The translations under genes were made by a program, and so were the position numbers. 64,000 nt of DNA from Trichosphaerium sp. ATCC 40318 (taxonomy: Eukaryota; Protista; Tubulinea), in contig JALMLS010000589.1 in assembly GCA_038496445.1 (NCBI GenBank), positions 178,938-242,937 of the forward strand, given 5' to 3'. Within the stretch, counting starts at the first letter, position 1. Each line of letters begins with the position of its first letter. Below the pieces are notes generated by a model, which saw only the letters and a list, made by a program, of their open reading frames with translations, was not told where the DNA came from and searched no databases. Shown one piece after another: positions 1-64,000 of this stretch.

Positions 1-1554
1 TCGGTTGTTAATATTTTTGTACCAATGACGTAGATCCATAGCTGAATGTAATTATATTAAAAGCTTGAGCTATTTTTTTGAGGTTGACGTCCTTATGCGT
101 AATATTATTGTCAGCGACAATAATATGGTAATTGTCAGAACCATAAAGAATGAAAGATTCAGCGATAGCAATGATCACAACCACTTAATAACATTAAAAA
201 CACTGTAAAAGCCATTGAATAAACTGTACCTAACGTTGCTGCAACCGCCAGATAACTGCAAAGTGCGTAAGCAACAAAAATTTTCATACACTGTCAAAAA
301 AAAACCCTTTAACGTACGCTGTCCACGATACTTCACCGTACGACTTTAAAAGAACCAACAAAGGTATCAAAGCTATTCCAAATACAAGTGTCCAGAACGC
401 GTGAGGTACTGTAGGTACAATACCATTCATTAAAAGGCCTATAAGCGTGTTAACGAGCGGATACAATTTGTTATTTCAAAAACAAACTCACCCAACAAAA
501 TCAAGAAAATTATCGTAATCCCTGCCATCGTAACATAAACCAACAGCTCTGTTATTAACCTGCCCCAAAAACCAAAAGCTTCTTGACCAATTTCAGAGTA
601 ACAGAGAAGTAGTCAAGGAGAAGAGAGACAAGCAAATCTTTGAGTTTTGAAGCAAACCAAAACCCAAAAAAACCAAAAAAAGAAAAACTCTTTATCACGT
701 GGTTTGACAAAAAAACAAAAAAGGTATTTTCTCGATTATTTAGGATACTTATGTACTTTGATCGTCATAGCGGACATCGCGTATCCCAACTGTCTTGCCG
801 CGTAATTAGCAGCGAAAACACAAACAAAAAGTAAACCGATTCCAATCCAACCAGATTCATTAATACCAGAAGGTAGAGATAGCTTTGAAACAAAGTGTCA
901 ACCACAAAGTTTTTTCTCAAAATCTCAAAATGTTGCGAGATATAAAACGTACGACGCCTCCACCCGCCATACCGCCCACTATTAGAGCCGCTGTGCCAAT
1001 CCTAAGCGGCAATTAAAACAAAAATGACGATTCGGGCAAAAAACGATTTACGTTAAAAATCAGCTGTAGACCCTTAATTATAAGGACCATAGCGCTGTAA
1101 GCTAAAATTAAGCGTTTTTGCTTTGAATACGTCATCAGCACGCGGTTTTTAGCTATAAACGCTCTGAAACGTTATGTTGATGCTCTCCTACGCTTTACAT
1201 ATACGTACCAACCATTCTTTTTATTCTCTATAACTTCTACGTCTTTTCGCATTAGAGCAACGCCAGTACCATCGTTAATACTCATATCAACAAAGTTAGA
1301 GGTATATTTTACGATTTATAACCTTAACGTCTGGGCTCTTGAGTTGGAAATAACAAAAAATTGATTCGCAAAGTAGGTAGAAACTTCTTCAAATCCTGTT
1401 TTAGTAGTCCACGGGTTTTTACTATGGTGGTGTCGTTGGTACTAGCATATTCAGTGGCGATACAGTCATTTGTGACACAATAAATTAACGAATTCGTCTG
1501 TTTTGCCTTTCTATTTAAGGAATATTCGTCTTGGCTGGAGGCCCTCCGTTCCAT
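1..1554 (-). CDS. Amino-acid permease, AAAP/Aa_trans family (AVT1-like), multi-exon, 3' end outside window
   Basis: Manually spliced exons give LSLPSGINESGWIGI, YSEIGQEAFGFWGRLITELLVY...FLILLG, AFWTLVFGIALIPLLVLLKSYGEVSW and AFNIITFSYG, matching Aa_trans TM motifs. The start codon (ATG at 1554) is uncertain. Confidence 0.75.
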
Positions 1555-1880
1555 GTACAAATTGATCTGTATGTAGATTGGATTAACATAAGTGGTTGCC
1601 AAGAAAACATAAAGGGAGCTGTGTTTCTATATCCACCATTTTTCTCATAATACCATAACTTAAGAGCGTAGAAAAGCTTTAGTGGCAATTTTCAACCGGT
1701 TGAAGTTAATTATGGTTGCTATGGATGGCAATTTTTCTAAAGTGCAAAGTCGAATTTTTTTTCGACACCTTGCATCGACTACATCTACTACAGTCGACAA
1801 TCAACTATTTGCCTACCCAAGTGGAACTTGAATGTAGTTGACAAACTACTTTTGCTACAGTTTGCCCTTGTCCAAAGGGA

Positions 1881-2560
1881 ATGAATAACAACATGTCAAC
1901 ATGCAGTCACGTGTTTCAGTTGCCAGTCGAGATACAACTAGAAAATATTGACTTGGATGAAGTGTATGTAAAATGGCCACTGCTATCAAAATATAATACC
2001 TGCATGACAACGAGGTTTGAGTCTGACATGAACAAACACGGGAAATGGAAAAAATATCAAGAATCGTCAACATTGAGAATACAAAGAATGGAATGGGACG
2101 GCCAATTGGAGAAGAAGTGTAGTTACATCAATGGTAAATGGTAAACGCAGAGATTATTACAACAACAATGGAACGGGTTACCAATTGCATTGTACTTACA
2201 AAGATAGTAAACTTCATGATATTGGCAATCTACATGGGGAGTACTTATAATGGCTGCGAAATGGTGTATTGTCTAAAAAGTGTAGCTATAATAATGGCAA
2301 TCTACACATGGGGAGTATTTAGAATGGAGTTCATACGATTGGTCATGTGGCAGATTATCAAAGTGTTATTACGTAGATGGTAAATAAACTTGAAGGAGAA
2401 TATGCAAAGATATGAACAGGATTGGGATGAGCAGGATGAAGAATATTAGTATACATATCATGATGATGGCTCTATTCGAACAATGCAAATACACTCACGG
2501 TAAGAAGAAGTATAAAGTTATTTGTACTGGTTTCCACCAAGTTTATTTGGTACTTCTCTT
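1881..2560 (+). pseudogene. F-box-like + MORN-variant repeat gene, frameshifted
   Basis: N-terminus VFQLPVEIQLE..VYVKWPLLS..TTRFESDMNKHGKW aligns with the ORFs at 44242 and 62042. MORN-like units (GQLEKKCSYING, HCTYKD) continue across several frameshifts. Confidence 0.75.
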
Positions 2561-2967
2561 TCCACGTGATTGGATTCAGATTATAAAGTTGATGACTTTT
2601 CTTCAGTTATTATCTCAGTTACTGTCTGTTTTTGAAGTACCTTACTGTTGTTTTGTGTGAAGATTAGTTTAACGGATCGTAAGTATCATTGATGCTCAGC
2701 CAGATATCCATAAGTTTCCACAAACCAAGAGCTAAAAACCACCTTAAGTGAGAAGTTGGTTGTCACTTTCAATTAAGACATGTACCCCACCATTGACATT
2801 GATACTAAACTCATAGCGGGATCTGTTATCCCCGCATACATCAAAGAATATAAGATACGAGAGAGAAAAAACAACTACTTTCTCTGGCAACACAATCAAT
2901 GATCAATTTAGGACAGAAACATGTTGACGATATTCTGTTGTCATACTACCAAAGTAATCTTGTATTA

Positions 2968-4034
2968 ATGTCCGTGGCACAGGTTACCACACTTCAAAGA
3001 TTGCCATCAGAGATACTCACGCTCATTCTCCGGTTTCTTGGCAAAAAGCAGCGCATTCTGGCTTGTTTAGTGTCACAGCGAATTAGAGCTGTTATTCGCA
3101 ATAATTGGCTTTCAAAGTAAAAACTGAAATCTGCATCCGATTTCAGCGTTCTCAAAGGTAATCCATTGCTATCAAACACCGAAATCGTCTGTAGAGGTTT
3201 ACGAATGTCAGAAAACGACATAGCTAGCCTTTGTGGTGTTCGTACAATAGATGTACGAAGTACAACGATTACTGATGAACATATTCTCAAATTAGTTGAT
3301 GGAGGCAAACACACCATTCATAACATTAATCTAAGTCATACTCGTATAACAGATGTATCACTTACAGCACTAAAAGGTGTTCATACTATTGATCTGGAAG
3401 CATGCAAAGGACAGACGAGGGTATCAAAGCACTCAAAGGCGTTCATACTATTTCCCTTGGTCTCACAAACGTTACAGATGCAAGCTTAAAAGTACTAAAT
3501 GAAGTACATTCTATTTCTCTTTATCATTGCAAATACCCAACAGATGAAGGTTTAAAAGCACTAAGAGGTGTTCATACTGTAGATATTCATGGTTGCTCTA
3601 ATATTACAGATGAAGGCCTTAAATCGCTTGTGAAAGCGCACATAATTACAATTGGTCAATGTCCACGTGTTACCATTGAAGGAATGAAGATATTAAAAGA
3701 TATTCATAAAATAGTTCTCAGTTTGTCAACAGATGAAAAAATCAAGCAATTATCTAATGTACACACTATTTGTACTTCTGGGATGGGTGTTACAGATGAT
3801 GGCATTAACTCATTGATAAATCTAAAGCACTTAAGGTTAGTTTATTGCGCTGTTACAAACTCAGGTCTTAAACCTTTGGTCAATCTTGAACACTTAGAGT
3901 GCTATGGGTGTCCCAAGATTACTAATGATTGTTTACAATACTTGACATCCGTCAACAGCATCAGTATTGGTGGTAAACGCTCCATTACACAAGAAGCTGT
4001 TGAGGCCATGTGTATTCAATATTTTGAGCTGTAG
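2968..4034 (+). pseudogene. F-box + LRR gene interrupted by an in-frame TAA (3118-3120) and a frameshift (~3410)
   Basis: LQRLPSEILTLILRFL F-box. The ORF at 3166 is in the same frame past the TAA. LRRs of type LKGVHTIxLxxxxxTDEGxKAL. Intronless. Confidence 0.8.
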
Positions 4035-4067
4035 AACACGTGATAAATTGACAATAAAGTCCTATCT

Positions 4068-4307
4068 TTGTTTTTAGTGGCCGGTTTTTTTAGCATGTTG
4101 CTAGTCAACTTCAAAGGTGCAGAATGTTTGATGACAATTCAATTTGTCCAAGTGATTGTTGGAGTTCATACTATTGACCTCAATTACACCAAAGTAATAG
4201 ATGAAGGTGTCAAAGCACTTGCTGGGGTTCATACTATTGAGCTAAGGAATACTGAAGTAACTAATGAAGGCGTAACAGCACTAAAGGATGTATTGGGCTT
4301 TCCTTAA
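4068..4307 (+). pseudogene. Collapsed relic of an F-box-LRR gene (two 21-aa LRR modules, no intact F-box)
   Basis: GVHTIDLNYTKVIDEGVKAL AGVHTIELRNTEVTNEGVTAL, preceded by a degraded TTTGATGACAAT linker like the one at ~50212. Confidence 0.7.
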
Positions 4308-4522
4308 ATAGTAACACGATTGTACAAGATACTCAAAGTGCAATAAAATTTACATCAGTCAACTACAGGTTTTTTAGTACATTAACAGCCTGTTTATTCT
4401 TGTTTTTATTATTGCATAGTGCCAACAATAGTACAGATATATTATAGTAATGTATGAGTTTGTATGAGAGATAAACATAGCTGAGAGTGAGGAAATGGTG
4501 AACGAGGTTTTTTTTTTTGACA

Positions 4523-6745
4523 TTATTTGAAAGGTATATAAAACGGAATAGTACTATTCACAGTTTGTGGATCACAGGTACGTTTCCTGTAAGATGCAAA
4601 TGCTCTATTCAATGTAGTAAGCAGTTTAATAACGAATTGATACGTTGTTGTCGTTGGAGCAAAAGCGAGCTCAGGTGCAGTTGTATTGTAAGGCGGTAAT
4701 GCAAAATATGAAGCATCCTAAAATAAGAAAAAAATAAGATAAACAAAAAACACTTTGTGTTTCAAAGAAAAACGTGCATAGCGTTCAACCAAAGGTAAAT
4801 TTTTTAAAAAATATTATATAGCTAATCGGTATATAAATACTTTTACAAAAAATTGTAACAGAACTGAGCAGCATACACCCCAAGGGAGTAGGGTTTTTTG
4901 GAAAAAAAAAAACAGACGTACAGTACATGATAACATATCTAGCCTGTACCCATGTTTATTCCAAGACCAATTCTGAATGTTATACTTCTGACAATAATGA
5001 AGAGCTTGGTAAGTTTCTAAGAACCTAGTTTTAGGATCATTCGGATGTGACAAGTCAAGGTAGTATCGAATTTCATGAGGAAGATCAAGCTCAATAGCTG
5101 CAACTTGATACGCATTCATATCACACGTATATCCTCCTCTATCTATTTCGGAATAAAATAAGTAAGATAATATCCCATAAGGTAATTAGAAACACGTGTA
5201 GTGCATTTCCAAGAAAGAAATCTCAAAACTTGAAAACAGCACATTTTTTTTTCAAATACGAGAAAAAAGTGAATGTTGTTGAGGTGATGGTTTAACACTA
5301 TAAAAAAAAAGTGCGTACTGAATCCAGGTGTCAAATCTTTTCTGTAAGCTATAGTTGTTTCCATCCACACTCGAGATAACTCAGCCATATCATCCTAAAC
5401 GAACACATAAAATTAAAAAGAGACAATCAAGTATAGGGCGCGTTCATACAAACAAAAAAAAGAAAAAGACTTAAAACCCAAAGACATACCCTGTGTGCGA
5501 TGTACATATGTCCTAATTCATACGGCTTCCAATTAAACGTATTATTTTTACCCTTCTCATTACATGAAGGACAGTGCTTTGCCCAGTGTGGATGACCTCT
5601 CCTAAGAAAAAAAAATACGTCAACAAACAATTCGAGTTGATTCCTACTTACCAACCATGTGTTGGGAAACCATAACCTCCTATAGGTTTACCCTTTTCAA
5701 CACCTCGGATATCATAAGGAGACATCATCAAAAAATCAGGGTCAGTGACAATCACAATGTCTTCTGGGAAGTCAACTTCCGTCACCTTAAAAAAAAAACA
5801 ACGATTAATCTTAACCACCATAAACAAACGAGATCATAGAATGCTAGAGCGATTAAACAAACTGTGATACGTACAAACTGGTATACTGAACTAGGTTTAT
5901 TCAAAGGTTTGAATCTATCTTTTGGATCATTATAAAAGCGTTCGTAAGACGGCAATTGAATGAAGTTAACCTACAAAAAAGGAAAACAACTAAGTAAATG
6001 CTTTGCTCAGTATTTTTTGGTATTCAACTAACAATGCACTCGGAATGGTTGTTAAAGGGTTGTGTGATATAAGTAACCAAATACGAGGTTGGTTGTAAAA
6101 TGACAGTACGTACTTCCGGATAAGCTTTGATCATTTCTTTGATTCTTGGTGATAACACACCATCACAACTCATCAATCTGCTCAAATTAAATGGTTTACC
6201 ATTATCCAACCTAATGCAATAATGTTAATAACGATCTATGATTGTATACAATCATTTTAGAAATGACTTTGCGTACCAAGATTGTATAACACCCATAGTC
6301 TGCCTTAAGAACAAATGTCAAACAACAATCAAAAAAAAATACAAAAAAGTTAATTAAACTATATATCGAACAAATACAGCAAAAATAGAGTACCAAAGCT
6401 TGTGATCGATAAAACTGGAAAAGAATTATCTCATAATAAACAAATTTCTTCAAATCAGATAGCGTAGCTGGAGCAATTTCTTCCAAAAAAAAAAAAAAAA
6501 TACAAAAACAGTACCAGTTATGATAATCACTACAATCAGTTGAGAAAATATAGTGAGCAGGATAGAATGTTTTCTGAGTACTAAGAGGTTCTATAATAGA
6601 CTCTTCTGAAACTTTACTAATATTTTGAGAATGTCTTGTAAGCATAAAAACGCCGATATTAATTATTGAGACAACTACAACGAATAGTACACCAATAGTT
6701 TTTACGTCTAGACAGCAACAAAACGCTTTTTTTGTTTGGTTCTGA
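4523..6745 (-). CDS. Peptidyl-serine alpha-galactosyltransferase / Hyp O-arabinosyltransferase-like glycosyltransferase (SERGT1/HPAT-like), copy 1; 5' end unresolved
   Basis: Spliced exons: N-terminal TM, FSTDCSDYHNWQ, SRLMSC, NKPSSVYQF, VTDPDFLMM, CDMNAYQVAAIEL, LHYCQKY..W.WNKH. Stop TAA at 4523-4525. Confidence 0.8.
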
Positions 6746-7479
6746 AATCAATGTAAGTACGTTGTAAGTTGATAATAGAGGTTTGAAGTCAGGTTTTCTG
6801 CGTTTAGAAGGAAATTGCAACGTTTAAAGACTTGTTGCAACTCGCGGAGTTTTTTTTTTGTAAAACGCGCTACTGAGTGCGTGGATATTACAATAGGCGT
6901 AGGGTAAGTTAATAATGGCCTACCGATAGCTTTTGATAAAATTTGACTCGTATAAACGTTTATAGTGCACACATACCGCACAAAACGATTGGTTTTCGAC
7001 ATAGTACGCTTGTTGCAAAATATACGTACATTACCAGTCAACAAACCCCTCACGGTGCTGTTGTTCTCCATGTTGAATAAATGCAAAGCGCCTACGTTGC
7101 TTGCAAACAAGTAAAATAGCTACTCGCAGAGATAGTCAAATTCGGTCACGTAATCATATTCGGAATAATTATTGCCATTCGTTCAAGATATTTTCCAAAC
7201 ACAAAGTTTCCTTGTACTCCGCTGCTCTCTAAGTGCGTACATCATTATGTGCAGAGGTTTTGTAGCTCCTGAGGGTAAACTTATCTCTGTACGTACGTCT
7301 TACTGGCCCCACTGGGAAAAAGTGCATGTGTATGGTCGCAATGGCTCCAAACCATTGTCAGTAAGCTAATCTACAAGTAAAAAAAAGTTGTGCAGTTAAG
7401 GCACGTGTAAACAATGCAAAAATAACGAGCTTGGCACCTTTTTTATTTTTTTCGGCTGAAACCGAATAATGTATTACAT

Positions 7480-9184
7480 AACCTCAGCTTCAAGAGCTTC
7501 CCAGTTATCCCCTTCCTTTTTGCTTAGTAATACTTCAATCTTTGTAGATAGAACGGCGAATTTCGATTTTTCAGGTACTACTTCAAGATACAGGTCGAAT
7601 TTCCTGTTCCACACGCGTCCATCTTGAAATGCGACTGCTACCTCAAGCTAACGGCGAAGTTAGTTTCACAAAGATGCTCGAGAGTAAAAAACTATTCGTA
7701 CACAACGCTCAGTGATGTTTATGACTGTTTTCTCCTTGTCAACCTTCTTTGCGTAGATATTCAATGTTACTCGGATGTTAGACTGATAAAAATCATAGCG
7801 ACATTGTACGCTTGATTGTTTTTTGAGTTCGCGCTTTTAAACTGTCAGCAAACAAATTGACAAGGTGTATTCAATGAAATAAACACTTTTTCTTTCTGAG
7901 CAAAAAACTTCTAAATGGAAACGTACAGTTGTTTTTACGAATCTGCATTTGCCTTCTGTACAACCTGGAAGTGCTAGGCATGTTGTAAAATCAGCGCTAC
8001 GCTTTTTACAGCACGTCCAACCTTAGGAAAATGTCAAACAAAGTTTACAAAAAACTGCTTAGAACAAACGTACTTTTAAGACCTTCATGAAACAATGGCA
8101 CACCCCAGTGATAGATACACGGTTTTTCATACGAAGAAGCGTCCTCATAAACAATATTGCATCCATTCCTCAAGCAAGGAGTTCCTACTGGTATTACAGC
8201 AGCCTCAGGATCTTCTAACTAGTATTCAATGTTATTTGTAGATTAAAAAAACATGGATTTAAGGCATTCATACTTCACGTTCATCTTCGATTTGTACTTG
8301 TTTTATTTTTGGTTTAGCCTTTGCTACGACTTTCCTGATGGTTGCTGAAACTGGAGAAGCAGAGCTCATATTTTTCTAAAAAGTGTAATAAGAACAAAAG
8401 CCAAAGAATCTAAAAAGCTTCTCCTTCGCCTAGCTACACTACGTACACCATCCCAGATACTTTTGTTTTTAATTCCTGATACTTGTTGAATCCAAGTATG
8501 CTTACCCCTAACGCATCCGGGGATCTTCTCAAAGTCGTCAAATGAGTATGTCTTCCTTCCACAACATTGCCAAGTCTAAAAATCAAACAGTTACATTTTT
8601 TTGGTGTTTTAGATTATCAACGAACCTGACGACCTTCGTGAAACGTCGCTGGTCCCTTATGGTATAAACAAGACCCCTCGGTATTTTCTACAATAGTTTA
8701 CGTCAAAAAAAAGCCGAGAAACCTGTCACATTACCATCTTCTCTAAAAGACTCAAAGCAACCAAGCCTGCTACAACGGAATAGTATTTTCTACACTATTT
8801 TAGATTTTGCGTGTATTTGAAAGAAATTAACTGCTTTTTTTATGTACCACGTAAATATCCTCTTTATCCGATACGGTGGCGCTCACTTTAGCGGTTGGGT
8901 CGTGTGTTTTTCCGCTAGAACAGTGTTACGAAAAAAAACAATAAAAGAAGTAATAACACCTACCTTTCGTTTTCAAACGATACCCCTCGTTTCTCCGCAG
9001 GTACAGTTGTTTTACTCCTGTATTTCTGAACGAAAATCTACTAGACACTTACTCCTGCACGTAAAATATACTGTTAACACACCTCAGCCATTTCATCAAA
9101 GGTTTCATTTGTAATATCGAGTTTTAGTGTATAATCACTAACGCCAGCTTCATAATGAAGGTACACTTTCTTTGAGGTAGCCAT
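7480..9184 (-). CDS. CHORDC1: CHORD-CHORD-CS Hsp90 co-chaperone (CHORDC1/melusin/RAR1-like), multi-exon; last exon unresolved
   Basis: CSRLGC..CLYHKGPATFHEG..WQCCGRKTYSFDDFEKIPGC and CLRNGC..CIYHWGVPLFHEGLK.WTCCKKRSADFTTCLALPGCTEGK. CS domain CRYDFYQS..IYAKK..VVPEKS..STKIEVLLSK..NWEALE. Confidence 0.88.
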
Positions 9185-9461
9185 ATTGGTTATTCCGCTC
9201 CTTCAGCAACTACAGCCACAAATATTCAACAAAGCAAGAAATAATAGAAAGTATCAGAATTTCTTTGACGCAAACAAAAAAGGTTCAAGGAAATACTTGT
9301 GACATCATATCACGCTCAAAAAACACTGTTTACAAACGCATACGTAATAAACACCTTGAAAGGGTACCATTTAGATAAAGTTACGTTTATGGCAAAGTAT
9401 TCATGCCATTACAAGCTTGTGCAATATTAATTACACCGTTCTAATATTGGGGCAGCGGTTC

Positions 9462-10389
9462 TCATTGATTAGGGTAGTAGTTATCATTGTCTTCTTCAGG
9501 ATTCTCTAAAAAAAAAACCGAAATGTCAAAATAACAAATTTACAATTCAATCACTGTACCTTTAAGACGCATACAAAGTAAGAAAGAAGCAGTGCAACCA
9601 CATGTCTAGTAACGCGTAAATTAGAATAAAATGTAATTAAAAAAAAATACAAGGACGTACAGCTACAAAGAGAAGAATAATAGCAGTAACCCAAATGAGG
9701 GTATCACCGTCGTTTTTAATAACAGACGAATCACATGCTTGTTCTAAAAAGCCTGGAAATGAGCTATCTGTGTCTCTATCATCTTGACATTCGCTACAAG
9801 TCAGTAAGATGAGATGTAAATCAAAAACTCTTGGGCGTATACTACATCGTTTCTAAAGACACGTACACAAACGAGGCATAAGTTAGGGCCGTCTGAAGGA
9901 ATGTGACAACGAACATACTAGCGCATGCTGCTGCAAACTTAGAAAGTAGTCAAGGAGTGTTTCTACGCGTTTGTGGTAAAGAAAAATGCAAAAGGGGCAG
10001 GATACATAACACAAGAGCTGGACATGTTTTAAGATGGCTCCAACGATACCAATAATAGCAAGAATGATGAGCACCGCTGCTGAGGCTACAAGCAAAACTG
10101 TTTCTAAAGCAGTTGACTCTTGCTTGTCAGTGGCAATTTTGTTGAGTGTAATCCAGTATGGGATAGTGAGCGCCTTTTGTTGGTTAATAACGCACTTTTA
10201 CGGTATTTTTGGTGATTATTAAAAGTCGGCTTCGACGCTGATAACCCGCGCAAGTTTACGCCGGCTGAACTACAAATTGGAAAGAGAACACTACAAACGT
10301 ACAATTAAGAAGGCTGCGACTAGAAAAACTACAATCATGAGTATGAGGTTAAATAACCCCTTTCCGGATCCTGCACCCTTGGCTGGCAT
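9462..10389 (-). CDS. Four-TM tetraspanin-like membrane protein, multi-exon
   Basis: Four hydrophobic segments (LILMIVVFLVAAFLI; LLVASAAVLIILAIIGIVGAI; FAAACASMFVVTFLQ; LIWVTAIILLFVA) with a Cys-containing loop between TM3 and TM4. The canonical CCG motif was not seen. Confidence 0.55.
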
Positions 10390-11195
10390 ACTTGTCTCTG
10401 TAGTTTTTTTTACTAAAAATACTGGTGAAGTCAGACTCAAGTCAAGAGCAGATTGACTTTTGCTCAAAAAGTGACTTTGATAGACTCGTCTAGCCTGTAC
10501 TTTAGCTATTTTTTTGCTCCTGTGGTGCCCTTTTGTTTCTTCAGCGTGTTACTGATAACCAACAGTGTGTAGCAGCGGTTTATACGCGTGTGACGTGTCG
10601 AGAGATTATTGCGGTCTAGTAAAAAATTTTTGATTCATATGGTAGTCTTACAAGCGTAAATAAATCACTGGCGTTGTACAAGCAGTGGTTGGGATTTTAA
10701 AAAAACGATGCGAGCCCAAGGTCTATGCCAAAAACGCTTATGCAATAGTCATTGTACAATGAACTCGTCTAGGGCGCTTTAGAACAGTGTCGTAGTTGTA
10801 CAAAAAATAAAAAAGAGCGTTTTAACTTTAAAGTTGTCGTGACGCTTGTATTATCGAGTATATGCTGCGTTGATGCTATGACTCACCTTTCGATTTATGA
10901 GTTTTGTTTCACTTCCTTGTTGTTTGCCACGACCGAAACCATGTAGTGATAGTATACTATGAGCAAGAAAATCATGCCGCCCATAAAATTAGCGAAAGCA
11001 GCAAGCTGTACATCCGATATTTCAAAACGTGGTCCCATAACACTCCTTCGTCTAAAAACACTGTTAAAAATTTAATAAGGTAGCATTCAGGTACCTTTGT
11101 TAGCTTGTTGTAGAGCTGAAAAGATTTTTTTGACTTTTTCGGACCGATTCGCTTGTCACCAAAAAATTTATAACGCTTCCCAGAAAACTAATGTG

Positions 11196-12553
11196 ATGTC
11201 CCGCCCTTCCAGGTCTAGAAAACGCGCTAGTTACATTGAAGATGAAAGTGACTTTTATGAGGATGATTACAATGAAGGTAACGTACCTGCTTGCTTGTCG
11301 TACGTTGAGCGTTTTTAGACGATGAAGGTGGCGAATATCAATTAGACGACGACTTTGGCGCTGATGAAGATGATTACATTATTAAAGAAGACGAGAGCGA
11401 TTCTGCAGAAGACAATGACGAGGACGACGCGGCATTCAGTGATGAAGACGGTTATGAGCCTTTTGTTGATTCACCTGCGAAAAAACCCGCCAGACGCAAA
11501 GCTAAGGCAGCACCAAAGGCCATCGAACCAACATTATCTGATTTAGAAAAGGTGCTAATTCAAATTGACAATAATTTTGTTCAACAACTGCTCAACCAGC
11601 GTCGTGAGTGGTTATAAGTACTCATGGACATGATTTTAACGCCTGTAAATAGCATGCCGATGTTATACAAGTTGTACCAACAGTGACGCCTGAAAGTGTC
11701 AGCAGGTCCGAGAGTACGTTTAAATTAGCACTCATTTTGCTGTTTTATGAGACTACAATCTTTTTCTACAAGTTTTCAATCACCGTGACGTTCCCTCTAG
11801 TTTTTGCTTTGTATTCGTGCTTACATGTTATTTTTAGCTGCTCCCATGGATGATGATGTTGACATGGAAGATTTCAAACCAGTGAAAAAAAGCCGGTCTA
11901 CTAGAGCGAAAGCAAAAGCGGCAAGCAAACCAAAGGTGAGTAGATAATACATGACATTTGTTTTGAAGAAAGAGAAATTTTCTAATTTTCTTACTTAGGC
12001 TGCACCGAAAGCTGCAGTAAAGCCGAAAACGAAGGCTGCGACAAAACCTAAAGCTGCAGCAAAGCCAAAAGCGACAACAGTGAAGAAGACAGCCACACCA
12101 AAAGAAGTAAAGCCAAAGGCAGCAGCTGCGCCTAAGGCTACAAAACCGAAACCGAAACCAAAGCCAAAGCCAAAGCCAGCGGTGGCTAAAAAAGTAGTTA
12201 AAGCAGCAAAACCTAAACCTAAAGTTGCTGTTAAAAGAAAGGCACCTACAGCGCCTACATCACCAAAGAAGAAGTTCAAAAAGACTAATGCACCATTGAA
12301 ACTTTCTTCACCACCGAGACGCGTTGGACTAAAGAAATCAGGTACAAATGGCATCTTAGAAGACGCAAGAAGAAAAAAATTTGGTTGTTCATTTTTTTGT
12401 TTGCCTCTGAACTTCGTTTTGTGTCTTTTTATTTTGACTGTTTCTTTTTCAGGAGGAAAGTCCAAGTTGGGTGGTATCAAGTTTTCTGGACCTAAACGTA
12501 TACGCATGGGTCTCTCCAGAAAAGCACGTGTCAAAAGATTACATCCTACATAG
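11196..12553 (+). CDS. RAD51AP1/NUCKS1-like protein (acidic N-terminal half, K/A/P-rich middle, C-terminal RAD51-interacting motif), multi-exon
   Basis: Starts MSRPSRSRKRASY (cf. NUCKS1 MSRPVRNRKVVDY) and ends IRMGLSRKARVKRLHPT* (cf. RAD51AP1 LRLGLSRLARVKPLHP). Confidence 0.75.
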
Positions 12554-12793
12554 ACTCTTTTGAAGTACTCCTTCTCCTTGTAAGATAACAATACACAACT
12601 TCCTTGTACTCGTGTATGCAACTATATTTTTATCAATGTCTTTTTTAAAAGGCTGTCTGTTCAAAGCGAATTCGTCCAAACCAAACTGTTTACTTCAATC
12701 TCTTTCTAAAACCATAACGTAATTGTACACGAGATACGTTTCACTGAATAAGTCAAAAAATTTCATGAGTTAACAGTTTGACTAGTAATAGCC

Positions 12794-13684
12794 ATGGAAC
12801 CAGGAAAAATAATTATAGAGAGGCACTCCGTAGCCAAATTAGACCCTTTTGTGTTTCCTGAGCCGTTTAATTCTTCAAATCACCCCAAAGAGGATGGAGA
12901 CGAAGAAGCAGCTGCGTTGGACTACCAAACCGAGTTAAAAAAAACCAATTTGCCACAATGGGTTAAAAGGATGAATTACCCTGTGGCGTGGACATATACG
13001 CTTACGGATATAGAAGCAGAGCATTTAACACAAGCTGCAAAGACTGCTGGCTATTTGAGCCAAAGACGCTACGCACTCTTTGAAGATGAGCTGCAGGCTG
13101 TAGAAACGCGCTTAGAAAGCTCTTGGCAAAAGGGTGCTTGGTTTTGTCGCTTAGAAGGCGCGTCACCAAAAGACGGAGCTAAAAAAGCGCCTTATTCTTC
13201 CGCTTCTGACCTTGTTGACGCTCTTTCGACATCTCTACGTGCTGCAAAGGCTTTTAAAGCCGGTGATAGAACACTTTACTTTGTGGCATTTGATAAGACT
13301 TGGAAAGTCGATAGAGAAGTGAGATGCTTCGTGTATAAGAAGAAACTGACGGCTATTTCTCAATACAAGTGGTTTTCAAGAGGATTTTACGAAACGTTGT
13401 CTCAACCTCAACTACAACGTGTAGGGTCTGAAATACGAAGATATGTTGAAGATATAGTAGTAAAGAGGCTTTGTGAGGGAGAAAATCCAATTGGAACTGA
13501 TAATATGGTCGTAGATTTGTACGTTGAAGAAGTTTCTGAAAAAAGCGTTAAAATCAGATTTGTTGAATGTAATTCATTTGGTTATTGGCTTGCTTCTGGT
13601 TCTGCAATGTTTCATTGGACTACAGATAGAGAAAAACTATATAATACTAATGGTGATGTATACTTTCGTGTTCTAGTTGAATAA
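12794..13684 (+). CDS. CDC123-related (R2K clade) ATP-grasp protein, intronless
   Basis: WFCRLEGASPKDG, SLRA, EVRCFVYKKKLTAISQY, VECNSFG..SGSAMFHW..D..LY. It lacks the KLNWSAPKDA form of canonical CDC123. Confidence 0.8.
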   Translation: MEPGKIIIERHSVAKLDPFVFPEPFNSSNHPKEDGDEEAAALDYQTELKKTNLPQWVKRMNYPVAWTYTLTDIEAEHLTQAAKTAGYLSQRRYALFEDELQAVETRLESSWQKGAWFCRLEGASPKDGAKKAPYSSASDLVDALSTSLRAAKAFKAGDRTLYFVAFDKTWKVDREVRCFVYKKKLTAISQYKWFSRGFYETLSQPQLQRVGSEIRRYVEDIVVKRLCEGENPIGTDNMVVDLYVEEVSEKSVKIRFVECNSFGYWLASGSAMFHWTTDREKLYNTNGDVYFRVLVE

Positions 13685-14024
13685 TTTAAACGTTGATATT
13701 GGTTCTGGTTAACGTACCAGTTCTTCTAATAAAAACAAGTTCAGATTCTCAGAAAATTCCGTTTTATAATTACCATGTCGACAACAGCTTCCAATGATCT
13801 GATAGTTACTAGGCACATAACCTCACCGGTTGAAGATCACTTTCAAGTGTATAGTGGAGTATGATTATGGTACTAACATAGCACAAAGATGTTAAACATT
13901 TAGGAAGAAAAATACTCTCATTGGGAAATATCATGTGTATGCTCCTAAAGCGATTATAGCGGTTTGCTGTTACATGGAAAAGTGCTAATATCTTGCAATT
14001 ATACTGGTTATTGCATGTGTAACT

Positions 14025-14582
14025 TTATATAAATACATGAGTTCCTGTTAAAACCTTAGTCCCTTTTCGTGTTACATAACTATCGTTGGCAAAAATATAT
14101 TTTGCCCCCACAAGTGCTTTGATACCTTCATCTGTTACTGTAGTAAAATTGAGGTTAATGGTATGAACTCCCTTCAGTGCTTTGACACCTTCATCAGTTA
14201 CTGACGTGTTACTGAGATTAATAGTATGAACCCCAGCAAGTGCTTTGACACCTTCATCTGTTACTGAAGTTTGTGATAGGTTAATCGTTTGAACACCAGC
14301 AAATTGTGTGACAATGGTATCATCAAAATCTCCATCCAGACTGATTTTGGTGTGTTTCAGGATCCCAGCATGTTGTAGTACTGCTTTTGCTTGAGCTACT
14401 GTTTTAATCGTAATAGCGTGGTATCCAATAACGTCATGAACAATAGAAGCAAGAAAATTACATGTTTGACCAGCTGCAAATCGCGATTTGGTTAAATGGC
14501 GCAAGATGTACACTATTATCTCTGTAGGCAACTGCAGTAATCTAATACTGTCGACAATACAATACTTTGAGGAAGAAAGCAT
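14025..14582 (-). CDS. F-box + 3 x 21-aa LRR + C-cap, intronless
   Basis: MLSSSKYC..LLQLPTEIIVYILRH and AGVxTINLxxTxVTDEGxKAL x3. Same N-terminus as the genes at 31315 and 49945, and same C-cap as 31315. Confidence 0.88.
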   Translation of the reverse strand: MLSSSKYCIVDSIRLLQLPTEIIVYILRHLTKSRFAAGQTCNFLASIVHDVIGYHAITIKTVAQAKAVLQHAGILKHTKISLDGDFDDTIVTQFAGVQTINLSQTSVTDEGVKALAGVHTINLSNTSVTDEGVKALKGVHTINLNFTTVTDEGIKALVGAKYIFANDSYVTRKGTKVLTGTHVFI

Positions 14583-16279
14583 AATATGCTGTGCGATTAC
14601 AAGCCTGTATCTAACAGTAACAATATTTGAGACTATACCAGGTATTAGCTCCACTGTTGACTAAGTCATTTACTTTTGGATTTAGTAGATACTTTTTTTG
14701 AAGAGTTTGCTGAACATTACTTGTACCGACTAAAATGGAAAAGGACTAAGCATTAATTATTGAATTTTTCTGAAAACCAAAAGGATCTTATGTGAACAAA
14801 TTAATAGTGCTTTTATTGGATTACTATCATACTTTGTTAATCTTGAGTTGCCGTGTCTGATCTGAATATTTGAATATTCGTAGTATTGTTATTAGAACGT
14901 TGTGAATGCAAGTACATGCTCTCTCTCAATGGCTTTGAAATACGTTGGTGTTCGATTGGTAGGGTATTCATTGATTATTTAGTTACGTGACGTGTATTGT
15001 TCAAACATTTTAGTTGCATGCTCCTATGTATAGATACTATAGCTCTAGATGCAACGCTTATCATAGTTTATGTCACAAAACGGCACGCGCCAAAATAACG
15101 TCGTCGTCCCATACGCTTGAAAGACTTTAGCTGAGGTTCCACTAGCCATTGGGAATACGTGGTGGGTGTTTTTAAGCTCATTTAATAAAGGCTTGTCACA
15201 TGTGGTTGCATGAAGTACCTTTCTAAGTATTCCTAAGAAATTCTAGACGTTCATAATTTGCTCCTTTAGCAAAGTCTGATTACTCCTACAGGACTTTTTA
15301 ACATTGCCAGGTGGTAAATCCTACTGGGTATCCAGATCTTTATGACCAATAGAAACCATTAGTATTTAAGGCAAACGTTGTCTTTTTAATCGTCCACCGA
15401 TGCACATGTTTTGTTGTAGTCCATACATTTTTATTGGATTGGACTGACATTGCCAATACAATTAAGGGGCAATCAAGGAGGAATTATGCTCAGTGTTTGG
15501 TGACTCTAGGTTAACCTCCCGCGTGTAGAATTATTCTACATTGGAATATCATTTCGAAACCAGAAGAAGGAAAAAAAAAAAAGTTGGTGCAAAAGGCTGA
15601 AAAGGATTTTAGGATGCATTCAGCGTTTTAATTGGTCACAACTATACGATGCTCAATCTATCATGCGTTTTTGTATTGTCAGTGTTGCCTGGTCCGACGA
15701 CACAGGCTTGAAATGTGACTGCTAGTGAATGGGTAGTTTTGTATTCATTTACCGTCCACAATGCAAGGCTGGGTAGAGTATTTTGTTGAGTACAACATCT
15801 GTGGAGTTGACCTTAAATAACTCTCTTTCGATTAGCGCTAAGCTACTTTTCAAAAACAACTCCCGACCAGCACAAGCACATGTTTCTGAACCTACCATCA
15901 CACAAAGTACTCCATACGGATAGATCAATAGGCTAGCTTGCGTACTCAAGTGGAGTTGCCTGTACTCACAAGTCTCAAAAACTCTTAGCGCTAGCACAAC
16001 AATAGCGCTATTTCATGTTAACACAATGATGCACACAAGTTCCAATTGTGACAACTGCAGCACTTGAAAACCTAAACATTATATTCGCTGGCACCCCTAT
16101 TGTTTTTGACTAGGTAACCCTTTCGTGATACTATAATAGAGCTCTTTAAGAACTCGAATTTCCGCTTATCGGTATTAGGTTTGTGCTTCATGACTTAAGT
16201 AAGCCAGAATTCAATGAATGATATTAAGTAAAGTCGTATCAATCAAAAGTCCAAAACATTTATTTTTACTAGTAATCAA

Positions 16280-16753
16280 ATGGAACTGCTACGGTTAGGT
16301 GTACTGAATGAAATGCATATGCGTAGAAGAAAAAAAGCGGCAGAGCGTTTTGAGGTTTTTAAAGATAATCTCCCAGGAGCTATGCCAAACACCTGTACGT
16401 TATGGGATATGACGTCAAGAGTCAACAACAACAAAGTCGTACTTGAACTAGACCCCGAGTTTCCATCAATAATTATCAATCTATCTCTAAGTATGGTTGA
16501 AATTCCTTGTGGACAAGATATAGTATATGGATACATTCATTATTACTATGACAGTGGTATTTTACAAATATACGACTGTATTGGGTTACCATACTTTATG
16601 GATTTAACTATGGACTGTCAAAATCAATCTTCGCATATTCAATCAGATGTTTTAACCGTGATGAAAGCGCTTGGTGGCTTTCGAGTTTCAAAGCTTGCAG
16701 ATGGAACCAACAAAATTGTACCTACCGGAGCTTCATTGTGTACTATACTGTAG
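16280..16753 (+). CDS. Hypothetical intronless protein, 157 aa
   Basis: ATG-initiated ORF with globular composition, followed by AATAAA (~16808). No recognised motif. Confidence 0.5.
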   Translation: MELLRLGVLNEMHMRRRKKAAERFEVFKDNLPGAMPNTCTLWDMTSRVNNNKVVLELDPEFPSIIINLSLSMVEIPCGQDIVYGYIHYYYDSGILQIYDCIGLPYFMDLTMDCQNQSSHIQSDVLTVMKALGGFRVSKLADGTNKIVPTGASLCTIL

Positions 16754-17196
16754 TTTGAGGTTCCTTGGAGACAAAGAACGGTATAAACTCAATGCTTATA
16801 TGTAAAGAATAAAATGAATCTAAAAGTCAACTGCTCAAAATAAGCACTTCAAGATGGTTTAGTTATTGCACTCAATCATAAAACCTCCCCTGCAATTTTC
16901 TACCAGTCTCATAGTAATTAGACCACAGTACAGAAGCGGGCGTACTAGTACTGGTTCTGTGGAATATTCACAGGTGAAGTACTGATCTAGAACGCAGTAC
17001 TTAACAGAAATGTTAACAGTTCAAAAATATGATCGAAGTAGCTTGATCAATCTTGCGCGTTCAGCAAGGACTGTTTCTAACCTAGTGCACTCTATGTCAC
17101 ATGTAGTGTTTTTTATGTCCGGAAATTGCCGTAATTAACAAACTGTTGCTTAACTAACAGTGTGGAATTTAAAACGAACGAATAGCACTACCAATA

Positions 17197-17802
17197 ATGA
17201 CCACATTGCTAGATTTGCCTCTAGAACTGTTGTTACTAATTCTTGACAAAACAAACGCTTGTACGTTTCAATACAGCCCTTCAATCGGTTGTTCGTACTC
17301 ATTTATTTCAAGACACGGTATGTACAGCCTCAAGTGTAAGCAATGCGTTGAATTTCGCTTGTTCCGATGGTAAACTATGGCAATCACTTCACAAACGCTG
17401 GTTTTCTTGGGTAAGAGGCGAATATAGGAGCAGAAGTACGTTTTTAAGATAATTCGTTTTTTTTGTATTAAAACAGGCCGAAGAGCTTCGAAAACGCTTG
17501 GAACAGCAGAAAAAGGCGAATATAAATAGTTTTAGAAAACTAGAGTACAAAAGGTTGTACTTGAAGTTAAGTGTACCAAGACAAAGAGCGAGACGCTTAA
17601 TGAATATTTTTAGTGCGTGAGCAGCTTAATTTTTTTTTTTTTTTTTGGAACCTGAAATTTGTTGTTGCTTTTTATGGCACGTGATTAATGAATGTTTTTG
17701 TTAATTTTTTTGGTAGTATCACAAAGAAGAAAAGATGAAGATTTAAACACCACGAGTTGTGGACATGATGATGCAAAGTATGTCAAAGGCAAAGCAAGAT
17801 AG
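17197..17802 (+). CDS. Small F-box protein with basic C-terminus, about 4 exons
   Basis: MTTLLDLPLELLLLILDK, GTACGT intron, TVCTASSVSNALNFACSDGKLWQSLHKRWF, then AEELRKRLEQQ..YKRLYL. Confidence 0.7.
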
Positions 17803-18958
17803 AAGAAAGAAAAATCAGAGCCATAGTTTTTTTTGTTTCTTTGCTATCGTGGTTCAACGTTCAAATTATCTTTATCCTACCAAATGAAAACACAGTTTTT
17901 ATCAGCTTGAAAAAACACAAGGTATTTCTGTTGTCAGATAGAAACGTTATACAAAAACAAAAAAAGTGAAATTTCGCAAAGATTAGACATTTTGAACCAC
18001 AACTTTGTACTTCACTTGAATTTCATTTTCGATTGCTTATTACATTCGCATACATTGACATACTATTCTATTTCTAGAATACGGATTGGATCAGATAGGA
18101 TATCAGGTGTTATAAAGTTTGTATGTGAGGAATGTGGCTTTGGGTTTTCAACAAGTAATAAGGTCTGGCAAAGAGATATAAACGTTTTATGTAGAATGGC
18201 AGTAGAAAGAGATGCTAGATTGTCTCTATTAGTGTAAATATTAATCATTTGATGACTTGGGGAGGCACATGTTGCTTTATTTGTAACATGTTGATGATAT
18301 TAAAAGTGTTGAGGACAAGGTAACTGTTGACAATCAAAAAGACAAGTTGGAAAGACACTGTAATTTTGTAGCTACTGGTGTTTGTATTATAACAATGTCA
18401 ATTTTAATTAACAACACATGGCTTAGTTGTAGCGAACAAAGTCCCCTAGAGATTTCTCGTTGATTTGCCTCTGTCAAGTGCTGAGTTATACTGCAATCGG
18501 GCACTTGAGTCAAGCCATTCACAAGTCTACTTTAATGAGACTCACAAAGGTATCGATTTGCGATATTGAGTGCTACTTATTAAAATGGAACAAATCGTCA
18601 AGTTCTCGGCTTAACGGTCAGCTATTTATTTGTGATGGATGCGGCATTCTTTTGCAGAAACAACTCAATATTAGCAAAACAACGGGTAGTAGAAGAAAAG
18701 ACGAATACATCAGAAGGTGTTTGCAGTTTTTGGAGGGCTAAAGCTGTGCTAAAATAAATTCCCACAATAGAAAAGTCCAAGATAATATGTGCTAAGTACA
18801 CTGAGCATCTTAAACGCTGAAAAAAGGAATCACATACTACTGGCTTTGGACTACTTCACAAATTAAGTGATGCGAAGAAATCACGTGATTTAAGTCAATT
18901 GAGCTTGAGCGCTATTTACTTTCGACAAAAGTTGTGCAAACCCTCTTAAGTGCTCATT

Positions 18959-19939
18959 ATGGATACAATAAAAGTGTTGTCGCTGCCTCCTGAGTTGCTT
19001 TTGAAGATAATTGTGAGCAACGACATGAGGTGGCAAGATTTAGCATCGCTACAACAATCAAACCGCTTTCTGGACGAAATGATACGAAACAACTCAGATT
19101 ACATTTACAGGTGTTTGTACCATCAGAAATGGGGCAGCTGTGCCTATGAAATAGAAGAATTAGCTCATGAGGTCGTTGAAGATCGTTTAAAGGAATCTTC
19201 GACCAAAACAACGATGAAGTACTTTGTAACAAAAGAGAAGACAACTGAGATAATAACTAAAGAAAAGCCATCAACTTTATATAATCTGAATCCAATCACG
19301 TGGAAAGAGAAGTACCAAAATAAACTTGTTCCAAATATCATCGCAAACTTGAGTTGTAATAAGACACATGTCCATATAGGCGAGAAAATAACATTCATAC
19401 TTACACTTGAGAATATTGGTAAAAAGCAAGAGATGATATACATTAGAACTAGTTCAAATGGACTATGCAATGTAATTGAAGGAGGTGGTGCCATTTATAT
19501 TTGGAAGCCTCAAGTCAGATTTCCTACTGACATGTTCGACAATAAGAAGGTATCTAAACTACTGCCGATTGTTATCAAGTATGACAGTACTTTATTGAAT
19601 CCAGGGGACAAACAAGTGTATGAAGTACCTTTTCTATTTGATAGAACAAAGGAGAGTAACGACTTTATACACATTACAAAGCGAAGATTTAAAGGCTTGT
19701 ACTCTCTTGGCGGAAACAGTACAGATATACCAGATACTACAAATCAGAAGTCTGAAAGAAGCGATATGTTATCTTTGTCAGGAAAGCTCTACGAAGTTTT
19801 TGTTGCTAATGACAACACACCTGAAGTATTTCCTATTAAAGTGTTTGCTAAAATCGATACATTACCTCACGAGCGCCATGCAATACATTGTTCAGTGATT
19901 ATTAGCAACATAGTAGATGTTACTTTGTACCAGAAATAA
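18959..19939 (+). CDS. F-box + unknown beta-sandwich-like domain, intronless
   Basis: VLSLPPELLLKII..WQDLASLQQSNRFL..IYRCLYHQKW F-box. IGEKITFILTLENIG..LLNPGDKQVYEV resembles Ig-like strands. Confidence 0.75.
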   Translation: MDTIKVLSLPPELLLKIIVSNDMRWQDLASLQQSNRFLDEMIRNNSDYIYRCLYHQKWGSCAYEIEELAHEVVEDRLKESSTKTTMKYFVTKEKTTEIITKEKPSTLYNLNPITWKEKYQNKLVPNIIANLSCNKTHVHIGEKITFILTLENIGKKQEMIYIRTSSNGLCNVIEGGGAIYIWKPQVRFPTDMFDNKKVSKLLPIVIKYDSTLLNPGDKQVYEVPFLFDRTKESNDFIHITKRRFKGLYSLGGNSTDIPDTTNQKSERSDMLSLSGKLYEVFVANDNTPEVFPIKVFAKIDTLPHERHAIHCSVIISNIVDVTLYQK

Positions 19940-20369
19940 ATAACCCATATATTTCCGTTTATCATGATTTCTTTGTTAGATTCACACGTTCTTGTTTATC
20001 TATAATACCAGGTTGGAGGAGAGAATATATCTAGCTCAGCTTCGATCCCTTGGATCGCGTATTCAGAGACCTTTCCTTCCACTCATAGGATGACTAGCTT
20101 GCAAGGTTGTTAATGTTTGCATACTAAATGTTTTGAGGAAAGTAGATTCAGCAGATAGTGACTTTAAGCAGTGGTGTACACATCTATTGGGACTATTGCG
20201 TAGAGAAAAACGGAAAGTAGTTGGATTTAGATTAATACTAAGAGGTCTCCAGATAACTGGTATTGATGCTGATGGTGATGTTAATATGACAGGAGATACT
20301 ACTAAATAAATTTGTTACTATAGTAATAAAGTAACAAACATTGGTTTCCCTACTCCAGTATAATATTTG

Positions 20370-20500
20370 TCCCCTGTTAACTCTATACCTCTCCTTTACC
20401 ATGAGTGTATTTGTATTGCTTTAATAGAGTACCATCATGCCATGTTATGTGGTTACCATGTAGATTGCTTCTTCATTTGACCGTTGTAACGAACCCAATA
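20370..20500 (-). pseudogene. Relic of the 3' part of a MORN-variant gene, abutting a TIR element
   Basis: Reverse complement (CATGATGGTACTCTATTAAAGCAATACAAATACACTCATGGTAAAGGAGAGGTATAGAGTTA) aligns with 2459-2520. Confidence 0.55.
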
Positions 20501-20501
20501 C

Positions 20502-20848
20502 TAACGCCCTTCCGTTATGAATACAAGCAATATTTATTCATTGTCCCGTAAGCCATATTCATTATTATTCATTCATGAATATTCATGGGCGTTTGGTGAG
20601 TCAGGATGTTGAGGAGCTTTTGGTTTGTAGCACCTAGCGATGTTCCAAATGGATAGATTCAACAAGTTGCACTTGAAAACCGAATCGGAATAGTCAACAG
20701 AACACCAAAACCCACAAATCCAGTCAAAATCAGCCATCAAATTGCACAATTTTCGCCCATTTACTGTGTGCATGAATAATGAATGACTTTTTTTAGTCGT
20801 GAATATTTGTGAATGTAGGTTGTGTTTGAATATTCAAATTATTCATTC
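20502..20848. mobile_element. Non-autonomous TIR element, family A, right TIR truncated
   Basis: Begins TAACGCCCTTCCGTTATGAAT. The first ~180 nt and last ~80 nt match the ends of 30211-31066, while the interior differs. Confidence 0.8.
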
Positions 20849-21338
20849 TAGGTTAATCTGAACTGGAAACGTACAATTTCGGTCAAGTAAGTAAGTTCAG
20901 TAAAACACGTGACATTGTATGTCGTCTCTTTTCAACCCAACTCTCATACTACCTAATAGTAGAGTTCGCCAAAGGTTATACTATGAAAATGTTGCTGGAT
21001 TTAAGGATGGTTTACAACCTACTCTAGCTTCATTGAAGCAATATAGTCGCGCTCAAGCGCACAAGCTACAGGGTATGAGAATAAAGTTTAAAAAGAGAAA
21101 AGTTTGTCCCTACTTTTCGTGAAGTGAATCATCCTCGAAAGCAGTCATCATCTGATGCTCTTCAACAAAAGCGTTATCAATGTGAGAAGCCTCAATTTCG
21201 CTCAAACAGTAAGCAAATTGAAGAAGCTCAGTAAAGTTCTATATCGGTTCATTCATTTCATGCAATAGTGCTCTAGACATTTAAGCTTTGTAAGAAAGTG
21301 TGAGACGGCGCCTCCATTAGTGGTACTGAAGATCATTA

Positions 21339-22064
21339 TTAGAAGATATCCAATCCCATGTGTAATATGTAATTAGGGGAAGTAGAGAATGAGCAAATTA
21401 CTAGGAATATTGTAGGACAAAGAATACTGGGTAAAAACAAAGTGTAATATTTTATTGCTCTGGCTTGTTGCTTTTTTGTACAGTCATCTTTGGGTTTTAC
21501 TTGATCAAAGTCATCATCAAAAGTGAATCTACTGCAAAAACAACGTTGTCTGACACGATTTTTAGAACTAACCAAGTCTGCTAGTCTTGTGCATAGTGAA
21601 CATTCATTAACTTCAGATACTTGATCATCTTCATCGCTTGAAACAATTTCTGTACCTGAAAAAATAGTTCTAGTTATTCCTTTCAATACTACATGAGCAC
21701 CACCAAACTTCCATTGCGTCTTTTCTTTAAAAATCACGTGCCAACGTCCTATTGCATATCTGGAATAATCGACATCATCAATTTCCTCTGAACTTTCTTC
21801 TTGTCTCTTAAAAGTTCCGTCTTCATTGAGTAAAAGCAGTATATCACATGTACCATGCGCCCACTCATCGTTGCGCTCTATTTCAATGCCGACAACCGAT
21901 GAGATTTCTTCTAGAATCATTTTCATTCGTCTTTTTGAAGCGTTGTGAAAAAGCCTTGATGTCTTGCTTAAAGTAACGATTGTATCTTCAGAAGCTACTT
22001 CACAGATAATATATGCTATATCAAACCCAAGAGATGACAAAGAGATGTGTTGTGGAGTTGACAT
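21339..22064 (-). CDS. Divergent F-box-like + unknown domain, intronless, 241 aa
   Basis: SLSSLGFDIAYIICE..DTIVTLSKTSRLFHNAS fits a divergent F-box. LLLNEDGTF..YAIGRW suggests a beta-barrel. Confidence 0.6.
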   Translation of the reverse strand: MSTPQHISLSSLGFDIAYIICEVASEDTIVTLSKTSRLFHNASKRRMKMILEEISSVVGIEIERNDEWAHGTCDILLLLNEDGTFKRQEESSEEIDDVDYSRYAIGRWHVIFKEKTQWKFGGAHVVLKGITRTIFSGTEIVSSDEDDQVSEVNECSLCTRLADLVSSKNRVRQRCFCSRFTFDDDFDQVKPKDDCTKKQQARAIKYYTLFLPSILCPTIFLVICSFSTSPNYILHMGLDIF

Positions 22065-23276
22065 TTGTGTGGTTTTTTTTGAAAAAGACTTTTGTGTAAA
22101 AACTTAATCATTCATGGAATAGATTTCAGCAGTTCAGATTTCGCTAACATTCTGTGTCATTCTCAAAATATGCAAAGTCTGAATATTTTAAATGGTGAAT
22201 TGGCTTGAGACGTTACGTATTGATCAGAATAATGGTGTTGCTAATTTGGTCGTTGTTCATAACTGTGTATTTCGTTTGTCTTTTTGTACACTCCTTTGTC
22301 TACGCAAGCATTTGTAAATTACCCACCACTGAGCAAGGCAACAAACACTCCAAGGGGGGCAAGATAACAAACTACTTGATATAGAGGAGAAAGTTTTTAG
22401 CACCGAGGTACGAACTGACAAGTTAAATGTCTGACTGTCAACCCAATTGTTGCCAGGTAGATTGCAGTATACCTAGGCACTGTACATAGTACGTTCAAGT
22501 CATCTTAAGTAAAAGTGGATAGTAAAGAGTACAAGACAAAGGGTAGTGCTGAACACGGTATGAGTAGGCTCATACGCTGTTTGCTGGCATTATACTGATA
22601 AACCAATAGTTACCTTAAAATTGACTAGCGCTATTACCAGCGCCTACCCACGCTTACGGTAGCAGTCTCACAGATCAAAAGGTGATATGTGAACCTCTTA
22701 GATAACAATTCAACAATGTAGCGACGCCACCTAGAGCTTATTAAACGCCACTGAGTACCATGTATGTAATAACTACTTTTGGATTTTCAATCACGTGCAT
22801 TTGAGACGGAGGATCACTACCGCATTTTAACACGCTTGATTAGTCTTTAATCAAATTCAGCCAGATTGAGAGAAACTGGCCTCTTGTTGCAGCACGACAG
22901 AGCTTTGAAACAAGGTTAAGAGACCAGGAAGTAGTATTAGCAATACAAGTTAGTGGCGTAATAACACGTTTTATAGTATAGGAGACAACTGTTGGACCTT
23001 AGAGGTCATCAGAGACGTCAACAAAACTGCATAATGTAACAAATAAAGTGTATATAGTTAAAAACACGTGGTTGCAATAATATGTTGAAGTGGTTCGGTT
23101 GATACGTATTATCAATCCTGGTCATTTCTGACAGTTGGAGATGTTCAAGCTAAACCGTAGTTCCTATATTGGTTCATAATCACATCTTGTCACTGTGGTT
23201 GTAAAACAATTTGCCAATAGCTTAACACTTAAGCTCAAATTCACTGAAGCTATGTAACAAAAAACTTGTGGTCACA

Positions 23277-23888
23277 ATGTCTGCACCTGCTTACAAGAAA
23301 ATATTTCGTTCGCTAGCCACACCATCCGAAACCCCTATTGTATCGTTAAACGACTCTCTTCTTAATCATGACGCTTTTCAGCACATAATAAGCTTCTGCT
23401 CAATAGAGAGTATTCTAAGCCTCAGTTGTACCTCAAAAGAATTAAGACTATCATGTTTATGCGAAAACAGCTTTTGGAAGAGCCACTTTAAAAAATTTTA
23501 TGTCTGTGGAGAAGAAGCAGGCGCAGAACTACCGAAAAATTGCTTCTCAGAATACATGAGGATAATGAAAAAATTCAAAGGAAGTCACACCGAATACGGA
23601 GCAATACTCGACGATCACGATGATGATTATATCTCAGTTGACATTAACTTTGATGGAACAGCAGGATATGAGATGAGTGGTACAGCTCCAGGGAGAGGAG
23701 GAATAGGAACAACGACAAGCAGTGTTGATGGATATGGTAATGAAGTTACAATTATGATCATAGAAAATGATCCAAGTCTGTATGTTTATGATCATGATTC
23801 ATGTCTTAAATTGAAGATTACGGAATCATTGAATTTATCAGTAAAATCGGGGTTTCCTGATTCGATGTGGGACAATACGGAAATCTAA
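23277..23888 (+). CDS. F-box + unknown acidic beta-rich domain, intronless
   Basis: LLNHDAFQHIISFCSIESILSLSCTSKELRLSCLCENSFWKSHF is a typical F-box. AATAAA at ~23910. Confidence 0.75.
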   Translation: MSAPAYKKIFRSLATPSETPIVSLNDSLLNHDAFQHIISFCSIESILSLSCTSKELRLSCLCENSFWKSHFKKFYVCGEEAGAELPKNCFSEYMRIMKKFKGSHTEYGAILDDHDDDYISVDINFDGTAGYEMSGTAPGRGGIGTTTSSVDGYGNEVTIMIIENDPSLYVYDHDSCLKLKITESLNLSVKSGFPDSMWDNTEI

Positions 23889-24126
23889 ATGTGACGTTGG
23901 TGTTGTTTGAATAAACGACTTATTTTTTGTTACGTTCACTTGTTACCTAATGCGTACCAACTTGACTTGCAAATAAAGTGACAAGCTTCCTTGTTGTTCT
24001 GATATATGATTGGATTTGCTTGTTTGTCTGACTTTCACGTGCCTTATAAAAAGGTTTCATTGAACAAGCAGAAATAGAATATTCTTTTCAAAAAAAAAAG
24101 ACACTCACAGCGCATCAAGATCAAAG

Positions 24127-24704
24127 ATGGAAGGGGCAGGTGTTTTATTAGTTTACAATAATACTGTAGCTTTGGGTCATCGTAATAGTGCGTACGTTGG
24201 CAACGATAAACGAAAGAATGAGCTTGAATACCCTGGAGGCAAGGTGATGCGTTCAAAAGATGGTTTAGGCGCTGAAAGTCCAGCCGAAACGGCATCGAGA
24301 GAAGTAAATGAGGAGATTGGATTTAATCTTGATATAAAACGCTTACAAGATTCCCCAATGGTTTCTAGCATAAGGTGAGAGTATTTTTACGCAGTTTGGT
24401 CCTTTTTCGTACTGACAGCTACAAACAAAGTCCAAAGGATAACGGCAAAGGAGAACTGGTTGTTTTATTCATTTATACACTTACAGAAAACGAACACGAA
24501 GACTTGAAGAAGTGCAAGGTGTCATTACAAAAAAGACATGAAAAATCTGGAGCTGAACTCAAAGATATTGTTACAGTTGAAGTCAAACATCTTGTTGGTT
24601 ACATCAGAGATAATGTACCCTTACCTATGGGTCTACCAATACGTTCGTATAATCGAATATTACTTCGTAAGGCCATACAGTGTGGGTACCTTGGTACTGC
24701 ATAG
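24127..24704 (+). CDS. NUDIX hydrolase, two exons (intron from 24375)
   Basis: YPGGKVMRSKDGLGAESPAETASREVNEEIG is a Nudix box with an insertion. AGVLL strand upstream. Confidence 0.85.
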
Positions 24705-24821
24705 ATTAAAGCTGAATAAACTATTGTATCAATAATGTGTTGTAGTTTTAATTATTGTGATGTGTCACAGTACAGAAAACTCGTGTATTTTCGGCACTTT
24801 TGTTGTGCCATACAACGGTGT

Positions 24822-25116
24822 ATTTATTGTTTGAAATCGGACCCACGTTTTTTCCGAATTTTTCGAAAGAAAAAATTCGAAAAAATAGAATTCGATACAA
24901 AAACTGAATGCCTATACCCACCAATGGATCACTATATGTGAGCGAAGGTCGGGTTCTAGTTCCGAGCACAGCGAGGACCCGACCGTAAGTGAACCAGGCG
25001 CTTTCTAGTTAAGTGGACTGCCCTAGCTATGCATCTTTCTGCATCTTTCTACACTTTCGAATTTTTGTTTTCGGAAAATTCGGAAACAACTATGGCCCCT
25101 TTGAAATTGCAATATT
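24822..25116. repeat. Foldback element: ~90-nt imperfect inverted arms around a GC-richer hairpin core
   Basis: TTTCCGAATTTTCGAAAGAAAAAATTCGAAA (~24851) versus TTTCGAATTTTTGTTTTCGGAAAATTCGGAAA (~25055). Core stem GGTCGGGTTCT/AGGACCCGACC. Confidence 0.7.
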
Positions 25117-25543
25117 TTTCTCACATCTATAATAAAATTGTCCAATGAGTTGAGATGTACTATGTTTGTTAACCTTGTTTGAATTGGCTATCATTGAGGC
25201 GATCACAACCCGATAAAACTCATGTGATTTTGTTTTTGATTTGAAGTGTTTTCTAGCTATTATCTTACATTAAGTAGCCTTGCATATATATACAACTAGA
25301 TGAAGATAATTTCAATCTGCATTGCTTTATTAACTTCAGTAGATATCTACTAAGTAGTTTTTATACGTCCACATCATTTTCTTAATACACTATAGAAGCA
25401 TGTTCGTTGGTTTGTCGGAGTTAGTAAGCAAACTCTAAAATCACCACTGAGATTTAGCATAACTACTTTTTAGTAAGGCATTCACATTCTTATGCGGAAT
25501 TTAGATAAAGTAAATCTTCAAAATATCAAACAAACCAAAGCAA

Positions 25544-27349
25544 ATGACTATAAAACCGCATGTTGTTATCTTTATGTTCTCCTTCTTGGTGATGGGCAGT
25601 AAAATAAAACAAGATGATAATTCCGTCTCTAAAAAAGGCATGCCCGGGGACCTCCCCGTAAGAATAGATGTGGACGTTGGTTGCATGGGTATGCTAGAAC
25701 ACCTAGGTTTTTAATCGCAACTATCATTTTTCTAATACTCTACAGATATCTTTGAGCCTTTTAGAATCGCCGAACTCATACCTGAGTTCGGGGATCCAAT
25801 TCTTGTTAACGAAGAGCCTGCATTGGCTTCTGGAGAGATAAACGGAGTAGTTAGTACTTTTTGTTTAGTTGAAGAAATTGAAAAATCACGTGTGTTCTGT
25901 TTATGAAGTTTAGGAATATTTTGTTCTCGCTTTTGAAATCGAAAACAACCTGCCAGGGTCAAAGTTTGATTTGATAATCGTTGTGTTCACCAAAGAAGGT
26001 ACTCATTAATGGTAATGTAAACTTACAAAGGGGGGCTCAATAGGACTAGCAAAAGGTAAGCTAGGGTATTTTCGATTGCCTAATACCGGTGATGCGGATA
26101 TTGCCGTTGGAAACAATGAGTTTGCAATAGCTCACGCTGGTAATTTTGGTAGTATTGGAGTTGTTGCTGTGGTATTTCTTGTTGAAGATACAATGAATGG
26201 AGTATGACTAAAGAGAGGTTATTTAGTTTTAATTTTCTATCATATAGGGCCTAATGGTAGAAGGAACAGCTCCAGTTTTTCAAGGAAGTCCAATACCATC
26301 GTTCAGACCAAAAATAGCTCACAATCCAAGTACGTTACAATGAAAGTACTACAAATCTAATTGTCTTTATAGCTGATAACAAATACATGATTACTTATTT
26401 TACGAGAGGACCAAACATGTATGTGATTATAGACTCTACCAGACGTGGTATTAGAAGGCCAATAAGTACGTTGAGAGCAATAGGTAGAAACTAACCTTAT
26501 TTGTATAGCAACAAAAAATAGCCTTTATGATGTTGTCTATGGAGGAGAAGCTTGTAACTGTTTTATCATTATATTATCTGGAAGTATGAGGTTTTTCCAT
26601 TATATAGTAGGCGATACTGGTAGGCCTGTTGTATGTTTTAGTATTCTATATGTTTGATGCAAACAAACAAAAAAACCTAATATTATTATTTTGTTGTAGA
26701 ACGTGGGTGTTGTAAGTAATACGCATGACTCTAAAAATATCCGAGCAACGTACCACCCAACATCTGGATACATTGGTATCATGTCATACGGCGACTCTTT
26801 TGGTAGCGGTTCTAAAATAGAAGATACAACTGAATTTTTTCTTTGGCAAGTTGATTCAATGTTTGCTATTACTACTCTTGATAATGTCCAATCACATGTT
26901 CGAGATATGTCTGGAAGCGGTGTAGCCATTGATATGGATGTTCTTCCTGGTTTGAGTGGAACAATGTTAGGGGTCACTGTTGATAAATCGCCCTCTGCGA
27001 GATTATTATATATCACAAGTTATAAGTCTGATACAAATTCATTCAAAGTTACGAGACTACAAATAGCAGGTTTGTTCACTCTTTTTTTTTTGAGGTTTTT
27101 TAAGTGTTACCACTTACACTTAATATAGGGGATGATCCAAGACAACCTGCAATCGCATACGGAACTATGAGTGGTACAACAGCGGTATGTCACTATTTTG
27201 TAGTTTGGATTTATTGTTTTACTTTAATCTAGATTACAGTTGAAACTGAAAGGGTACCCTCTGGTCGTAGTGTATGGGTAATCATACTAGGGGATTCATT
27301 GCACAGAATAGTTAACACAGGACCAGAACAATGCGGAAGACGACTTTAA
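25544..27349 (+). CDS. Unknown secreted beta-rich (propeller-like) protein, many exons
   Basis: Signal-like MTIKPHVVIFMFSFLVMG, with exons such as EEPALASG, ADIAVGNNEFAIAH, FRPKIAHNP, IRATYHPTSGYIGI and RQPAIAYG. Ends PEQCGRRL*. Confidence 0.6.
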
Positions 27350-27497
27350 GCGGTAATGTTGGCTATAATAAAAACTAGTTTCACTATGGAAGCAAGAATC
27401 ACGTTTTTCTGTAGCTAAATAGTTTTGTCACATTGCAAAACCGACCAATTTAGGCAAATTACTTGTGCGGTTTGCGATTTCCAACAGAGATTACGTT

Positions 27498-29678
27498 TTA
27501 TTTAAATTGAGAATAAAATGGGATTGTACTGTTGATAGTTTTTTTATCACATGTTCTTCTTTTAAACTCTGCAATTCCCCTATTCAACGTTGATATTATT
27601 TTTGATGTAAATTGATACATCGTCGGTCTTGGAGCGAATGCGAACTCAGGGTATGCAGCAATATATGGAGGCGGCTCAAAATAATTATCTTTCTAAGGAA
27701 AAACATCATAAGTAAACGCTGAGCTATCAACACGAGAAGAAAACCAAAGCAAATAAAAATTCAAATCGGCTGTTAAAATGAAGTGACTCGAAAAGATTCA
27801 ACAAATTATTTTGCAGTTATCTTTGTCACGTACATCACACGCAAGCAAGTCTATATGTTTATATTTATGTTTTGACCAGAACCAGTCGTTAATTCTGTAC
27901 CCTTGACAGTAGTGCAGTGCCTGGTAGTGATGAGACCAACCTGTTTTAGGATCATTTGGATGTGACAAGTCATAGTATAATCGAATATCATGAGGAAGAC
28001 CAAGCTCAATAGCTGCAACTTGATACGCATTCATATCACACATAAATCCTCCTCTATCTAAGACATTAGGTGAATTACAACAAAGGTAATAATGCCTAAA
28101 AAAGAATGTGCGGAAATTAAACGTTCTAAAAAAACATACCGAATCCTGGCGTCAAATCTTTCCTGTATGCTACTGTCGTTTCTGTCCATATTCTAGCCAA
28201 CTCTTTCATGTCATCCTAAACAAACTTGTTAAGTAACATCCAAAGAATAGAGTGCAACGTCTTTGTCCGTTTTGGTTTCTAAGTTTTGAGAACATCACAT
28301 TCACGAACTGCTACTACATCACGTGATAGTATAAAATAGGTCTAGGTAGCTTGTGGTAACCAGCTTCTCATAAAAGACATACCCTGTGTGCAATGTACAT
28401 ATGTCCTAATGCGTATGGCTTCCAATCAAATCGCCGTGGTTTCTTCGCACATGAAGGACAATGTTTTGCCCATTTCGCATCATGCCGCCTATAACAACTG
28501 TAATTTTTGTGCAATATTTTTGTAGTACCATCCATTAGGCGAAAATGCGAAACCTCCAGCAGGTTTGCCCTTTTCTACACCTCGTATATCATAAGGAGAC
28601 ATCATCAAAAAGTCAGGGTCAGTGACAATTACGATCTCTTCAGGGAAATCAACTTCTGTCACCTTTAAACAAAATAAACAAATCTTAATCGACAATAAAA
28701 CAGCCACGTGACAGCGCTGAAAGCAAAAGTGTATTCGTACAAACTGATAAACTGAACTTGGTTTGTTGAGAGCTACAAAATTATCTGTAGGATCATTGTA
28801 GAAGCGTTTGTATGAAGGAAGTTGAATGAAATTAACCTAAAAGAAAAGTAAATACCTTTGAGTTTTAACAACTTGTACTAAAAGCTCGGTAAAATAAGTG
28901 ATGCACATGTGTAAACAAGCCGTTTAGAAACTCTCGTTTGAGTCAACAAAGCGACTTGTAAAAGTGCATATATACTGGAACTGCACAAGCATCGGAAGGC
29001 CGGAGAGTAGCCAGTAAACACGTGTCTAAGAGGAAAAATACGTACTTCTGGATAAGCTTTTATCATTTCTTTGATTCTTGGTGATAACTCACCATCACAG
29101 CTCATCAATCTGCTCAAGTTGTACGGTTTACCATTATCCATCCTTTACGAACATTAAAAAAAACCCCAATAACATGGGGTGTCCACAACCCCAAAAAAAT
29201 CTGCTAGAAAAGATACTCACCACGATTGTATTACGCCTATGGTTTGCCTAAATCAGTATTAAATGAGCATTATTAATCAACTCTATTCGAATGAAAATCA
29301 AGAACCAAAAGAGCTACGTGAGCGCTTCACTGTACCAGTTGTGGTAATCATTACATGCTGTGGATATAACATAATGTGCAGGATAGTAAGGCTTCTTCCC
29401 TAGCTTTTCAGGCAGTAGTGTCAGGTACTTTCGTAGAGGTAAAGTTTTATCGGAGTACGTACTGTTGTTGTTTTTATCCCTTCTTTTGATTGTTGTGTTT
29501 GAACTACTTGAGCACTTGTAATAGCTTGAGAGCGTCCAGAGAAGACAGATAAAACAGAGGCATAATTTATACATATTAGTATTACAACAGCGACTGCAAC
29601 TATCAGTTGAACACGGTATAGAGTGGATTTAACAGCTGTTTGAGCGTATGAGCCGTTCCCTAGGCCACTACGTTTCAT
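27498..29678 (-). CDS. SERGT1/HPAT-like type II membrane glycosyltransferase, copy 2
   Basis: TM LIVAVAVVILICINYA, then ISTACNDYHNWQTIGVIQSW, SRLMSC, ALNKPSS, TDPDFLMM, GGFMCDMNAYQVAA, HYCQGYRINDWFWSKH. Confidence 0.85.
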
Positions 29679-30210
29679 AGTTCTTTTTTAGTAAGTATAA
29701 ATTGAATTTTAATGCACATAAAATCTCGAATAGGCAAAAGGTACTACCCTCCCTTACTTAACTTATCTTTAATACAAGTTGGATATTTACTTAGTATAAT
29801 GTGCTACTTGTGGTGGGTACAACGAAGTATACAGGAAGTTATACCTGTTATTTGATCTGCCTTAATCGGATAAACAATGAAAATAAACGAGTTTTCGGGA
29901 GCATTTATTAATCCGCAATAAAATTTGTGTGAGGTCTGTTTGTTTGGTACTTCACAGAGAAGAGTGTCGCACACTTTTGTGCAAATTATTCTACACGATT
30001 CAATGTTTCACTGGAGCTTAACCTGCCGTAATAAGGGGATGATAGTTGTTTGTTTTTTGTTTGGAAGTGAGTTATTTTGGAATATCTAGTAATCTCATAG
30101 GTTCAGTTGCGAACTGCTGCTCCATGTTTTCTAAGCGATCAGGTGCCACAAGAAATAGCGCTCAAGTATTCCACGAGCAATTTTTTCGAACAAAATCCGG
30201 CTTTCCTGAT

Positions 30211-31066
30211 TAACGCCCTTCCGTTATGAATATAAGCAATATTCATATTCATAGCACCAAACGGCATATTCATTAATATTCATTCATGAATATTCATGGA
30301 GTGTTTGGTGAGTCAGGATTTTGAGGAGCTTTTGGTTTGTAGCACCTAGCGATGTTCCAGATGGATAGATTTAACAAGTTGCATTTGAAAAAAAAATTTC
30401 TCAGCTTTCTCTCGCTTTTCTGCCCATTTCTTTACATCCTCTGAGACTTTTTTTATTAAAATATGTTTACCCCGAGCTCTGGCTATTTCTACGCTTGGAA
30501 AGTACTAAAAAGTGGTTTTGAGACAGCAAAAAAATAGATCACGTGGCGGGCGCAAGATTGGCTCGAATTGTCAAAAAAACGTCACCACTGGCACAATTTC
30601 ACACAACAAAAGTGTCGGTTAGGGCTACAATGACTTAGTTTTACCGCTAAAATGTAGATATCTTAAACTCACTCAATATATGGCTTTCAACCACTCTATG
30701 TATAGAACTATGCTTTTTAGAACATATGAGAGTAGTTTGGATGAAAAAAAAGCACATAGAGACTGAAAAAAAAGCCAACAACTTCAGTTTTATGATGCTT
30801 TATTTTCGTGGCGCCAATTGTAAAACCGTCACTCACAACGTATTCATGTGTGCAGTACTCTTGTCTGTGATGCGTTATTGTAGTTCTTATGGTAAGTAGA
30901 ATTGTAACTGCCAAACTGTAAACCAATACTGTGCGATCAATTTTCTACTGCGTAAGTTGCAGCAAAAAGGGCATGAATAATGAATGAATTTTTTTAGTCA
31001 TGAATATTTGTGAATATAGGCTGTATTTGAATATTCAAATTATTCATTCATAACGGAAGGGCGTTA
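30211..31066. mobile_element. Complete non-autonomous TIR element, family A (hAT-like by its 8-bp TSD)
   Basis: 21-nt perfect TIR TAACGCCCTTCCGTTATGAAT / ATTCATAACGGAAGGGCGTTA. Direct repeat TTCCTGAT at 30203-30210 and 31067-31074. Subterminal TATTCAT repeats, no transposase ORF. Confidence 0.92.
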
Positions 31067-31314
31067 TTCCTGATGGCTAAGTTTTGTTATTACGAACGCC
31101 TTACACCCAAGAGTGACAATACAAAAACTGTCATGAAAACACGTGTTTTGGCGTGCAATTTAGCTAAAGTTGCCACTTGAATACGGTTCTTCGAAAACAC
31201 GTGTTTCTTGGTACTTTTGTACCTATTTTTACTAACGTTTAGTCAACATCTGTAATCAATTTCTCTACCCCAAATTGTTTGTATTAGACTACTAGTCCTT
31301 CTAACAAGACAAGT

Positions 31315-32528
31315 ATGCTTTCTACCTCAAAACGTTGTAAAATCGATAGCATCTCCAGTACAAGCTTATTACGACTGCCTACAGAGATATTAGCACATAT
31401 TTTGCGTCATACAACCAAATCACGTTTTAATGCTTGTCAAACGTGTCATTTCCTTGCTTCTGTCATTCACGATATTATTGGATACCACGCTATTAGGATT
31501 AAAACATTAGGACAAGCAAAATCAGCTGCAATACACCATGGTATTCTGAAATATACGAAAATATCCTTTGTGCGTGGTGCTGATGACAATATAATCAAAC
31601 AATTTGCTGGTGCTTTTACCATTCACATTGAAAACACATCAGTAACTGATGAAGGTGTCAAAGCACTCGCTGGGGTTCATACTATTATCCTTGACAACAC
31701 TTCAGTAACTGGTGAAGGTGTCAAAGCGCTTGCTGGAGTTCATAGAATTTACCTCAACAACACTTCAGTAACAGATGAAGGTGTCAAAGCGCTTGCTGGG
31801 GTTCATACTATTTCCTCAACTCAGTAACTAAGGTAAAGCTTCAGTTCAACAGATGTAACAGTGTCAAAGCGCTTGCTGGAGTTCATAGAATATCCCTTAA
31901 AAACACTTCAGTAACAGATGAAGGTGTCAAAGCGCTTGCTGGGGTTCATACTATTATCCTTGACAACACTTCAGTAACTGGTGAAGGTGTCAAAGCGCTT
32001 GCTGGAGTTCATAGAATTTACCTCAACAACACTTCAGTAACAGATGAAGGTGTCAAAGCGCTTGCTGGAGTTCATAGAATTTACCTCAACAACACTTCAG
32101 TAACAGATGAAGGTGTCAAAGCGCTTGCTGGGGTTCATACTATTTTCCTCAATAATACTTCAGTAACAGATGAAGGTGTCAAAGCGCTTGCTGGGGTTCA
32201 TACTATTATCCTTGACAACACTTCAGTAACAGATGAAGGTGTCAAAGCGCTTGCTGGGGTTCATACTATTGTCCTTGACAACACTTCAGTAACTGGTGAA
32301 GGTGTCAAAGCGCTTGCTGGAGTTCATAGAATATCCCTTAAAAACACTTCAGTAACAGATGAAGGTGTCAAAGCACTTGCTGGGGTTCATACTATTATCC
32401 TTGACAACACTTCAGTAACAGATGAAGGCATAACAGCACTGGCTAGTGCATCCTATATATGCGCATATAAAAGTCGTGTTACAAGCAAAGGGGTTGAAAC
32501 TTTAAAGGGGACTACAGTGCATATATAA
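31315..32528 (+). CDS. F-box + ~13 x 21-aa LRR + C-cap, intronless; frame broken by a collapsed module at ~31810-31860
   Basis: LLRLPTEILAHILRH F-box and 63-nt modules GCTGGrGTTCAT...ACTTCAGTAACwGrTGAAGGTGTCAAAGCGCTT. The frame resumes after ~31862 and ends KGTTVHI*. Either a pseudogene or a local assembly error. Confidence 0.8.
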
Positions 32529-32644
32529 AGAACATCATATAATAAAGTTGTTGTTATACTAATGACAAACAAATTGTAGACATGAATTTGTCTTAATTGA
32601 GATTCAAACAGGTGATAGATATAGTTGTTTATTTTCTTTGCTGT

Positions 32645-34888
32645 TTATATAAATTGAGAATAAAATGGGATTGTACTGTTGATAGTTTTTTTATCACATG
32701 TTCTTCTTTTAAACTCTGCAATTCCCCTATTCAACGTTGATATTATTTTTGATGTAAATTGATACATCGTCGGTCTCGGAGCAAATGCGAACTCAGGGTG
32801 TGTATGGTTATATGGAGGAGGCTTAAAATAATTATCGTTCTAAAGAAAAAAACAATCATAAGCTAAGGTAGTACTAACTTAAAGAATTGAAGAACACTCA
32901 AGCTCGAGAACATTAATGAAATTTGAAATTATTAAAAATAGTCTTCTCTGAAATGAAGTGGTTCAATGTTCAGTTAGAATCGTTTCTGGTTGATTTTTTT
33001 GGATACGTACATCACATCGAAGTAAATCCACTTGTTTATAACTGTGCTTTGACCAGAACCAGTCGTTAATTCTGTACCCTTGACAGTAGTGCAATGCCTG
33101 GTAGTGATGAGACCAACCTGTTTTAGGATCATTTGGATGTGACAAGTCATAGTATAATCGAATATCATGAGGAAGACCGAGCTCAATAGCTGCGACTTGA
33201 TATGCATTCATATCACACATAAATCCTCCTCTATCTAAGACAAACATGAGATGAATTAAAACACGAAAGAGAAGGAAACAGCGTTGAATAAATAAACTCA
33301 AAAACACTTACCAAATCCTGGCGTCAAATCTTTCCTGTATGCTACTGTCGTTTCTGTCCATATTCTAGCCAACTCTTTCATATCATCCTAAACTTTTGTT
33401 AAGTAACATCCAAAGAATAGACTGTGAGGTCTTTGTCCGTTATGGTTTCTAAGTTTTGAGAACATCACATGCACGTGATGTAATCGAAAAAATACAAAAA
33501 CACGAACTTCTATATCACGTGATAGAGGATAAAATAGGTCTAGGTAGTTCGTGGTGACCAGCTTCTTATAAAAGACATACCCTGTGTGCAATGTACATAT
33601 GTCCTAATGCGTATGGTTGCCAATCAAATCGTCTTGGTTTATCTTTACATGACGGGCAGAATTTTCCCCAGTTGGGTCTGTTTAGCCTGCGTTATAAGTA
33701 AGGATTTAACTGTACATATAAAATGCATTAAGTTTTGGGTACCATGAGGAAGGCGGAAATGCGAAACCTCCAGCAGGTTTGCCCTTTTCTACACCTCGTA
33801 TATCATAAGGAGACATCATCAAAAAGTCAGGGTCAGTGACAATTACGATCTCTTCAGGGAAATCAACTTCTGTCACCTTTAAACAAAATAAACAAATCTT
33901 AATCGATAAATAAAAACAGCCAAAAAAGCATGTGTGAGGCTAGTGTTTAAGAGAGTTATTCGTACAAACTGATAAACTGAACTTGGTTTGTTGAGAGCTG
34001 GAAAATCATCTGTAGAATCATTGTAGAAGCGTTTGTATGAAGGAAGTTGAATGAAATTAACCTAAAAGAAAAGTAAATACTTTTGAGTTCTAACAACTTA
34101 ACGAAATGCTCGCTTGAGTCAACAAAGCGAACCCTGAAAGTGGTGCAAAGTGAGGTGCGTCATGTACATGAAACATAAAAGGCGTATGGCAAAGTGGCAA
34201 CGTACTTCCGGATAAGCTTTTATCATTTCTTTGATTCTTGGTGATAACTCACCATCACAACTCATCAATCTGCTCAAATTGTACGGTTTACCATTATCCA
34301 TCCTTTGAGAACATTAAAAAAAGAATTCAATACCGTGATACGGCCACAACCCCAGAAAAAAACCGAAATCTTTTTTTTTACTTAATTTCTTTCACTAAAA
34401 ACTCCGCAAAGACTTACCAAGATTGTATTACGCCTATAGTCTGCCTAAAAAATAATACGTAAGGTTTAAAACGTCAATTGATTATTTCTATTCGCATTAA
34501 AATTAATAAACAAAAAAAGCCACGTGGGCGATTCACCGTACCAGTTGTGGTAATCATTACATGCTGTGGATATAACATAATGTGCAGGATAGTAAGGCTT
34601 CTTATTTTCTTTCTTTTCAGGTACTATAGTCATAGGTAAAGCTATCGTAGGCTGTTCTGTTGGTGGTGTTATGATTCGTTCTTTTATCTCCTCTTTTACT
34701 TTTTGTATTTGAGCACATGCGTCTTCTGCACTCACGTGGGAGCTTCCAGAGAATATAGATACAACAGAGACATAATTTATACATATTAGTATTACAACAG
34801 CGACTACAACTATCATTTGAACACGGCATAGCGTAGATTTAATAGTTGTTTGAGCATTTGGGCCATTCCTTAGGCTGTTATGTCTCAT
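32645..34888 (-). CDS. SERGT1/HPAT-like glycosyltransferase, copy 3
   Basis: Same exon structure as copy 2, with several exons near-identical at nucleotide level. Stop at 32645-32647. Confidence 0.85.
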
Positions 34889-34994
34889 TGCTTCGTTTTT
34901 TATCCAATCTACAAAAATCTCGTATAAGGCTGACTTAAGATACTCTTAAGTAACTTGTTAAGTGATTGGTAAAACGTTTTAACACTGGTGTAAA

Positions 34995-35570
34995 TATCTC
35001 TATTCGCATGTAAAGTAAATGTTTGATACTTAGTCAACAAAGTCACAAGTAAGAGATGTCAGTGTTCAGTCAGAACTTTGTTTGGTTCGCTCTTAATAAA
35101 ACAAAATAGGCAATCATTTGTATTGTACAACGTAAACAGATTGACAATTTCCTTCATACAAAGCAATAGGTTAAAACATTATTTGCCACCATAACCCCTT
35201 GAACCTGAAAGTAACGCTATGCGAACATCACTATCAACCTGACGTCTAGAATAAAGTAAGATCAATAAGGAGAAACGCCATGAGAGGTACCTTTGACATA
35301 GAGTCCCACCTACAGCTAACCCAACAATAAAGCTAGGGTCAGGTATTGGTACAAATGTTATTGTCAAACTGGTCAGATTATTCGTGGTATTATCGTCATT
35401 AACAATAGAAACACCAGCGTGATTGTTCGAGTATGATTAAGGAGGTTCACGTTCACTTGTTTTTTTTTCGAGATTCCACGTGCTGCGAGATATCTCGTTG
35501 CTTTTGAGAAGGTGATACGTGAATCTATCACCCACTTCTCTACAATCACGGTAATTTACAACTCTAGTAA
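34995..35570 (-). pseudogene. Internally deleted duplicate of the secreted-family unit at 39261-41053 (relic A)
   Basis: 34995-35360 matches 39261-39620 (3' flank and last exons) and 35426-35570 matches 40910-41053 (5' flank). The middle of the gene is missing. Confidence 0.8.
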
Positions 35571-35927
35571 GAGCCGAAGTATCATAGTGAAATTATTGGA
35601 CATTTATATTGGCAAGTATGCTGAAAAGAAGCTTCAGCCAGCTTTATACATGACGTTTTGTTAAAGATTTAAGGCACTATGGAGGTACTCATGTATGTTT
35701 GTTCAATAACGATGTTATTGGTACACTTTTCGCAAAGGAATAATTCTGTTTGGTGAGCAAAACCAGGACGGCAAGCTAAAAATAGACTCAATACATTGCT
35801 TTCAAAAAAACCAGACTGCAATAACAAGATATTGTAGAGCTTTTTGGTTTACATTACACATTGCTAAACGCATTTAATCGTGAGTTTATTGTTGATCATA
35901 CAATGTTCATTATGCATTTTTGTTGTC

Positions 35928-37069
35928 TTAACCCCTTGAACCTGAGAGTAGAGCTCGACGAATATCACTATCAACAGGTATTCTAACAATCAAGTAAGAA
36001 TTAGTTTCGAAAAGTGAATGAAGTAAGTACGTATTGCATGGAATAGCTCCACCTACATCTATTCCTAGAATATTTTGAGGATCAGGTATTTGTGCAAAGC
36101 CTGTTGGTGTGAATGCAAGTGTATTTGTGTTCAAAAAGAAAGAGCCTCCTATGTCTGAACCACAAACAACAAGAATGCGTGTGCTGTCAAACACAGCGAA
36201 CCCTGCTTTTTATTAGCAACTTCATTTTCTTAGTTTCCTTCCTACCTTTAATTCTATCACATGGAGACATGAATGCGGACCCAACCATTGAACATGTATC
36301 AGGTGGGCTTGCTGGCAAGTTCATAAGCTCAATACCTTCAAATTCACATCCCACGTATATTGTTGATCCAATGACAATAGCTGGAAGGTAAAACAATAGT
36401 TAACAAAAGGAATTAAGTAGTATGATCGTACTTGTTGCAGGTGCTGGAGGCGCTGTTACAACAGACAAACACACAGCAGTGGGTTCACAAGGTGACATGA
36501 AAGAATTATTGCGATACTAAAGTCTACAGTACCATACAAGGTACCTGTTATAGGATCAACGTTCATGTTTGTGTTTGTACCAGCATTATTCATTTCATTG
36601 CATGTTTAGAAATAATCACGTTGTACTATTATTGTTTTCTTGTTTTTTATTTTGACGTACAGGAGAGCATCCTTGAGGTCCAAAGATTTGTACCATACCG
36701 CTTCTGTCACTTTCAATCTCGAAAGATACAGCGAGATTTCCATCTTGTAAATAAGCTAAAATCTTTGATTACTCACTTTTAGTTGTTGCGATCAAAAGAA
36801 AAAAACAGCAGTAAAACTCTCAAAACCAGATATGTACTCATTGCAGTGATCGCCGCTCCATCAAATGAGCAAGCTATGAAAGAAAATAAATAGAGAAGAA
36901 AAAAGAAGATCAGGACGAACTTACGCTCGCCAATAAAGTCTCCTGACTCCAACACAAACCGTTGGAAGCTTGTTCCGTATCTTACTGCTGCTAGGGTTCT
37001 TATTTGAGCTCTTGACACAGATAAAATAAACGAAAGTAATAAACAAAGGAGAAGTGGTCGCAGGTACAT
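35928..37069 (-). CDS. Secreted Cys-rich family member B (7 exons; 1-nt frameshift near 36508)
   Basis: MYLRPLLLCLLLSFILSVSRAQ signal peptide, FQRFVLESG, NTNMNVDPITGTLYGT, AVFDSTRILVVCG, VDSDIRRALLSGSRG*. Confidence 0.75.
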
Positions 37070-37187
37070 TGTTAACAAGCTTTTTGAGCTTTTGAACACA
37101 ACGCACATTTTCATCAAATCTGTTGATATCACCCGCTGGTTACTAGCTTGGGATAATTACGAATAAGATAATTCTAAAGAAATAAAA

Positions 37188-37615
37188 TACCAAAGCTAGT
37201 CCTTCATTTAATATATCGAGACTCTGCGGGCTACGAGATATCTCGTGGCTTTCACGATGCCAGCTCTAGAAATATAAGTAAATAGATCACCTGTCAGTTG
37301 TTCACTTTGACATCATACGTACCTTATTGCGAAGTCCAGTCTCTCAACCTGTGCATAAGGAAAAGAAAACAGACTGTCCCAGCTTAATATAACTTGTTCA
37401 GTGAAGTTCTAAAATAACAAGATATCTTGTTCGCTTGCAGTTAAATGCTTTACACCAAAAAGAAAAAGAAAAACAATGAGTGTCATATTGTAGTATGCGG
37501 AAAAGAAGGTTCTGGTAAATCTGTCATCACAATACGCTTCAGACACGATTTTTTTGTTGAAGAGTACCATAAAACCGCGTAGAATACTTCAAATAACGTT
37601 ATAATAGATACGATC
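37188..37615 (+). pseudogene. Truncated duplicate of the 5' flank, exon 1 and intron 1 of the Ras-like gene at 48820-49651
   Basis: Matches the reverse complement of ~49480-49887 (IVVCGKEGSGKSVITIRF..VEE). Homology ends at TACGATC, 37615. Confidence 0.8.
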
Positions 37616-38519
37616 TTTTGTAAGCAGTTCACAATTTCAAAAAAAGTCTAGCACACCTCAAAAACGTTATTTTTGGCCAAATTTTGGGTATGCTCCAGAG
37701 CATATTTGTGTTTACAATTTAGTAGAACCAGAACTTGCTGGTAATTAATAGTGTACTTCAATCAACTATTTCATTGAATCTAAAAACGAGTTTTTTCTGC
37801 CTGGGATCATATTCTTCTCCTCTAACACCACCATGTTTTGCAGGTAATTCTTTTACAAAATAGTGATTAAGGATTACATTCTGTCGTTTCTTGCATTTTT
37901 TATCACTTTCAGTGTTCCACATAAAGCTATCATCACCTGTCTCTATACCTGATTGCTGTAAATTGGTCATTCTTTTGAACAATCATTCTAACCCACAGAT
38001 ATCTTTTTCAAATCTGTCCTTTTGGTGGCAGGTGCTTAATAAACCATTGTGTACCTATACCCAGTTATAAAGTATTTGATAATTTAGGTATCAAAACACG
38101 GAGGTTACTTTTTCATAGAAGTTGATGAACATAATATGTAAATGAAAATGTCAAAAAACTCACTCTTGCTTGGTACTTTATTGAATCAGAGGTCCACAAA
38201 GCTTGCTGTAGTTATGTTTTACCACTACAGAAGTGTTAGAGACAGATCTTACTTTTTACATGGGGAGATACTTCAGTACTTACCAAAACAATTTCTTTGA
38301 AACTATGCTGCTACAATTGTTTAACTATTGCTGAAAGTTATGCTGTATCATATACAGTGTGTACACCATTTAACCGCTTGTACACACTTGCCCTACATCG
38401 GTATTGGGGAATTCGATTTGACTACAATATTAACACAGCAAACCAACGTTTTAAGCGTTTTCTGAGTGGACACTTTACCTGTTTGACTAATTGTAGCTGA
38501 AATCTCGAATGTGACATTA

Positions 38520-39260
38520 CTGTCTGTATCATTCAAGTTTGCAACAGGTTTGGCAGAAGTATCAAAGTGTAAGATCTTGCAAGAACTAACAGATCTGTCA
38601 GATCTTGTCACTTTTGCTAGTTCTTGTAAGTTCTGGCAGATCTGTTAAAAACTTGAAGGTTCAGTGCAAGCAAATGCATCACATTCAACAACTCCAGTCT
38701 ATGTACCTTGCTTGCCGTGCTTATGTACCGTAAGGCAAGAAAAAAATACAATGTCAAAGTCATTCACCTAACAAGACTATTGCAGTATTTTGCGTAAGTG
38801 CTTGTAAATGCTACACTCACCAAAGAAGCGCCCAAAGGAGCCGAACAAGACCAAAAGGTACGAATTACTTGTTATCTTTTGCCTAACGTACTACGCTGCC
38901 ACGCGCTAGTGCTGACACAAGGGAAAAAACCGTAAAGATTAATTCCAAAAGCGCTCAAAGTATCTCTGGAGGTGATATTGTGGTACGGACGCCATGTAAT
39001 GTAATTGTAAAATAAAATAAATGTTGGTTTGGGTTTTTAAAATCACGTGGCCAGTGCAAATTCATGATTTTTCCGCCCAGCAAGCCTCCAATAACGTGAA
39101 TCACATTTCAAACATTGGGTCTGCTAGTTCTAGCAAAATTGTCAGTTCTGTAAGAACTAACAGAAGTTGCAAGATCTGTCAGATCTGACTAAACTCGAAA
39201 ATCAAAAGTCACAAACAGCAAAAAGTTGCAAAGATTAGCAAACTTGAATGATACGGACAA
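38520..39260. mobile_element. Non-autonomous TIR element, family B (Tc1/mariner-like by its TA flanks)
   Basis: 22-nt TIR TGTCTGTATCATTCAAGTTTGC (38521) / GCAAACTTGAATGATACGGACA (39238-39259) with one mismatch. TA at 38518-38519 and 39261-39262. Subterminal AGATCT/AGAACT repeats at both ends. Confidence 0.8.
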
Positions 39261-39444
39261 TATCTCTATTCGCATGTAAAGTAAATGTTTGATACATAAA
39301 CAAAGTCACAAGTAAGAGATGTGTCAGTGTTCAGTCAGAACTTTGTTTGGTTCGCTCTTAATTAAACAAAATGGGCAATTATTTGTATTGTACAACGTTA
39401 ACAGATTGACAATTTCCTTCATACAAAGCAATGATGTTAAAACA

Positions 39445-40691
39445 TTATTTGCCACCATAACCCCTTGAACCTGAAAGTAAAGCTATGCGTGCAGCACTAT
39501 CAACTTGATGTCTAGAAAAAAGTAAGATTAAGAAGGAGAAACGCCATGAGGTACCTTTGACATAGAGTCCCACCTACAGCTAACCCGACAATAAAGTTAG
39601 GGTCAGGTATTGGTGCAAATCCTGTTGGTGTGAAAGAGTTATCATTTATATTGTACAAGTAAGAGTTTCCCATTTCTGCTCCCCCACAAACAACGAGGAT
39701 TCGTCTACTGTCAAATACTGTGAACCCTTGCGTATTGTTAAATAACTCGTAGGTTTCTTTGGAAGTACCTTTAATAGTGGTACATGGAGAGCTGGTTGGT
39801 GATCCACTCATTTCACACGTGTCAGGCGGATTTACTGGCAATTCCATACGCTCGATCATGCCATTGTTTGCCATGTACGCTACCGGTCCAATGACAACGG
39901 CTAGATGTGATGTCAGCCAGAAAAGCTTTAGTTGAAATAATCTTACTTGTTGATGGTGTAGGAGGCCCTGTTACGATACCTGAACACACAGGAGTGGGTG
40001 CACAAGGTGATGCAAAAGAGTTAATTGCAACACTAAAGTCCAAAGTACCATACAAGGTACCCGTTATAGGATCAATATTCATGTTTGTGTTCGTCCCAAG
40101 CATTGCCATTTCATCGCAACTTTCCAGCTAAATCAAGTGTTAAACTGATGGTTTATTGAATCTAATAGTGACGTACAGGAACACATCCTTCAGGTCCAAA
40201 GGTTATTACCCTGCCATCTCTGGGTGAAAGATCATTCTCATAGCCTACCATCAGATTTCCATTCTGCAAATATGCTAAATCAGAAAAAAGTGAGTAGGGC
40301 TTTCTAAGCATCTGATGCTTCTTCTATTGCTAACTTGTAGACCACGTTGAAACCTGACTAAGAGGTAGCAAACGAGTGTTACACTAAACCCTCCTAGCGG
40401 CCTTAAACACAACAAAAGAAGCTTGCTTTATTTATGTGATGTACGTACTCATAGAGGCAATATTCTCGCTATCAATTGTACAAGCTATTAAAAGGTATGA
40501 GGTAGTAAAACCAAAGTATAGAAGAAAACAATTTAACACGTACAATCGCTTATAAGTGTTCCTGACTCTAGCTCAAATCGTTGAAATCTCCTACCTTGAC
40601 TATAGCCTACAACTGCAAGAGTTCTTTGAGCTCTTAGCACGTGGATAATAGATGAAAACAATAATATGAGGAGAAGTGGGTGACCATACAT
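39445..40691 (-). CDS. Secreted Cys-rich family member C
   Basis: MYGHPLLLILLFSSIIHVLRAQ, FQRFELESG, NTNMNIDPITGTLYGT, FTVFDSRRILVVCG, VDSAARIALLSGSRGYGGK*. Confidence 0.85.
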
Positions 40692-41139
40692 TGTTGTGGG
40701 CTTTTGAAAACTACAAAACTTGCTCACAATACACATTTTCATAAGTCAACTTGCCAAATTATTTGTGGCATTTTTCGCCATTAATGACGGTACAAATAGT
40801 ATTTTACCGGCGTGTGATAAGCGGGGTAGTTTGTTACTTAAGGTAGTTTCCAGTGTAACAACTTCGGTGAGTAGCAGTTATAGAAAAAGTTACAAACACT
40901 ATCGTGAATGTTCGAGTATGATTAAGGAGGTTCACGTTCACTTATTTTTTTTTGAGATTCCACGTGCTACGAGATATCTCGTTGCTTTTGAGAAGGTGAT
41001 ACGTGAATCTATCACCCACTTCTCTACAATCACGTAATTTACAACTCTAGCAAGTGTGCTTGAAGAATCATTAGAAATTACATCCTAGGATTGAGAAAGG
41101 ATAGGTGCTAACACTCACTTTAGTTTTTGCAAATGAAGG

Positions 41140-41375
41140 GCCTATAAAAAAAACAACTCAAAACCAGGTATGTATCATTGCAGTCGCTCCATCAAAGCTA
41201 TGAAAGAAAAGGCTTGGATAATTAAATAATAAATAACTACACGCGAATAGTATTTAGAAAACACCAAAGCTAGTCCTTCATTTAATATATCGAGACTCTA
41301 CGGGCTACGAGATATCTCGTGGCTTTCACGATGCCAGCTCTAGAAATATATGTTGTTAATCAGGATTCTACTTGC
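41140..41375. pseudogene. Microdeletion-riddled relic of 36800-37275 (member B exon 2 plus upstream element)
   Basis: AAAACCAGGTATGTATCATTGCAGTCGCTCCATCAAAGCTATGAAAGAAAA is 36822-36887 with several small deletions, followed by the 85-nt element. Confidence 0.65.
41262..41343. promoter_or_regulatory. ~85-nt conserved intergenic element with a palindromic core (copies at 37188-37269, 41262-41343 and inverted at 49812-49887)
   Basis: ACCAAAGCTAGTCCTTCATTTAATATATCGAGACTCTrCGGGCTACGAGATATCTCGTGGCTTTCACGATGCCAGCTCTAG. Each copy lies 5' of genes. A regulatory role is inferred, not shown. Confidence 0.45.
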
Positions 41376-41537
41376 AAGCTTCAAGGTGGTAAATAATCTA
41401 GAACCTTTAACTACCTACTGTTATTGAATAAGCGAGATTTGATGCAAATGTGCATTATGTGACAGATAGCTCCTGAAAGATTGAATGAAAATGTGCATTG
41501 CTGCTAAGATTGTATCAGCACAAAAATCCCAATAACA

Positions 41538-42771
41538 ATGTATCTCCGGCCGCTTCTCCTTTGTTTCTTGCTTTCTTCTATTGTATTAATATCAAGAGCT
41601 CAAATTGGACGCCTTGCAGCTGTAGGATACAGTGGCGGAACGTTTCAACGTTTTGCGTTAGAGTCTGGTATCTTAATTGGCGGTTGTACGTTCGTTCTTT
41701 ATTTATCTATCATCTCATGCCTTTAATAGCATGCTCACTTGGTAATAATGTGGCGATTGCTTCAATGAGTACATAAAGCACAAAAACAGCTAGTTTTGAG
41801 TGAGCAAGCCCTTTTTATGCATTCACGTTAGGCTTAGCAAAAACAATCTGATTTTTGTTGTGAAACATTTCGGAAACACGTTTTTACGTTTACGCTAAAA
41901 CTCGCCGCAACTAACAATTTTAGCTTATTTACCAGATGGAAATCTCGCTGTAGCTGTTGAGCGTGAGGTTGACAGAAATGGCATGGTACTAACATACGGC
42001 CCCGAAGGTTGTGTTCCCGTACGTGGTGTTTGTCAGTTAATAAATACTTTCAAGAAAACTTTTAATAACACGTGATTGTTCTAGATTGAAACATGTGATG
42101 AAACAAATATGGCTGGGACAAATACAAACATGAATATTGATCCTATAACGGGTACCTTGTATGGTACTTTAGATAACAGTGTTGCAGTTAATTCTTTTGC
42201 ATCACCTTGTGCACCCACTCCTGTGTGTTCGAGTATTGTAACTGGACCTCCTACACCAGCAACAAGTAAGATTATCTACAAAGCAAACATTCTTACCACC
42301 TCCAGCTATTGTCATTGGCTCAACGATATACGTGGCAAGCATATTCGAAGGTATTGAGCGTATGGACTTGCCAGCAAGCCCACCTGATACATGTTCAATG
42401 GTTGGGGCCACAATCACACCACCATGTGGAAGAGTTTTAGGTACACACATTAAGAATATGCAGTTGTTTATAAAAGCAGGTTTCACTGTGTTTGACAGCA
42501 CACGCATTCTTGTTGTTTGTGCGGAAGCAGGCTCTTACTTTTTGAACACAAATACACAACGCTTCACGCCAACAGGCTTTGTAGCAATACCAACTGCATT
42601 CGATATAGTTGGATTAGCTGTAGGCGGAGATTTATGTCAAAGGTACTTCAATAGCTTCTTTTTACTTAGTTGTTTGATTTCCGTTCTTACTTGTTTTTTA
42701 GAAGTGCCTTTGATAGTGATATGCGTAAAGCTCTACTTTCAGGTTCGAGTGGTTATGGTGGCGGTAAATAA
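41538..42771 (+). CDS. Secreted Cys-rich family member D
   Basis: MYLRPLLLCFLLSSIVLISRAQ, same 7-exon structure, ends FDSDMRKALLSGSSGYGGGK*. Confidence 0.85.
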
Positions 42772-43016
42772 TATCTCGATCACTGATGTACAGGTTAATA
42801 TACCTTAGCACTACAAGTACTTTTCTTCTTTGTTCCAGCTAGTTGTGTTAATTGAGCATGTGAAAGTCAGTTTTGTTTGGCAAAGTAGTAAGGTTATCTT
42901 TGAAGCCGGCTGTAAAAAAAACCTAAAATCCAAAAATCATTCCCAAAATATCGTTTTTCTTCTTGTAGAAAAACCACGTGGTTCCCTGGTCAATCACAGT
43001 TGTGCCGGCGAAAGTA

Positions 43017-43496
43017 TGTGGTTGTTTTCGAATAACAGATGAAGGTGTTAAACCCCTAGCTGGTGTTCATACAATTAGTCTATCATATACAAAAGTTACA
43101 GATACTGGTATTAAGGCTTTGGGTGGTGTTCACACTATTCGTCTCTGGTATTGCAATGTGACAGATGGTAGTATTAAATCACTGGCAGGCGTTCATACAA
43201 TTGACTTAAGTGATTGTACTAAGATAACAGATGATGGAATTAAAGTATTAGCTGGAGTTTACTCAATTAACTTGAAAGGCTGTACCCTTGTAACAGACAA
43301 AGGGGTTAAAGCTTTAGCTGGTGTTCATGAGATAGACGTGTCCTACTGTAATAATATTACAGATGATGGCATAAAGGCACTGGCGGGTGTATATGCAATC
43401 AATATAACGAGTTGTATGCTTGTTACAAAAAAAGGCATCAAGGCTTTAGGTGATGCACGAATAGTACGAAATTTGGGCGATTTATTAAACTACTAA
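43017..43496 (+). pseudogene. Headless LRR array (six to seven 21-22-aa Cys-containing modules), no F-box or clear ATG
   Basis: AGVHTISLSYTKVTDTGIKAL..AGVHTIDLSDCTKITDDGIKVL.. with the frame open to TAA and AATAAA after it. It could be a 3' exon. Confidence 0.6.
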
Positions 43497-43679
43497 CAAA
43501 AATAAAAGCAGTGTTACATGAATTTAAGTGTTTGTTGCGCACAGTATGTTAATTCACACGAGTACTAACCATACACTTTGCTGTGTCTTGAACTAAACCC
43601 TTGAATACCATTGGTGTAAAGAAATTGAACAACTTTAAAAACGAGAACCGGTGATTTGTTTCAAATTTAGGGATTGTAT

Positions 43680-43963
43680 TAATGCCCTTCCGTATCTCCA
43701 AAATGGTTTATTTTGTGCGGTACTGGCAACTGGTCACTCACAAATCCAAATCTTGACGGTTTACTTTGGCGGCCAAAAAAAGCGATATTTGTCACGTGTT
43801 CGTAAAACACAATATAAACCTACCGGCAGCTCAGCGATCTTTTTACTCATGAATATGTAAGGAAGTGGTCTTGACCGCCTTTTGACATAGCTGTAAGCTA
43901 GACTTCCTAAATACTGGCTGTATTTGAATATTCATAGTATTCATGAGTAACGGAAGGGCATTA
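43680..43963. mobile_element. Short diverged member of TIR family A
   Basis: 14-nt perfect TIR TAATGCCCTTCCGT / ACGGAAGGGCATTA. The right subterminal GGCTGTATTTGAATATTCA is shared with 31019-31037. TSD is only partial (GATTGTAT / TTGTGTAT). Confidence 0.75.
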
Positions 43964-44241
43964 TTGTGTATTCAGGAGAGGCGCAAGATATTGTGACTAA
44001 AACGTGGCAGAAAGTGAGTAGAGCTTTGATAAGAATAACAGATTGTATATTTGGAAGTATAGTCAAGAACTCACAAGATCGAATTCTAAGTTGTCCGATG
44101 GCTTTGTCTTGAATGTCTTACATGTATCAGATGCAATACCGGTTATTGATATTAGTACTACACTAACTACAAGTCACGAGAATCTAACAGGAAACTTGTT
44201 GACCTTTAAGATTTATTGTTTTAAAAAACGTTGTACGCAAT

Positions 44242-45417
44242 ATGAGCGATAGTAATACAAGTGAATCTTCCTTAAACGAACGCAAACAAGACTCAACATT
44301 GCTTTGTTTACCACTAGAGATCCAACATATGATTTTAAACACAGATTATCACGCTTTTATCAATTGGCCTCTTCTTTGTTTTCAAGCGGCAGAAACGAGC
44401 AGGTTTAACGCAAATATGGACAAACACGGAACGTTTAGAAAATTCATGGCCGATGGAGCGAAACGCGTTGAAACCAAGTTCAAAAATGGTACCACAGCTG
44501 GTCGGGAGCGTAAATGGCACCCAAACGGCCAATTAGCGGTCGAACGGTACAACAGACATGGTAAAAGAAGAAACAAAGGCTATCTCTATCACTACCGTAA
44601 ATGGTATCCATCTGGAGCTAAATACAAGGAAGGGTTTTATAAACAGGGCGTAAAACATGGCAGATTCTCGGTTTTTCAAGCAAATGGTTCATTGAGAACA
44701 ACAGGAGTTTACAACAAAGGTAGAAAGAATGGTGAATTTTTGACTTACTCAGTGCGTGATGGACAGATTCTAGAGTCTTGCTTTTACAAACAAGGTCAAA
44801 AAGACGGGTTATTGACCGTTTATAGCCAAGAATTCATTGATAGTTATCAAATGAAGGAAGGAAGGATTTGTGGAGAGTGCAAGAAATTTAGAAAAAAAAC
44901 CAATCAACTTGTTGTCCATTGTTTTGCGATGAACACAGGTTGTTGCCATGAAAATGTCCATAGATTTCAACTATACCATGGAGAGTATAAGAAATATGAT
45001 GATTCAGGTAATCTAAGAAAGCATTGTTGGTTTAACAAGGGTGAGCCTGAAGGAGACTATATTTTATACAGGTATGGCTTAATGAAAGTCAAGTATTCCT
45101 ACAAGTGTTTTGTTGATACACCTGGTTATATACCACGTGCAAAAAATCATCGTAAACCATACTATAATAGGACTACTAGTGTTAGACATGGCGAGTATAA
45201 GCTTTGGTATGAAAATGGTCAACTTCAAGAACACTGCTTTTTTAAAGACAGATTAAAGCATGGAGAGTATAAAGTTTGGTATCGTAATGGGCAGTTACAA
45301 ATCCATTGTTTCTATGTTAAAGGTATAGAAAAAGGTGAATATAAAAGTTGGAACGTGGATGGTGTATTAGATCAACATAGGCTTTCTTTGAACTTGGAAA
45401 ATGTAACAAAAAGGTAA
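44242..45417 (+). CDS. F-box-like + MORN-variant (YwqK-type) repeat protein, intronless, 391 aa
   Basis: LLCLPLEIQHMIL..WPLL and repeats such as HGEYKLWYENGQLQEHCFFKD and HGEYKVWYRNGQLQIHCFYVKG. Confidence 0.88.
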   Translation: MSDSNTSESSLNERKQDSTLLCLPLEIQHMILNTDYHAFINWPLLCFQAAETSRFNANMDKHGTFRKFMADGAKRVETKFKNGTTAGRERKWHPNGQLAVERYNRHGKRRNKGYLYHYRKWYPSGAKYKEGFYKQGVKHGRFSVFQANGSLRTTGVYNKGRKNGEFLTYSVRDGQILESCFYKQGQKDGLLTVYSQEFIDSYQMKEGRICGECKKFRKKTNQLVVHCFAMNTGCCHENVHRFQLYHGEYKKYDDSGNLRKHCWFNKGEPEGDYILYRYGLMKVKYSYKCFVDTPGYIPRAKNHRKPYYNRTTSVRHGEYKLWYENGQLQEHCFFKDRLKHGEYKVWYRNGQLQIHCFYVKGIEKGEYKSWNVDGVLDQHRLSLNLENVTKR

Positions 45418-46486
45418 ATTTTGTTATGGAAAGCAAGAACTGACGTTTTATCCCACGTGCAGAGCCATTATAGAATCTTGTATCAAATAGTACATTACCT
45501 TGTGTTTTGTTGTACATGTTGTGCTTAGTTTTAGTCAATGGTAAAAGTAAGGATTACCTTAAATCAACACGTGAAGAGGTAAAAGAAAAATTGTCGTGGC
45601 CTTGGAGTTGGAACATCGATTTCAAACTTCGCATTAATTATCCAAGAAAAAAATACTTCTCATCAAGATGTAGTAGCCAGCTAAAACACCTAACCGGTTA
45701 TAGCTGTCAAACTTATTAGGTGGAGTGTGACTTGTCGCAAATCATTGAAACAGTTTTCTTGGAACGTTTGGAGTGTATCTCTGAAGGTTTACCAAATAGA
45801 GTAAGTCAACCTTTAACACTCGAGTCTCGTACTTCCTTGTTTGTGTTTTGGGAATTGAGAGCCAAAGGTTGCCTCACGTGTTGATTTGTAGCTGTTACAA
45901 TGGTTTGTGAGTAATTAAAGAGAGCTTGATCAAAGTTTTTGCCTGTACTTGGTTTATTAATTGTTGTTCTCCTCTAATTTCATTGTATACTTCCGCATTG
46001 GTGTTGGAGAAATATCTTAGCACGTGCTCAAGTGAAACACCTGAGAGATTCAGTTATTGGAAAGGTGGCTTACTTGTATAAGCATGGATGGAGAAATATT
46101 GCCTATTCAGCTGAGGATTTTCTGTATCCTGAGTTACTCGTTCATTAAACGCGATAAAACAAAAGAATAAAATAAGAAACGACGTTCCACAATAAGTTAA
46201 ACTAAACAGAATCTAGCTTTAGTTATGTGGCCTGCTCTAAAGCTATTATTTTTGTACCTTCTCCAGACTACTAAATATAAAGGTATCAATGCAAATATAA
46301 CCAATTTATCTAACTGCGTAAACGCTGGCTCAGTCGTGAAAATAACAGTGCAAAAAAAAAAAACAGTTCAAGTCTGTCAGAAATCTGCTTGTGTAATCTC
46401 CTCTGAGTTACATCTCTTAATTGACGTTGTAGTAGCCATTCCTGATGGTCAGTCAGGTGAGTGTTATTCTATGCACTGGTTGACAC

Positions 46487-46720
46487 CCTCAACAAAATAG
46501 AATTCAGCAAAAAAAAGTAGAATAAAAACACAACATGGCTGTTGACTATCACGGGATGTAGCTTTACACCACGTGATTAATGTAGGATAGGTTAAATTAG
46601 ATAGTGTTTGATGACCAATAATTAAGAAACTTGCCGGCACGTTATAGTCAACAAAAATGTTGTGTTTTTTCACATTCTGTCTACTTTTTTTTTTTGTGCT
46701 AATTTCTATTTTTGTTGAGG
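46487..46720. mobile_element. Foldback/MITE-like element ending 18 nt upstream of the Ras ATG
   Basis: Arms of ~70-85 nt: CCTCAACAAAATAGAATTCAGC..AAAAACACAACAT..GTTGACTAT versus the reverse complement of 46641-46720. CAC flanks both sides (46484-46486 and 46721-46723). Confidence 0.65.
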
Positions 46721-46738
46721 CACCACAAGAGCCACAAA

Positions 46739-47510
46739 ATGATGGCTATACATAAAATAGTAGTACTAGGAGAAGGCGGAGTTGGAAAATCGTCAGTTAT
46801 CTTACAATTAGTAACAAGCAAGTTTGTTCAAGACTGCGACCCCACATTAGAAGACTCGTACGCGTTTTAAATCGTTTTACGCAAATTATAGCGTATTTGA
46901 TTGTATTTGGCCAAAAGAAAGCTAAAACCTCTCTCAGGTACCGCCACATGTGTGTTATTGATGAACAACCTGTTATGTTGGATATTCTAGACGCAACAGG
47001 CAGAGGCGAGTTTTCTGCACTTCGTGATCAAGTACGTACACAAACTGTATTTGGGAAGTATCGTTCTAAAACATATGTGGCTAGTGGATATCTGAAGCCG
47101 AAGGATTCTTGATTATTTATTCTATCACAAGCCGTGAGTCATTTGAGCAGGCACCACAGTTTTTAAATAAGGTCTTAAGGTAAGAGGAAGCACGTGAGCA
47201 ACGACAAAAGTTCCTTTTTTTTTTGTTGATTGAAACATAAAAAAGTTATTTTCAAAGAATTGAACAGTACTCAACGTCTTACTTGTTTTTTTCAAGGTTG
47301 AAAGATGTAGAATCAATTCCTGCTGTATTAGTAGGTAATAAAGCTGATTTAAGCGAAACAGATAGAAAAGTTGGTGAAGACAAAGGACAAGAACTAGCAA
47401 AAAAATACGGCATACCTTTTTTTGAGACTTCAGCTAAAACACGTGTCAATGTTGTAGAAGCGTTTTATGAACTTGTGAGAGAGATACGAACTAGAAATGT
47501 ATCTAAATAA
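46739..47510 (+). CDS. Atypical Ras-family GTPase, 4 exons, no CAAX
   Basis: [55 protein letters not shown]. Ends RTRNVSK*. Confidence 0.92.
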
Positions 47511-48065
47511 AAATAAACGGTTGTGAGTGATCACAACCTGCAATTGTAAGAGTGATAGCAATGGTACCAAAACGACTCACCAGAGCTTAGCCAAATCACT
47601 GCAAAACCTGCGCTAACTCAGACACAAATATCGTGTATTTGCCAGAATCCAGACTGTTTACTGATGCCAACTAGTACCATTTTTTCCACCATTGCTACTA
47701 CTACAACAAGCTAATCAGTAAATCACTAGTTGGCCTATCAATAGTTTTAGTCAAACTTGATTTATCAAACAACAACCCACAGTATAGAATGACAACGACG
47801 GAATGTCAATGTCCACTGTTGTACCTCTATCGAGTTACAGCTTGACATCACAGACTTGAGCTGTTAAGTATACAATGGGACAAAAGTATACCCATGATAT
47901 TCAGCGGCGATTTCAGGTCAGCACCACTAACTTCTATTTGTAAAAAGAAAACTACGGCTAAATAAACGCATGAAAAACTTGATTGCCAACAAGTTTAGGA
48001 GCACCAAGAGTACACTGCAAGCTTTGACGTGAAACCAGTCCAATTTTTTTTATTTTGTATTTCGT

Positions 48066-48527
48066 TCATTTCAAAGGTACATGCAGATGGCGTCGCGCTG
48101 AATCACTTCTTTGCATGATACTTTTAATCTTCCATTTGGAATCCTTACCATCACGTGTCAAATCGAAAAAAGCTAAAACTTGGAACCCAGTCACAGAAAT
48201 ACCTGAGATATCAACGTCTGTGCCATAAAATGTCACGTTTTCTTTTTTTGTAGGATAATCAGTTTGCCACCTTGCAGCAACCGTCGTGCTGTCTTCTACC
48301 TCATTCCCTTTACATATAGACTGTATCCTGACCTGATTTGGTGAGTTTGTGTCTACTATACTCTGCCACCCCAAAAAGGTCTGCACTAGGGACTCTGTAT
48401 CATGTCTTTGCGATTCGTTGGAGAATTGAAACGATTCGTGAAGAAGAGGTAAAAGATGTTCAGCTTTGAACTTATGAAGGTTTCCATGAGTGTTTTGAAT
48501 ATACTGGCGCACAATTTGTTCCACCAT
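48066..48527 (-). CDS. Hypothetical protein, possibly NTF2/SnoaL-like fold; start uncertain
   Basis: Open frame VEQIVRQYI..LLHESFQF..TVAARWQ..ISVTGFQVLAFFDL..KWKIKSIMQRSD has a SnoaL-like pattern. Confidence 0.45.
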   Translation of the reverse strand: MVEQIVRQYIQNTHGNLHKFKAEHLLPLLHESFQFSNESQRHDTESLVQTFLGWQSIVDTNSPNQVRIQSICKGNEVEDSTTVAARWQTDYPTKKENVTFYGTDVDISGISVTGFQVLAFFDLTRDGKDSKWKIKSIMQRSDSARRHLHVPLK

Positions 48528-48819
48528 ATGAACAGGACAGTAATTGACAATTTCAGAATTTGCCTGCCAAAGATTGCAGAATTTACCCACATTGCCATCC
48601 TGGCGCTACAACAGAAATGGAACGCAAGTTGCTACACCAACTGGAATGGAATGTGTATATAGGCACGTTTAAGAAACCTCTATTTCGGTTACATCAAAAA
48701 CACTCCATTTGGGAGGATGACTATGCCTGGGACTCTAGCGCAGCCCTTATGTTGTTCTTTACTAGCTGTTTTGTCATAAAATATTTTATTTATAGTTACA
48801 TTACATAACAGGTTCTCCT

Positions 48820-49651
48820 CTATTGCATTCTACTCTTTGATTGTTTTTTATCAAGTGGGATTTGGACTTTTTTTAATTCAAGGATAGCGTGTAAGATTGT
48901 ATGGAACGATTCGTCAATATTGGTATTATCTTTTGCTGATGTTTCAAAAAACATACATCCGTAATGGTCTGCAAGTTCTTGTCCTTCTTTCGTAGATACC
49001 TTTCTATCATCTTCTCTATCACTTTTATTACCAATCAAAAGAATAGGTATAGTTTTTCCTCTTGCCCTTATGACAAACACGTGAAAACAAGAAAAACAAT
49101 GAAAAAAAAGAGGAAAAAAAAAGGAAATCCAAACTCTGGTATTGCACTGTTATTGTCAATGTCAAATTATAGTATCATCACTCTCACGGTAGTGGTTGAT
49201 ACTTTAATGTATTTGATGTGCGTACTCGTGAAATTCTTCAAAGTAAGGGACAACAAACTCAAACGACTCTCGGTTTGTGATACTATAAACTAAAACAAAC
49301 CCATCACGTTTGCCTATGAACTAAACAAGTTGTTAAGCTAAGAAATCAAACAAATCTATAACGTACATGGTCTCTTTGGACAGAATAGTCTTGTATACGC
49401 CCAGCAGTGTCGAAAATATTCAGAAACAGCTCTGCTTCATCGACTTTCATAACTTTTCTGTATATATCCTCCATTACTGGATCGTATCTATTATAACATT
49501 ATTTGAAGGTATTCTAAGCGGTTTTATGGTACTCTTCAACAAAAACGTCATGTCTGAAGCGTATTGTGATGGCAGATTTACCAGAACCTTCTTTTCCGCA
49601 TACTACAATATGACACTCATTGTTTCCCTTTTTCTTTTTGGTGTAAAGCAT
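48820..49651 (-). CDS. Atypical Ras-family GTPase, 4 exons, no CAAX cysteine
   Basis: HIVVCGKEGSGKS, EEYDPVMEDIY, IFDTAGRIQDY, IGNKSD, FFETSAK. Ends KKQSKSRMQ*. Confidence 0.88.
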
Positions 49652-49944
49652 TTAACAGCCTGGTAAAAATAAGAAAGTTATTTTAGAAATTCACTGATTA
49701 AGCAGGGTTAGTCTGTATTCCTGAAACACGTAGCGAGACTGAACTTTACAATAAAGTGCATATGATATCAAAGTGAACAACCGACAGGTAGAATCCTGGT
49801 TTATTTACAACCTATAGCTGGCATCGCGAAAGCCAATCTCGTAGCCCGTAGAGTCTCGATAAATTAAATGAAGGACTAGCTTTGGTATAAACCTACCACA
49901 TTACCAGTAAACTCCAACATCTTACCATCACAAGACACAATATT

Positions 49945-51126
49945 ATGCTTTCCGCTTCAAAGGGTTGTAAAATCAACAATAATACTTGTGAGAGTTTGCT
50001 TCAGCTTCCTACAGAGATATTAGCATATATCTTGTGTCAAACAACCAAATCACGATTTGCAGCTTGTCAAACCTGTCGTTTTATTGCTTCTATCATTCAT
50101 GATATTATTGGCTACCACGCTATTAGACTTACAACGTTAACTCAATCAAAATCAGCTGTAAAACATCCTGGTATTGTGAAATGCACAAAAGTTGCCCTTA
50201 GCGGACATGTTTTTGATGACAATGTTATCAAACAATTTGCTGGTGTTCATACTATTTATCTTGATGATGACACTTCAGTAACTGATGTAGGAGTTAAAGC
50301 ACTTACTGGTGTACATACTATTAATCTTGATCGTACTTCAGTAACAGATGAAGGAGTTAAAGCACTTGCTGGCGTCCATACTATTAACCTTAGTCACACT
50401 TTAGTAACTGATGAAGGCGTCAAAGCACTTACTGGTGTACATACTATTAATCTTGATCGTACTTCAGTAACTGATGAAGGCGTCAAAGCACTTGCTGGAG
50501 TTCATACTATTTTCCTCAATCACACTTCAGTAACTGATGAAGGCGTCAAAGCACTTGCTGGAGTTCATACTATTCACCTGAATAGCACTTCAGTAACTGA
50601 TGAAGGTGTCAAAGCACTTGTTGGAGTTCATAGCATTTACCTTGGTAGAACTTCAATAACTGATGAAGGAGTTAAAGCACTTGCTGGCGTCCATAATATT
50701 GACCTTAGTTACACTTCAGTAACTGATGAAGGCGTTAAAATACTTGCTGGGGTTCATACTATTTTCCTTGACATTACTTCAGTAACTGATGAAGGAATTA
50801 AAGCACTTGCTGGCGTCCATTATATTGACCTTAGTGACACTTCAGTAACTGATGAAGGAGTTAGAGCACTTGCTGGAGTTCATGAGATTTACCTTAACGA
50901 CACTTCAGTAACTGATGAAGGCGTTAAAGCACTTGCTGGTGTCCATACTATTGGTCTTGATGACACTTCAGTAACTGATGAAGGTGTTAGAGCACTTGCT
51001 GGAGTTCATGAGATTTACCTTAACAACACTTCAGTAACTGATGAAGGTATTAAAGCACTAAAAGGCGCCCATTATATTGAAGTGCATGATGCAAAAATCA
51101 TAAGGCATACAAGCTCTTTGTACTAA
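49945..51126 (+). CDS. F-box + 13 LRR modules (63 nt / 21 aa; first module 22 aa) + cap, intact, intronless
   Basis: LLQLPTEILAYILCQ F-box and xGVHxIxLxxTSVTDEGVKAL x13. Confidence 0.93.
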   Translation: MLSASKGCKINNNTCESLLQLPTEILAYILCQTTKSRFAACQTCRFIASIIHDIIGYHAIRLTTLTQSKSAVKHPGIVKCTKVALSGHVFDDNVIKQFAGVHTIYLDDDTSVTDVGVKALTGVHTINLDRTSVTDEGVKALAGVHTINLSHTLVTDEGVKALTGVHTINLDRTSVTDEGVKALAGVHTIFLNHTSVTDEGVKALAGVHTIHLNSTSVTDEGVKALVGVHSIYLGRTSITDEGVKALAGVHNIDLSYTSVTDEGVKILAGVHTIFLDITSVTDEGIKALAGVHYIDLSDTSVTDEGVRALAGVHEIYLNDTSVTDEGVKALAGVHTIGLDDTSVTDEGVRALAGVHEIYLNNTSVTDEGIKALKGAHYIEVHDAKIIRHTSSLY

Positions 51127-51535
51127 GAAACAAGTAATAAACCAGTACTGAAATGACTCACAAAAAGTGTAACTGCAATTAAATACCTACCCTCGCTAGC
51201 AATAGAATTCAACACTCAGAATGTTATTTATCAATACAGAGTAGACATGATTCAATATAAAATAGATCTTTAGTGATTTTCGTCTAGAGAGGGTGAGGAA
51301 AATCTAGAAGTTTTCTAGAAGTGTGATAGAAGTGTTTTTTCTCCCCAACCATAAAATAGAGTCCTCAGTTGCCGGACACAGGCTATTACAATCCGGCTGC
51401 ACAGAGTACAGGCAAAGGTATAGGAGCAATCTACAATAATTGATAGTAATCAAAATACAGAGCACACAGTACATGGTATTTTAATGATAGATGTTGTAGT
51501 CAAGTTTTATTGAATCCGGTACTTTAGGTAGAATA

Positions 51536-52867
51536 TTATTTGCCATAACCAGTTGAACCTGAAAGTAAAGCTCTACGCATATCACTATCAATCTGACTTC
51601 TAGGAAAACAAACAAGTAAGAATGTGATGAAAAGAAAGAACACAAGCATTAAAAAGTACGGTTTGCATGGTGAAATAGACAAGCCAACAATATCATCTGG
51701 AGTTGGTATCTGAGCAAATCCACTTGCTGTCAAAGCTTCAGTATTTGTATTGTACATATATGACTCTCCCATTTCTTCTGATCCACAAACAACTAAGATA
51801 TGTGTACTATCGTACACAGCCAATCCTAGTAAACAATGTTATTTTTTTCTAGAACTGTTGTTTACTTATCTTGATTTACCTTTAATGTTTGTACATGGTG
51901 TTGCGATTGCTGATCCCAAAGATGTGCACCGGCCAGGTGGATTTTCTGGTAATCTAGAACGCACAATCATACCGCCATATCCCATGTGTGATATTAGACC
52001 AATTACAACAACTAAAAGATAACAAGTAAACAAAAATCAACAGCTGTTAATAACCGTACTTGGTGCTGCAGTTGGGGGGGATGTTACTAAACGCGCACAT
52101 ACACGAGTACCTTCACATGGTGATGTGAAAGAATTGACGGCAACGCTGTTGTCTATGGTACCATACAGGGTACCCGTTATAGGATCGATATTCATGTTTG
52201 TGTTTGGGCCAATCATACCAGCTTCAGCGCATTCGTCTATCTTCAATATTGCGTTAGAAATAAAAGTACTATCTTAATCTTTATCGTACAGGAGTGCAAC
52301 TTCCAGGTGTCAAAGTTTGTACTATACCAATACCAGGTTCAACTTGGTAAGCTACAATAATATTGCCATTTTCTAGATGCGCTAAACGTAAAACAATGAG
52401 GTTGAAGGGTAACAAAAGGAATATACAGATTTTTTAAAAGCGCCAAAACTAGCCGGAAAAACTTCAATACTTCAAAAGTTCAAATCGTTCAAATTGTCTA
52501 CTTTTTTCCTACAGAATTTCATTTCTCTCAAAATGTATTTTCAAGAAGAAAAAGTTGGATTTGATGCATAAAAAACTGTAGGAGGTTTTTGAATTTCATA
52601 AAAAAATCTTGGTTAATACGCACTCGCAGAAGTAAGGAAGCTATTCGTGGAAACACAGGCTATATTACATTGTAAATATAGAAGAAGAAGAATAAGTGAC
52701 AACTTACGAGAGCTAATAAGTGCTCCAGACTCCAACTCAAATCGTTGAAGAGTACCGGTACCAGAACCAGAGTCTACGTAGTAGGCTACAACAGCTGCAG
52801 TTTGAGCTTTTGATAGTAATACAAGAGATGAAACCAATAAACAAAGGAGAAGTGGTCGTAGATACAT
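51536..52867 (-). CDS. Secreted Cys-rich family member E
   Basis: MYLRPLLLCLLVSSLVLLSKAQ, LQRFELESG, NTNMNIDPITGTLYGT, ends IDSDMRRALLSGSTGYGK*. Confidence 0.85.
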
Positions 52868-53618
52868 TGTTGTTGTTGTTATTGGGGTTTTTGTGCTGAT
52901 ACAATCGTAACCAGTAATGCACATTTCCATTTAATCTTTCAGATCACCATCTTGAGATAGCTCCCCAAAGAAACAGTTAATCCAAGACGTAAAGGTGAAC
53001 GTATGGCTGATTGAAGTTCTGGTTTGAGCTGTTTTTTCGAGACTCCGCAACTCCGTGTCACTGTGTGATCTCAGGGGTTATACACTTTTACCGAAATGAT
53101 GCCGACAACCAACCGAAAAAAAAAGGTGTTGTTAGATACTAATGAAGCGATTAAATGGCTCTGTTCGCTTTTGGTCGGGCTCTTTGCTATGCTCAGGACA
53201 AAATCAGACCTTCGCTCACTTATTGTCAGCAACAGTGAGCCAAAAAGTTGGAATTCCAATAATTTGAATACAAGTTTTCGGTTTCGTTTCAGCGAGCTTT
53301 CGGCGTTGTTGCCGAAATATCGGTAGATTAACTGACCCTCAAGGCAACTTCCTAATAGGGTCACTGATAAACGGTTATGCCCATTGAGCAGGTCAAGCAA
53401 CCTTAAATAGTTCAAGGCAAAACAAAATGTAAAAGAAAGAACATTGGTTGCAACCAAGGTCAAGTATAGAGATAGATACTCCAGTTAGTGCCCTCCATTC
53501 TGTGTTGTGCTGTAAGAGTGTAAGAATCCAAATAAAATGCTTTACACTTCATCTGTCACATTCTTACACATCTGTCATTAAGTAAATCGAAATTTGGTAT
53601 GGCACAATATGAGAGCTA

Positions 53619-54689
53619 ATATCGTGTATCCGTTGACCCAAGCAACCAAAAAAACTCTCTGTATGTAAAAGTAATAAAATTATTCGCAGTGATTATTGTG
53701 TGGTACACGTAGCTTATGGTAGTGCGTTAATGGTAGTGAACAAACTTAAAATAATAAAATTCTGCGTCTTAATAAATAAAGGAAGTCTCTCGCCTTGCAA
53801 TACAATAATGAGCATACCAGCTACACACACATCCGAACTACGTATGAATTAAACAACAACGAACTCGTTTTTGTTAGAAACAACAACAAAGTCTTATATC
53901 ACTTGTTTTTAGTCTCCGACGCGTCATTATGCTTGAAAAAAGATCATAAGGAATTTTCAAAGGAAAGTAAAAGCCCTCCACCATATTACTTTATAATTGA
54001 TCTTGGCGAAGCAAGCACAAAGGATGTAAAGGTACGAAGATGACGAACACGTGATTTTTTAGGATTTTTAAAATTATCACGTGTTTAAAGAAAATGAGCA
54101 CAAAACGTTTCTGTTTTTTCCGTTTGTTGGATAAACATACTAACACCACTTGCTTTGTCTTAGATAAGCGTTCTAGACCCTAAACGAAACGAAGTGAAGA
54201 ATACAGTCAAGTTTTCAATCCAAGGCGTCAAAAGATCGTTCCTATGCGCGTACGAGCCTAAGATTGCTGGAGAACACGAAGTTAATATAAAGTACAGTGG
54301 TACTGCACTTGAGTCAATTTCGGTTCCTGTAAGACTGGGTACGCATCATTTTATGCCCTTACGCTATAATTCTTGTTACGTTTTCGTTTTTTTGTTTTCT
54401 CCTGAATATTTTAAAACGCTATCTTGGCCTGCACGCCTATGTACGGGTATTTAACTAAATATTGTTTTGTTGAATAGAAGCGGATGTCGATGATAAAGGG
54501 CGTGTAAAATATCCAAGGTTTCCTGTTGAGATAGAAAGTGCGTACCTTGCTGTATCGTATGACACAAAGCGTTATAAAGATGATGACGAAGAAGAAGAAA
54601 TAGGTACGGATGAGTTTATTATTAATGTTTCCTGTTCTTACAACGTCTATAGTGCCTAGGAAACAATGTAGTATACAATAAATAAATAA
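53619..54689 (+). CDS. Small protein with one filamin-type Ig repeat, multi-exon; ends uncertain
   Basis: VSDASLC..YYFIIDL..KDVK|ISVLDP..CAYEPKIAGEHEVNIKYSGTALES matches the filamin pattern Y-x-P-x3-G-x-H-x-V-x-I-x-Y-x-G. Confidence 0.6.
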
Positions 54690-54768
54690 TGTCAAAAAAA
54701 AAAACCAAATATTTGGAAACACGTGTTAGCTCCAACTTGCATAGGTAATCACCTATGATTAGTCTGTA

Positions 54769-55419
54769 GTGTATATGTTAGTTAATTGTGTAGACTTAAG
54801 TACCTATATTTATGCTACAGCTGTTGTACATGATAGCTTGAACTTTAACTTTTTTTTATCCAACGAAGATACTGATTTGTTGCAAGCTTGTTTCAGAGTA
54901 CTCTCCTGCAAGGATTCTCTTAAAGCAAATTACTGTCGCAGTTTTGATAAAATTGATCAGTATGAGTGTAACCATGAACGTATGAGTGAGATTTTTTCAA
55001 AGTTATAATATCCTATTGTTGAGGATAACGTAATTTCTTTCCATTTTTATACAACACTCATATTGCCACACCCATCGCTGAGGCGGGCAGCGATTAATAA
55101 TATGAAGCGTCACTTTTTAGAAATGACAATATGCAATTTTGATAAATACAACAGCAGTTACCTCATCAATCTGCGTGAGTACTCACAGAACTTCACTACA
55201 TTTGACAACTTTATTACTATGTATGATAGGCTGACATTGACAAGATTGACAAGAAACAGATTGGCCAAAATTGGTCCTACCATGAACCAGCATTGAGAAG
55301 TCCTTGATGTACTGTACTTGAAGTACTATTGGTCTTGGGTGTCAATGACAGTTGATCCTTGTAAATATGGTACCACATGTTTGAATCTAAACCGGCGAGG
55401 AAAGTTTAGAGAGGTGTAG
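54769..55419 (+). pseudogene. Decayed intronless ORF of unknown family
   Basis: The ORFs at 54769 and 55063 share one frame, interrupted only by TAA (55006) and TGA (55294). Confidence 0.4.
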
Positions 55420-55813
55420 CATCACTGCTACATAGACACTTGTATTGTTTGTATCATCTGCTGAATCTGGATACCCGACTTGAGAATGGCTCAATTGAGT
55501 ATGGGTTCTAAAATATTCTTTGTACCTGCCAAGCGCTAGTGTGTTTCCATTGTATTAAATTTGATGCGATGAAAAGCAATCATAGACATTGTTAGACATT
55601 TAGGGTAAATAAGTGAACTCGAGCTAAACGTGAGACGTAACTCGCCTTGTCACGAAAAATTAACTGAACTTCAAGCGCTCATACATTCACGTTTACACCT
55701 CAAATTATAAGCCGTTGTCTTTGGAGCTATCTCAAGTGATGATGGTGATCTGAAAGATTGAATGGAATTGTGCATTGCGGTTAAGATTGTATCAGCACAA
55801 AAATCCAATAACA

Positions 55814-57077
55814 ATGTATCTACGCCCACTTCTCCTTTGTTTATTGCTTTCATCTCTCGTATTAATAACAAGAGCTCAAACTAGAGCGGTTGTAGCTTAC
55901 TACGTTGAACCAGCAACAACTGGTACTATTCATCGCTTTGAGTTGGAATCTGGAACGCGTCTTAGCAGTACGTTTGTATAATATCTTGTATTTATCTCAA
56001 CTTTACAAGCTTGCTTCTACCCAGATGAGTACCTCACTTCAGTAGGTACGTAACTTATTGCGATAACCTACCTTCGACGGTTTTTATTAAGTTGAATATG
56101 CTTGCCTACTTGATACTACCAGACCACGTGATCAACGTCATATTTTATATTCATGTTTAACCTCCAAGCACAAGAGCGCTGTTTATACAGAAGAATGCTA
56201 TTTTTTATCTCATTTCTTACTTTAGCGTATCTACAAAACGGGAATATTGCTGTTGCTTTTCAGAATATTATGAGCGATGTTGGTTTCGTACGAAGTTTGA
56301 GACCTGGAAGTTGTACTCCGGTACGTTGAGAATATATTTATTAAATTTAACAGCACTCTATACGGTAGGTTGACAGATGTGATGAAATGAGTACATCTAA
56401 CCCAAACACAAACATGAATGTCGATCCTATAACTGGTACCCTGTACGGTACCATAGACACCAGTGTTGCTGTCAATTCTTTTACGTCACTGTGTGAAGGT
56501 ACCCTTGTATGTTCGTCTATGGTATCAGGACCTCCTAGCGCAGCTCCAAGTACGACTAGTAAACATGTAGCTTTATGTTGACTTGATTTTTCTTCTAGCT
56601 ATTGTAATTGGTTCTATATCATACATTGCAAGTGGTAGTGATATTGTGCGTATGAGACTACCAATAAATCCGCCTGATGTGTGTTCGATGCTTGGATCAC
56701 CGATCACAACATCATGTACAAACATTAAAGGTAAATCAAGACAAGTAAACAGTTCTAGAAAAAAATAACATTGTTTACTAGGGTTGGCTGTTTATGACAG
56801 TACACATATCTTAGTTGTTTGTGGATCAGAAGAAATGGGAGAGTCATATATGTACAATACAAATACTGAAGCTTTGACAGCAAGTGGATTTGCTCAGATA
56901 CCAACTCCAGACGATATTGTTGGCTTGTCTATTTCACCATGCAAACCGTACTTTTTAATACTTGTGTTCTTTCTTTTCATCGCATTCTTACTTGTTTGTT
57001 TTTCTAGAAGTCATATTGATAGTGATATGCGTAGAGCTTTACTTTCAGGTTCAAGTGGTTATGGCGGCGGTAAATAA
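55814..57077 (+). CDS. Secreted Cys-rich family member F
   Basis: MYLRPLLLCLLLSSLVLITRAQ, 7 exons, ends IDSDMRRALLSGSSGYGGGK*. Confidence 0.85.
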
Positions 57078-57539
57078 TGACTACCTAACTCTATGAGCAA
57101 TGTTTCAATAAACAATAGACATTTAATGAGTTGGAAACTGGCCTTCGCACATCTACGCTACATAGAATTGACACAAGATTCACAGATAATTAACAAAACT
57201 ATGTTTCCCCCATTGTTACGATAACTACAACACGAAAGTAGTTCAATTCAAGTCCCAATCTAAAAAATGTCTGGTGGACCTGTGGTATGAGAAGTAGTGC
57301 ACTACTGGCTAAACATGTACGTACCTCGGTCTTAGAGATAGCACCGCATAGTTTATATCATAGTTTGTAAAAGTGACTATCCGGAGTTACACAAAATTGG
57401 TATATATAACAATTTAATATTCACGCTATTGTAGCGTTTGTAGAGCAAAGCAGTGGGTGATATCAGCAGATTTGATAATAAAATGTGCATGTGTGTCAGA
57501 TTCTAACAGATGTTTCAAACCTCCCAAATAACAACAACA

Positions 57540-58807
57540 ATGTATCCTCGACCACTCCTCCTTTGTTTATTGGTTTCATCTTTCGTATATGTATCAAGAG
57601 CTCAAAATACATTAGCAGCCGTAGGATACGAAGTGGGTGGTTCCAGGTTTTTCCAACGCTTTGAGTTGGAGTCTGGAACGCTTATAGGCGATCGTAAGTT
57701 CTTACAAACTTTCCTCTCTTTTAAACTTTATTCTCATACCCTGTAGCTTGTGCGCTTGAGCGCGACTATATTGCTTCAATGAGTGCGTCTCAATACAATA
57801 AAACACGTTTTAAGATTTCGGAGTAATTCAAAGCAAAACGACTTCTATTGTTTATAGAACTGAGTTTGCGTTTAGTCAAAACTTCTCTCTGTTCTTTGTT
57901 TATTTCTTTTTAGCGTTTCTACAAAATGGAAATCTTGCTATGGGTCTTGAGGGTGAATTTGATACGAGAGACGGTATGGTACAAACTTATGGACCTGAAC
58001 CAGGTTGCGTTGCCGTACGTCATATTTAAAGAAACAATTTTCTGGAAACTTGAAAACGTTTTGTAACACGTGTATTTCTAGATTGAGAGTTGTACCGAAA
58101 TGGCTACTGCTGCCACAAATACAAACATGAATGTTGATCCTGTAACGGGTACCTTGTATGGTACTTTGGACAATAGTGTCTCTGTCAATTCTTTTGCGTC
58201 ACCTTGTGAACCCACTCCTGTGTGTGCGGAAATTGTAACAGGACCTCCAACAGTCGCAACAAGTAAGACTATTTTCACATTTTGATTTCAATTCTGAACT
58301 AACTATTCTTTTCTTCCAGCTATTGTCATTGGGACGACAGTGTATATGGCAGCTCCATTCGTTAATGAGATTGTTGCTATGCTACTGCCAGACACACCAC
58401 CTGGTATGTGTTCAATGGTGGGTGATGCAGTCGCATCGCCATGTACCAGCATTAAAGGTAAAATCTCAAACTACAAGATAAAAAGCATTAACAATAATCA
58501 AGGGTTCACTGTATTTGACAGTACACATATCCTTGTTGTTTGCGGATCACAAGAAATGGGAGACTCTTACTTGTTCAATATAAATGATGCTAGTTTCGCA
58601 GCAAGCGGATTCGCTCAGATACCTGATCCTGACAGAATTGTTGGGTTAGCTGTAGTAGGTGGAGCAAGTGGAGGTGGAGATACATGTCAAACGTACTCAC
58701 ATTGCGTTTTCTTGCTGTCACCATTCTTATTTTTTTCTAGAAATGAAGTTGACAGTGCTGCGCGTATAGCTCTGCTTTCAGGTTCAAGTGGTTACGATAG
58801 TAAATAA
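57540..58807 (+). CDS. Secreted Cys-rich family member G
   Basis: MYPRPLLLCLLVSSFVYVSRAQ, 7 exons, ends VDSAARIALLSGSSGYDSK*. Confidence 0.85.
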
Positions 58808-59119
58808 TGAACGGTTGAAGGAACATTACTATGTAAAACTTAATATACTCAAGCGTTTGTTGAATTTCAACAATAATCCTTCGGTTGCTTTATTTCTAAA
58901 AGGTGAGAAACACCTTTCTGTCTAATGATGTATGTATTTGTCTTAAATATGCTACGGTATGCTGAGCTTCCAAATCATGGATACAATTGCGCGTAGTTGC
59001 ATTACGTAATTGCACCAAAAGGTTCAAAAGTGAATACATCTGAACAACTTTTATTCCATTAACTTCCTTTTCCACAAATGGTTTTTTTTTTTGGACACAT
59101 TCACGCTTTGTTTTAGTAT

Positions 59120-59345
59120 GAGTGATGACGGTGATCTTAAAGATTATTGGAAATATGCATTATCAGCTAAGGTTGTTTCTCGCTTTCATCTCTTGGATTA
59201 ATATCAAGCTCGAACTAGAGCCGTTGTAGCTTATTACGTTGAACCCCAAACTGGTACTATTCATCGCTTTGAGTTGGAGTCTGGAACCGTCTTAGCAGTA
59301 CGTTTTTATTATATATTGTACTTTACAAGCCTGTCCCGTTACGTG
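59120..59345 (+). pseudogene. Deleted relic (H) of the 5' end of member F
   Basis: Aligns with 55735-56010 (RAVVAYYVEP.TGTIHRFELESG). The ATG and part of the signal peptide are deleted. Confidence 0.75.
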
Positions 59346-59838
59346 ATCAACCAAACTTTGTTTTTAGTTGTTTTGTTTTCCTTCTCTTCAGTCAAGATTG
59401 TGTCATATATCTAGGGTTATAAGACGTTGTATTAGACAAGGTAAGGAGAATTCTAATCTACTACAAACTTATTTACAATGTTTAAGGGAACTTTGTTATC
59501 TACAGAATTGATAAAAACTCACAGATAAATAACAAAACTCTATAATGTGTCAGATATGGTTCTCCCCATTGTTACGACATTTACAACATATAAAAGTATT
59601 GTTCTTCAAGTCTCTAAATAATATCTGGCTAAGTAGTGCACTACTGGCTAAACCGTATAGTTTTACATCATAGTTTGTAAAAGTGACTATCCGGAGTTAC
59701 ACAAAATTGGTATATAACAATTTAATATTCACGCTATTGTAGCGTTTGTAGAGCAAAGCAGTGGTGATATCAGCAGATTTGATAATAAAATGTGTGTCAG
59801 ACACAGGTTCATCCAAAACATCCTAAATAACAACAACA

Positions 59839-61102
59839 ATGTATCTTCGACCACTCCTCCTTTGTTTATTGGTTTCATCTTTCGTATACGTATCAAGAGC
59901 TCAACATACATTAGCAGCTGTTGGATACCACATCGGATACCTCAAAGATGATTTTTTCCAACGCTTTGAGTTGGAGTCTGGAGATCTTATAGGCGATCGT
60001 AAGTTCGTAAACATGTATCTTTCTCTTTTAAACTGCTATTCTCATACGTTGTAGCTTGTTCTATAGATTCCGAGTTTATTGCTTCAATGAGTGCGTCCCA
60101 ATACAATAAAACACGTTTTAAGATTTTCAGAAGTTAATTCAAAGCAAAACGACTTTGTATTGTTTTTTCGAACTGAGTTTGCGTTAGTCGCATCTATATC
60201 TCTTTGTTTATTTCTTTTTAGCGTTTCTACAAAATGGAAATCTTGCTGTATCTTTCGAGGATGGAAATGAAAGAAGCGGTATGATACAAACTTATGGACC
60301 TGAAGCAGGTTGCGTTGCCGTACGTCATATTTAAAGAAATAATTTTCTGGAAACTTGAACACGTTTCGTAACACGTGTATTTCTAGATTGAGAGTTGTAC
60401 TGAAATGGCTACTGCTGCCACAAATACAAACATGAATGTTGATCCTGTAACGGGTACCTTGTATGGTACTTTGGACTTTAGCGTTGATGTCAATTCTTTT
60501 GTGTCACCTTGTGAACCCACTCCTGTGTGTACGGAAATAACAACAGGACCCCCAACAGTCGCAACAAGTAAGACTATTTTCACACTTAGATTTCAATTCT
60601 GAACTAACTATTCTTTTCTTCCAGCTATTGTCATTGGGACGACAGTGTATATGGCAGACACAAACAACAATGAGATTGTTTTTATGAGCCTGCCAGACAC
60701 ACCACCTGGTATGTGTTCAATGGTGGGATCACCAGTCGCATCGCCATGTACCAACATTAAAGGTAAAATCTCAAACTACAAAATACAACATTAACAATAA
60801 TCAAGGGTTCACTGTATTTGACAGCACGCGCATCCTTGTTGTTTGCGGTTCAGAAGAAATGGGAGCATCTTACTTGTTCAATATAAATGACAACTCTTTC
60901 CCACCAAGCGGATTCGCTCAGATACCTGATCCTGACAATATTGTTGGATTAGCTGTAGGTGGAGCTATATGTCAAAGGTACTCTCATGGCGTTTCTCCTT
61001 TTTTTTAAACTATATTCTTACTTTGTTTCTAGAAGTGAAGTTGATAGTGCTGCACGTAAAGCTCTGCTTTCAGGTTCAAGTGGCTATGGTGATAGTAAAT
61101 AA
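59839..61102 (+). CDS. Secreted Cys-rich family member I (recent tandem duplicate of G)
   Basis: MYLRPLLLCLLVSSFVYVSRAQ. Introns and upstream flank are near-identical to G. Ends VDSAARKALLSGSSGYGDSK*. Confidence 0.85.
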
Positions 61103-61379
61103 TGAACGATTGAAAGAACATTACTATGTAAAACTTAATGTACTTAAGCGTGTTTTCAACAATGCCCTTTTTTTTTGGTTGTTTCTTTTACAGGTTCTGT
61201 CTTATGGCGTATGAAATTTATCGTAAATAAAGTGATTTCAATTATTGTGTACCAACAGGTTTGAATATCTGCGACACTCTTTCTTCCTTACTCGGAAATA
61301 ATAAGCCAATTTTAGATTGAAACCTGTCGACATAGCTTTACCCAGTGCCGTGTACAATCTAAATGGGCACTTTGTGTAC

Positions 61380-61800
61380 TCTACAATAAAATTGAGTTAG
61401 AGTCTGGAACACGTATTAGCTCTTGTAACACTAGTAACGTTGGTCTAAAAAACAACAAGCGGGTATCTACGAAGTCACGTGATCAAAGGTCAAACCACAA
61501 GAATGTTTTTGACTATTTTTGCTATTTTTAGCTGTTATGCTCCTTCTCTTACCACTTTATTGCTGTATGCATGTTTCCGGTACTGGTACTGCACAAAATT
61601 TGAGCCCAGTACTTTGCGCTCCTGTATATCAAAGAGAAGAAACCTACCATTATTAATAACGCAATAAGATACGAATGGGATGATTGCCCAAACACAAACA
61701 TGAATATTGGTCCTTTCACGGTACCATGTATAGTACCATAAACAACAGTGGTGCCTTTAATCCTTTCACATCACTATGTGAAGGTACTTCTGTTCACGTA
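61380..61800 (+). pseudogene. Highly decayed relic (J) of the secreted family, E/F type
   Basis: TTGAGTTAGAGTCTGGAACACG (ELESGT) and CCAAACACAAACATGAATATTG..GGTACC..AACAGTG..TCACTATGTGAAGGTAC remnants with indels. Confidence 0.65.
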
Positions 61801-61939
61801 TGGTGATAAGTCTTGTCTATTATCAATTACATAAACATTACGATTATCATCTATCCTCAGTCAACGCAAATCCACAAACTACAAAAAACACGTGACAACG
61901 AATGTAGCACGTGTATAACCTTTTACTGTTATAATACAA

Positions 61940-62551
61940 ATGGCGGCTACCGAGGCAAGTTATTATTTGATTGTAATGTGATCAGCCTTCTAAAGCACTT
62001 GATATTAGATTAAAGGCTCTACGTTAGATTGTTGCTTACTATTGTATGTTCCGCTTGAATTACAGCTTGATATACTTGAAATAGACGCAGAAGTATATTT
62101 AAAATGGCCTCTGCTATCCAAGAAAACAGCGATGACAACAAGGTTTGATTGTGACTTGAATAAACATGGGAAATGGCAGAAACACAGAAAAACAAAAAAG
62201 AAAAGTAGGCGCAAGAACATCTTGACACATTATCAGATTGTATGTCAAGAATATTGGAGACATGGAAAGCTTCATGGAGATTATAAGGAGTGGCATGGAT
62301 GTGGTCAACTAATGAAAAGGTGCCCGTATGTTAATGGAAATAAAGAAGGAGTACAAACACTTTGGTATTACAATGGAGACATATGGACACAAAGTCATTA
62401 TGTTAATGGTAAAAGAGAAGGAGAACATAAAGTGTGGTATTCGAATGGTCAGCTGTCTATACAGTGCTATTTCGCAAATGACACCCTGGTAGGAGAGTAC
62501 AAAAGATGGGAGAGAAATGGTCAATTATCAGCACATACTAGCTATTCGTGA
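61940..62551 (+). CDS. F-box-like + MORN-variant repeat protein; possible short first exon with a GC-AG intron (61955-62008)
   Basis: LYVPLELQLDIL..VYLKWPLLS..NKHGKW and EGEHKVWYSNGQLSIQCYFAND. There is no in-frame ATG before the F-box, but ATG GCG GCT ACC GAG|GCAAGT...ATTAG| restores one. Confidence 0.75.
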
Positions 62552-63102
62552 ACAAACTGGAGAAACTCACGTGTTTAGTACATTTTTGAGAGGTAGGTGA
62601 AACAATTGAAGTATTGTCTGTGCACATGTGGCAACAAGGAGCTAGAGCTGTATTAGCATAACAATAAAGGCATAACTACTTTGCAAGTTCTGCCTTCAAA
62701 ATGGTAGCCGTCGCAGGAGGACGGGAAGACGGTTCAGTAAAACGGCATTAAACATTGCTTTAATTGCAAGCATAGTATTCTCCACGCGTAAAAATAGCGT
62801 AGAAAACAGTATTAGTCCTCTTTTAATTAATATAACCTCTTTTTTACTACCGTTTGACATACTATCACGACGCCAGCGTATAAATATTAGCGGTTTCCAT
62901 TCCTAGGGAGTCCTCGTTTAGTTCAAGGGAAACAGCTAGTGCACTTTTGTTGTTTCCACATAAATGCGTGAGACTTCTAGAGGCGGAAAAACCCGCGAAA
63001 CATTGAACCCTATCGGAAGATTTGCCTTTTTTGGTAAGTGTTCCGCTTTTATGACCAATTGTGACTGTAACGAGAGACCATTATATCTTCACAGCAACCC
63101 AC

Positions 63103-64000
63103 ATGGCTACTATTCACTACCTCGCTCTATCTGCTCCATGTCGTATCGCTCATATTGCCGCTCTCGCCACTGGAGCTGAAGTCACACTCAAGGTATTAAA
63201 TGCCAGGCAAGACACGTACTTACGCACTCCTCACTAGACTGTCGATTTACTCAAAGGAGAACATAAACAAGAAGCGTTCTTGGCAATCAACCCAAAACAC
63301 CAAGTGCCTGCTGTTACTGAAGGAGATGTAACAGTATGTGACTCTAGCGCTATTGTCAGGTACTTTAATATATTCTCTTTTAGAAAAACGCACTGACACT
63401 TGAAAAGGTACTTCAGCGTTAAGAATCCATCACCTGTGTACCCAATAAACGATGCAGCAGCATTAGCACCAGTACGTCCCAAAAAAAAAAAGCTCGTTTG
63501 TGGTGACGTCATTGTGTTTTGACATTGCGTTTGTGTTCGAGCTCGTACTGAGCAACAATTTTTTTTGATTTGTTTTTTTTCGTTTAGATTGACTCTGCAT
63601 ACGAATCTATTCGTAATGATGTGTTTGGAACTTGCAACAGCTTCGCTTTTGAGAATGTTTTTGTATCAAAAGTATTTAAGATGAGAGACACAGATCCAGA
63701 AAAAATGAAGGAAATTACAGCTAAACTTACAAGTGAGGTACGTCTTCACTTCAAGAGATTCTCATTACTTTCTTCTTTCACTCTCATCACAAAAGAGATA
63801 CCTAAAGTCTTTGAAAACTGCTGTTAACGAGGACAGAACAAACACTTTATTGTTTTGTTGAACCTGCGTTCGAAGACTAACATGGTTTTTTAGTTGGAAT
63901 TTTATGAGAAGAACTACTTCAAGTCATCTGGTTTCTTGGTCGGTAAATCTGTATCTATGGCTGATTACACACTATGCGTTTCTCTCGCTCATGCTACTGG
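63103..64000 (+). CDS. Glutathione S-transferase, theta/delta-like, multi-exon, runs off window
   Basis: MATIHYLALSAPCR..VDLLKGEHKQEAFLAINPKHQVPAV..DSSAIVRY, and C-terminal FLVGKSVSMADY. Confidence 0.9.

Follow-up and report, generated by a model that had tools for sequence, protein, structure and literature searches.

An apparently lineage-restricted family of putatively secreted, propeller-like proteins with alternating variable and conserved loops in Trichosphaerium sp.

Gene copies and transcripts

In the window (the whole stretch of 64,000 nucleotides analysed here, from Trichosphaerium sp. ATCC 40318), a motif scan, self-BLAST, and alignment of the genomic copies reveal one gene in seven full-length copies of seven exons each. 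Six of these are intact (275-288 aa) and the seventh, copy A, is a pseudogene. An earlier reading made from the DNA letters (hereafter the sequence-only reading) had proposed seven full copies sharing the same seven exons, plus four relics. The seven full-length copies were all recovered, and the gene models bear out the shared structure, with seven exons in every full copy and GT-AG sites at homologous positions. The rest of the tally needs correction, however, since copy A has decayed and tblastn finds three relics. The framework motifs that had been quoted are all present, as are the loop strings (loop 1, mini-exon 2, and loop 3), which match the gene models exactly. The features are as follows.

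35928..37069, minus strand: copy A, full-length pseudogene; exon-4 acceptor lost (CTAA, not CTAG), 1-bp deletion in exon 4 that shifts the frame, and an earlier stop
39445..40691, minus strand: copy B, intact, 7 exons, 277 aa
40691-40544, 40484-40449, 40274-40177, 40127-39947, 39900-39769, 39726-39555, 39511-39445, minus strand: exons of copy B
41538..42771, plus strand: copy C, intact, 7 exons, 276 aa
51536..52867, minus strand: copy D, intact, 7 exons, 276 aa
55814..57077, plus strand: copy E, intact, 7 exons, 277 aa; 6/6 introns spliced out in RNA contigs
57540..58807, plus strand: copy F, intact, 7 exons, 288 aa; intron 6 confirmed by RNA
57540-57693, 57747-57782, 57914-58014, 58082-58262, 58320-58457, 58503-58692, 58741-58807, plus strand: exons of copy F
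59839..61102, plus strand: copy G, intact, 7 exons, 284 aa; same product as database protein P0001
35182..35379, minus strand: relic resembling the 3' part of copy B (end of exon 6, intron 6, exon 7), from tblastn and self-BLAST
59205..59336, plus strand: relic resembling part of exon 1 of copy E, lying between F and G, from tblastn and motif scan
61579..61794, plus strand: relic resembling part of exons 3-4 of copy D, containing stops and lying downstream of copy G, from tblastn, motif scan, and self-BLAST
21030-21107, minus strand: further small family fragment outside the cluster range, from self-BLAST

Other diversifying families, the F-box/LRR genes, are found around the cluster.

Copies E, F, and G are transcribed. 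The public transcript contig L001 (1113 nt) maps to copy G as exactly the seven modelled exons, spanning 59712-61233, and codes for P0001, a protein that agrees exactly with the copy G gene model. RNA contigs from four runs in three studies contain the GT..AG joints of all six introns of copy G (6/6 confirmed in four runs), all six of copy E, and intron 6 of copy F. Copies resembling J and K, two further members of the family, were seen in public transcript assemblies only. Two database proteins were considered and set aside. P0002 is not a further paralog, as it joins exons 1-2 of copy G to exons 3-7 of copy J; it is probably a transcript-assembly chimera, and possibly a recombinant allele. 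P0003 is not a foreign relative, being a K-like transcript from the same organism.

An alignment of the upstream regions revealed a shared motif, ATG[AG]AA[AT]TGTG[CT][AG]T, located some 45-55 nt ahead of the start codon.

55762..55775, plus strand: upstream motif, example before copy E
41485 (plus), 52930 (minus), 40742 (minus), 37114 (minus): other upstream motif matches; variants stand before copies F and G

Exact matches in the window occur only upstream of family members. That the copies have this motif in common suggests that they may be co-regulated.

Protein architecture

The precursor of about 280 aa begins with a signal peptide of 22 residues, predicted from the sequence and in line with the sequence-only reading, leaving a mature protein of about 255-266 aa; we infer that the proteins are secreted. 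In the alignment of the copies, nine cysteines and the C-terminal tail (DSxxRxALLSGSSGYG..K) are conserved, no histidine is, and the C-terminus is not hydrophobic. The inner strands, like the loops that separate the variable ones, are near-invariant (ELESG, LQNGN, NTNMNxDPxTGTLYGT, and FDST). Under model M1a, 59% of sites are at an omega of 0.11, so the intact copies are constrained.

Genome census and searches for relatives

Across the genome, the family comprises ten intact genes and three pseudogenes. A second copy of the locus, at positions 1-7996 of contig C109, differs by fifteen substitutions and sixty indel columns and is a redundant assembly of the window's end, with the F and G exons identical between the two. 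As this redundant contig is the only second copy of the locus, it offers no allelic (McDonald-Kreitman-type) comparison. A divergent singleton relative lies on contig C121 and has a sub-threshold match to DUF4394 (E 0.09).

Searches for relatives elsewhere agree with the initial impression of an unrecognised family. There was no Pfam family match, either for the exons or for P0001 and P0002 at E values up to 10, and phmmer and profile searches against PDB sequences gave no match. Three very large protein searches (including sets of 5.8 and 1.84 billion proteins) returned only transcripts from the same organism. P0001 also gave weak matches (E 1e-9 to 6e-4) to giant proteins built of filamin or WD40 repeats. 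These were rejected because they sum many weak repeats, involve mutually unrelated folds, and reach only 18-27 bits per stretch in BLASTP. As far as these databases indicate, this is a lineage-restricted multigene family, on record in no other organism.

Mosaic paralogs

From intron 5 to intron 6, copies D and E differ by 2-5%, compared with 23-50% elsewhere, and to judge from this divergence the stretch in copy D has been converted with copy E. Triplet site patterns are also heterogeneous along the gene (p = 2e-11 for F, G, and J; p = 2e-9 for D, E, and K). Exon-sized segments are exchanged by gene conversion, making each paralog a mosaic, with partners that include copies on other contigs. 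Tandem duplication and pseudogenisation account for the growth and decay of the family.

Predicted fold

The AlphaFold model is an all-beta meander (pLDDT 64.7, pTM 0.60), regular and of about nineteen strands by DSSP. Residues 105-157, the most conserved stretch, have a pLDDT below 50, and a second run using the mature protein without its signal peptide was worse than the first (pLDDT 49.4). For these two reasons, what we say below of blade number and of a single variable face rests on topology and not on coordinates.

In a Foldseek search against the PDB, which gave at least 500 matches at E <= 0.001, only propellers occur among the best matches listed (TM 0.45-0.50, probability 1.00). VIA-align gave a Z of 14.6 to the five-bladed SCAN apyrase and 12.4 to tachylectin-2 (1tl2). 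The best match in the Atlas fold search was a DUF4394 cluster (TM 0.63, rmsd 3.6 A over 225 residues), and the language-model neighbours all belong to families of the six-bladed-propeller clan (scores 0.86-0.89); these Atlas and language-model values concern predicted models or features and lie below the tools' own confidence marks. The internal repeat is weak, with an offset of 47 residues (E = 0.11), and MAFFT placed pieces of exon 3 onto exon 1, which we count in favour of internal repeats. The protein is most likely a small beta-propeller, probably with five blades of about 47 residues. The sequence-only reading had guessed a beta-propeller from the strand pattern, and the AlphaFold model, both structure comparisons, the Atlas search, and the language-model neighbours all fit that guess.

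Alternating loops and selection

A constant framework interrupted by variable loops had been described at the outset, and the alternation turns out to be strict along the modelled strand meander over the first nine loops. Column entropy is 1.37, 2.46, 2.28, 1.49, and 1.34 in odd loops 1, 3, 5, 7, and 9, and 0.41, 0.28, 0.86, and 0.32 in even loops 2, 4, 6, and 8. Over these nine loops, indels fall in odd loops only, except for a one-residue gap in loop 6. Each of exons 1-5 has at least one variable loop. Strict alternation is clear for the first nine loops only, the C-terminal half being ambiguous. Given an antiparallel meander, such alternation means that the variable loops should share one face of the predicted propeller and the conserved loops the opposite face.

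Fitted separately as partitions over the whole tree, the even loops give an omega of 0.20, the strands 0.34, and the odd loops 0.90; gene-wide values are 0.4-0.7. In young pairs the variable loops reach 1.1-1.6, which is not significant, and synonymous divergence is raised there too. Site models were fitted on a nucleotide tree with custom GY94 code for M0, M1a, and M2a, which reproduces the lnL and omega of IQ-TREE. M2a is preferred over M1a in exons 1-3 alone (p = 0.001), a signal that comes down to one site at P > 0.95, essentially a single codon adjoining an indel. Because gene conversion is pervasive, these tests are liberal and the positive-selection signal is exposed to false positives. 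The CDR-like hypervariable loops of the sequence-only reading are variable and alternating as described, but diversifying selection upon them is another matter: most loop sites come close to the neutral dN/dS that the reading had itself named as evidence against it, a loop omega of about 0.9 fits a plain lack of constraint, and the data point only weakly to selection for loop diversity.

Possible functions

We give roughly even odds (about 0.5) to the family being a set of secreted, lectin- or adhesin-like binding proteins specific to this lineage, with the binding role itself putative. The signal peptide would route the precursor to the secretory pathway, each paralog would recognise a different target through its variable face, and the conserved face and tail would serve a function common to all, whether ion or glycan binding, docking, or anchoring. 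The scaffold would be compact and disulfide-stabilised, with loops that tolerate changes in length. It is unlikely, in our estimation, that the panel goes further and forms a germline-encoded combinatorial recognition set, in which gene conversion among about ten paralogs would continually reshuffle the loop combinations on the variable face. If it did, a free-living amoeba would have built a diversified set of secreted binders from a scaffold that is not known to serve in this way.

A secreted enzyme, specifically a metal-dependent hydrolase propeller (lactonase, apyrase, glutaminyl-cyclase, or phytase-like), is a doubtful alternative. The invariant face and central channel would form the active site, the far-face loops would be unconstrained, and the number of copies would be explained by dosage or drift. 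Enzymes are frequent among the closest folds and language-model neighbours (SCAN apyrase at Z 14.6, along with glutaminyl cyclases and lactonase, SGL, NHL, and phytase-like proteins), conservation of one predicted face is extreme, with E, D, and N residues that never vary in ELESG, LQNGN, NTNMNxDP, and FDST, and a loop omega of about 0.9 is near neutral. Yet no enzyme family is matched at the sequence level by Pfam or by phmmer and profile searches against PDB sequences, no histidine is conserved among the copies, and the catalytic residues of candidate enzyme families could not be placed on the family protein. It is also more typical of binding panels for ten diverged paralogs to stay intact, with an omega of 0.11 at 59% of sites and a local signal of positive selection. 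The near-neutral loops would also suit structural parts of a cell coat, glycocalyx, scales, or cyst wall, where exposed loops drift and the Gly/Ser/Tyr-rich tail cross-links the matrix. The tail ALLSGSSGYG..K is invariant and its Tyr and Lys could be cross-linked, an odd number of conserved cysteines (nine) would leave one free for intermolecular bonds, and the common promoter motif suggests co-regulation. Matrices are not typically built from single-domain propellers, however, and this protein is without repeats or a low-complexity body; we judge a structural role quite unlikely.

We think it improbable that the proteins are secreted effectors or toxins against prey or competitors, or labels for self or kin recognition, with an arms race driving loop change. 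No membrane anchor that could hold a cell-cell label is evident (there is no hydrophobic C-terminus), Pfam gives no toxin-like domain or match, and the only second copy of the locus, redundant and identical in the F and G exons, gives no allelic data. Such a role would nonetheless suit a fast-evolving orphan family with birth and death of copies, a high gene-wide omega (0.4-0.7), positive selection detected in exons 1-3, and a cluster set among other diversifying families (the F-box/LRR genes).

If the proteins are indeed a panel of secreted binders, this would be a new family in which tandem duplication and gene conversion at the scale of exons, acting on a small propeller scaffold, diversify an extracellular recognition surface in a free-living amoeba. 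Should the loops simply lack constraint, what is left is a well-documented orphan family, and the alternation of variable and constant segments does not by itself show CDR-like selection.

Comparison with known propellers

The six-bladed lactonase, SGL, NHL, YWTD, and Kelch propellers and the five-bladed SCAN apyrase have a toroidal all-beta fold in common with the amoeba model (Foldseek TM 0.45-0.50 with probability 1.00; VIA-align Z 11-14.6; Atlas TM 0.55-0.59). The likeness is at the level of the fold, as neither the exons nor P0001 and P0002 match a Pfam profile of SGL, lactonase, or NHL. There is no sequence-level match to this group, and its catalytic or ligand-binding residues are not identifiable in the amoeba protein. 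Blade number probably also differs between the amoeba family and the six- and seven-bladed families.

DUF4394 (PF14339) and DUF6923 (PF21959) are uncharacterised bacterial secreted propellers. Both resemble the amoeba family in length and in having a secretion signal. They are its top language-model neighbours (0.88-0.89) and DUF4394 is the best Atlas cluster, with both rankings based on predicted models or features, but P0001 and P0002 are without a Pfam match even at E up to 10. Profile searches of the organism's own genome gave no match to PF14339 and one sub-threshold match to PF21959, at an unrelated locus, with none at the family loci. A literature search found no paper mentioning DUF4394.

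Tachylectin-2, the five-bladed propeller lectin of the horseshoe crab (PDB 1tl2), is likewise secreted, as the amoeba proteins presumably are, and is a single-domain protein of similar size. VIA-align (Z 12.4) aligned 212/235 of its residues to residues 21-255 of the model, which has a pLDDT of 64.7. Its repeat is about 47 residues, and the offset in the amoeba family is also 47, though at E = 0.11 only. There is no sequence similarity or Tachylectin Pfam match between the two. One study (PMC2880987) describes coral homologues of tachylectin-2 as highly diverse and under positive selection. Unlike tachylectin-2, the amoeba family has blades that differ strongly from one another, and it conserves nine cysteines and a C-terminal tail.

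Gene copies and transcripts

The window (C87:178938-242937 in assembly numbering) is eukaryotic DNA of about 37 per cent GC. A motif scan found the motifs quoted in the sequence-only reading on either strand, from 35.9 to 61.1 kb, and self-comparison of the window with one copy recovered the seven full-length copies described there, together with fragments. The same seven exons are present in all seven genomic copies (MAFFT alignment), with splice sites at homologous positions (the donors are GT, most often GTAAGT or GTACGT; the acceptors are AG). Translated models gave intact proteins of 275-288 aa for copies B to G and contained every loop string previously listed. Copy A is full length but broken: its exon-4 acceptor is CTAA and a 1-bp deletion in exon 4 shifts the frame, leaving six intact copies. 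Relics do exist, but tblastn found three in the window, not the four claimed. Genes adjoining the family copies are unrelated and encode MORN-repeat and F-box/LRR proteins; the LRR genes within the cluster had been marked as hypervariable in the initial reading.

Family copies and associated features in the window (position, strand, feature)
35182-35379, -, relic (tblastn)
35928-37069, -, copy A, pseudogene
37101-37114, -, exact upstream motif (pattern match)
39445-40691, -, copy B
40729-40742, -, exact upstream motif (pattern match)
41485-41498, +, exact upstream motif (pattern match)
41538-42771, +, copy C
42978-43496, 44242-45417 and 49945-51126, +, interspersed F-box/LRR and MORN-repeat protein genes
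51536-52867, -, copy D
52917-52930, -, exact upstream motif (pattern match)
55762-55775, +, exact upstream motif (pattern match)
55814-57077, +, copy E
57540-58807, +, copy F
59205-59336, +, relic (tblastn)
59839-61102, +, copy G
61579-61794, +, relic (tblastn)

Separately, 21030-21107 (-) holds a 79-bp copy, at 97.5 per cent identity, of the 3' half of copy F intron 1 and the entire mini-exon 2. It sits 36 kb from copy F, and the likeness stops exactly at the 3' boundary of mini-exon 2. It may have been captured from a transcript that was only partly processed, or be left over from a conversion event.

These are genuine, expressed genes. Two JGI proteins matched in a word search whose query was a part of copy F free of stops (exons 5-7, both introns happening to be in frame). 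The database protein P0001 (284 aa) is identical to the copy G model, and its source, a 1113-nt contig without introns, aligns to the window as precisely the seven predicted copy G exons. We compared contigs from four public RNA runs (three studies) with window positions 55700-61250. All six copy G introns were seen as GT..AG joints, each in two to four of the four runs; all six of copy E were seen when two runs from one sample were combined, and the intron 6 joint of copy F was seen in one run. A template-switch adaptor joined at 59825 places an RNA 5' end 14 nt before the copy G ATG. A second protein, P0002 (from a JGI transcript), consists of copy G exons 1-2 followed by exons 3-7 of copy J, a paralog on contig C109. 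This is probably a transcriptome-assembly chimera, although the strain sequenced may instead carry a recombinant allele; the switch point falls within a stretch common to copies G and J. P0003 (80 aa, MMETSP) is a spliced transcript resembling copy K, also on C109.

The family across the genome

Searches of the entire assembly with P0001, and later with a family profile, returned no family loci beyond those given here. Ten family genes are intact (B-G in the window, H and I farther along C87, J on C109, and L on C63) and three are pseudogenes (A in the window, K on C109, and M on C544). The first 7996 nt of C109 differ from the last 8 kb of the window (55985-64000) by fifteen substitutions and sixty indel columns, mostly intergenic, and the copy F and G exons are identical. 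The start of C109 thus looks like assembly redundancy with the window end, which would place copy J about 5 kb beyond copy G and means that whole-genome family copy counts are inflated by three. A singleton gene (C121:29065-29896, -) shares blade-level motifs with the family (36 per cent identity over 47 aa) and is a divergent relative. It has a signal-peptide-like start and a blade motif stretch, AQFDETRLLFLCG...YLFDTETMSF.

Essentially every family member, on other contigs too, carries the motif ATGAAAATGTGCAT (pattern ATG[AG]AA[AT]TGTG[CT][AG]T) about 45-55 nt 5' of its ATG. Within the window, exact matches lie upstream of family members only, and copies F and G are preceded by variants. 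The motif is likely a family-specific promoter element.

Sequence searches and predicted fold

The family had been called unrecognised, and our searches bear this out. Pfam gave no match for single exons or for P0001 and P0002, even at E up to 10, and there was no match among PDB sequences. A phmmer search of 1.84 billion cluster representatives matched only P0001, P0003, and five giant filamin- or WD40-repeat proteins; we rejected these five as relatives because their matches were many weak, mutually inconsistent stretches. Two more word searches, one with the family profile, returned only transcripts of the same organism. The domain models PF14339 (DUF4394) and PF21959 (DUF6923) had no matches at the family loci in the genome, and one exon of the C121 relative had a sub-threshold DUF4394 match (E 0.09).

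Among the paralogs, only the copy G product entered searches and folding as a joined spliced protein. The AlphaFold2 input alignment combined P0001, P0002, and exon translations of the other paralogs; it was inspected by eye and pieces misplaced by MAFFT were removed. The resulting model (pLDDT 64.7, pTM 0.60; below pLDDT 50 at residues 105-157 and 259-284) opens with a signal-peptide helix, after which about nineteen strands form a regular meander. A repeat without the signal peptide was poorer. Foldseek against the PDB returned almost exclusively beta-propellers (Kelch, YWTD, designed six-bladed, lactonase, and YVTN; TM 0.45-0.50). In VIA-align over 48,161 chains, the five-bladed SCAN apyrase scored Z 14.6, and Kelch, YWTD, NHL, and TolB scored Z 11-13. 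Language-model neighbours were DUF6923, DUF4394, NHL, SGL, and phytase-like (scores 0.86-0.89), rated by the tool as leads only. The earlier guess of a beta-propeller is consistent with the model, with the Foldseek, VIA-align, and Atlas searches, and with the language-model neighbours, and a small secreted propeller is moderately supported at the level of fold.

Variation, selection, and exchange between copies

The ten intact proteins are 51-82 per cent identical, with nine conserved cysteines in the mature part. With loops numbered by the strands of the AlphaFold2 model, mean column entropy is 1.37, 2.46, 2.28, 1.49, and 1.34 in loops 1, 3, 5, 7, and 9, versus 0.41, 0.28, 0.86, and 0.32 in loops 2, 4, 6, and 8. 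Simple combinatorics put the probability of the five highest of nine values all falling at odd positions at 1 in 126. Indels in this half are confined to odd loops except for a one-residue gap in loop 6. The proposed alternation of framework and variable loops is therefore clear over loops 1-9, but the pattern is unclear in the C-terminal half. In an antiparallel meander, successive loops alternate between opposite sides, so the variable loops are expected on one face; by this topology, the invariant ELESG, LQNGN, GPxxGC, and DPxTGT motifs should lie opposite.

Gene-wide pairwise dN/dS is 0.27-0.71 and the one-ratio omega 0.396. Separate fits gave omega 0.90 for odd loops, 0.20 for even loops, 0.34 for N-terminal strands, and 0.43 for the C-terminal half. 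In young pairs, odd-loop pN/pS is 1.1-1.6, none significantly above 1, and synonymous divergence is likewise raised. Site classes were fitted with purpose-written GY94 code, whose likelihood agrees with IQ-TREE. M1a assigned an omega of 0.11 to 59 per cent of sites and an omega of 1 to the other 41 per cent. Over the entire protein, M2a improved on M1a (LRT 19.1, P = 7e-5; omega 8.6 at 2.4 per cent of sites); branch lengths were fixed apart from a scale factor, and the test is liberal under recombination. In gap-free columns the gain weakens to P = 0.045; with segment-specific trees the test is significant in exons 1-3 only (P = 0.001), where residue 82 (loop 3) alone has a posterior above 0.95. 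The framework is strongly constrained and positive selection is a local hint. The CDR-like diversification first proposed has that hint in its favour; most loop sites show a near-neutral dN/dS, which had been named as speaking against it.

Paralogs frequently exchange sequence by gene conversion or recombination, as four observations together indicate. Divergence shifts abruptly along the gene: copies D and E differ by 2-5 per cent from intron 5 to intron 6 and by 23-50 per cent elsewhere, and copies F and G by about 4 per cent (7/169) in introns 3-5 and 21-37 per cent in introns 1 and 6. The nearest paralog differs by region, copies on other contigs included; segment trees conflict with one another; and, in triplets of copies, site patterns are not uniform over the length of the gene (P = 2e-11 for F, G, and J; P = 2e-9 for D, E, and K). 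Each of exons 1-5 holds at least one variable loop, so exchange between paralogs can recombine loops. The exons between F and G introns 3-5 differ by 7-14 per cent, with synonymous and nonsynonymous differences both raised (pS 0.11-0.14); the contrast with the introns could come from constraint acting on these very short introns, from micro-conversion, or from selection.

Discussion

Most simply, the family proteins would serve as an extracellular binding panel. We give about even odds to the joint statement that the family is restricted to this lineage, evolves by birth and death, and encodes small secreted propellers that have a conserved face and a variable one and form such a panel; its structural and evolutionary parts deserve more confidence than the whole. 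The main rival reads the near-neutral loops differently, as the unconstrained far side of a secreted enzyme, and we consider it unlikely. Building blocks of a cell coat seem less probable again, and effectors or kin labels are the reading we would credit least.

Whichever role applies, the predicted architecture can be set beside known propellers. Tachylectin-2 aligns to the family model with Z 12.4 over 212 of its 235 residues (VIA-align); this near-full alignment and a weak internal repeat at an offset of 47 residues suggest five blades. In the Atlas fold search, a DUF4394 cluster reached TM 0.63 to the model and lactonases 0.55-0.59.

Follow-up and report, generated by a model that had tools for sequence, protein, structure and literature searches.

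The analysed window, a continuous stretch of 64,000 nucleotides (64 kb), carries an intronless F-box/LRR gene, referred to here as the focal gene, whose thirteen LRR modules differ mainly at four codons. Four related loci with 3 to about 13 modules each were found in the same window, two of them with broken frames (Table 1). The Ras-family neighbour lies ~310 nt upstream, is divergent and encodes an unusual P-loop region; its first intron is confirmed by RNA.

Table 1. The F-box/LRR gene, its parts, its neighbour and the related loci (positions in the window)
Feature	Position	Strand	Basis
Intronless F-box/LRR gene (focal gene), 393 aa	49945..51126	+	ORF scan, Pfam; near-identical pieces in spliced-RNA contigs
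F-box, residues 19-58	49999..50118	+	Pfam F-box-like below cut-off; family profile; AF2 model; structural matches
Linker, residues 59-98, two degenerate strand-helix units	50119..50238	+	DSSP strands 59-62, 82-85
LRR module 1, 22 aa	50239..50304	+	Module alignment
LRR modules 2-13, 12 x 63 nt; variable codons 5, 7, 9, 10	50305..51060	+	Tandem-repeat and entropy analysis
Degenerate last repeat / C-terminal cap and stop	51061..51126	+	Module alignment, model
Ras-family GTPase, intron-containing, head-to-head with the F-box gene	48829..49634	-	Pfam Ras; splicing of intron 49488-49532 in two runs
Closest paralog, same F-box and linker, about 13 modules, frame broken	31315..32540	+	Sequence comparison
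Paralog, same F-box, only 3 full modules	14025..14582	-	Pfam, sequence comparison
More distant LRR ORF, mixed 21/22-aa modules	42978..43496	+	Sequence comparison
Distant F-box/LRR gene, stop and frame change (about 2980-4034), then LRR fragment of 2-3 modules (4119-4290)	2980..4290	+	Pfam, sequence comparison

The tandem array (50237-51059) was found to have a period of 63 nt, 13.0 copies and 82% matches, and it encodes one 22-residue and twelve 21-residue LRRs. The mean pairwise DNA identity of the modules was 0.82, above the >80% within-gene identity that marks HNWD-type repeats. The scaffold DNA pattern was matched 22 times in the 64-kb window (0.00 expected), and CpG is depleted in the array (o/e 0.35). 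Across the twelve 21-residue modules, the amino-acid entropy at positions 5, 7, 9 and 10 amounted to 1.8, 2.5, 1.9 and 2.6 bits, respectively; the remaining 17 positions stay at 0-1.0 bits and 10 of them are invariant. The four positions hold 71% of the total entropy, which agrees with an earlier sequence-only reading of this DNA as thirteen modules with variation focused on four sites. All 11 sets of variable residues listed in that reading were found, but the list lacks module 1 and the second occurrence of the set T/N/DR, which is shared by modules 2 and 4; these two modules encode an identical peptide.

The Pfam match of the F-box falls just under the threshold (F-box-like, E 1.8e-4, 21.6 bits versus a cut-off of 24.3), and LRR_6 is matched with E 4e-31. 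In the focal ORF, Pfam matched nothing but F-box and LRR, with no NACHT/NB-ARC or cell-death domain. A family profile matched the F-boxes of FBXL2, Skp2, FBXW7 (E 7.5e-4), Cdc4 and AnkB; the isolated F-box, used as a single-sequence query against the PDB, returned no F-box match. With a 26-row alignment, AF2 modelled the N-terminal half at a pLDDT of 90, including F-box helices at residues 23-32, 34-43 and 45-55 (about 88-90). Among 48,161 solved chains, the best structural matches were FBXL2 (Z 15.3) and FBXL17 (Z 13.4); FBXL2, FBXL17 and FBXL5 were all in the top five and aligned from residue 15-18 onward. The F-box/LRR architecture proposed from the letters was therefore supported by profile, model and structural comparison. 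A search of the ESM Atlas yielded generic LRR clusters only.

A single-sequence model displayed a regular solenoid of strand-helix units, with strands at module positions 5-9 and position 10 in the next turn; structural searches also returned LRR folds. The variable sites thus fall in the modelled LRR strand and the turn just after it. By established LRR geometry these sites are x3, x5, x7 and x8 of LxxLxLxx, i.e. exposed concave-face positions. The fifth exposed position of the xxLxLxx motif, a His, is invariant. With the fold as modelled, and with Skp1 binding and ubiquitylation expected from knowledge of the family, the focal protein is very probably an SCF adaptor.

The residues Y/D/N/S/H/R/F make up 75% of the variable residues of the focal gene, aromatics account for 21% and Trp is absent. 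This composition had been taken as paratope-like and hence as a sign of binding. Five control arrays were compared, namely long F-box/LRR arrays in AT-rich metagenomic contigs that are probably of giant-virus origin, and their variation lies at the same or adjacent positions. In one of them, four sites hold 65% of the entropy with 77% Y/D/N/S/H/R/F, against 71% and 75% in the focal gene. Young arrays of such repeats thus normally combine a conserved scaffold with exposed polar residues that vary. Since the control arrays show the same composition and positional pattern, the paratope argument carries no weight. The omega of the control arrays at their own four most variable sites was 0.05-0.7, versus 2.6 in the focal gene. 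Contigs L005, L009, L010 and L011, probably from giant viruses, bear tandem F-box/LRR genes with up to ~20 22-residue repeats and a high internal conservation of their own; in contig L008 the array adjoins an FNIP-like repeat gene.

The silent third base of Gly2 was found to track the residue at module position 9 almost perfectly (permutation p 0.0003), which indicates that the modules descend from three or four older types and were inherited as blocks. Trees fitted best with units cut at codons 15-17 and worst with cuts at or just before the variable patch. This phase, picked after seeing the data, places the crossovers in the invariant stretch (codons 11-17). Exact internal copies of 39-51 nt occur within the array, one of the three window sizes used in a PHI-like recombination test gave a significant result, and the module number differs between paralogs (3 vs about 13). 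The modular reshuffling suggested by the sequence-only reading is thus substantiated by the Gly2-residue 9 linkage and by the best tree phase.

Selection was evaluated on 12 modules, each 63 nt long; the same data had served to choose the four sites, and the focal gene had been singled out as striking from a large family, which invites a winner's curse. By pairwise counts, pN was 0.505 at the four codons, with a scaffold pN of 0.047 and pS of 0.234. Silent sites inside the patch were not raised (pS 0.16 vs 0.25 outside). Codon likelihood models gave an omega of 0.075 for the repeat scaffold, which is under purifying selection, and of 2.6 for the four sites (p 0.002-0.006); the site models M2a vs M1a gave p 0.0015-0.018. 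When the units were cut at codon 17, which was 24 lnL units better, omega was 3.2-3.3 (p 0.003 and 0.0003) and the M2a vs M1a comparison reached p 1e-4 to 5e-4. Counts restricted to changes inside module lineages gave 20.5 replacements for the four codons and 12.5 silent changes for all codons together (ratio 2.8, p 0.006), and one three-module lineage displayed 5 replacement and 0 silent changes.

Because the modules recombine, neutral evolution was simulated with gene conversion. In tree-free simulations matched on scaffold pS, the observed pN was attained in <=0.5% of the runs (P <= 0.005), and the ML statistics were reached in 1-2 of 84 recombining neutral data sets, i.e. a calibrated P of about 0.01-0.03. 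The silent sites are more uneven than this first null allows, and the simulations with conversion were therefore rerun with gamma-distributed site rates, resulting in P 0.007-0.02. When conversion was limited by homology, silent diversity in the patch was raised, the opposite of what was observed, and the observed pN was never reached in the 6-20 matched runs. Neutral drift with gene conversion, gamma site rates or homology-limited conversion is thus disfavoured, as the simulations rarely or never reach the observed value.

With five a-priori LRR positions instead of the four sites, p was 0.02-0.12; models with an own silent rate for the four codons gave p 0.02-0.07, and those with two silent-rate classes p 0.007-0.7, depending on phase and frequencies. 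The 31-kb paralog showed an omega of 1.15 and the pooled modules of the window 1.05, i.e. no excess. On these data, diversifying selection at the four codons of the focal gene is likely to be real. The predicted dN/dS above 1 at the four sites accordingly held for the focal gene (omega 2.6-3.3) and was not supported as a family-wide property.

At three silent sites, diversity equals that of the variable codons (pi 0.67-0.76). The third bases of module codons 17 and 18 (50305-51060) are silent yet diverse (pi 0.71 and 0.48), with five other four-fold sites invariant; their link to the patch lineages is not significant, unlike that of Gly2/Val3. CpG decay was considered as the source of the hot silent sites and rejected, since it cannot give A and G variants and lineage linkage fits Gly2/Val3 better. 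Codon bias was likewise discarded for the frozen silent sites, no strong bias being seen in the ORFs of the window. The many NNY codons at variable sites suggested DGR-type mutagenesis, which was rejected on the silent adenines of scaffold codons 12, 13, 16, 19 and 20, invariant in 12 of 12 modules. No reverse transcriptase was detected among the ORFs scanned in the window.

Pieces of the focal gene, or of a close allele, were recovered in contigs of two public runs with 2-6 differences, and one piece of 406 nt covers the F-box. Both runs represent RNA, since the Ras-gene intron is spliced out in their contigs. The focal gene is transcribed. The array is spanned by no single RNA contig, so that the module order rests on the assembly. 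An assembly artefact is nevertheless unlikely, as array pieces recur in the independent runs. At 51087-51133, a close copy in contigs of two runs has small insertions in the last codons, leading to a different C-terminus. In one RNA contig, 51133 and 51542 are connected through 64 other letters, pointing to an allele or paralog with a different 3' end (51134-51541).

The intron-bearing Ras neighbour shows a host chromosomal setting for the F-box gene. The GC content of the window is flat, near 37% (range 35-40%), and the published Trichosphaerium genome has 37.69% GC and short introns (PMC10521059). With this neighbour, the flat GC profile and no confirmed relative in viral contigs, no indication of a recent endogenous giant-virus segment was obtained for the window. 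F-box and MORN are the commonest virus-matching domains in the Trichosphaerium genome (PMC10521059). Intronless genes in the style of virus-like genes were noted at 12794-13684, 18950-19939, 21339-22064, 23268-23888, 44242-45417 and 62042-62551; they include two weak F-box ORFs, a third F-box-like start, one D123/R2K ATP-grasp protein and two proteins with MORN_2 repeats, each of which seems by eye to begin with an F-box-like stretch.

Between the amoeba paralogs the F-box is under purifying selection (dN 0.12-0.15, dS 0.45-0.55). The focal gene and the 31-kb paralog have in common a 26-nt exact match across the patch start. In this paralog, the frame is shifted by a garbled 80-nt stretch at 31795-31874, which covers ~1.3 modules and contains small deletions and insertions; nine clean modules follow. 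The stretch resembles a consensus error of long reads or recent decay. An intron-containing gene block occurs in three copies (4814-6645, 27497-29689 and 32644-34900; pieces 72-92% identical), one behind the 4.3-kb LRR locus and another behind the 31-kb paralog. This placement suggests a segmental duplication that took LRR genes along. An intron-rich gene family with hydrophobic leaders (39512-39874, 42332-42808, 51600-52930, 58340-58807) gave no Pfam match in the exons tested, and one member, on the minus strand, immediately follows the focal gene. The ORF at 12080-12553 is rich in Lys, Ala and Pro and resembles a histone H1 tail.

The F-box/LRR protein type is common in amoebae and giant viruses. 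The closest proteins came from one JGI/MMETSP transcriptome sample, and more distant amoeba relatives from Stygamoeba and Clydonella. One giant-virus relative was matched amid major capsid, P4B and VLTF3 genes, and another adjoins an mRNA capping enzyme; the best viral structure matches were proteins of Hyperionvirus, Mimivirus LCMiAC01, Tupanvirus, Pithovirus and Catovirus. In a tree of F-box plus linker, the window genes and four transcript proteins form one clade (98/96), apart from the sampled viral and metagenomic rows. The direction of transfer cannot be read from this tree because its deeper branches are unresolved. The scaffold DNA found no DNA-level match in metagenome contigs, and the viral contigs searched yielded neither a confirmed relative nor a close copy of the focal gene. 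F-box/LRR genes may have been exchanged with viruses at an older date.

On balance, the locus is best interpreted as an FBXL-type SCF substrate receptor that diversifies like fungal HNWD repeats and nematode F-boxes, probably in a biotic conflict. The protein would be cytosolic or nuclear and dock through its F-box on Skp1/Cullin-1, and the concave sheet of a solenoid of 13 short LRRs would bind a protein and present it for ubiquitylation. Unequal crossing-over, in register between modules, or conversion in the invariant stretch, the mechanism we infer from the observed block inheritance, would copy, delete and reorder whole binding patches. Point changes at the four strand/turn codons would then be favoured by diversifying selection, for which the focal gene, and this gene only, provides moderate evidence. 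Diversity would arise over generations, not somatically, in a birth-and-death family shared in type with giant viruses. The likeliest driver would be conflict with a fast-evolving protein of a giant virus, an intracellular bacterium or a selfish element. That the target belongs to a virus or endosymbiont is plausible given the giant-virus traffic, and is proposed tentatively. The wider proposal, a germline-encoded and recombination-driven intracellular immune repertoire in which virus-exchanged genes are re-aimed via 63-nt modules and SCF ligases destroy viral or endosymbiont proteins, seems unlikely.

The diversity could also result from relaxed constraint and repeat turnover. An FBXL-type adaptor or redundant copy would drift at exposed positions, its core being held by folding and homogenised by crossing-over, and the excess would be an extreme value that arose by chance among hundreds of members, with old module lineages and patches copied from paralogs adding to it. 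Such copying is compatible with the 26-nt match to the 31-kb paralog, and broken paralogs lie nearby. The control arrays display the same pattern and composition with no omega above 1, the paralog and pooled omega are about 1.1, and three silent sites equal the variable codons in diversity. Amoeba-associated chlamydiae show that purifying selection and drift are sufficient for large F-box families to expand (PMC4209131), which keeps a neutral explanation alive. However, neutral simulations with conversion, uneven rates or homology-limited conversion hardly ever match the focal gene, silent sites within its patch are not raised, linkage of lineage markers to the patch accounts for two of the hot silent sites (Gly2, Val3), and one module lineage accumulated replacement changes only. 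Relaxed constraint is therefore considered rather unlikely.

Two further explanations assign the gene another role. It might serve in internal conflict or self/non-self recognition (fusion compatibility, nuclear competition in a multinucleate cell, selfish elements) by directing a polymorphic protein of the host to degradation, much as HET-C is recognised by het-e/het-d in Podospora. The repeats behave as those of HNWD sensors (PMC12222747), Trichosphaerium is multinucleate with sexual-like processes (PMC10521059), and a young nematode F-box protein is reported in a preprint to degrade a host enzyme in hybrids (10.1101/2024.09.11.612556). The closest non-amoeba relatives of the family, however, are in giant viruses and point to host-virus traffic; a self-directed receptor is considered improbable. 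Also improbable is a non-ligase role: the gene could derive from a virus and be kept as a binding scaffold or as a decoy for Skp1, or it could be a viral gene that was endogenised recently and whose selection signature was acquired in the virus. The absence of introns, an F-box that alone scores under the Pfam cut-off, the closest named structural relatives (Hyperionvirus, Tupanvirus, Pithovirus, Catovirus) and the prominence of F-box and MORN among virus-matching domains (PMC10521059) would fit such an origin. Against it stand the adjoining intron-containing Ras gene at host GC content, the grouping of the F-box with window paralogs and transcriptome sequences (98/96) apart from the sampled viral and metagenomic rows, the purifying selection on the F-box between amoeba paralogs and the failure to find a close viral copy in the viral contigs searched.

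Little is known of how amoebae protect themselves from giant viruses and intracellular bacteria, and most of the evidence for the proposed part of fast-evolving F-box families in defence is indirect. To this the locus adds a measurable selection signal and evidence of block-wise module inheritance. The focal gene is a simple test case, since its modules differ at four codons and could be swapped to see whether binding changes. If true, an immune repertoire of this kind would parallel the fungal NLR sensors, with ubiquitin as its output, and would be one of the few antiviral systems defined in free-living protists. The focal gene belongs to a large family whose virus-like character in the genome was noted before, and is a well-behaved representative of it. 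Each element has a precedent, namely the FBXL architecture, the viral relatives, homogenised repeats with four diversifying codons and positively selected F-box substrate domains; in a limited literature search, no paper was found that combines them in one amoeba gene.

Human FBXL-type proteins are conserved single genes. The focal protein resembles the receptors FBXL2, FBXL17, FBXL5 and Skp2 in its N-terminal three-helix F-box followed by an LRR solenoid, but differs in its very short 21-residue repeats, in Thr replacing the usual Cys/Asn, in 82% internal DNA identity, in a variable repeat number and in a fast-changing predicted binding face. Giant-virus F-box/LRR proteins (Hyperionvirus, Tupanvirus, Catovirus, Pithovirus LCPAC; contigs L003 and L012 with NCLDV genes) have the same architecture and nearly the same 21/22-residue repeat. 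In the long arrays of probable viral origin (L005-L011), variation falls on the positions that vary in the focal gene or next to them, but these arrays mostly consist of 22-residue Cys-containing repeats with omega 0.05-0.7, whereas the focal gene has a host setting and falls in a separate clade.

In lampreys, an incomplete VLR gene is completed somatically from cassettes, and the resulting VLR proteins are secreted or exposed on the cell surface. They consist of LRR modules with variable concave residues, as does the focal protein. The focal gene, in contrast, is complete and, by its sequence, intracellular; the ORF is uninterrupted with no cassette array in the flanks, the N-terminus is polar and leads into the F-box with no apparent signal peptide, and Pfam detected no LRRNT or LRRCT caps. 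The VLR analogy drawn by the sequence-only reading hence did not extend to mechanism. Candidate receptors of Ectocarpus (ROCO and LRR-kinase proteins), a eukaryote that is neither animal nor plant, have shuffled LRR modules and positively selected concave-face residues (PMC3341825), with one exon per repeat and a GTPase or kinase output, in contrast to the intronless F-box gene described here.

In nematodes and plants, F-box families have expanded by birth and death, with the F-box under purifying and the substrate-binding domain under positive selection, and a role in defence has been proposed for them (PMC8120010). The nematode members carry FTH/FBA domains, which are not a homogenised tandem repeat and thus provide no module shuffling, unlike the tandem LRRs of the focal gene. 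In Podospora, HNWD repeats are >80% identical, evolve in concert by unequal crossing-over and have four binding-surface codons under diversifying selection (PMC12222747). The fungal HNWD NLRs (het-d, het-e, het-r) combine WD40 repeats with NACHT and a cell-death domain, and their ligand and allele specificity is known; the focal gene encodes LRRs and an F-box and is not an NLR. In repeat identity and in the gain, loss and shuffling of repeats both are alike, and the focal gene may also share the small number of diversifying codons.
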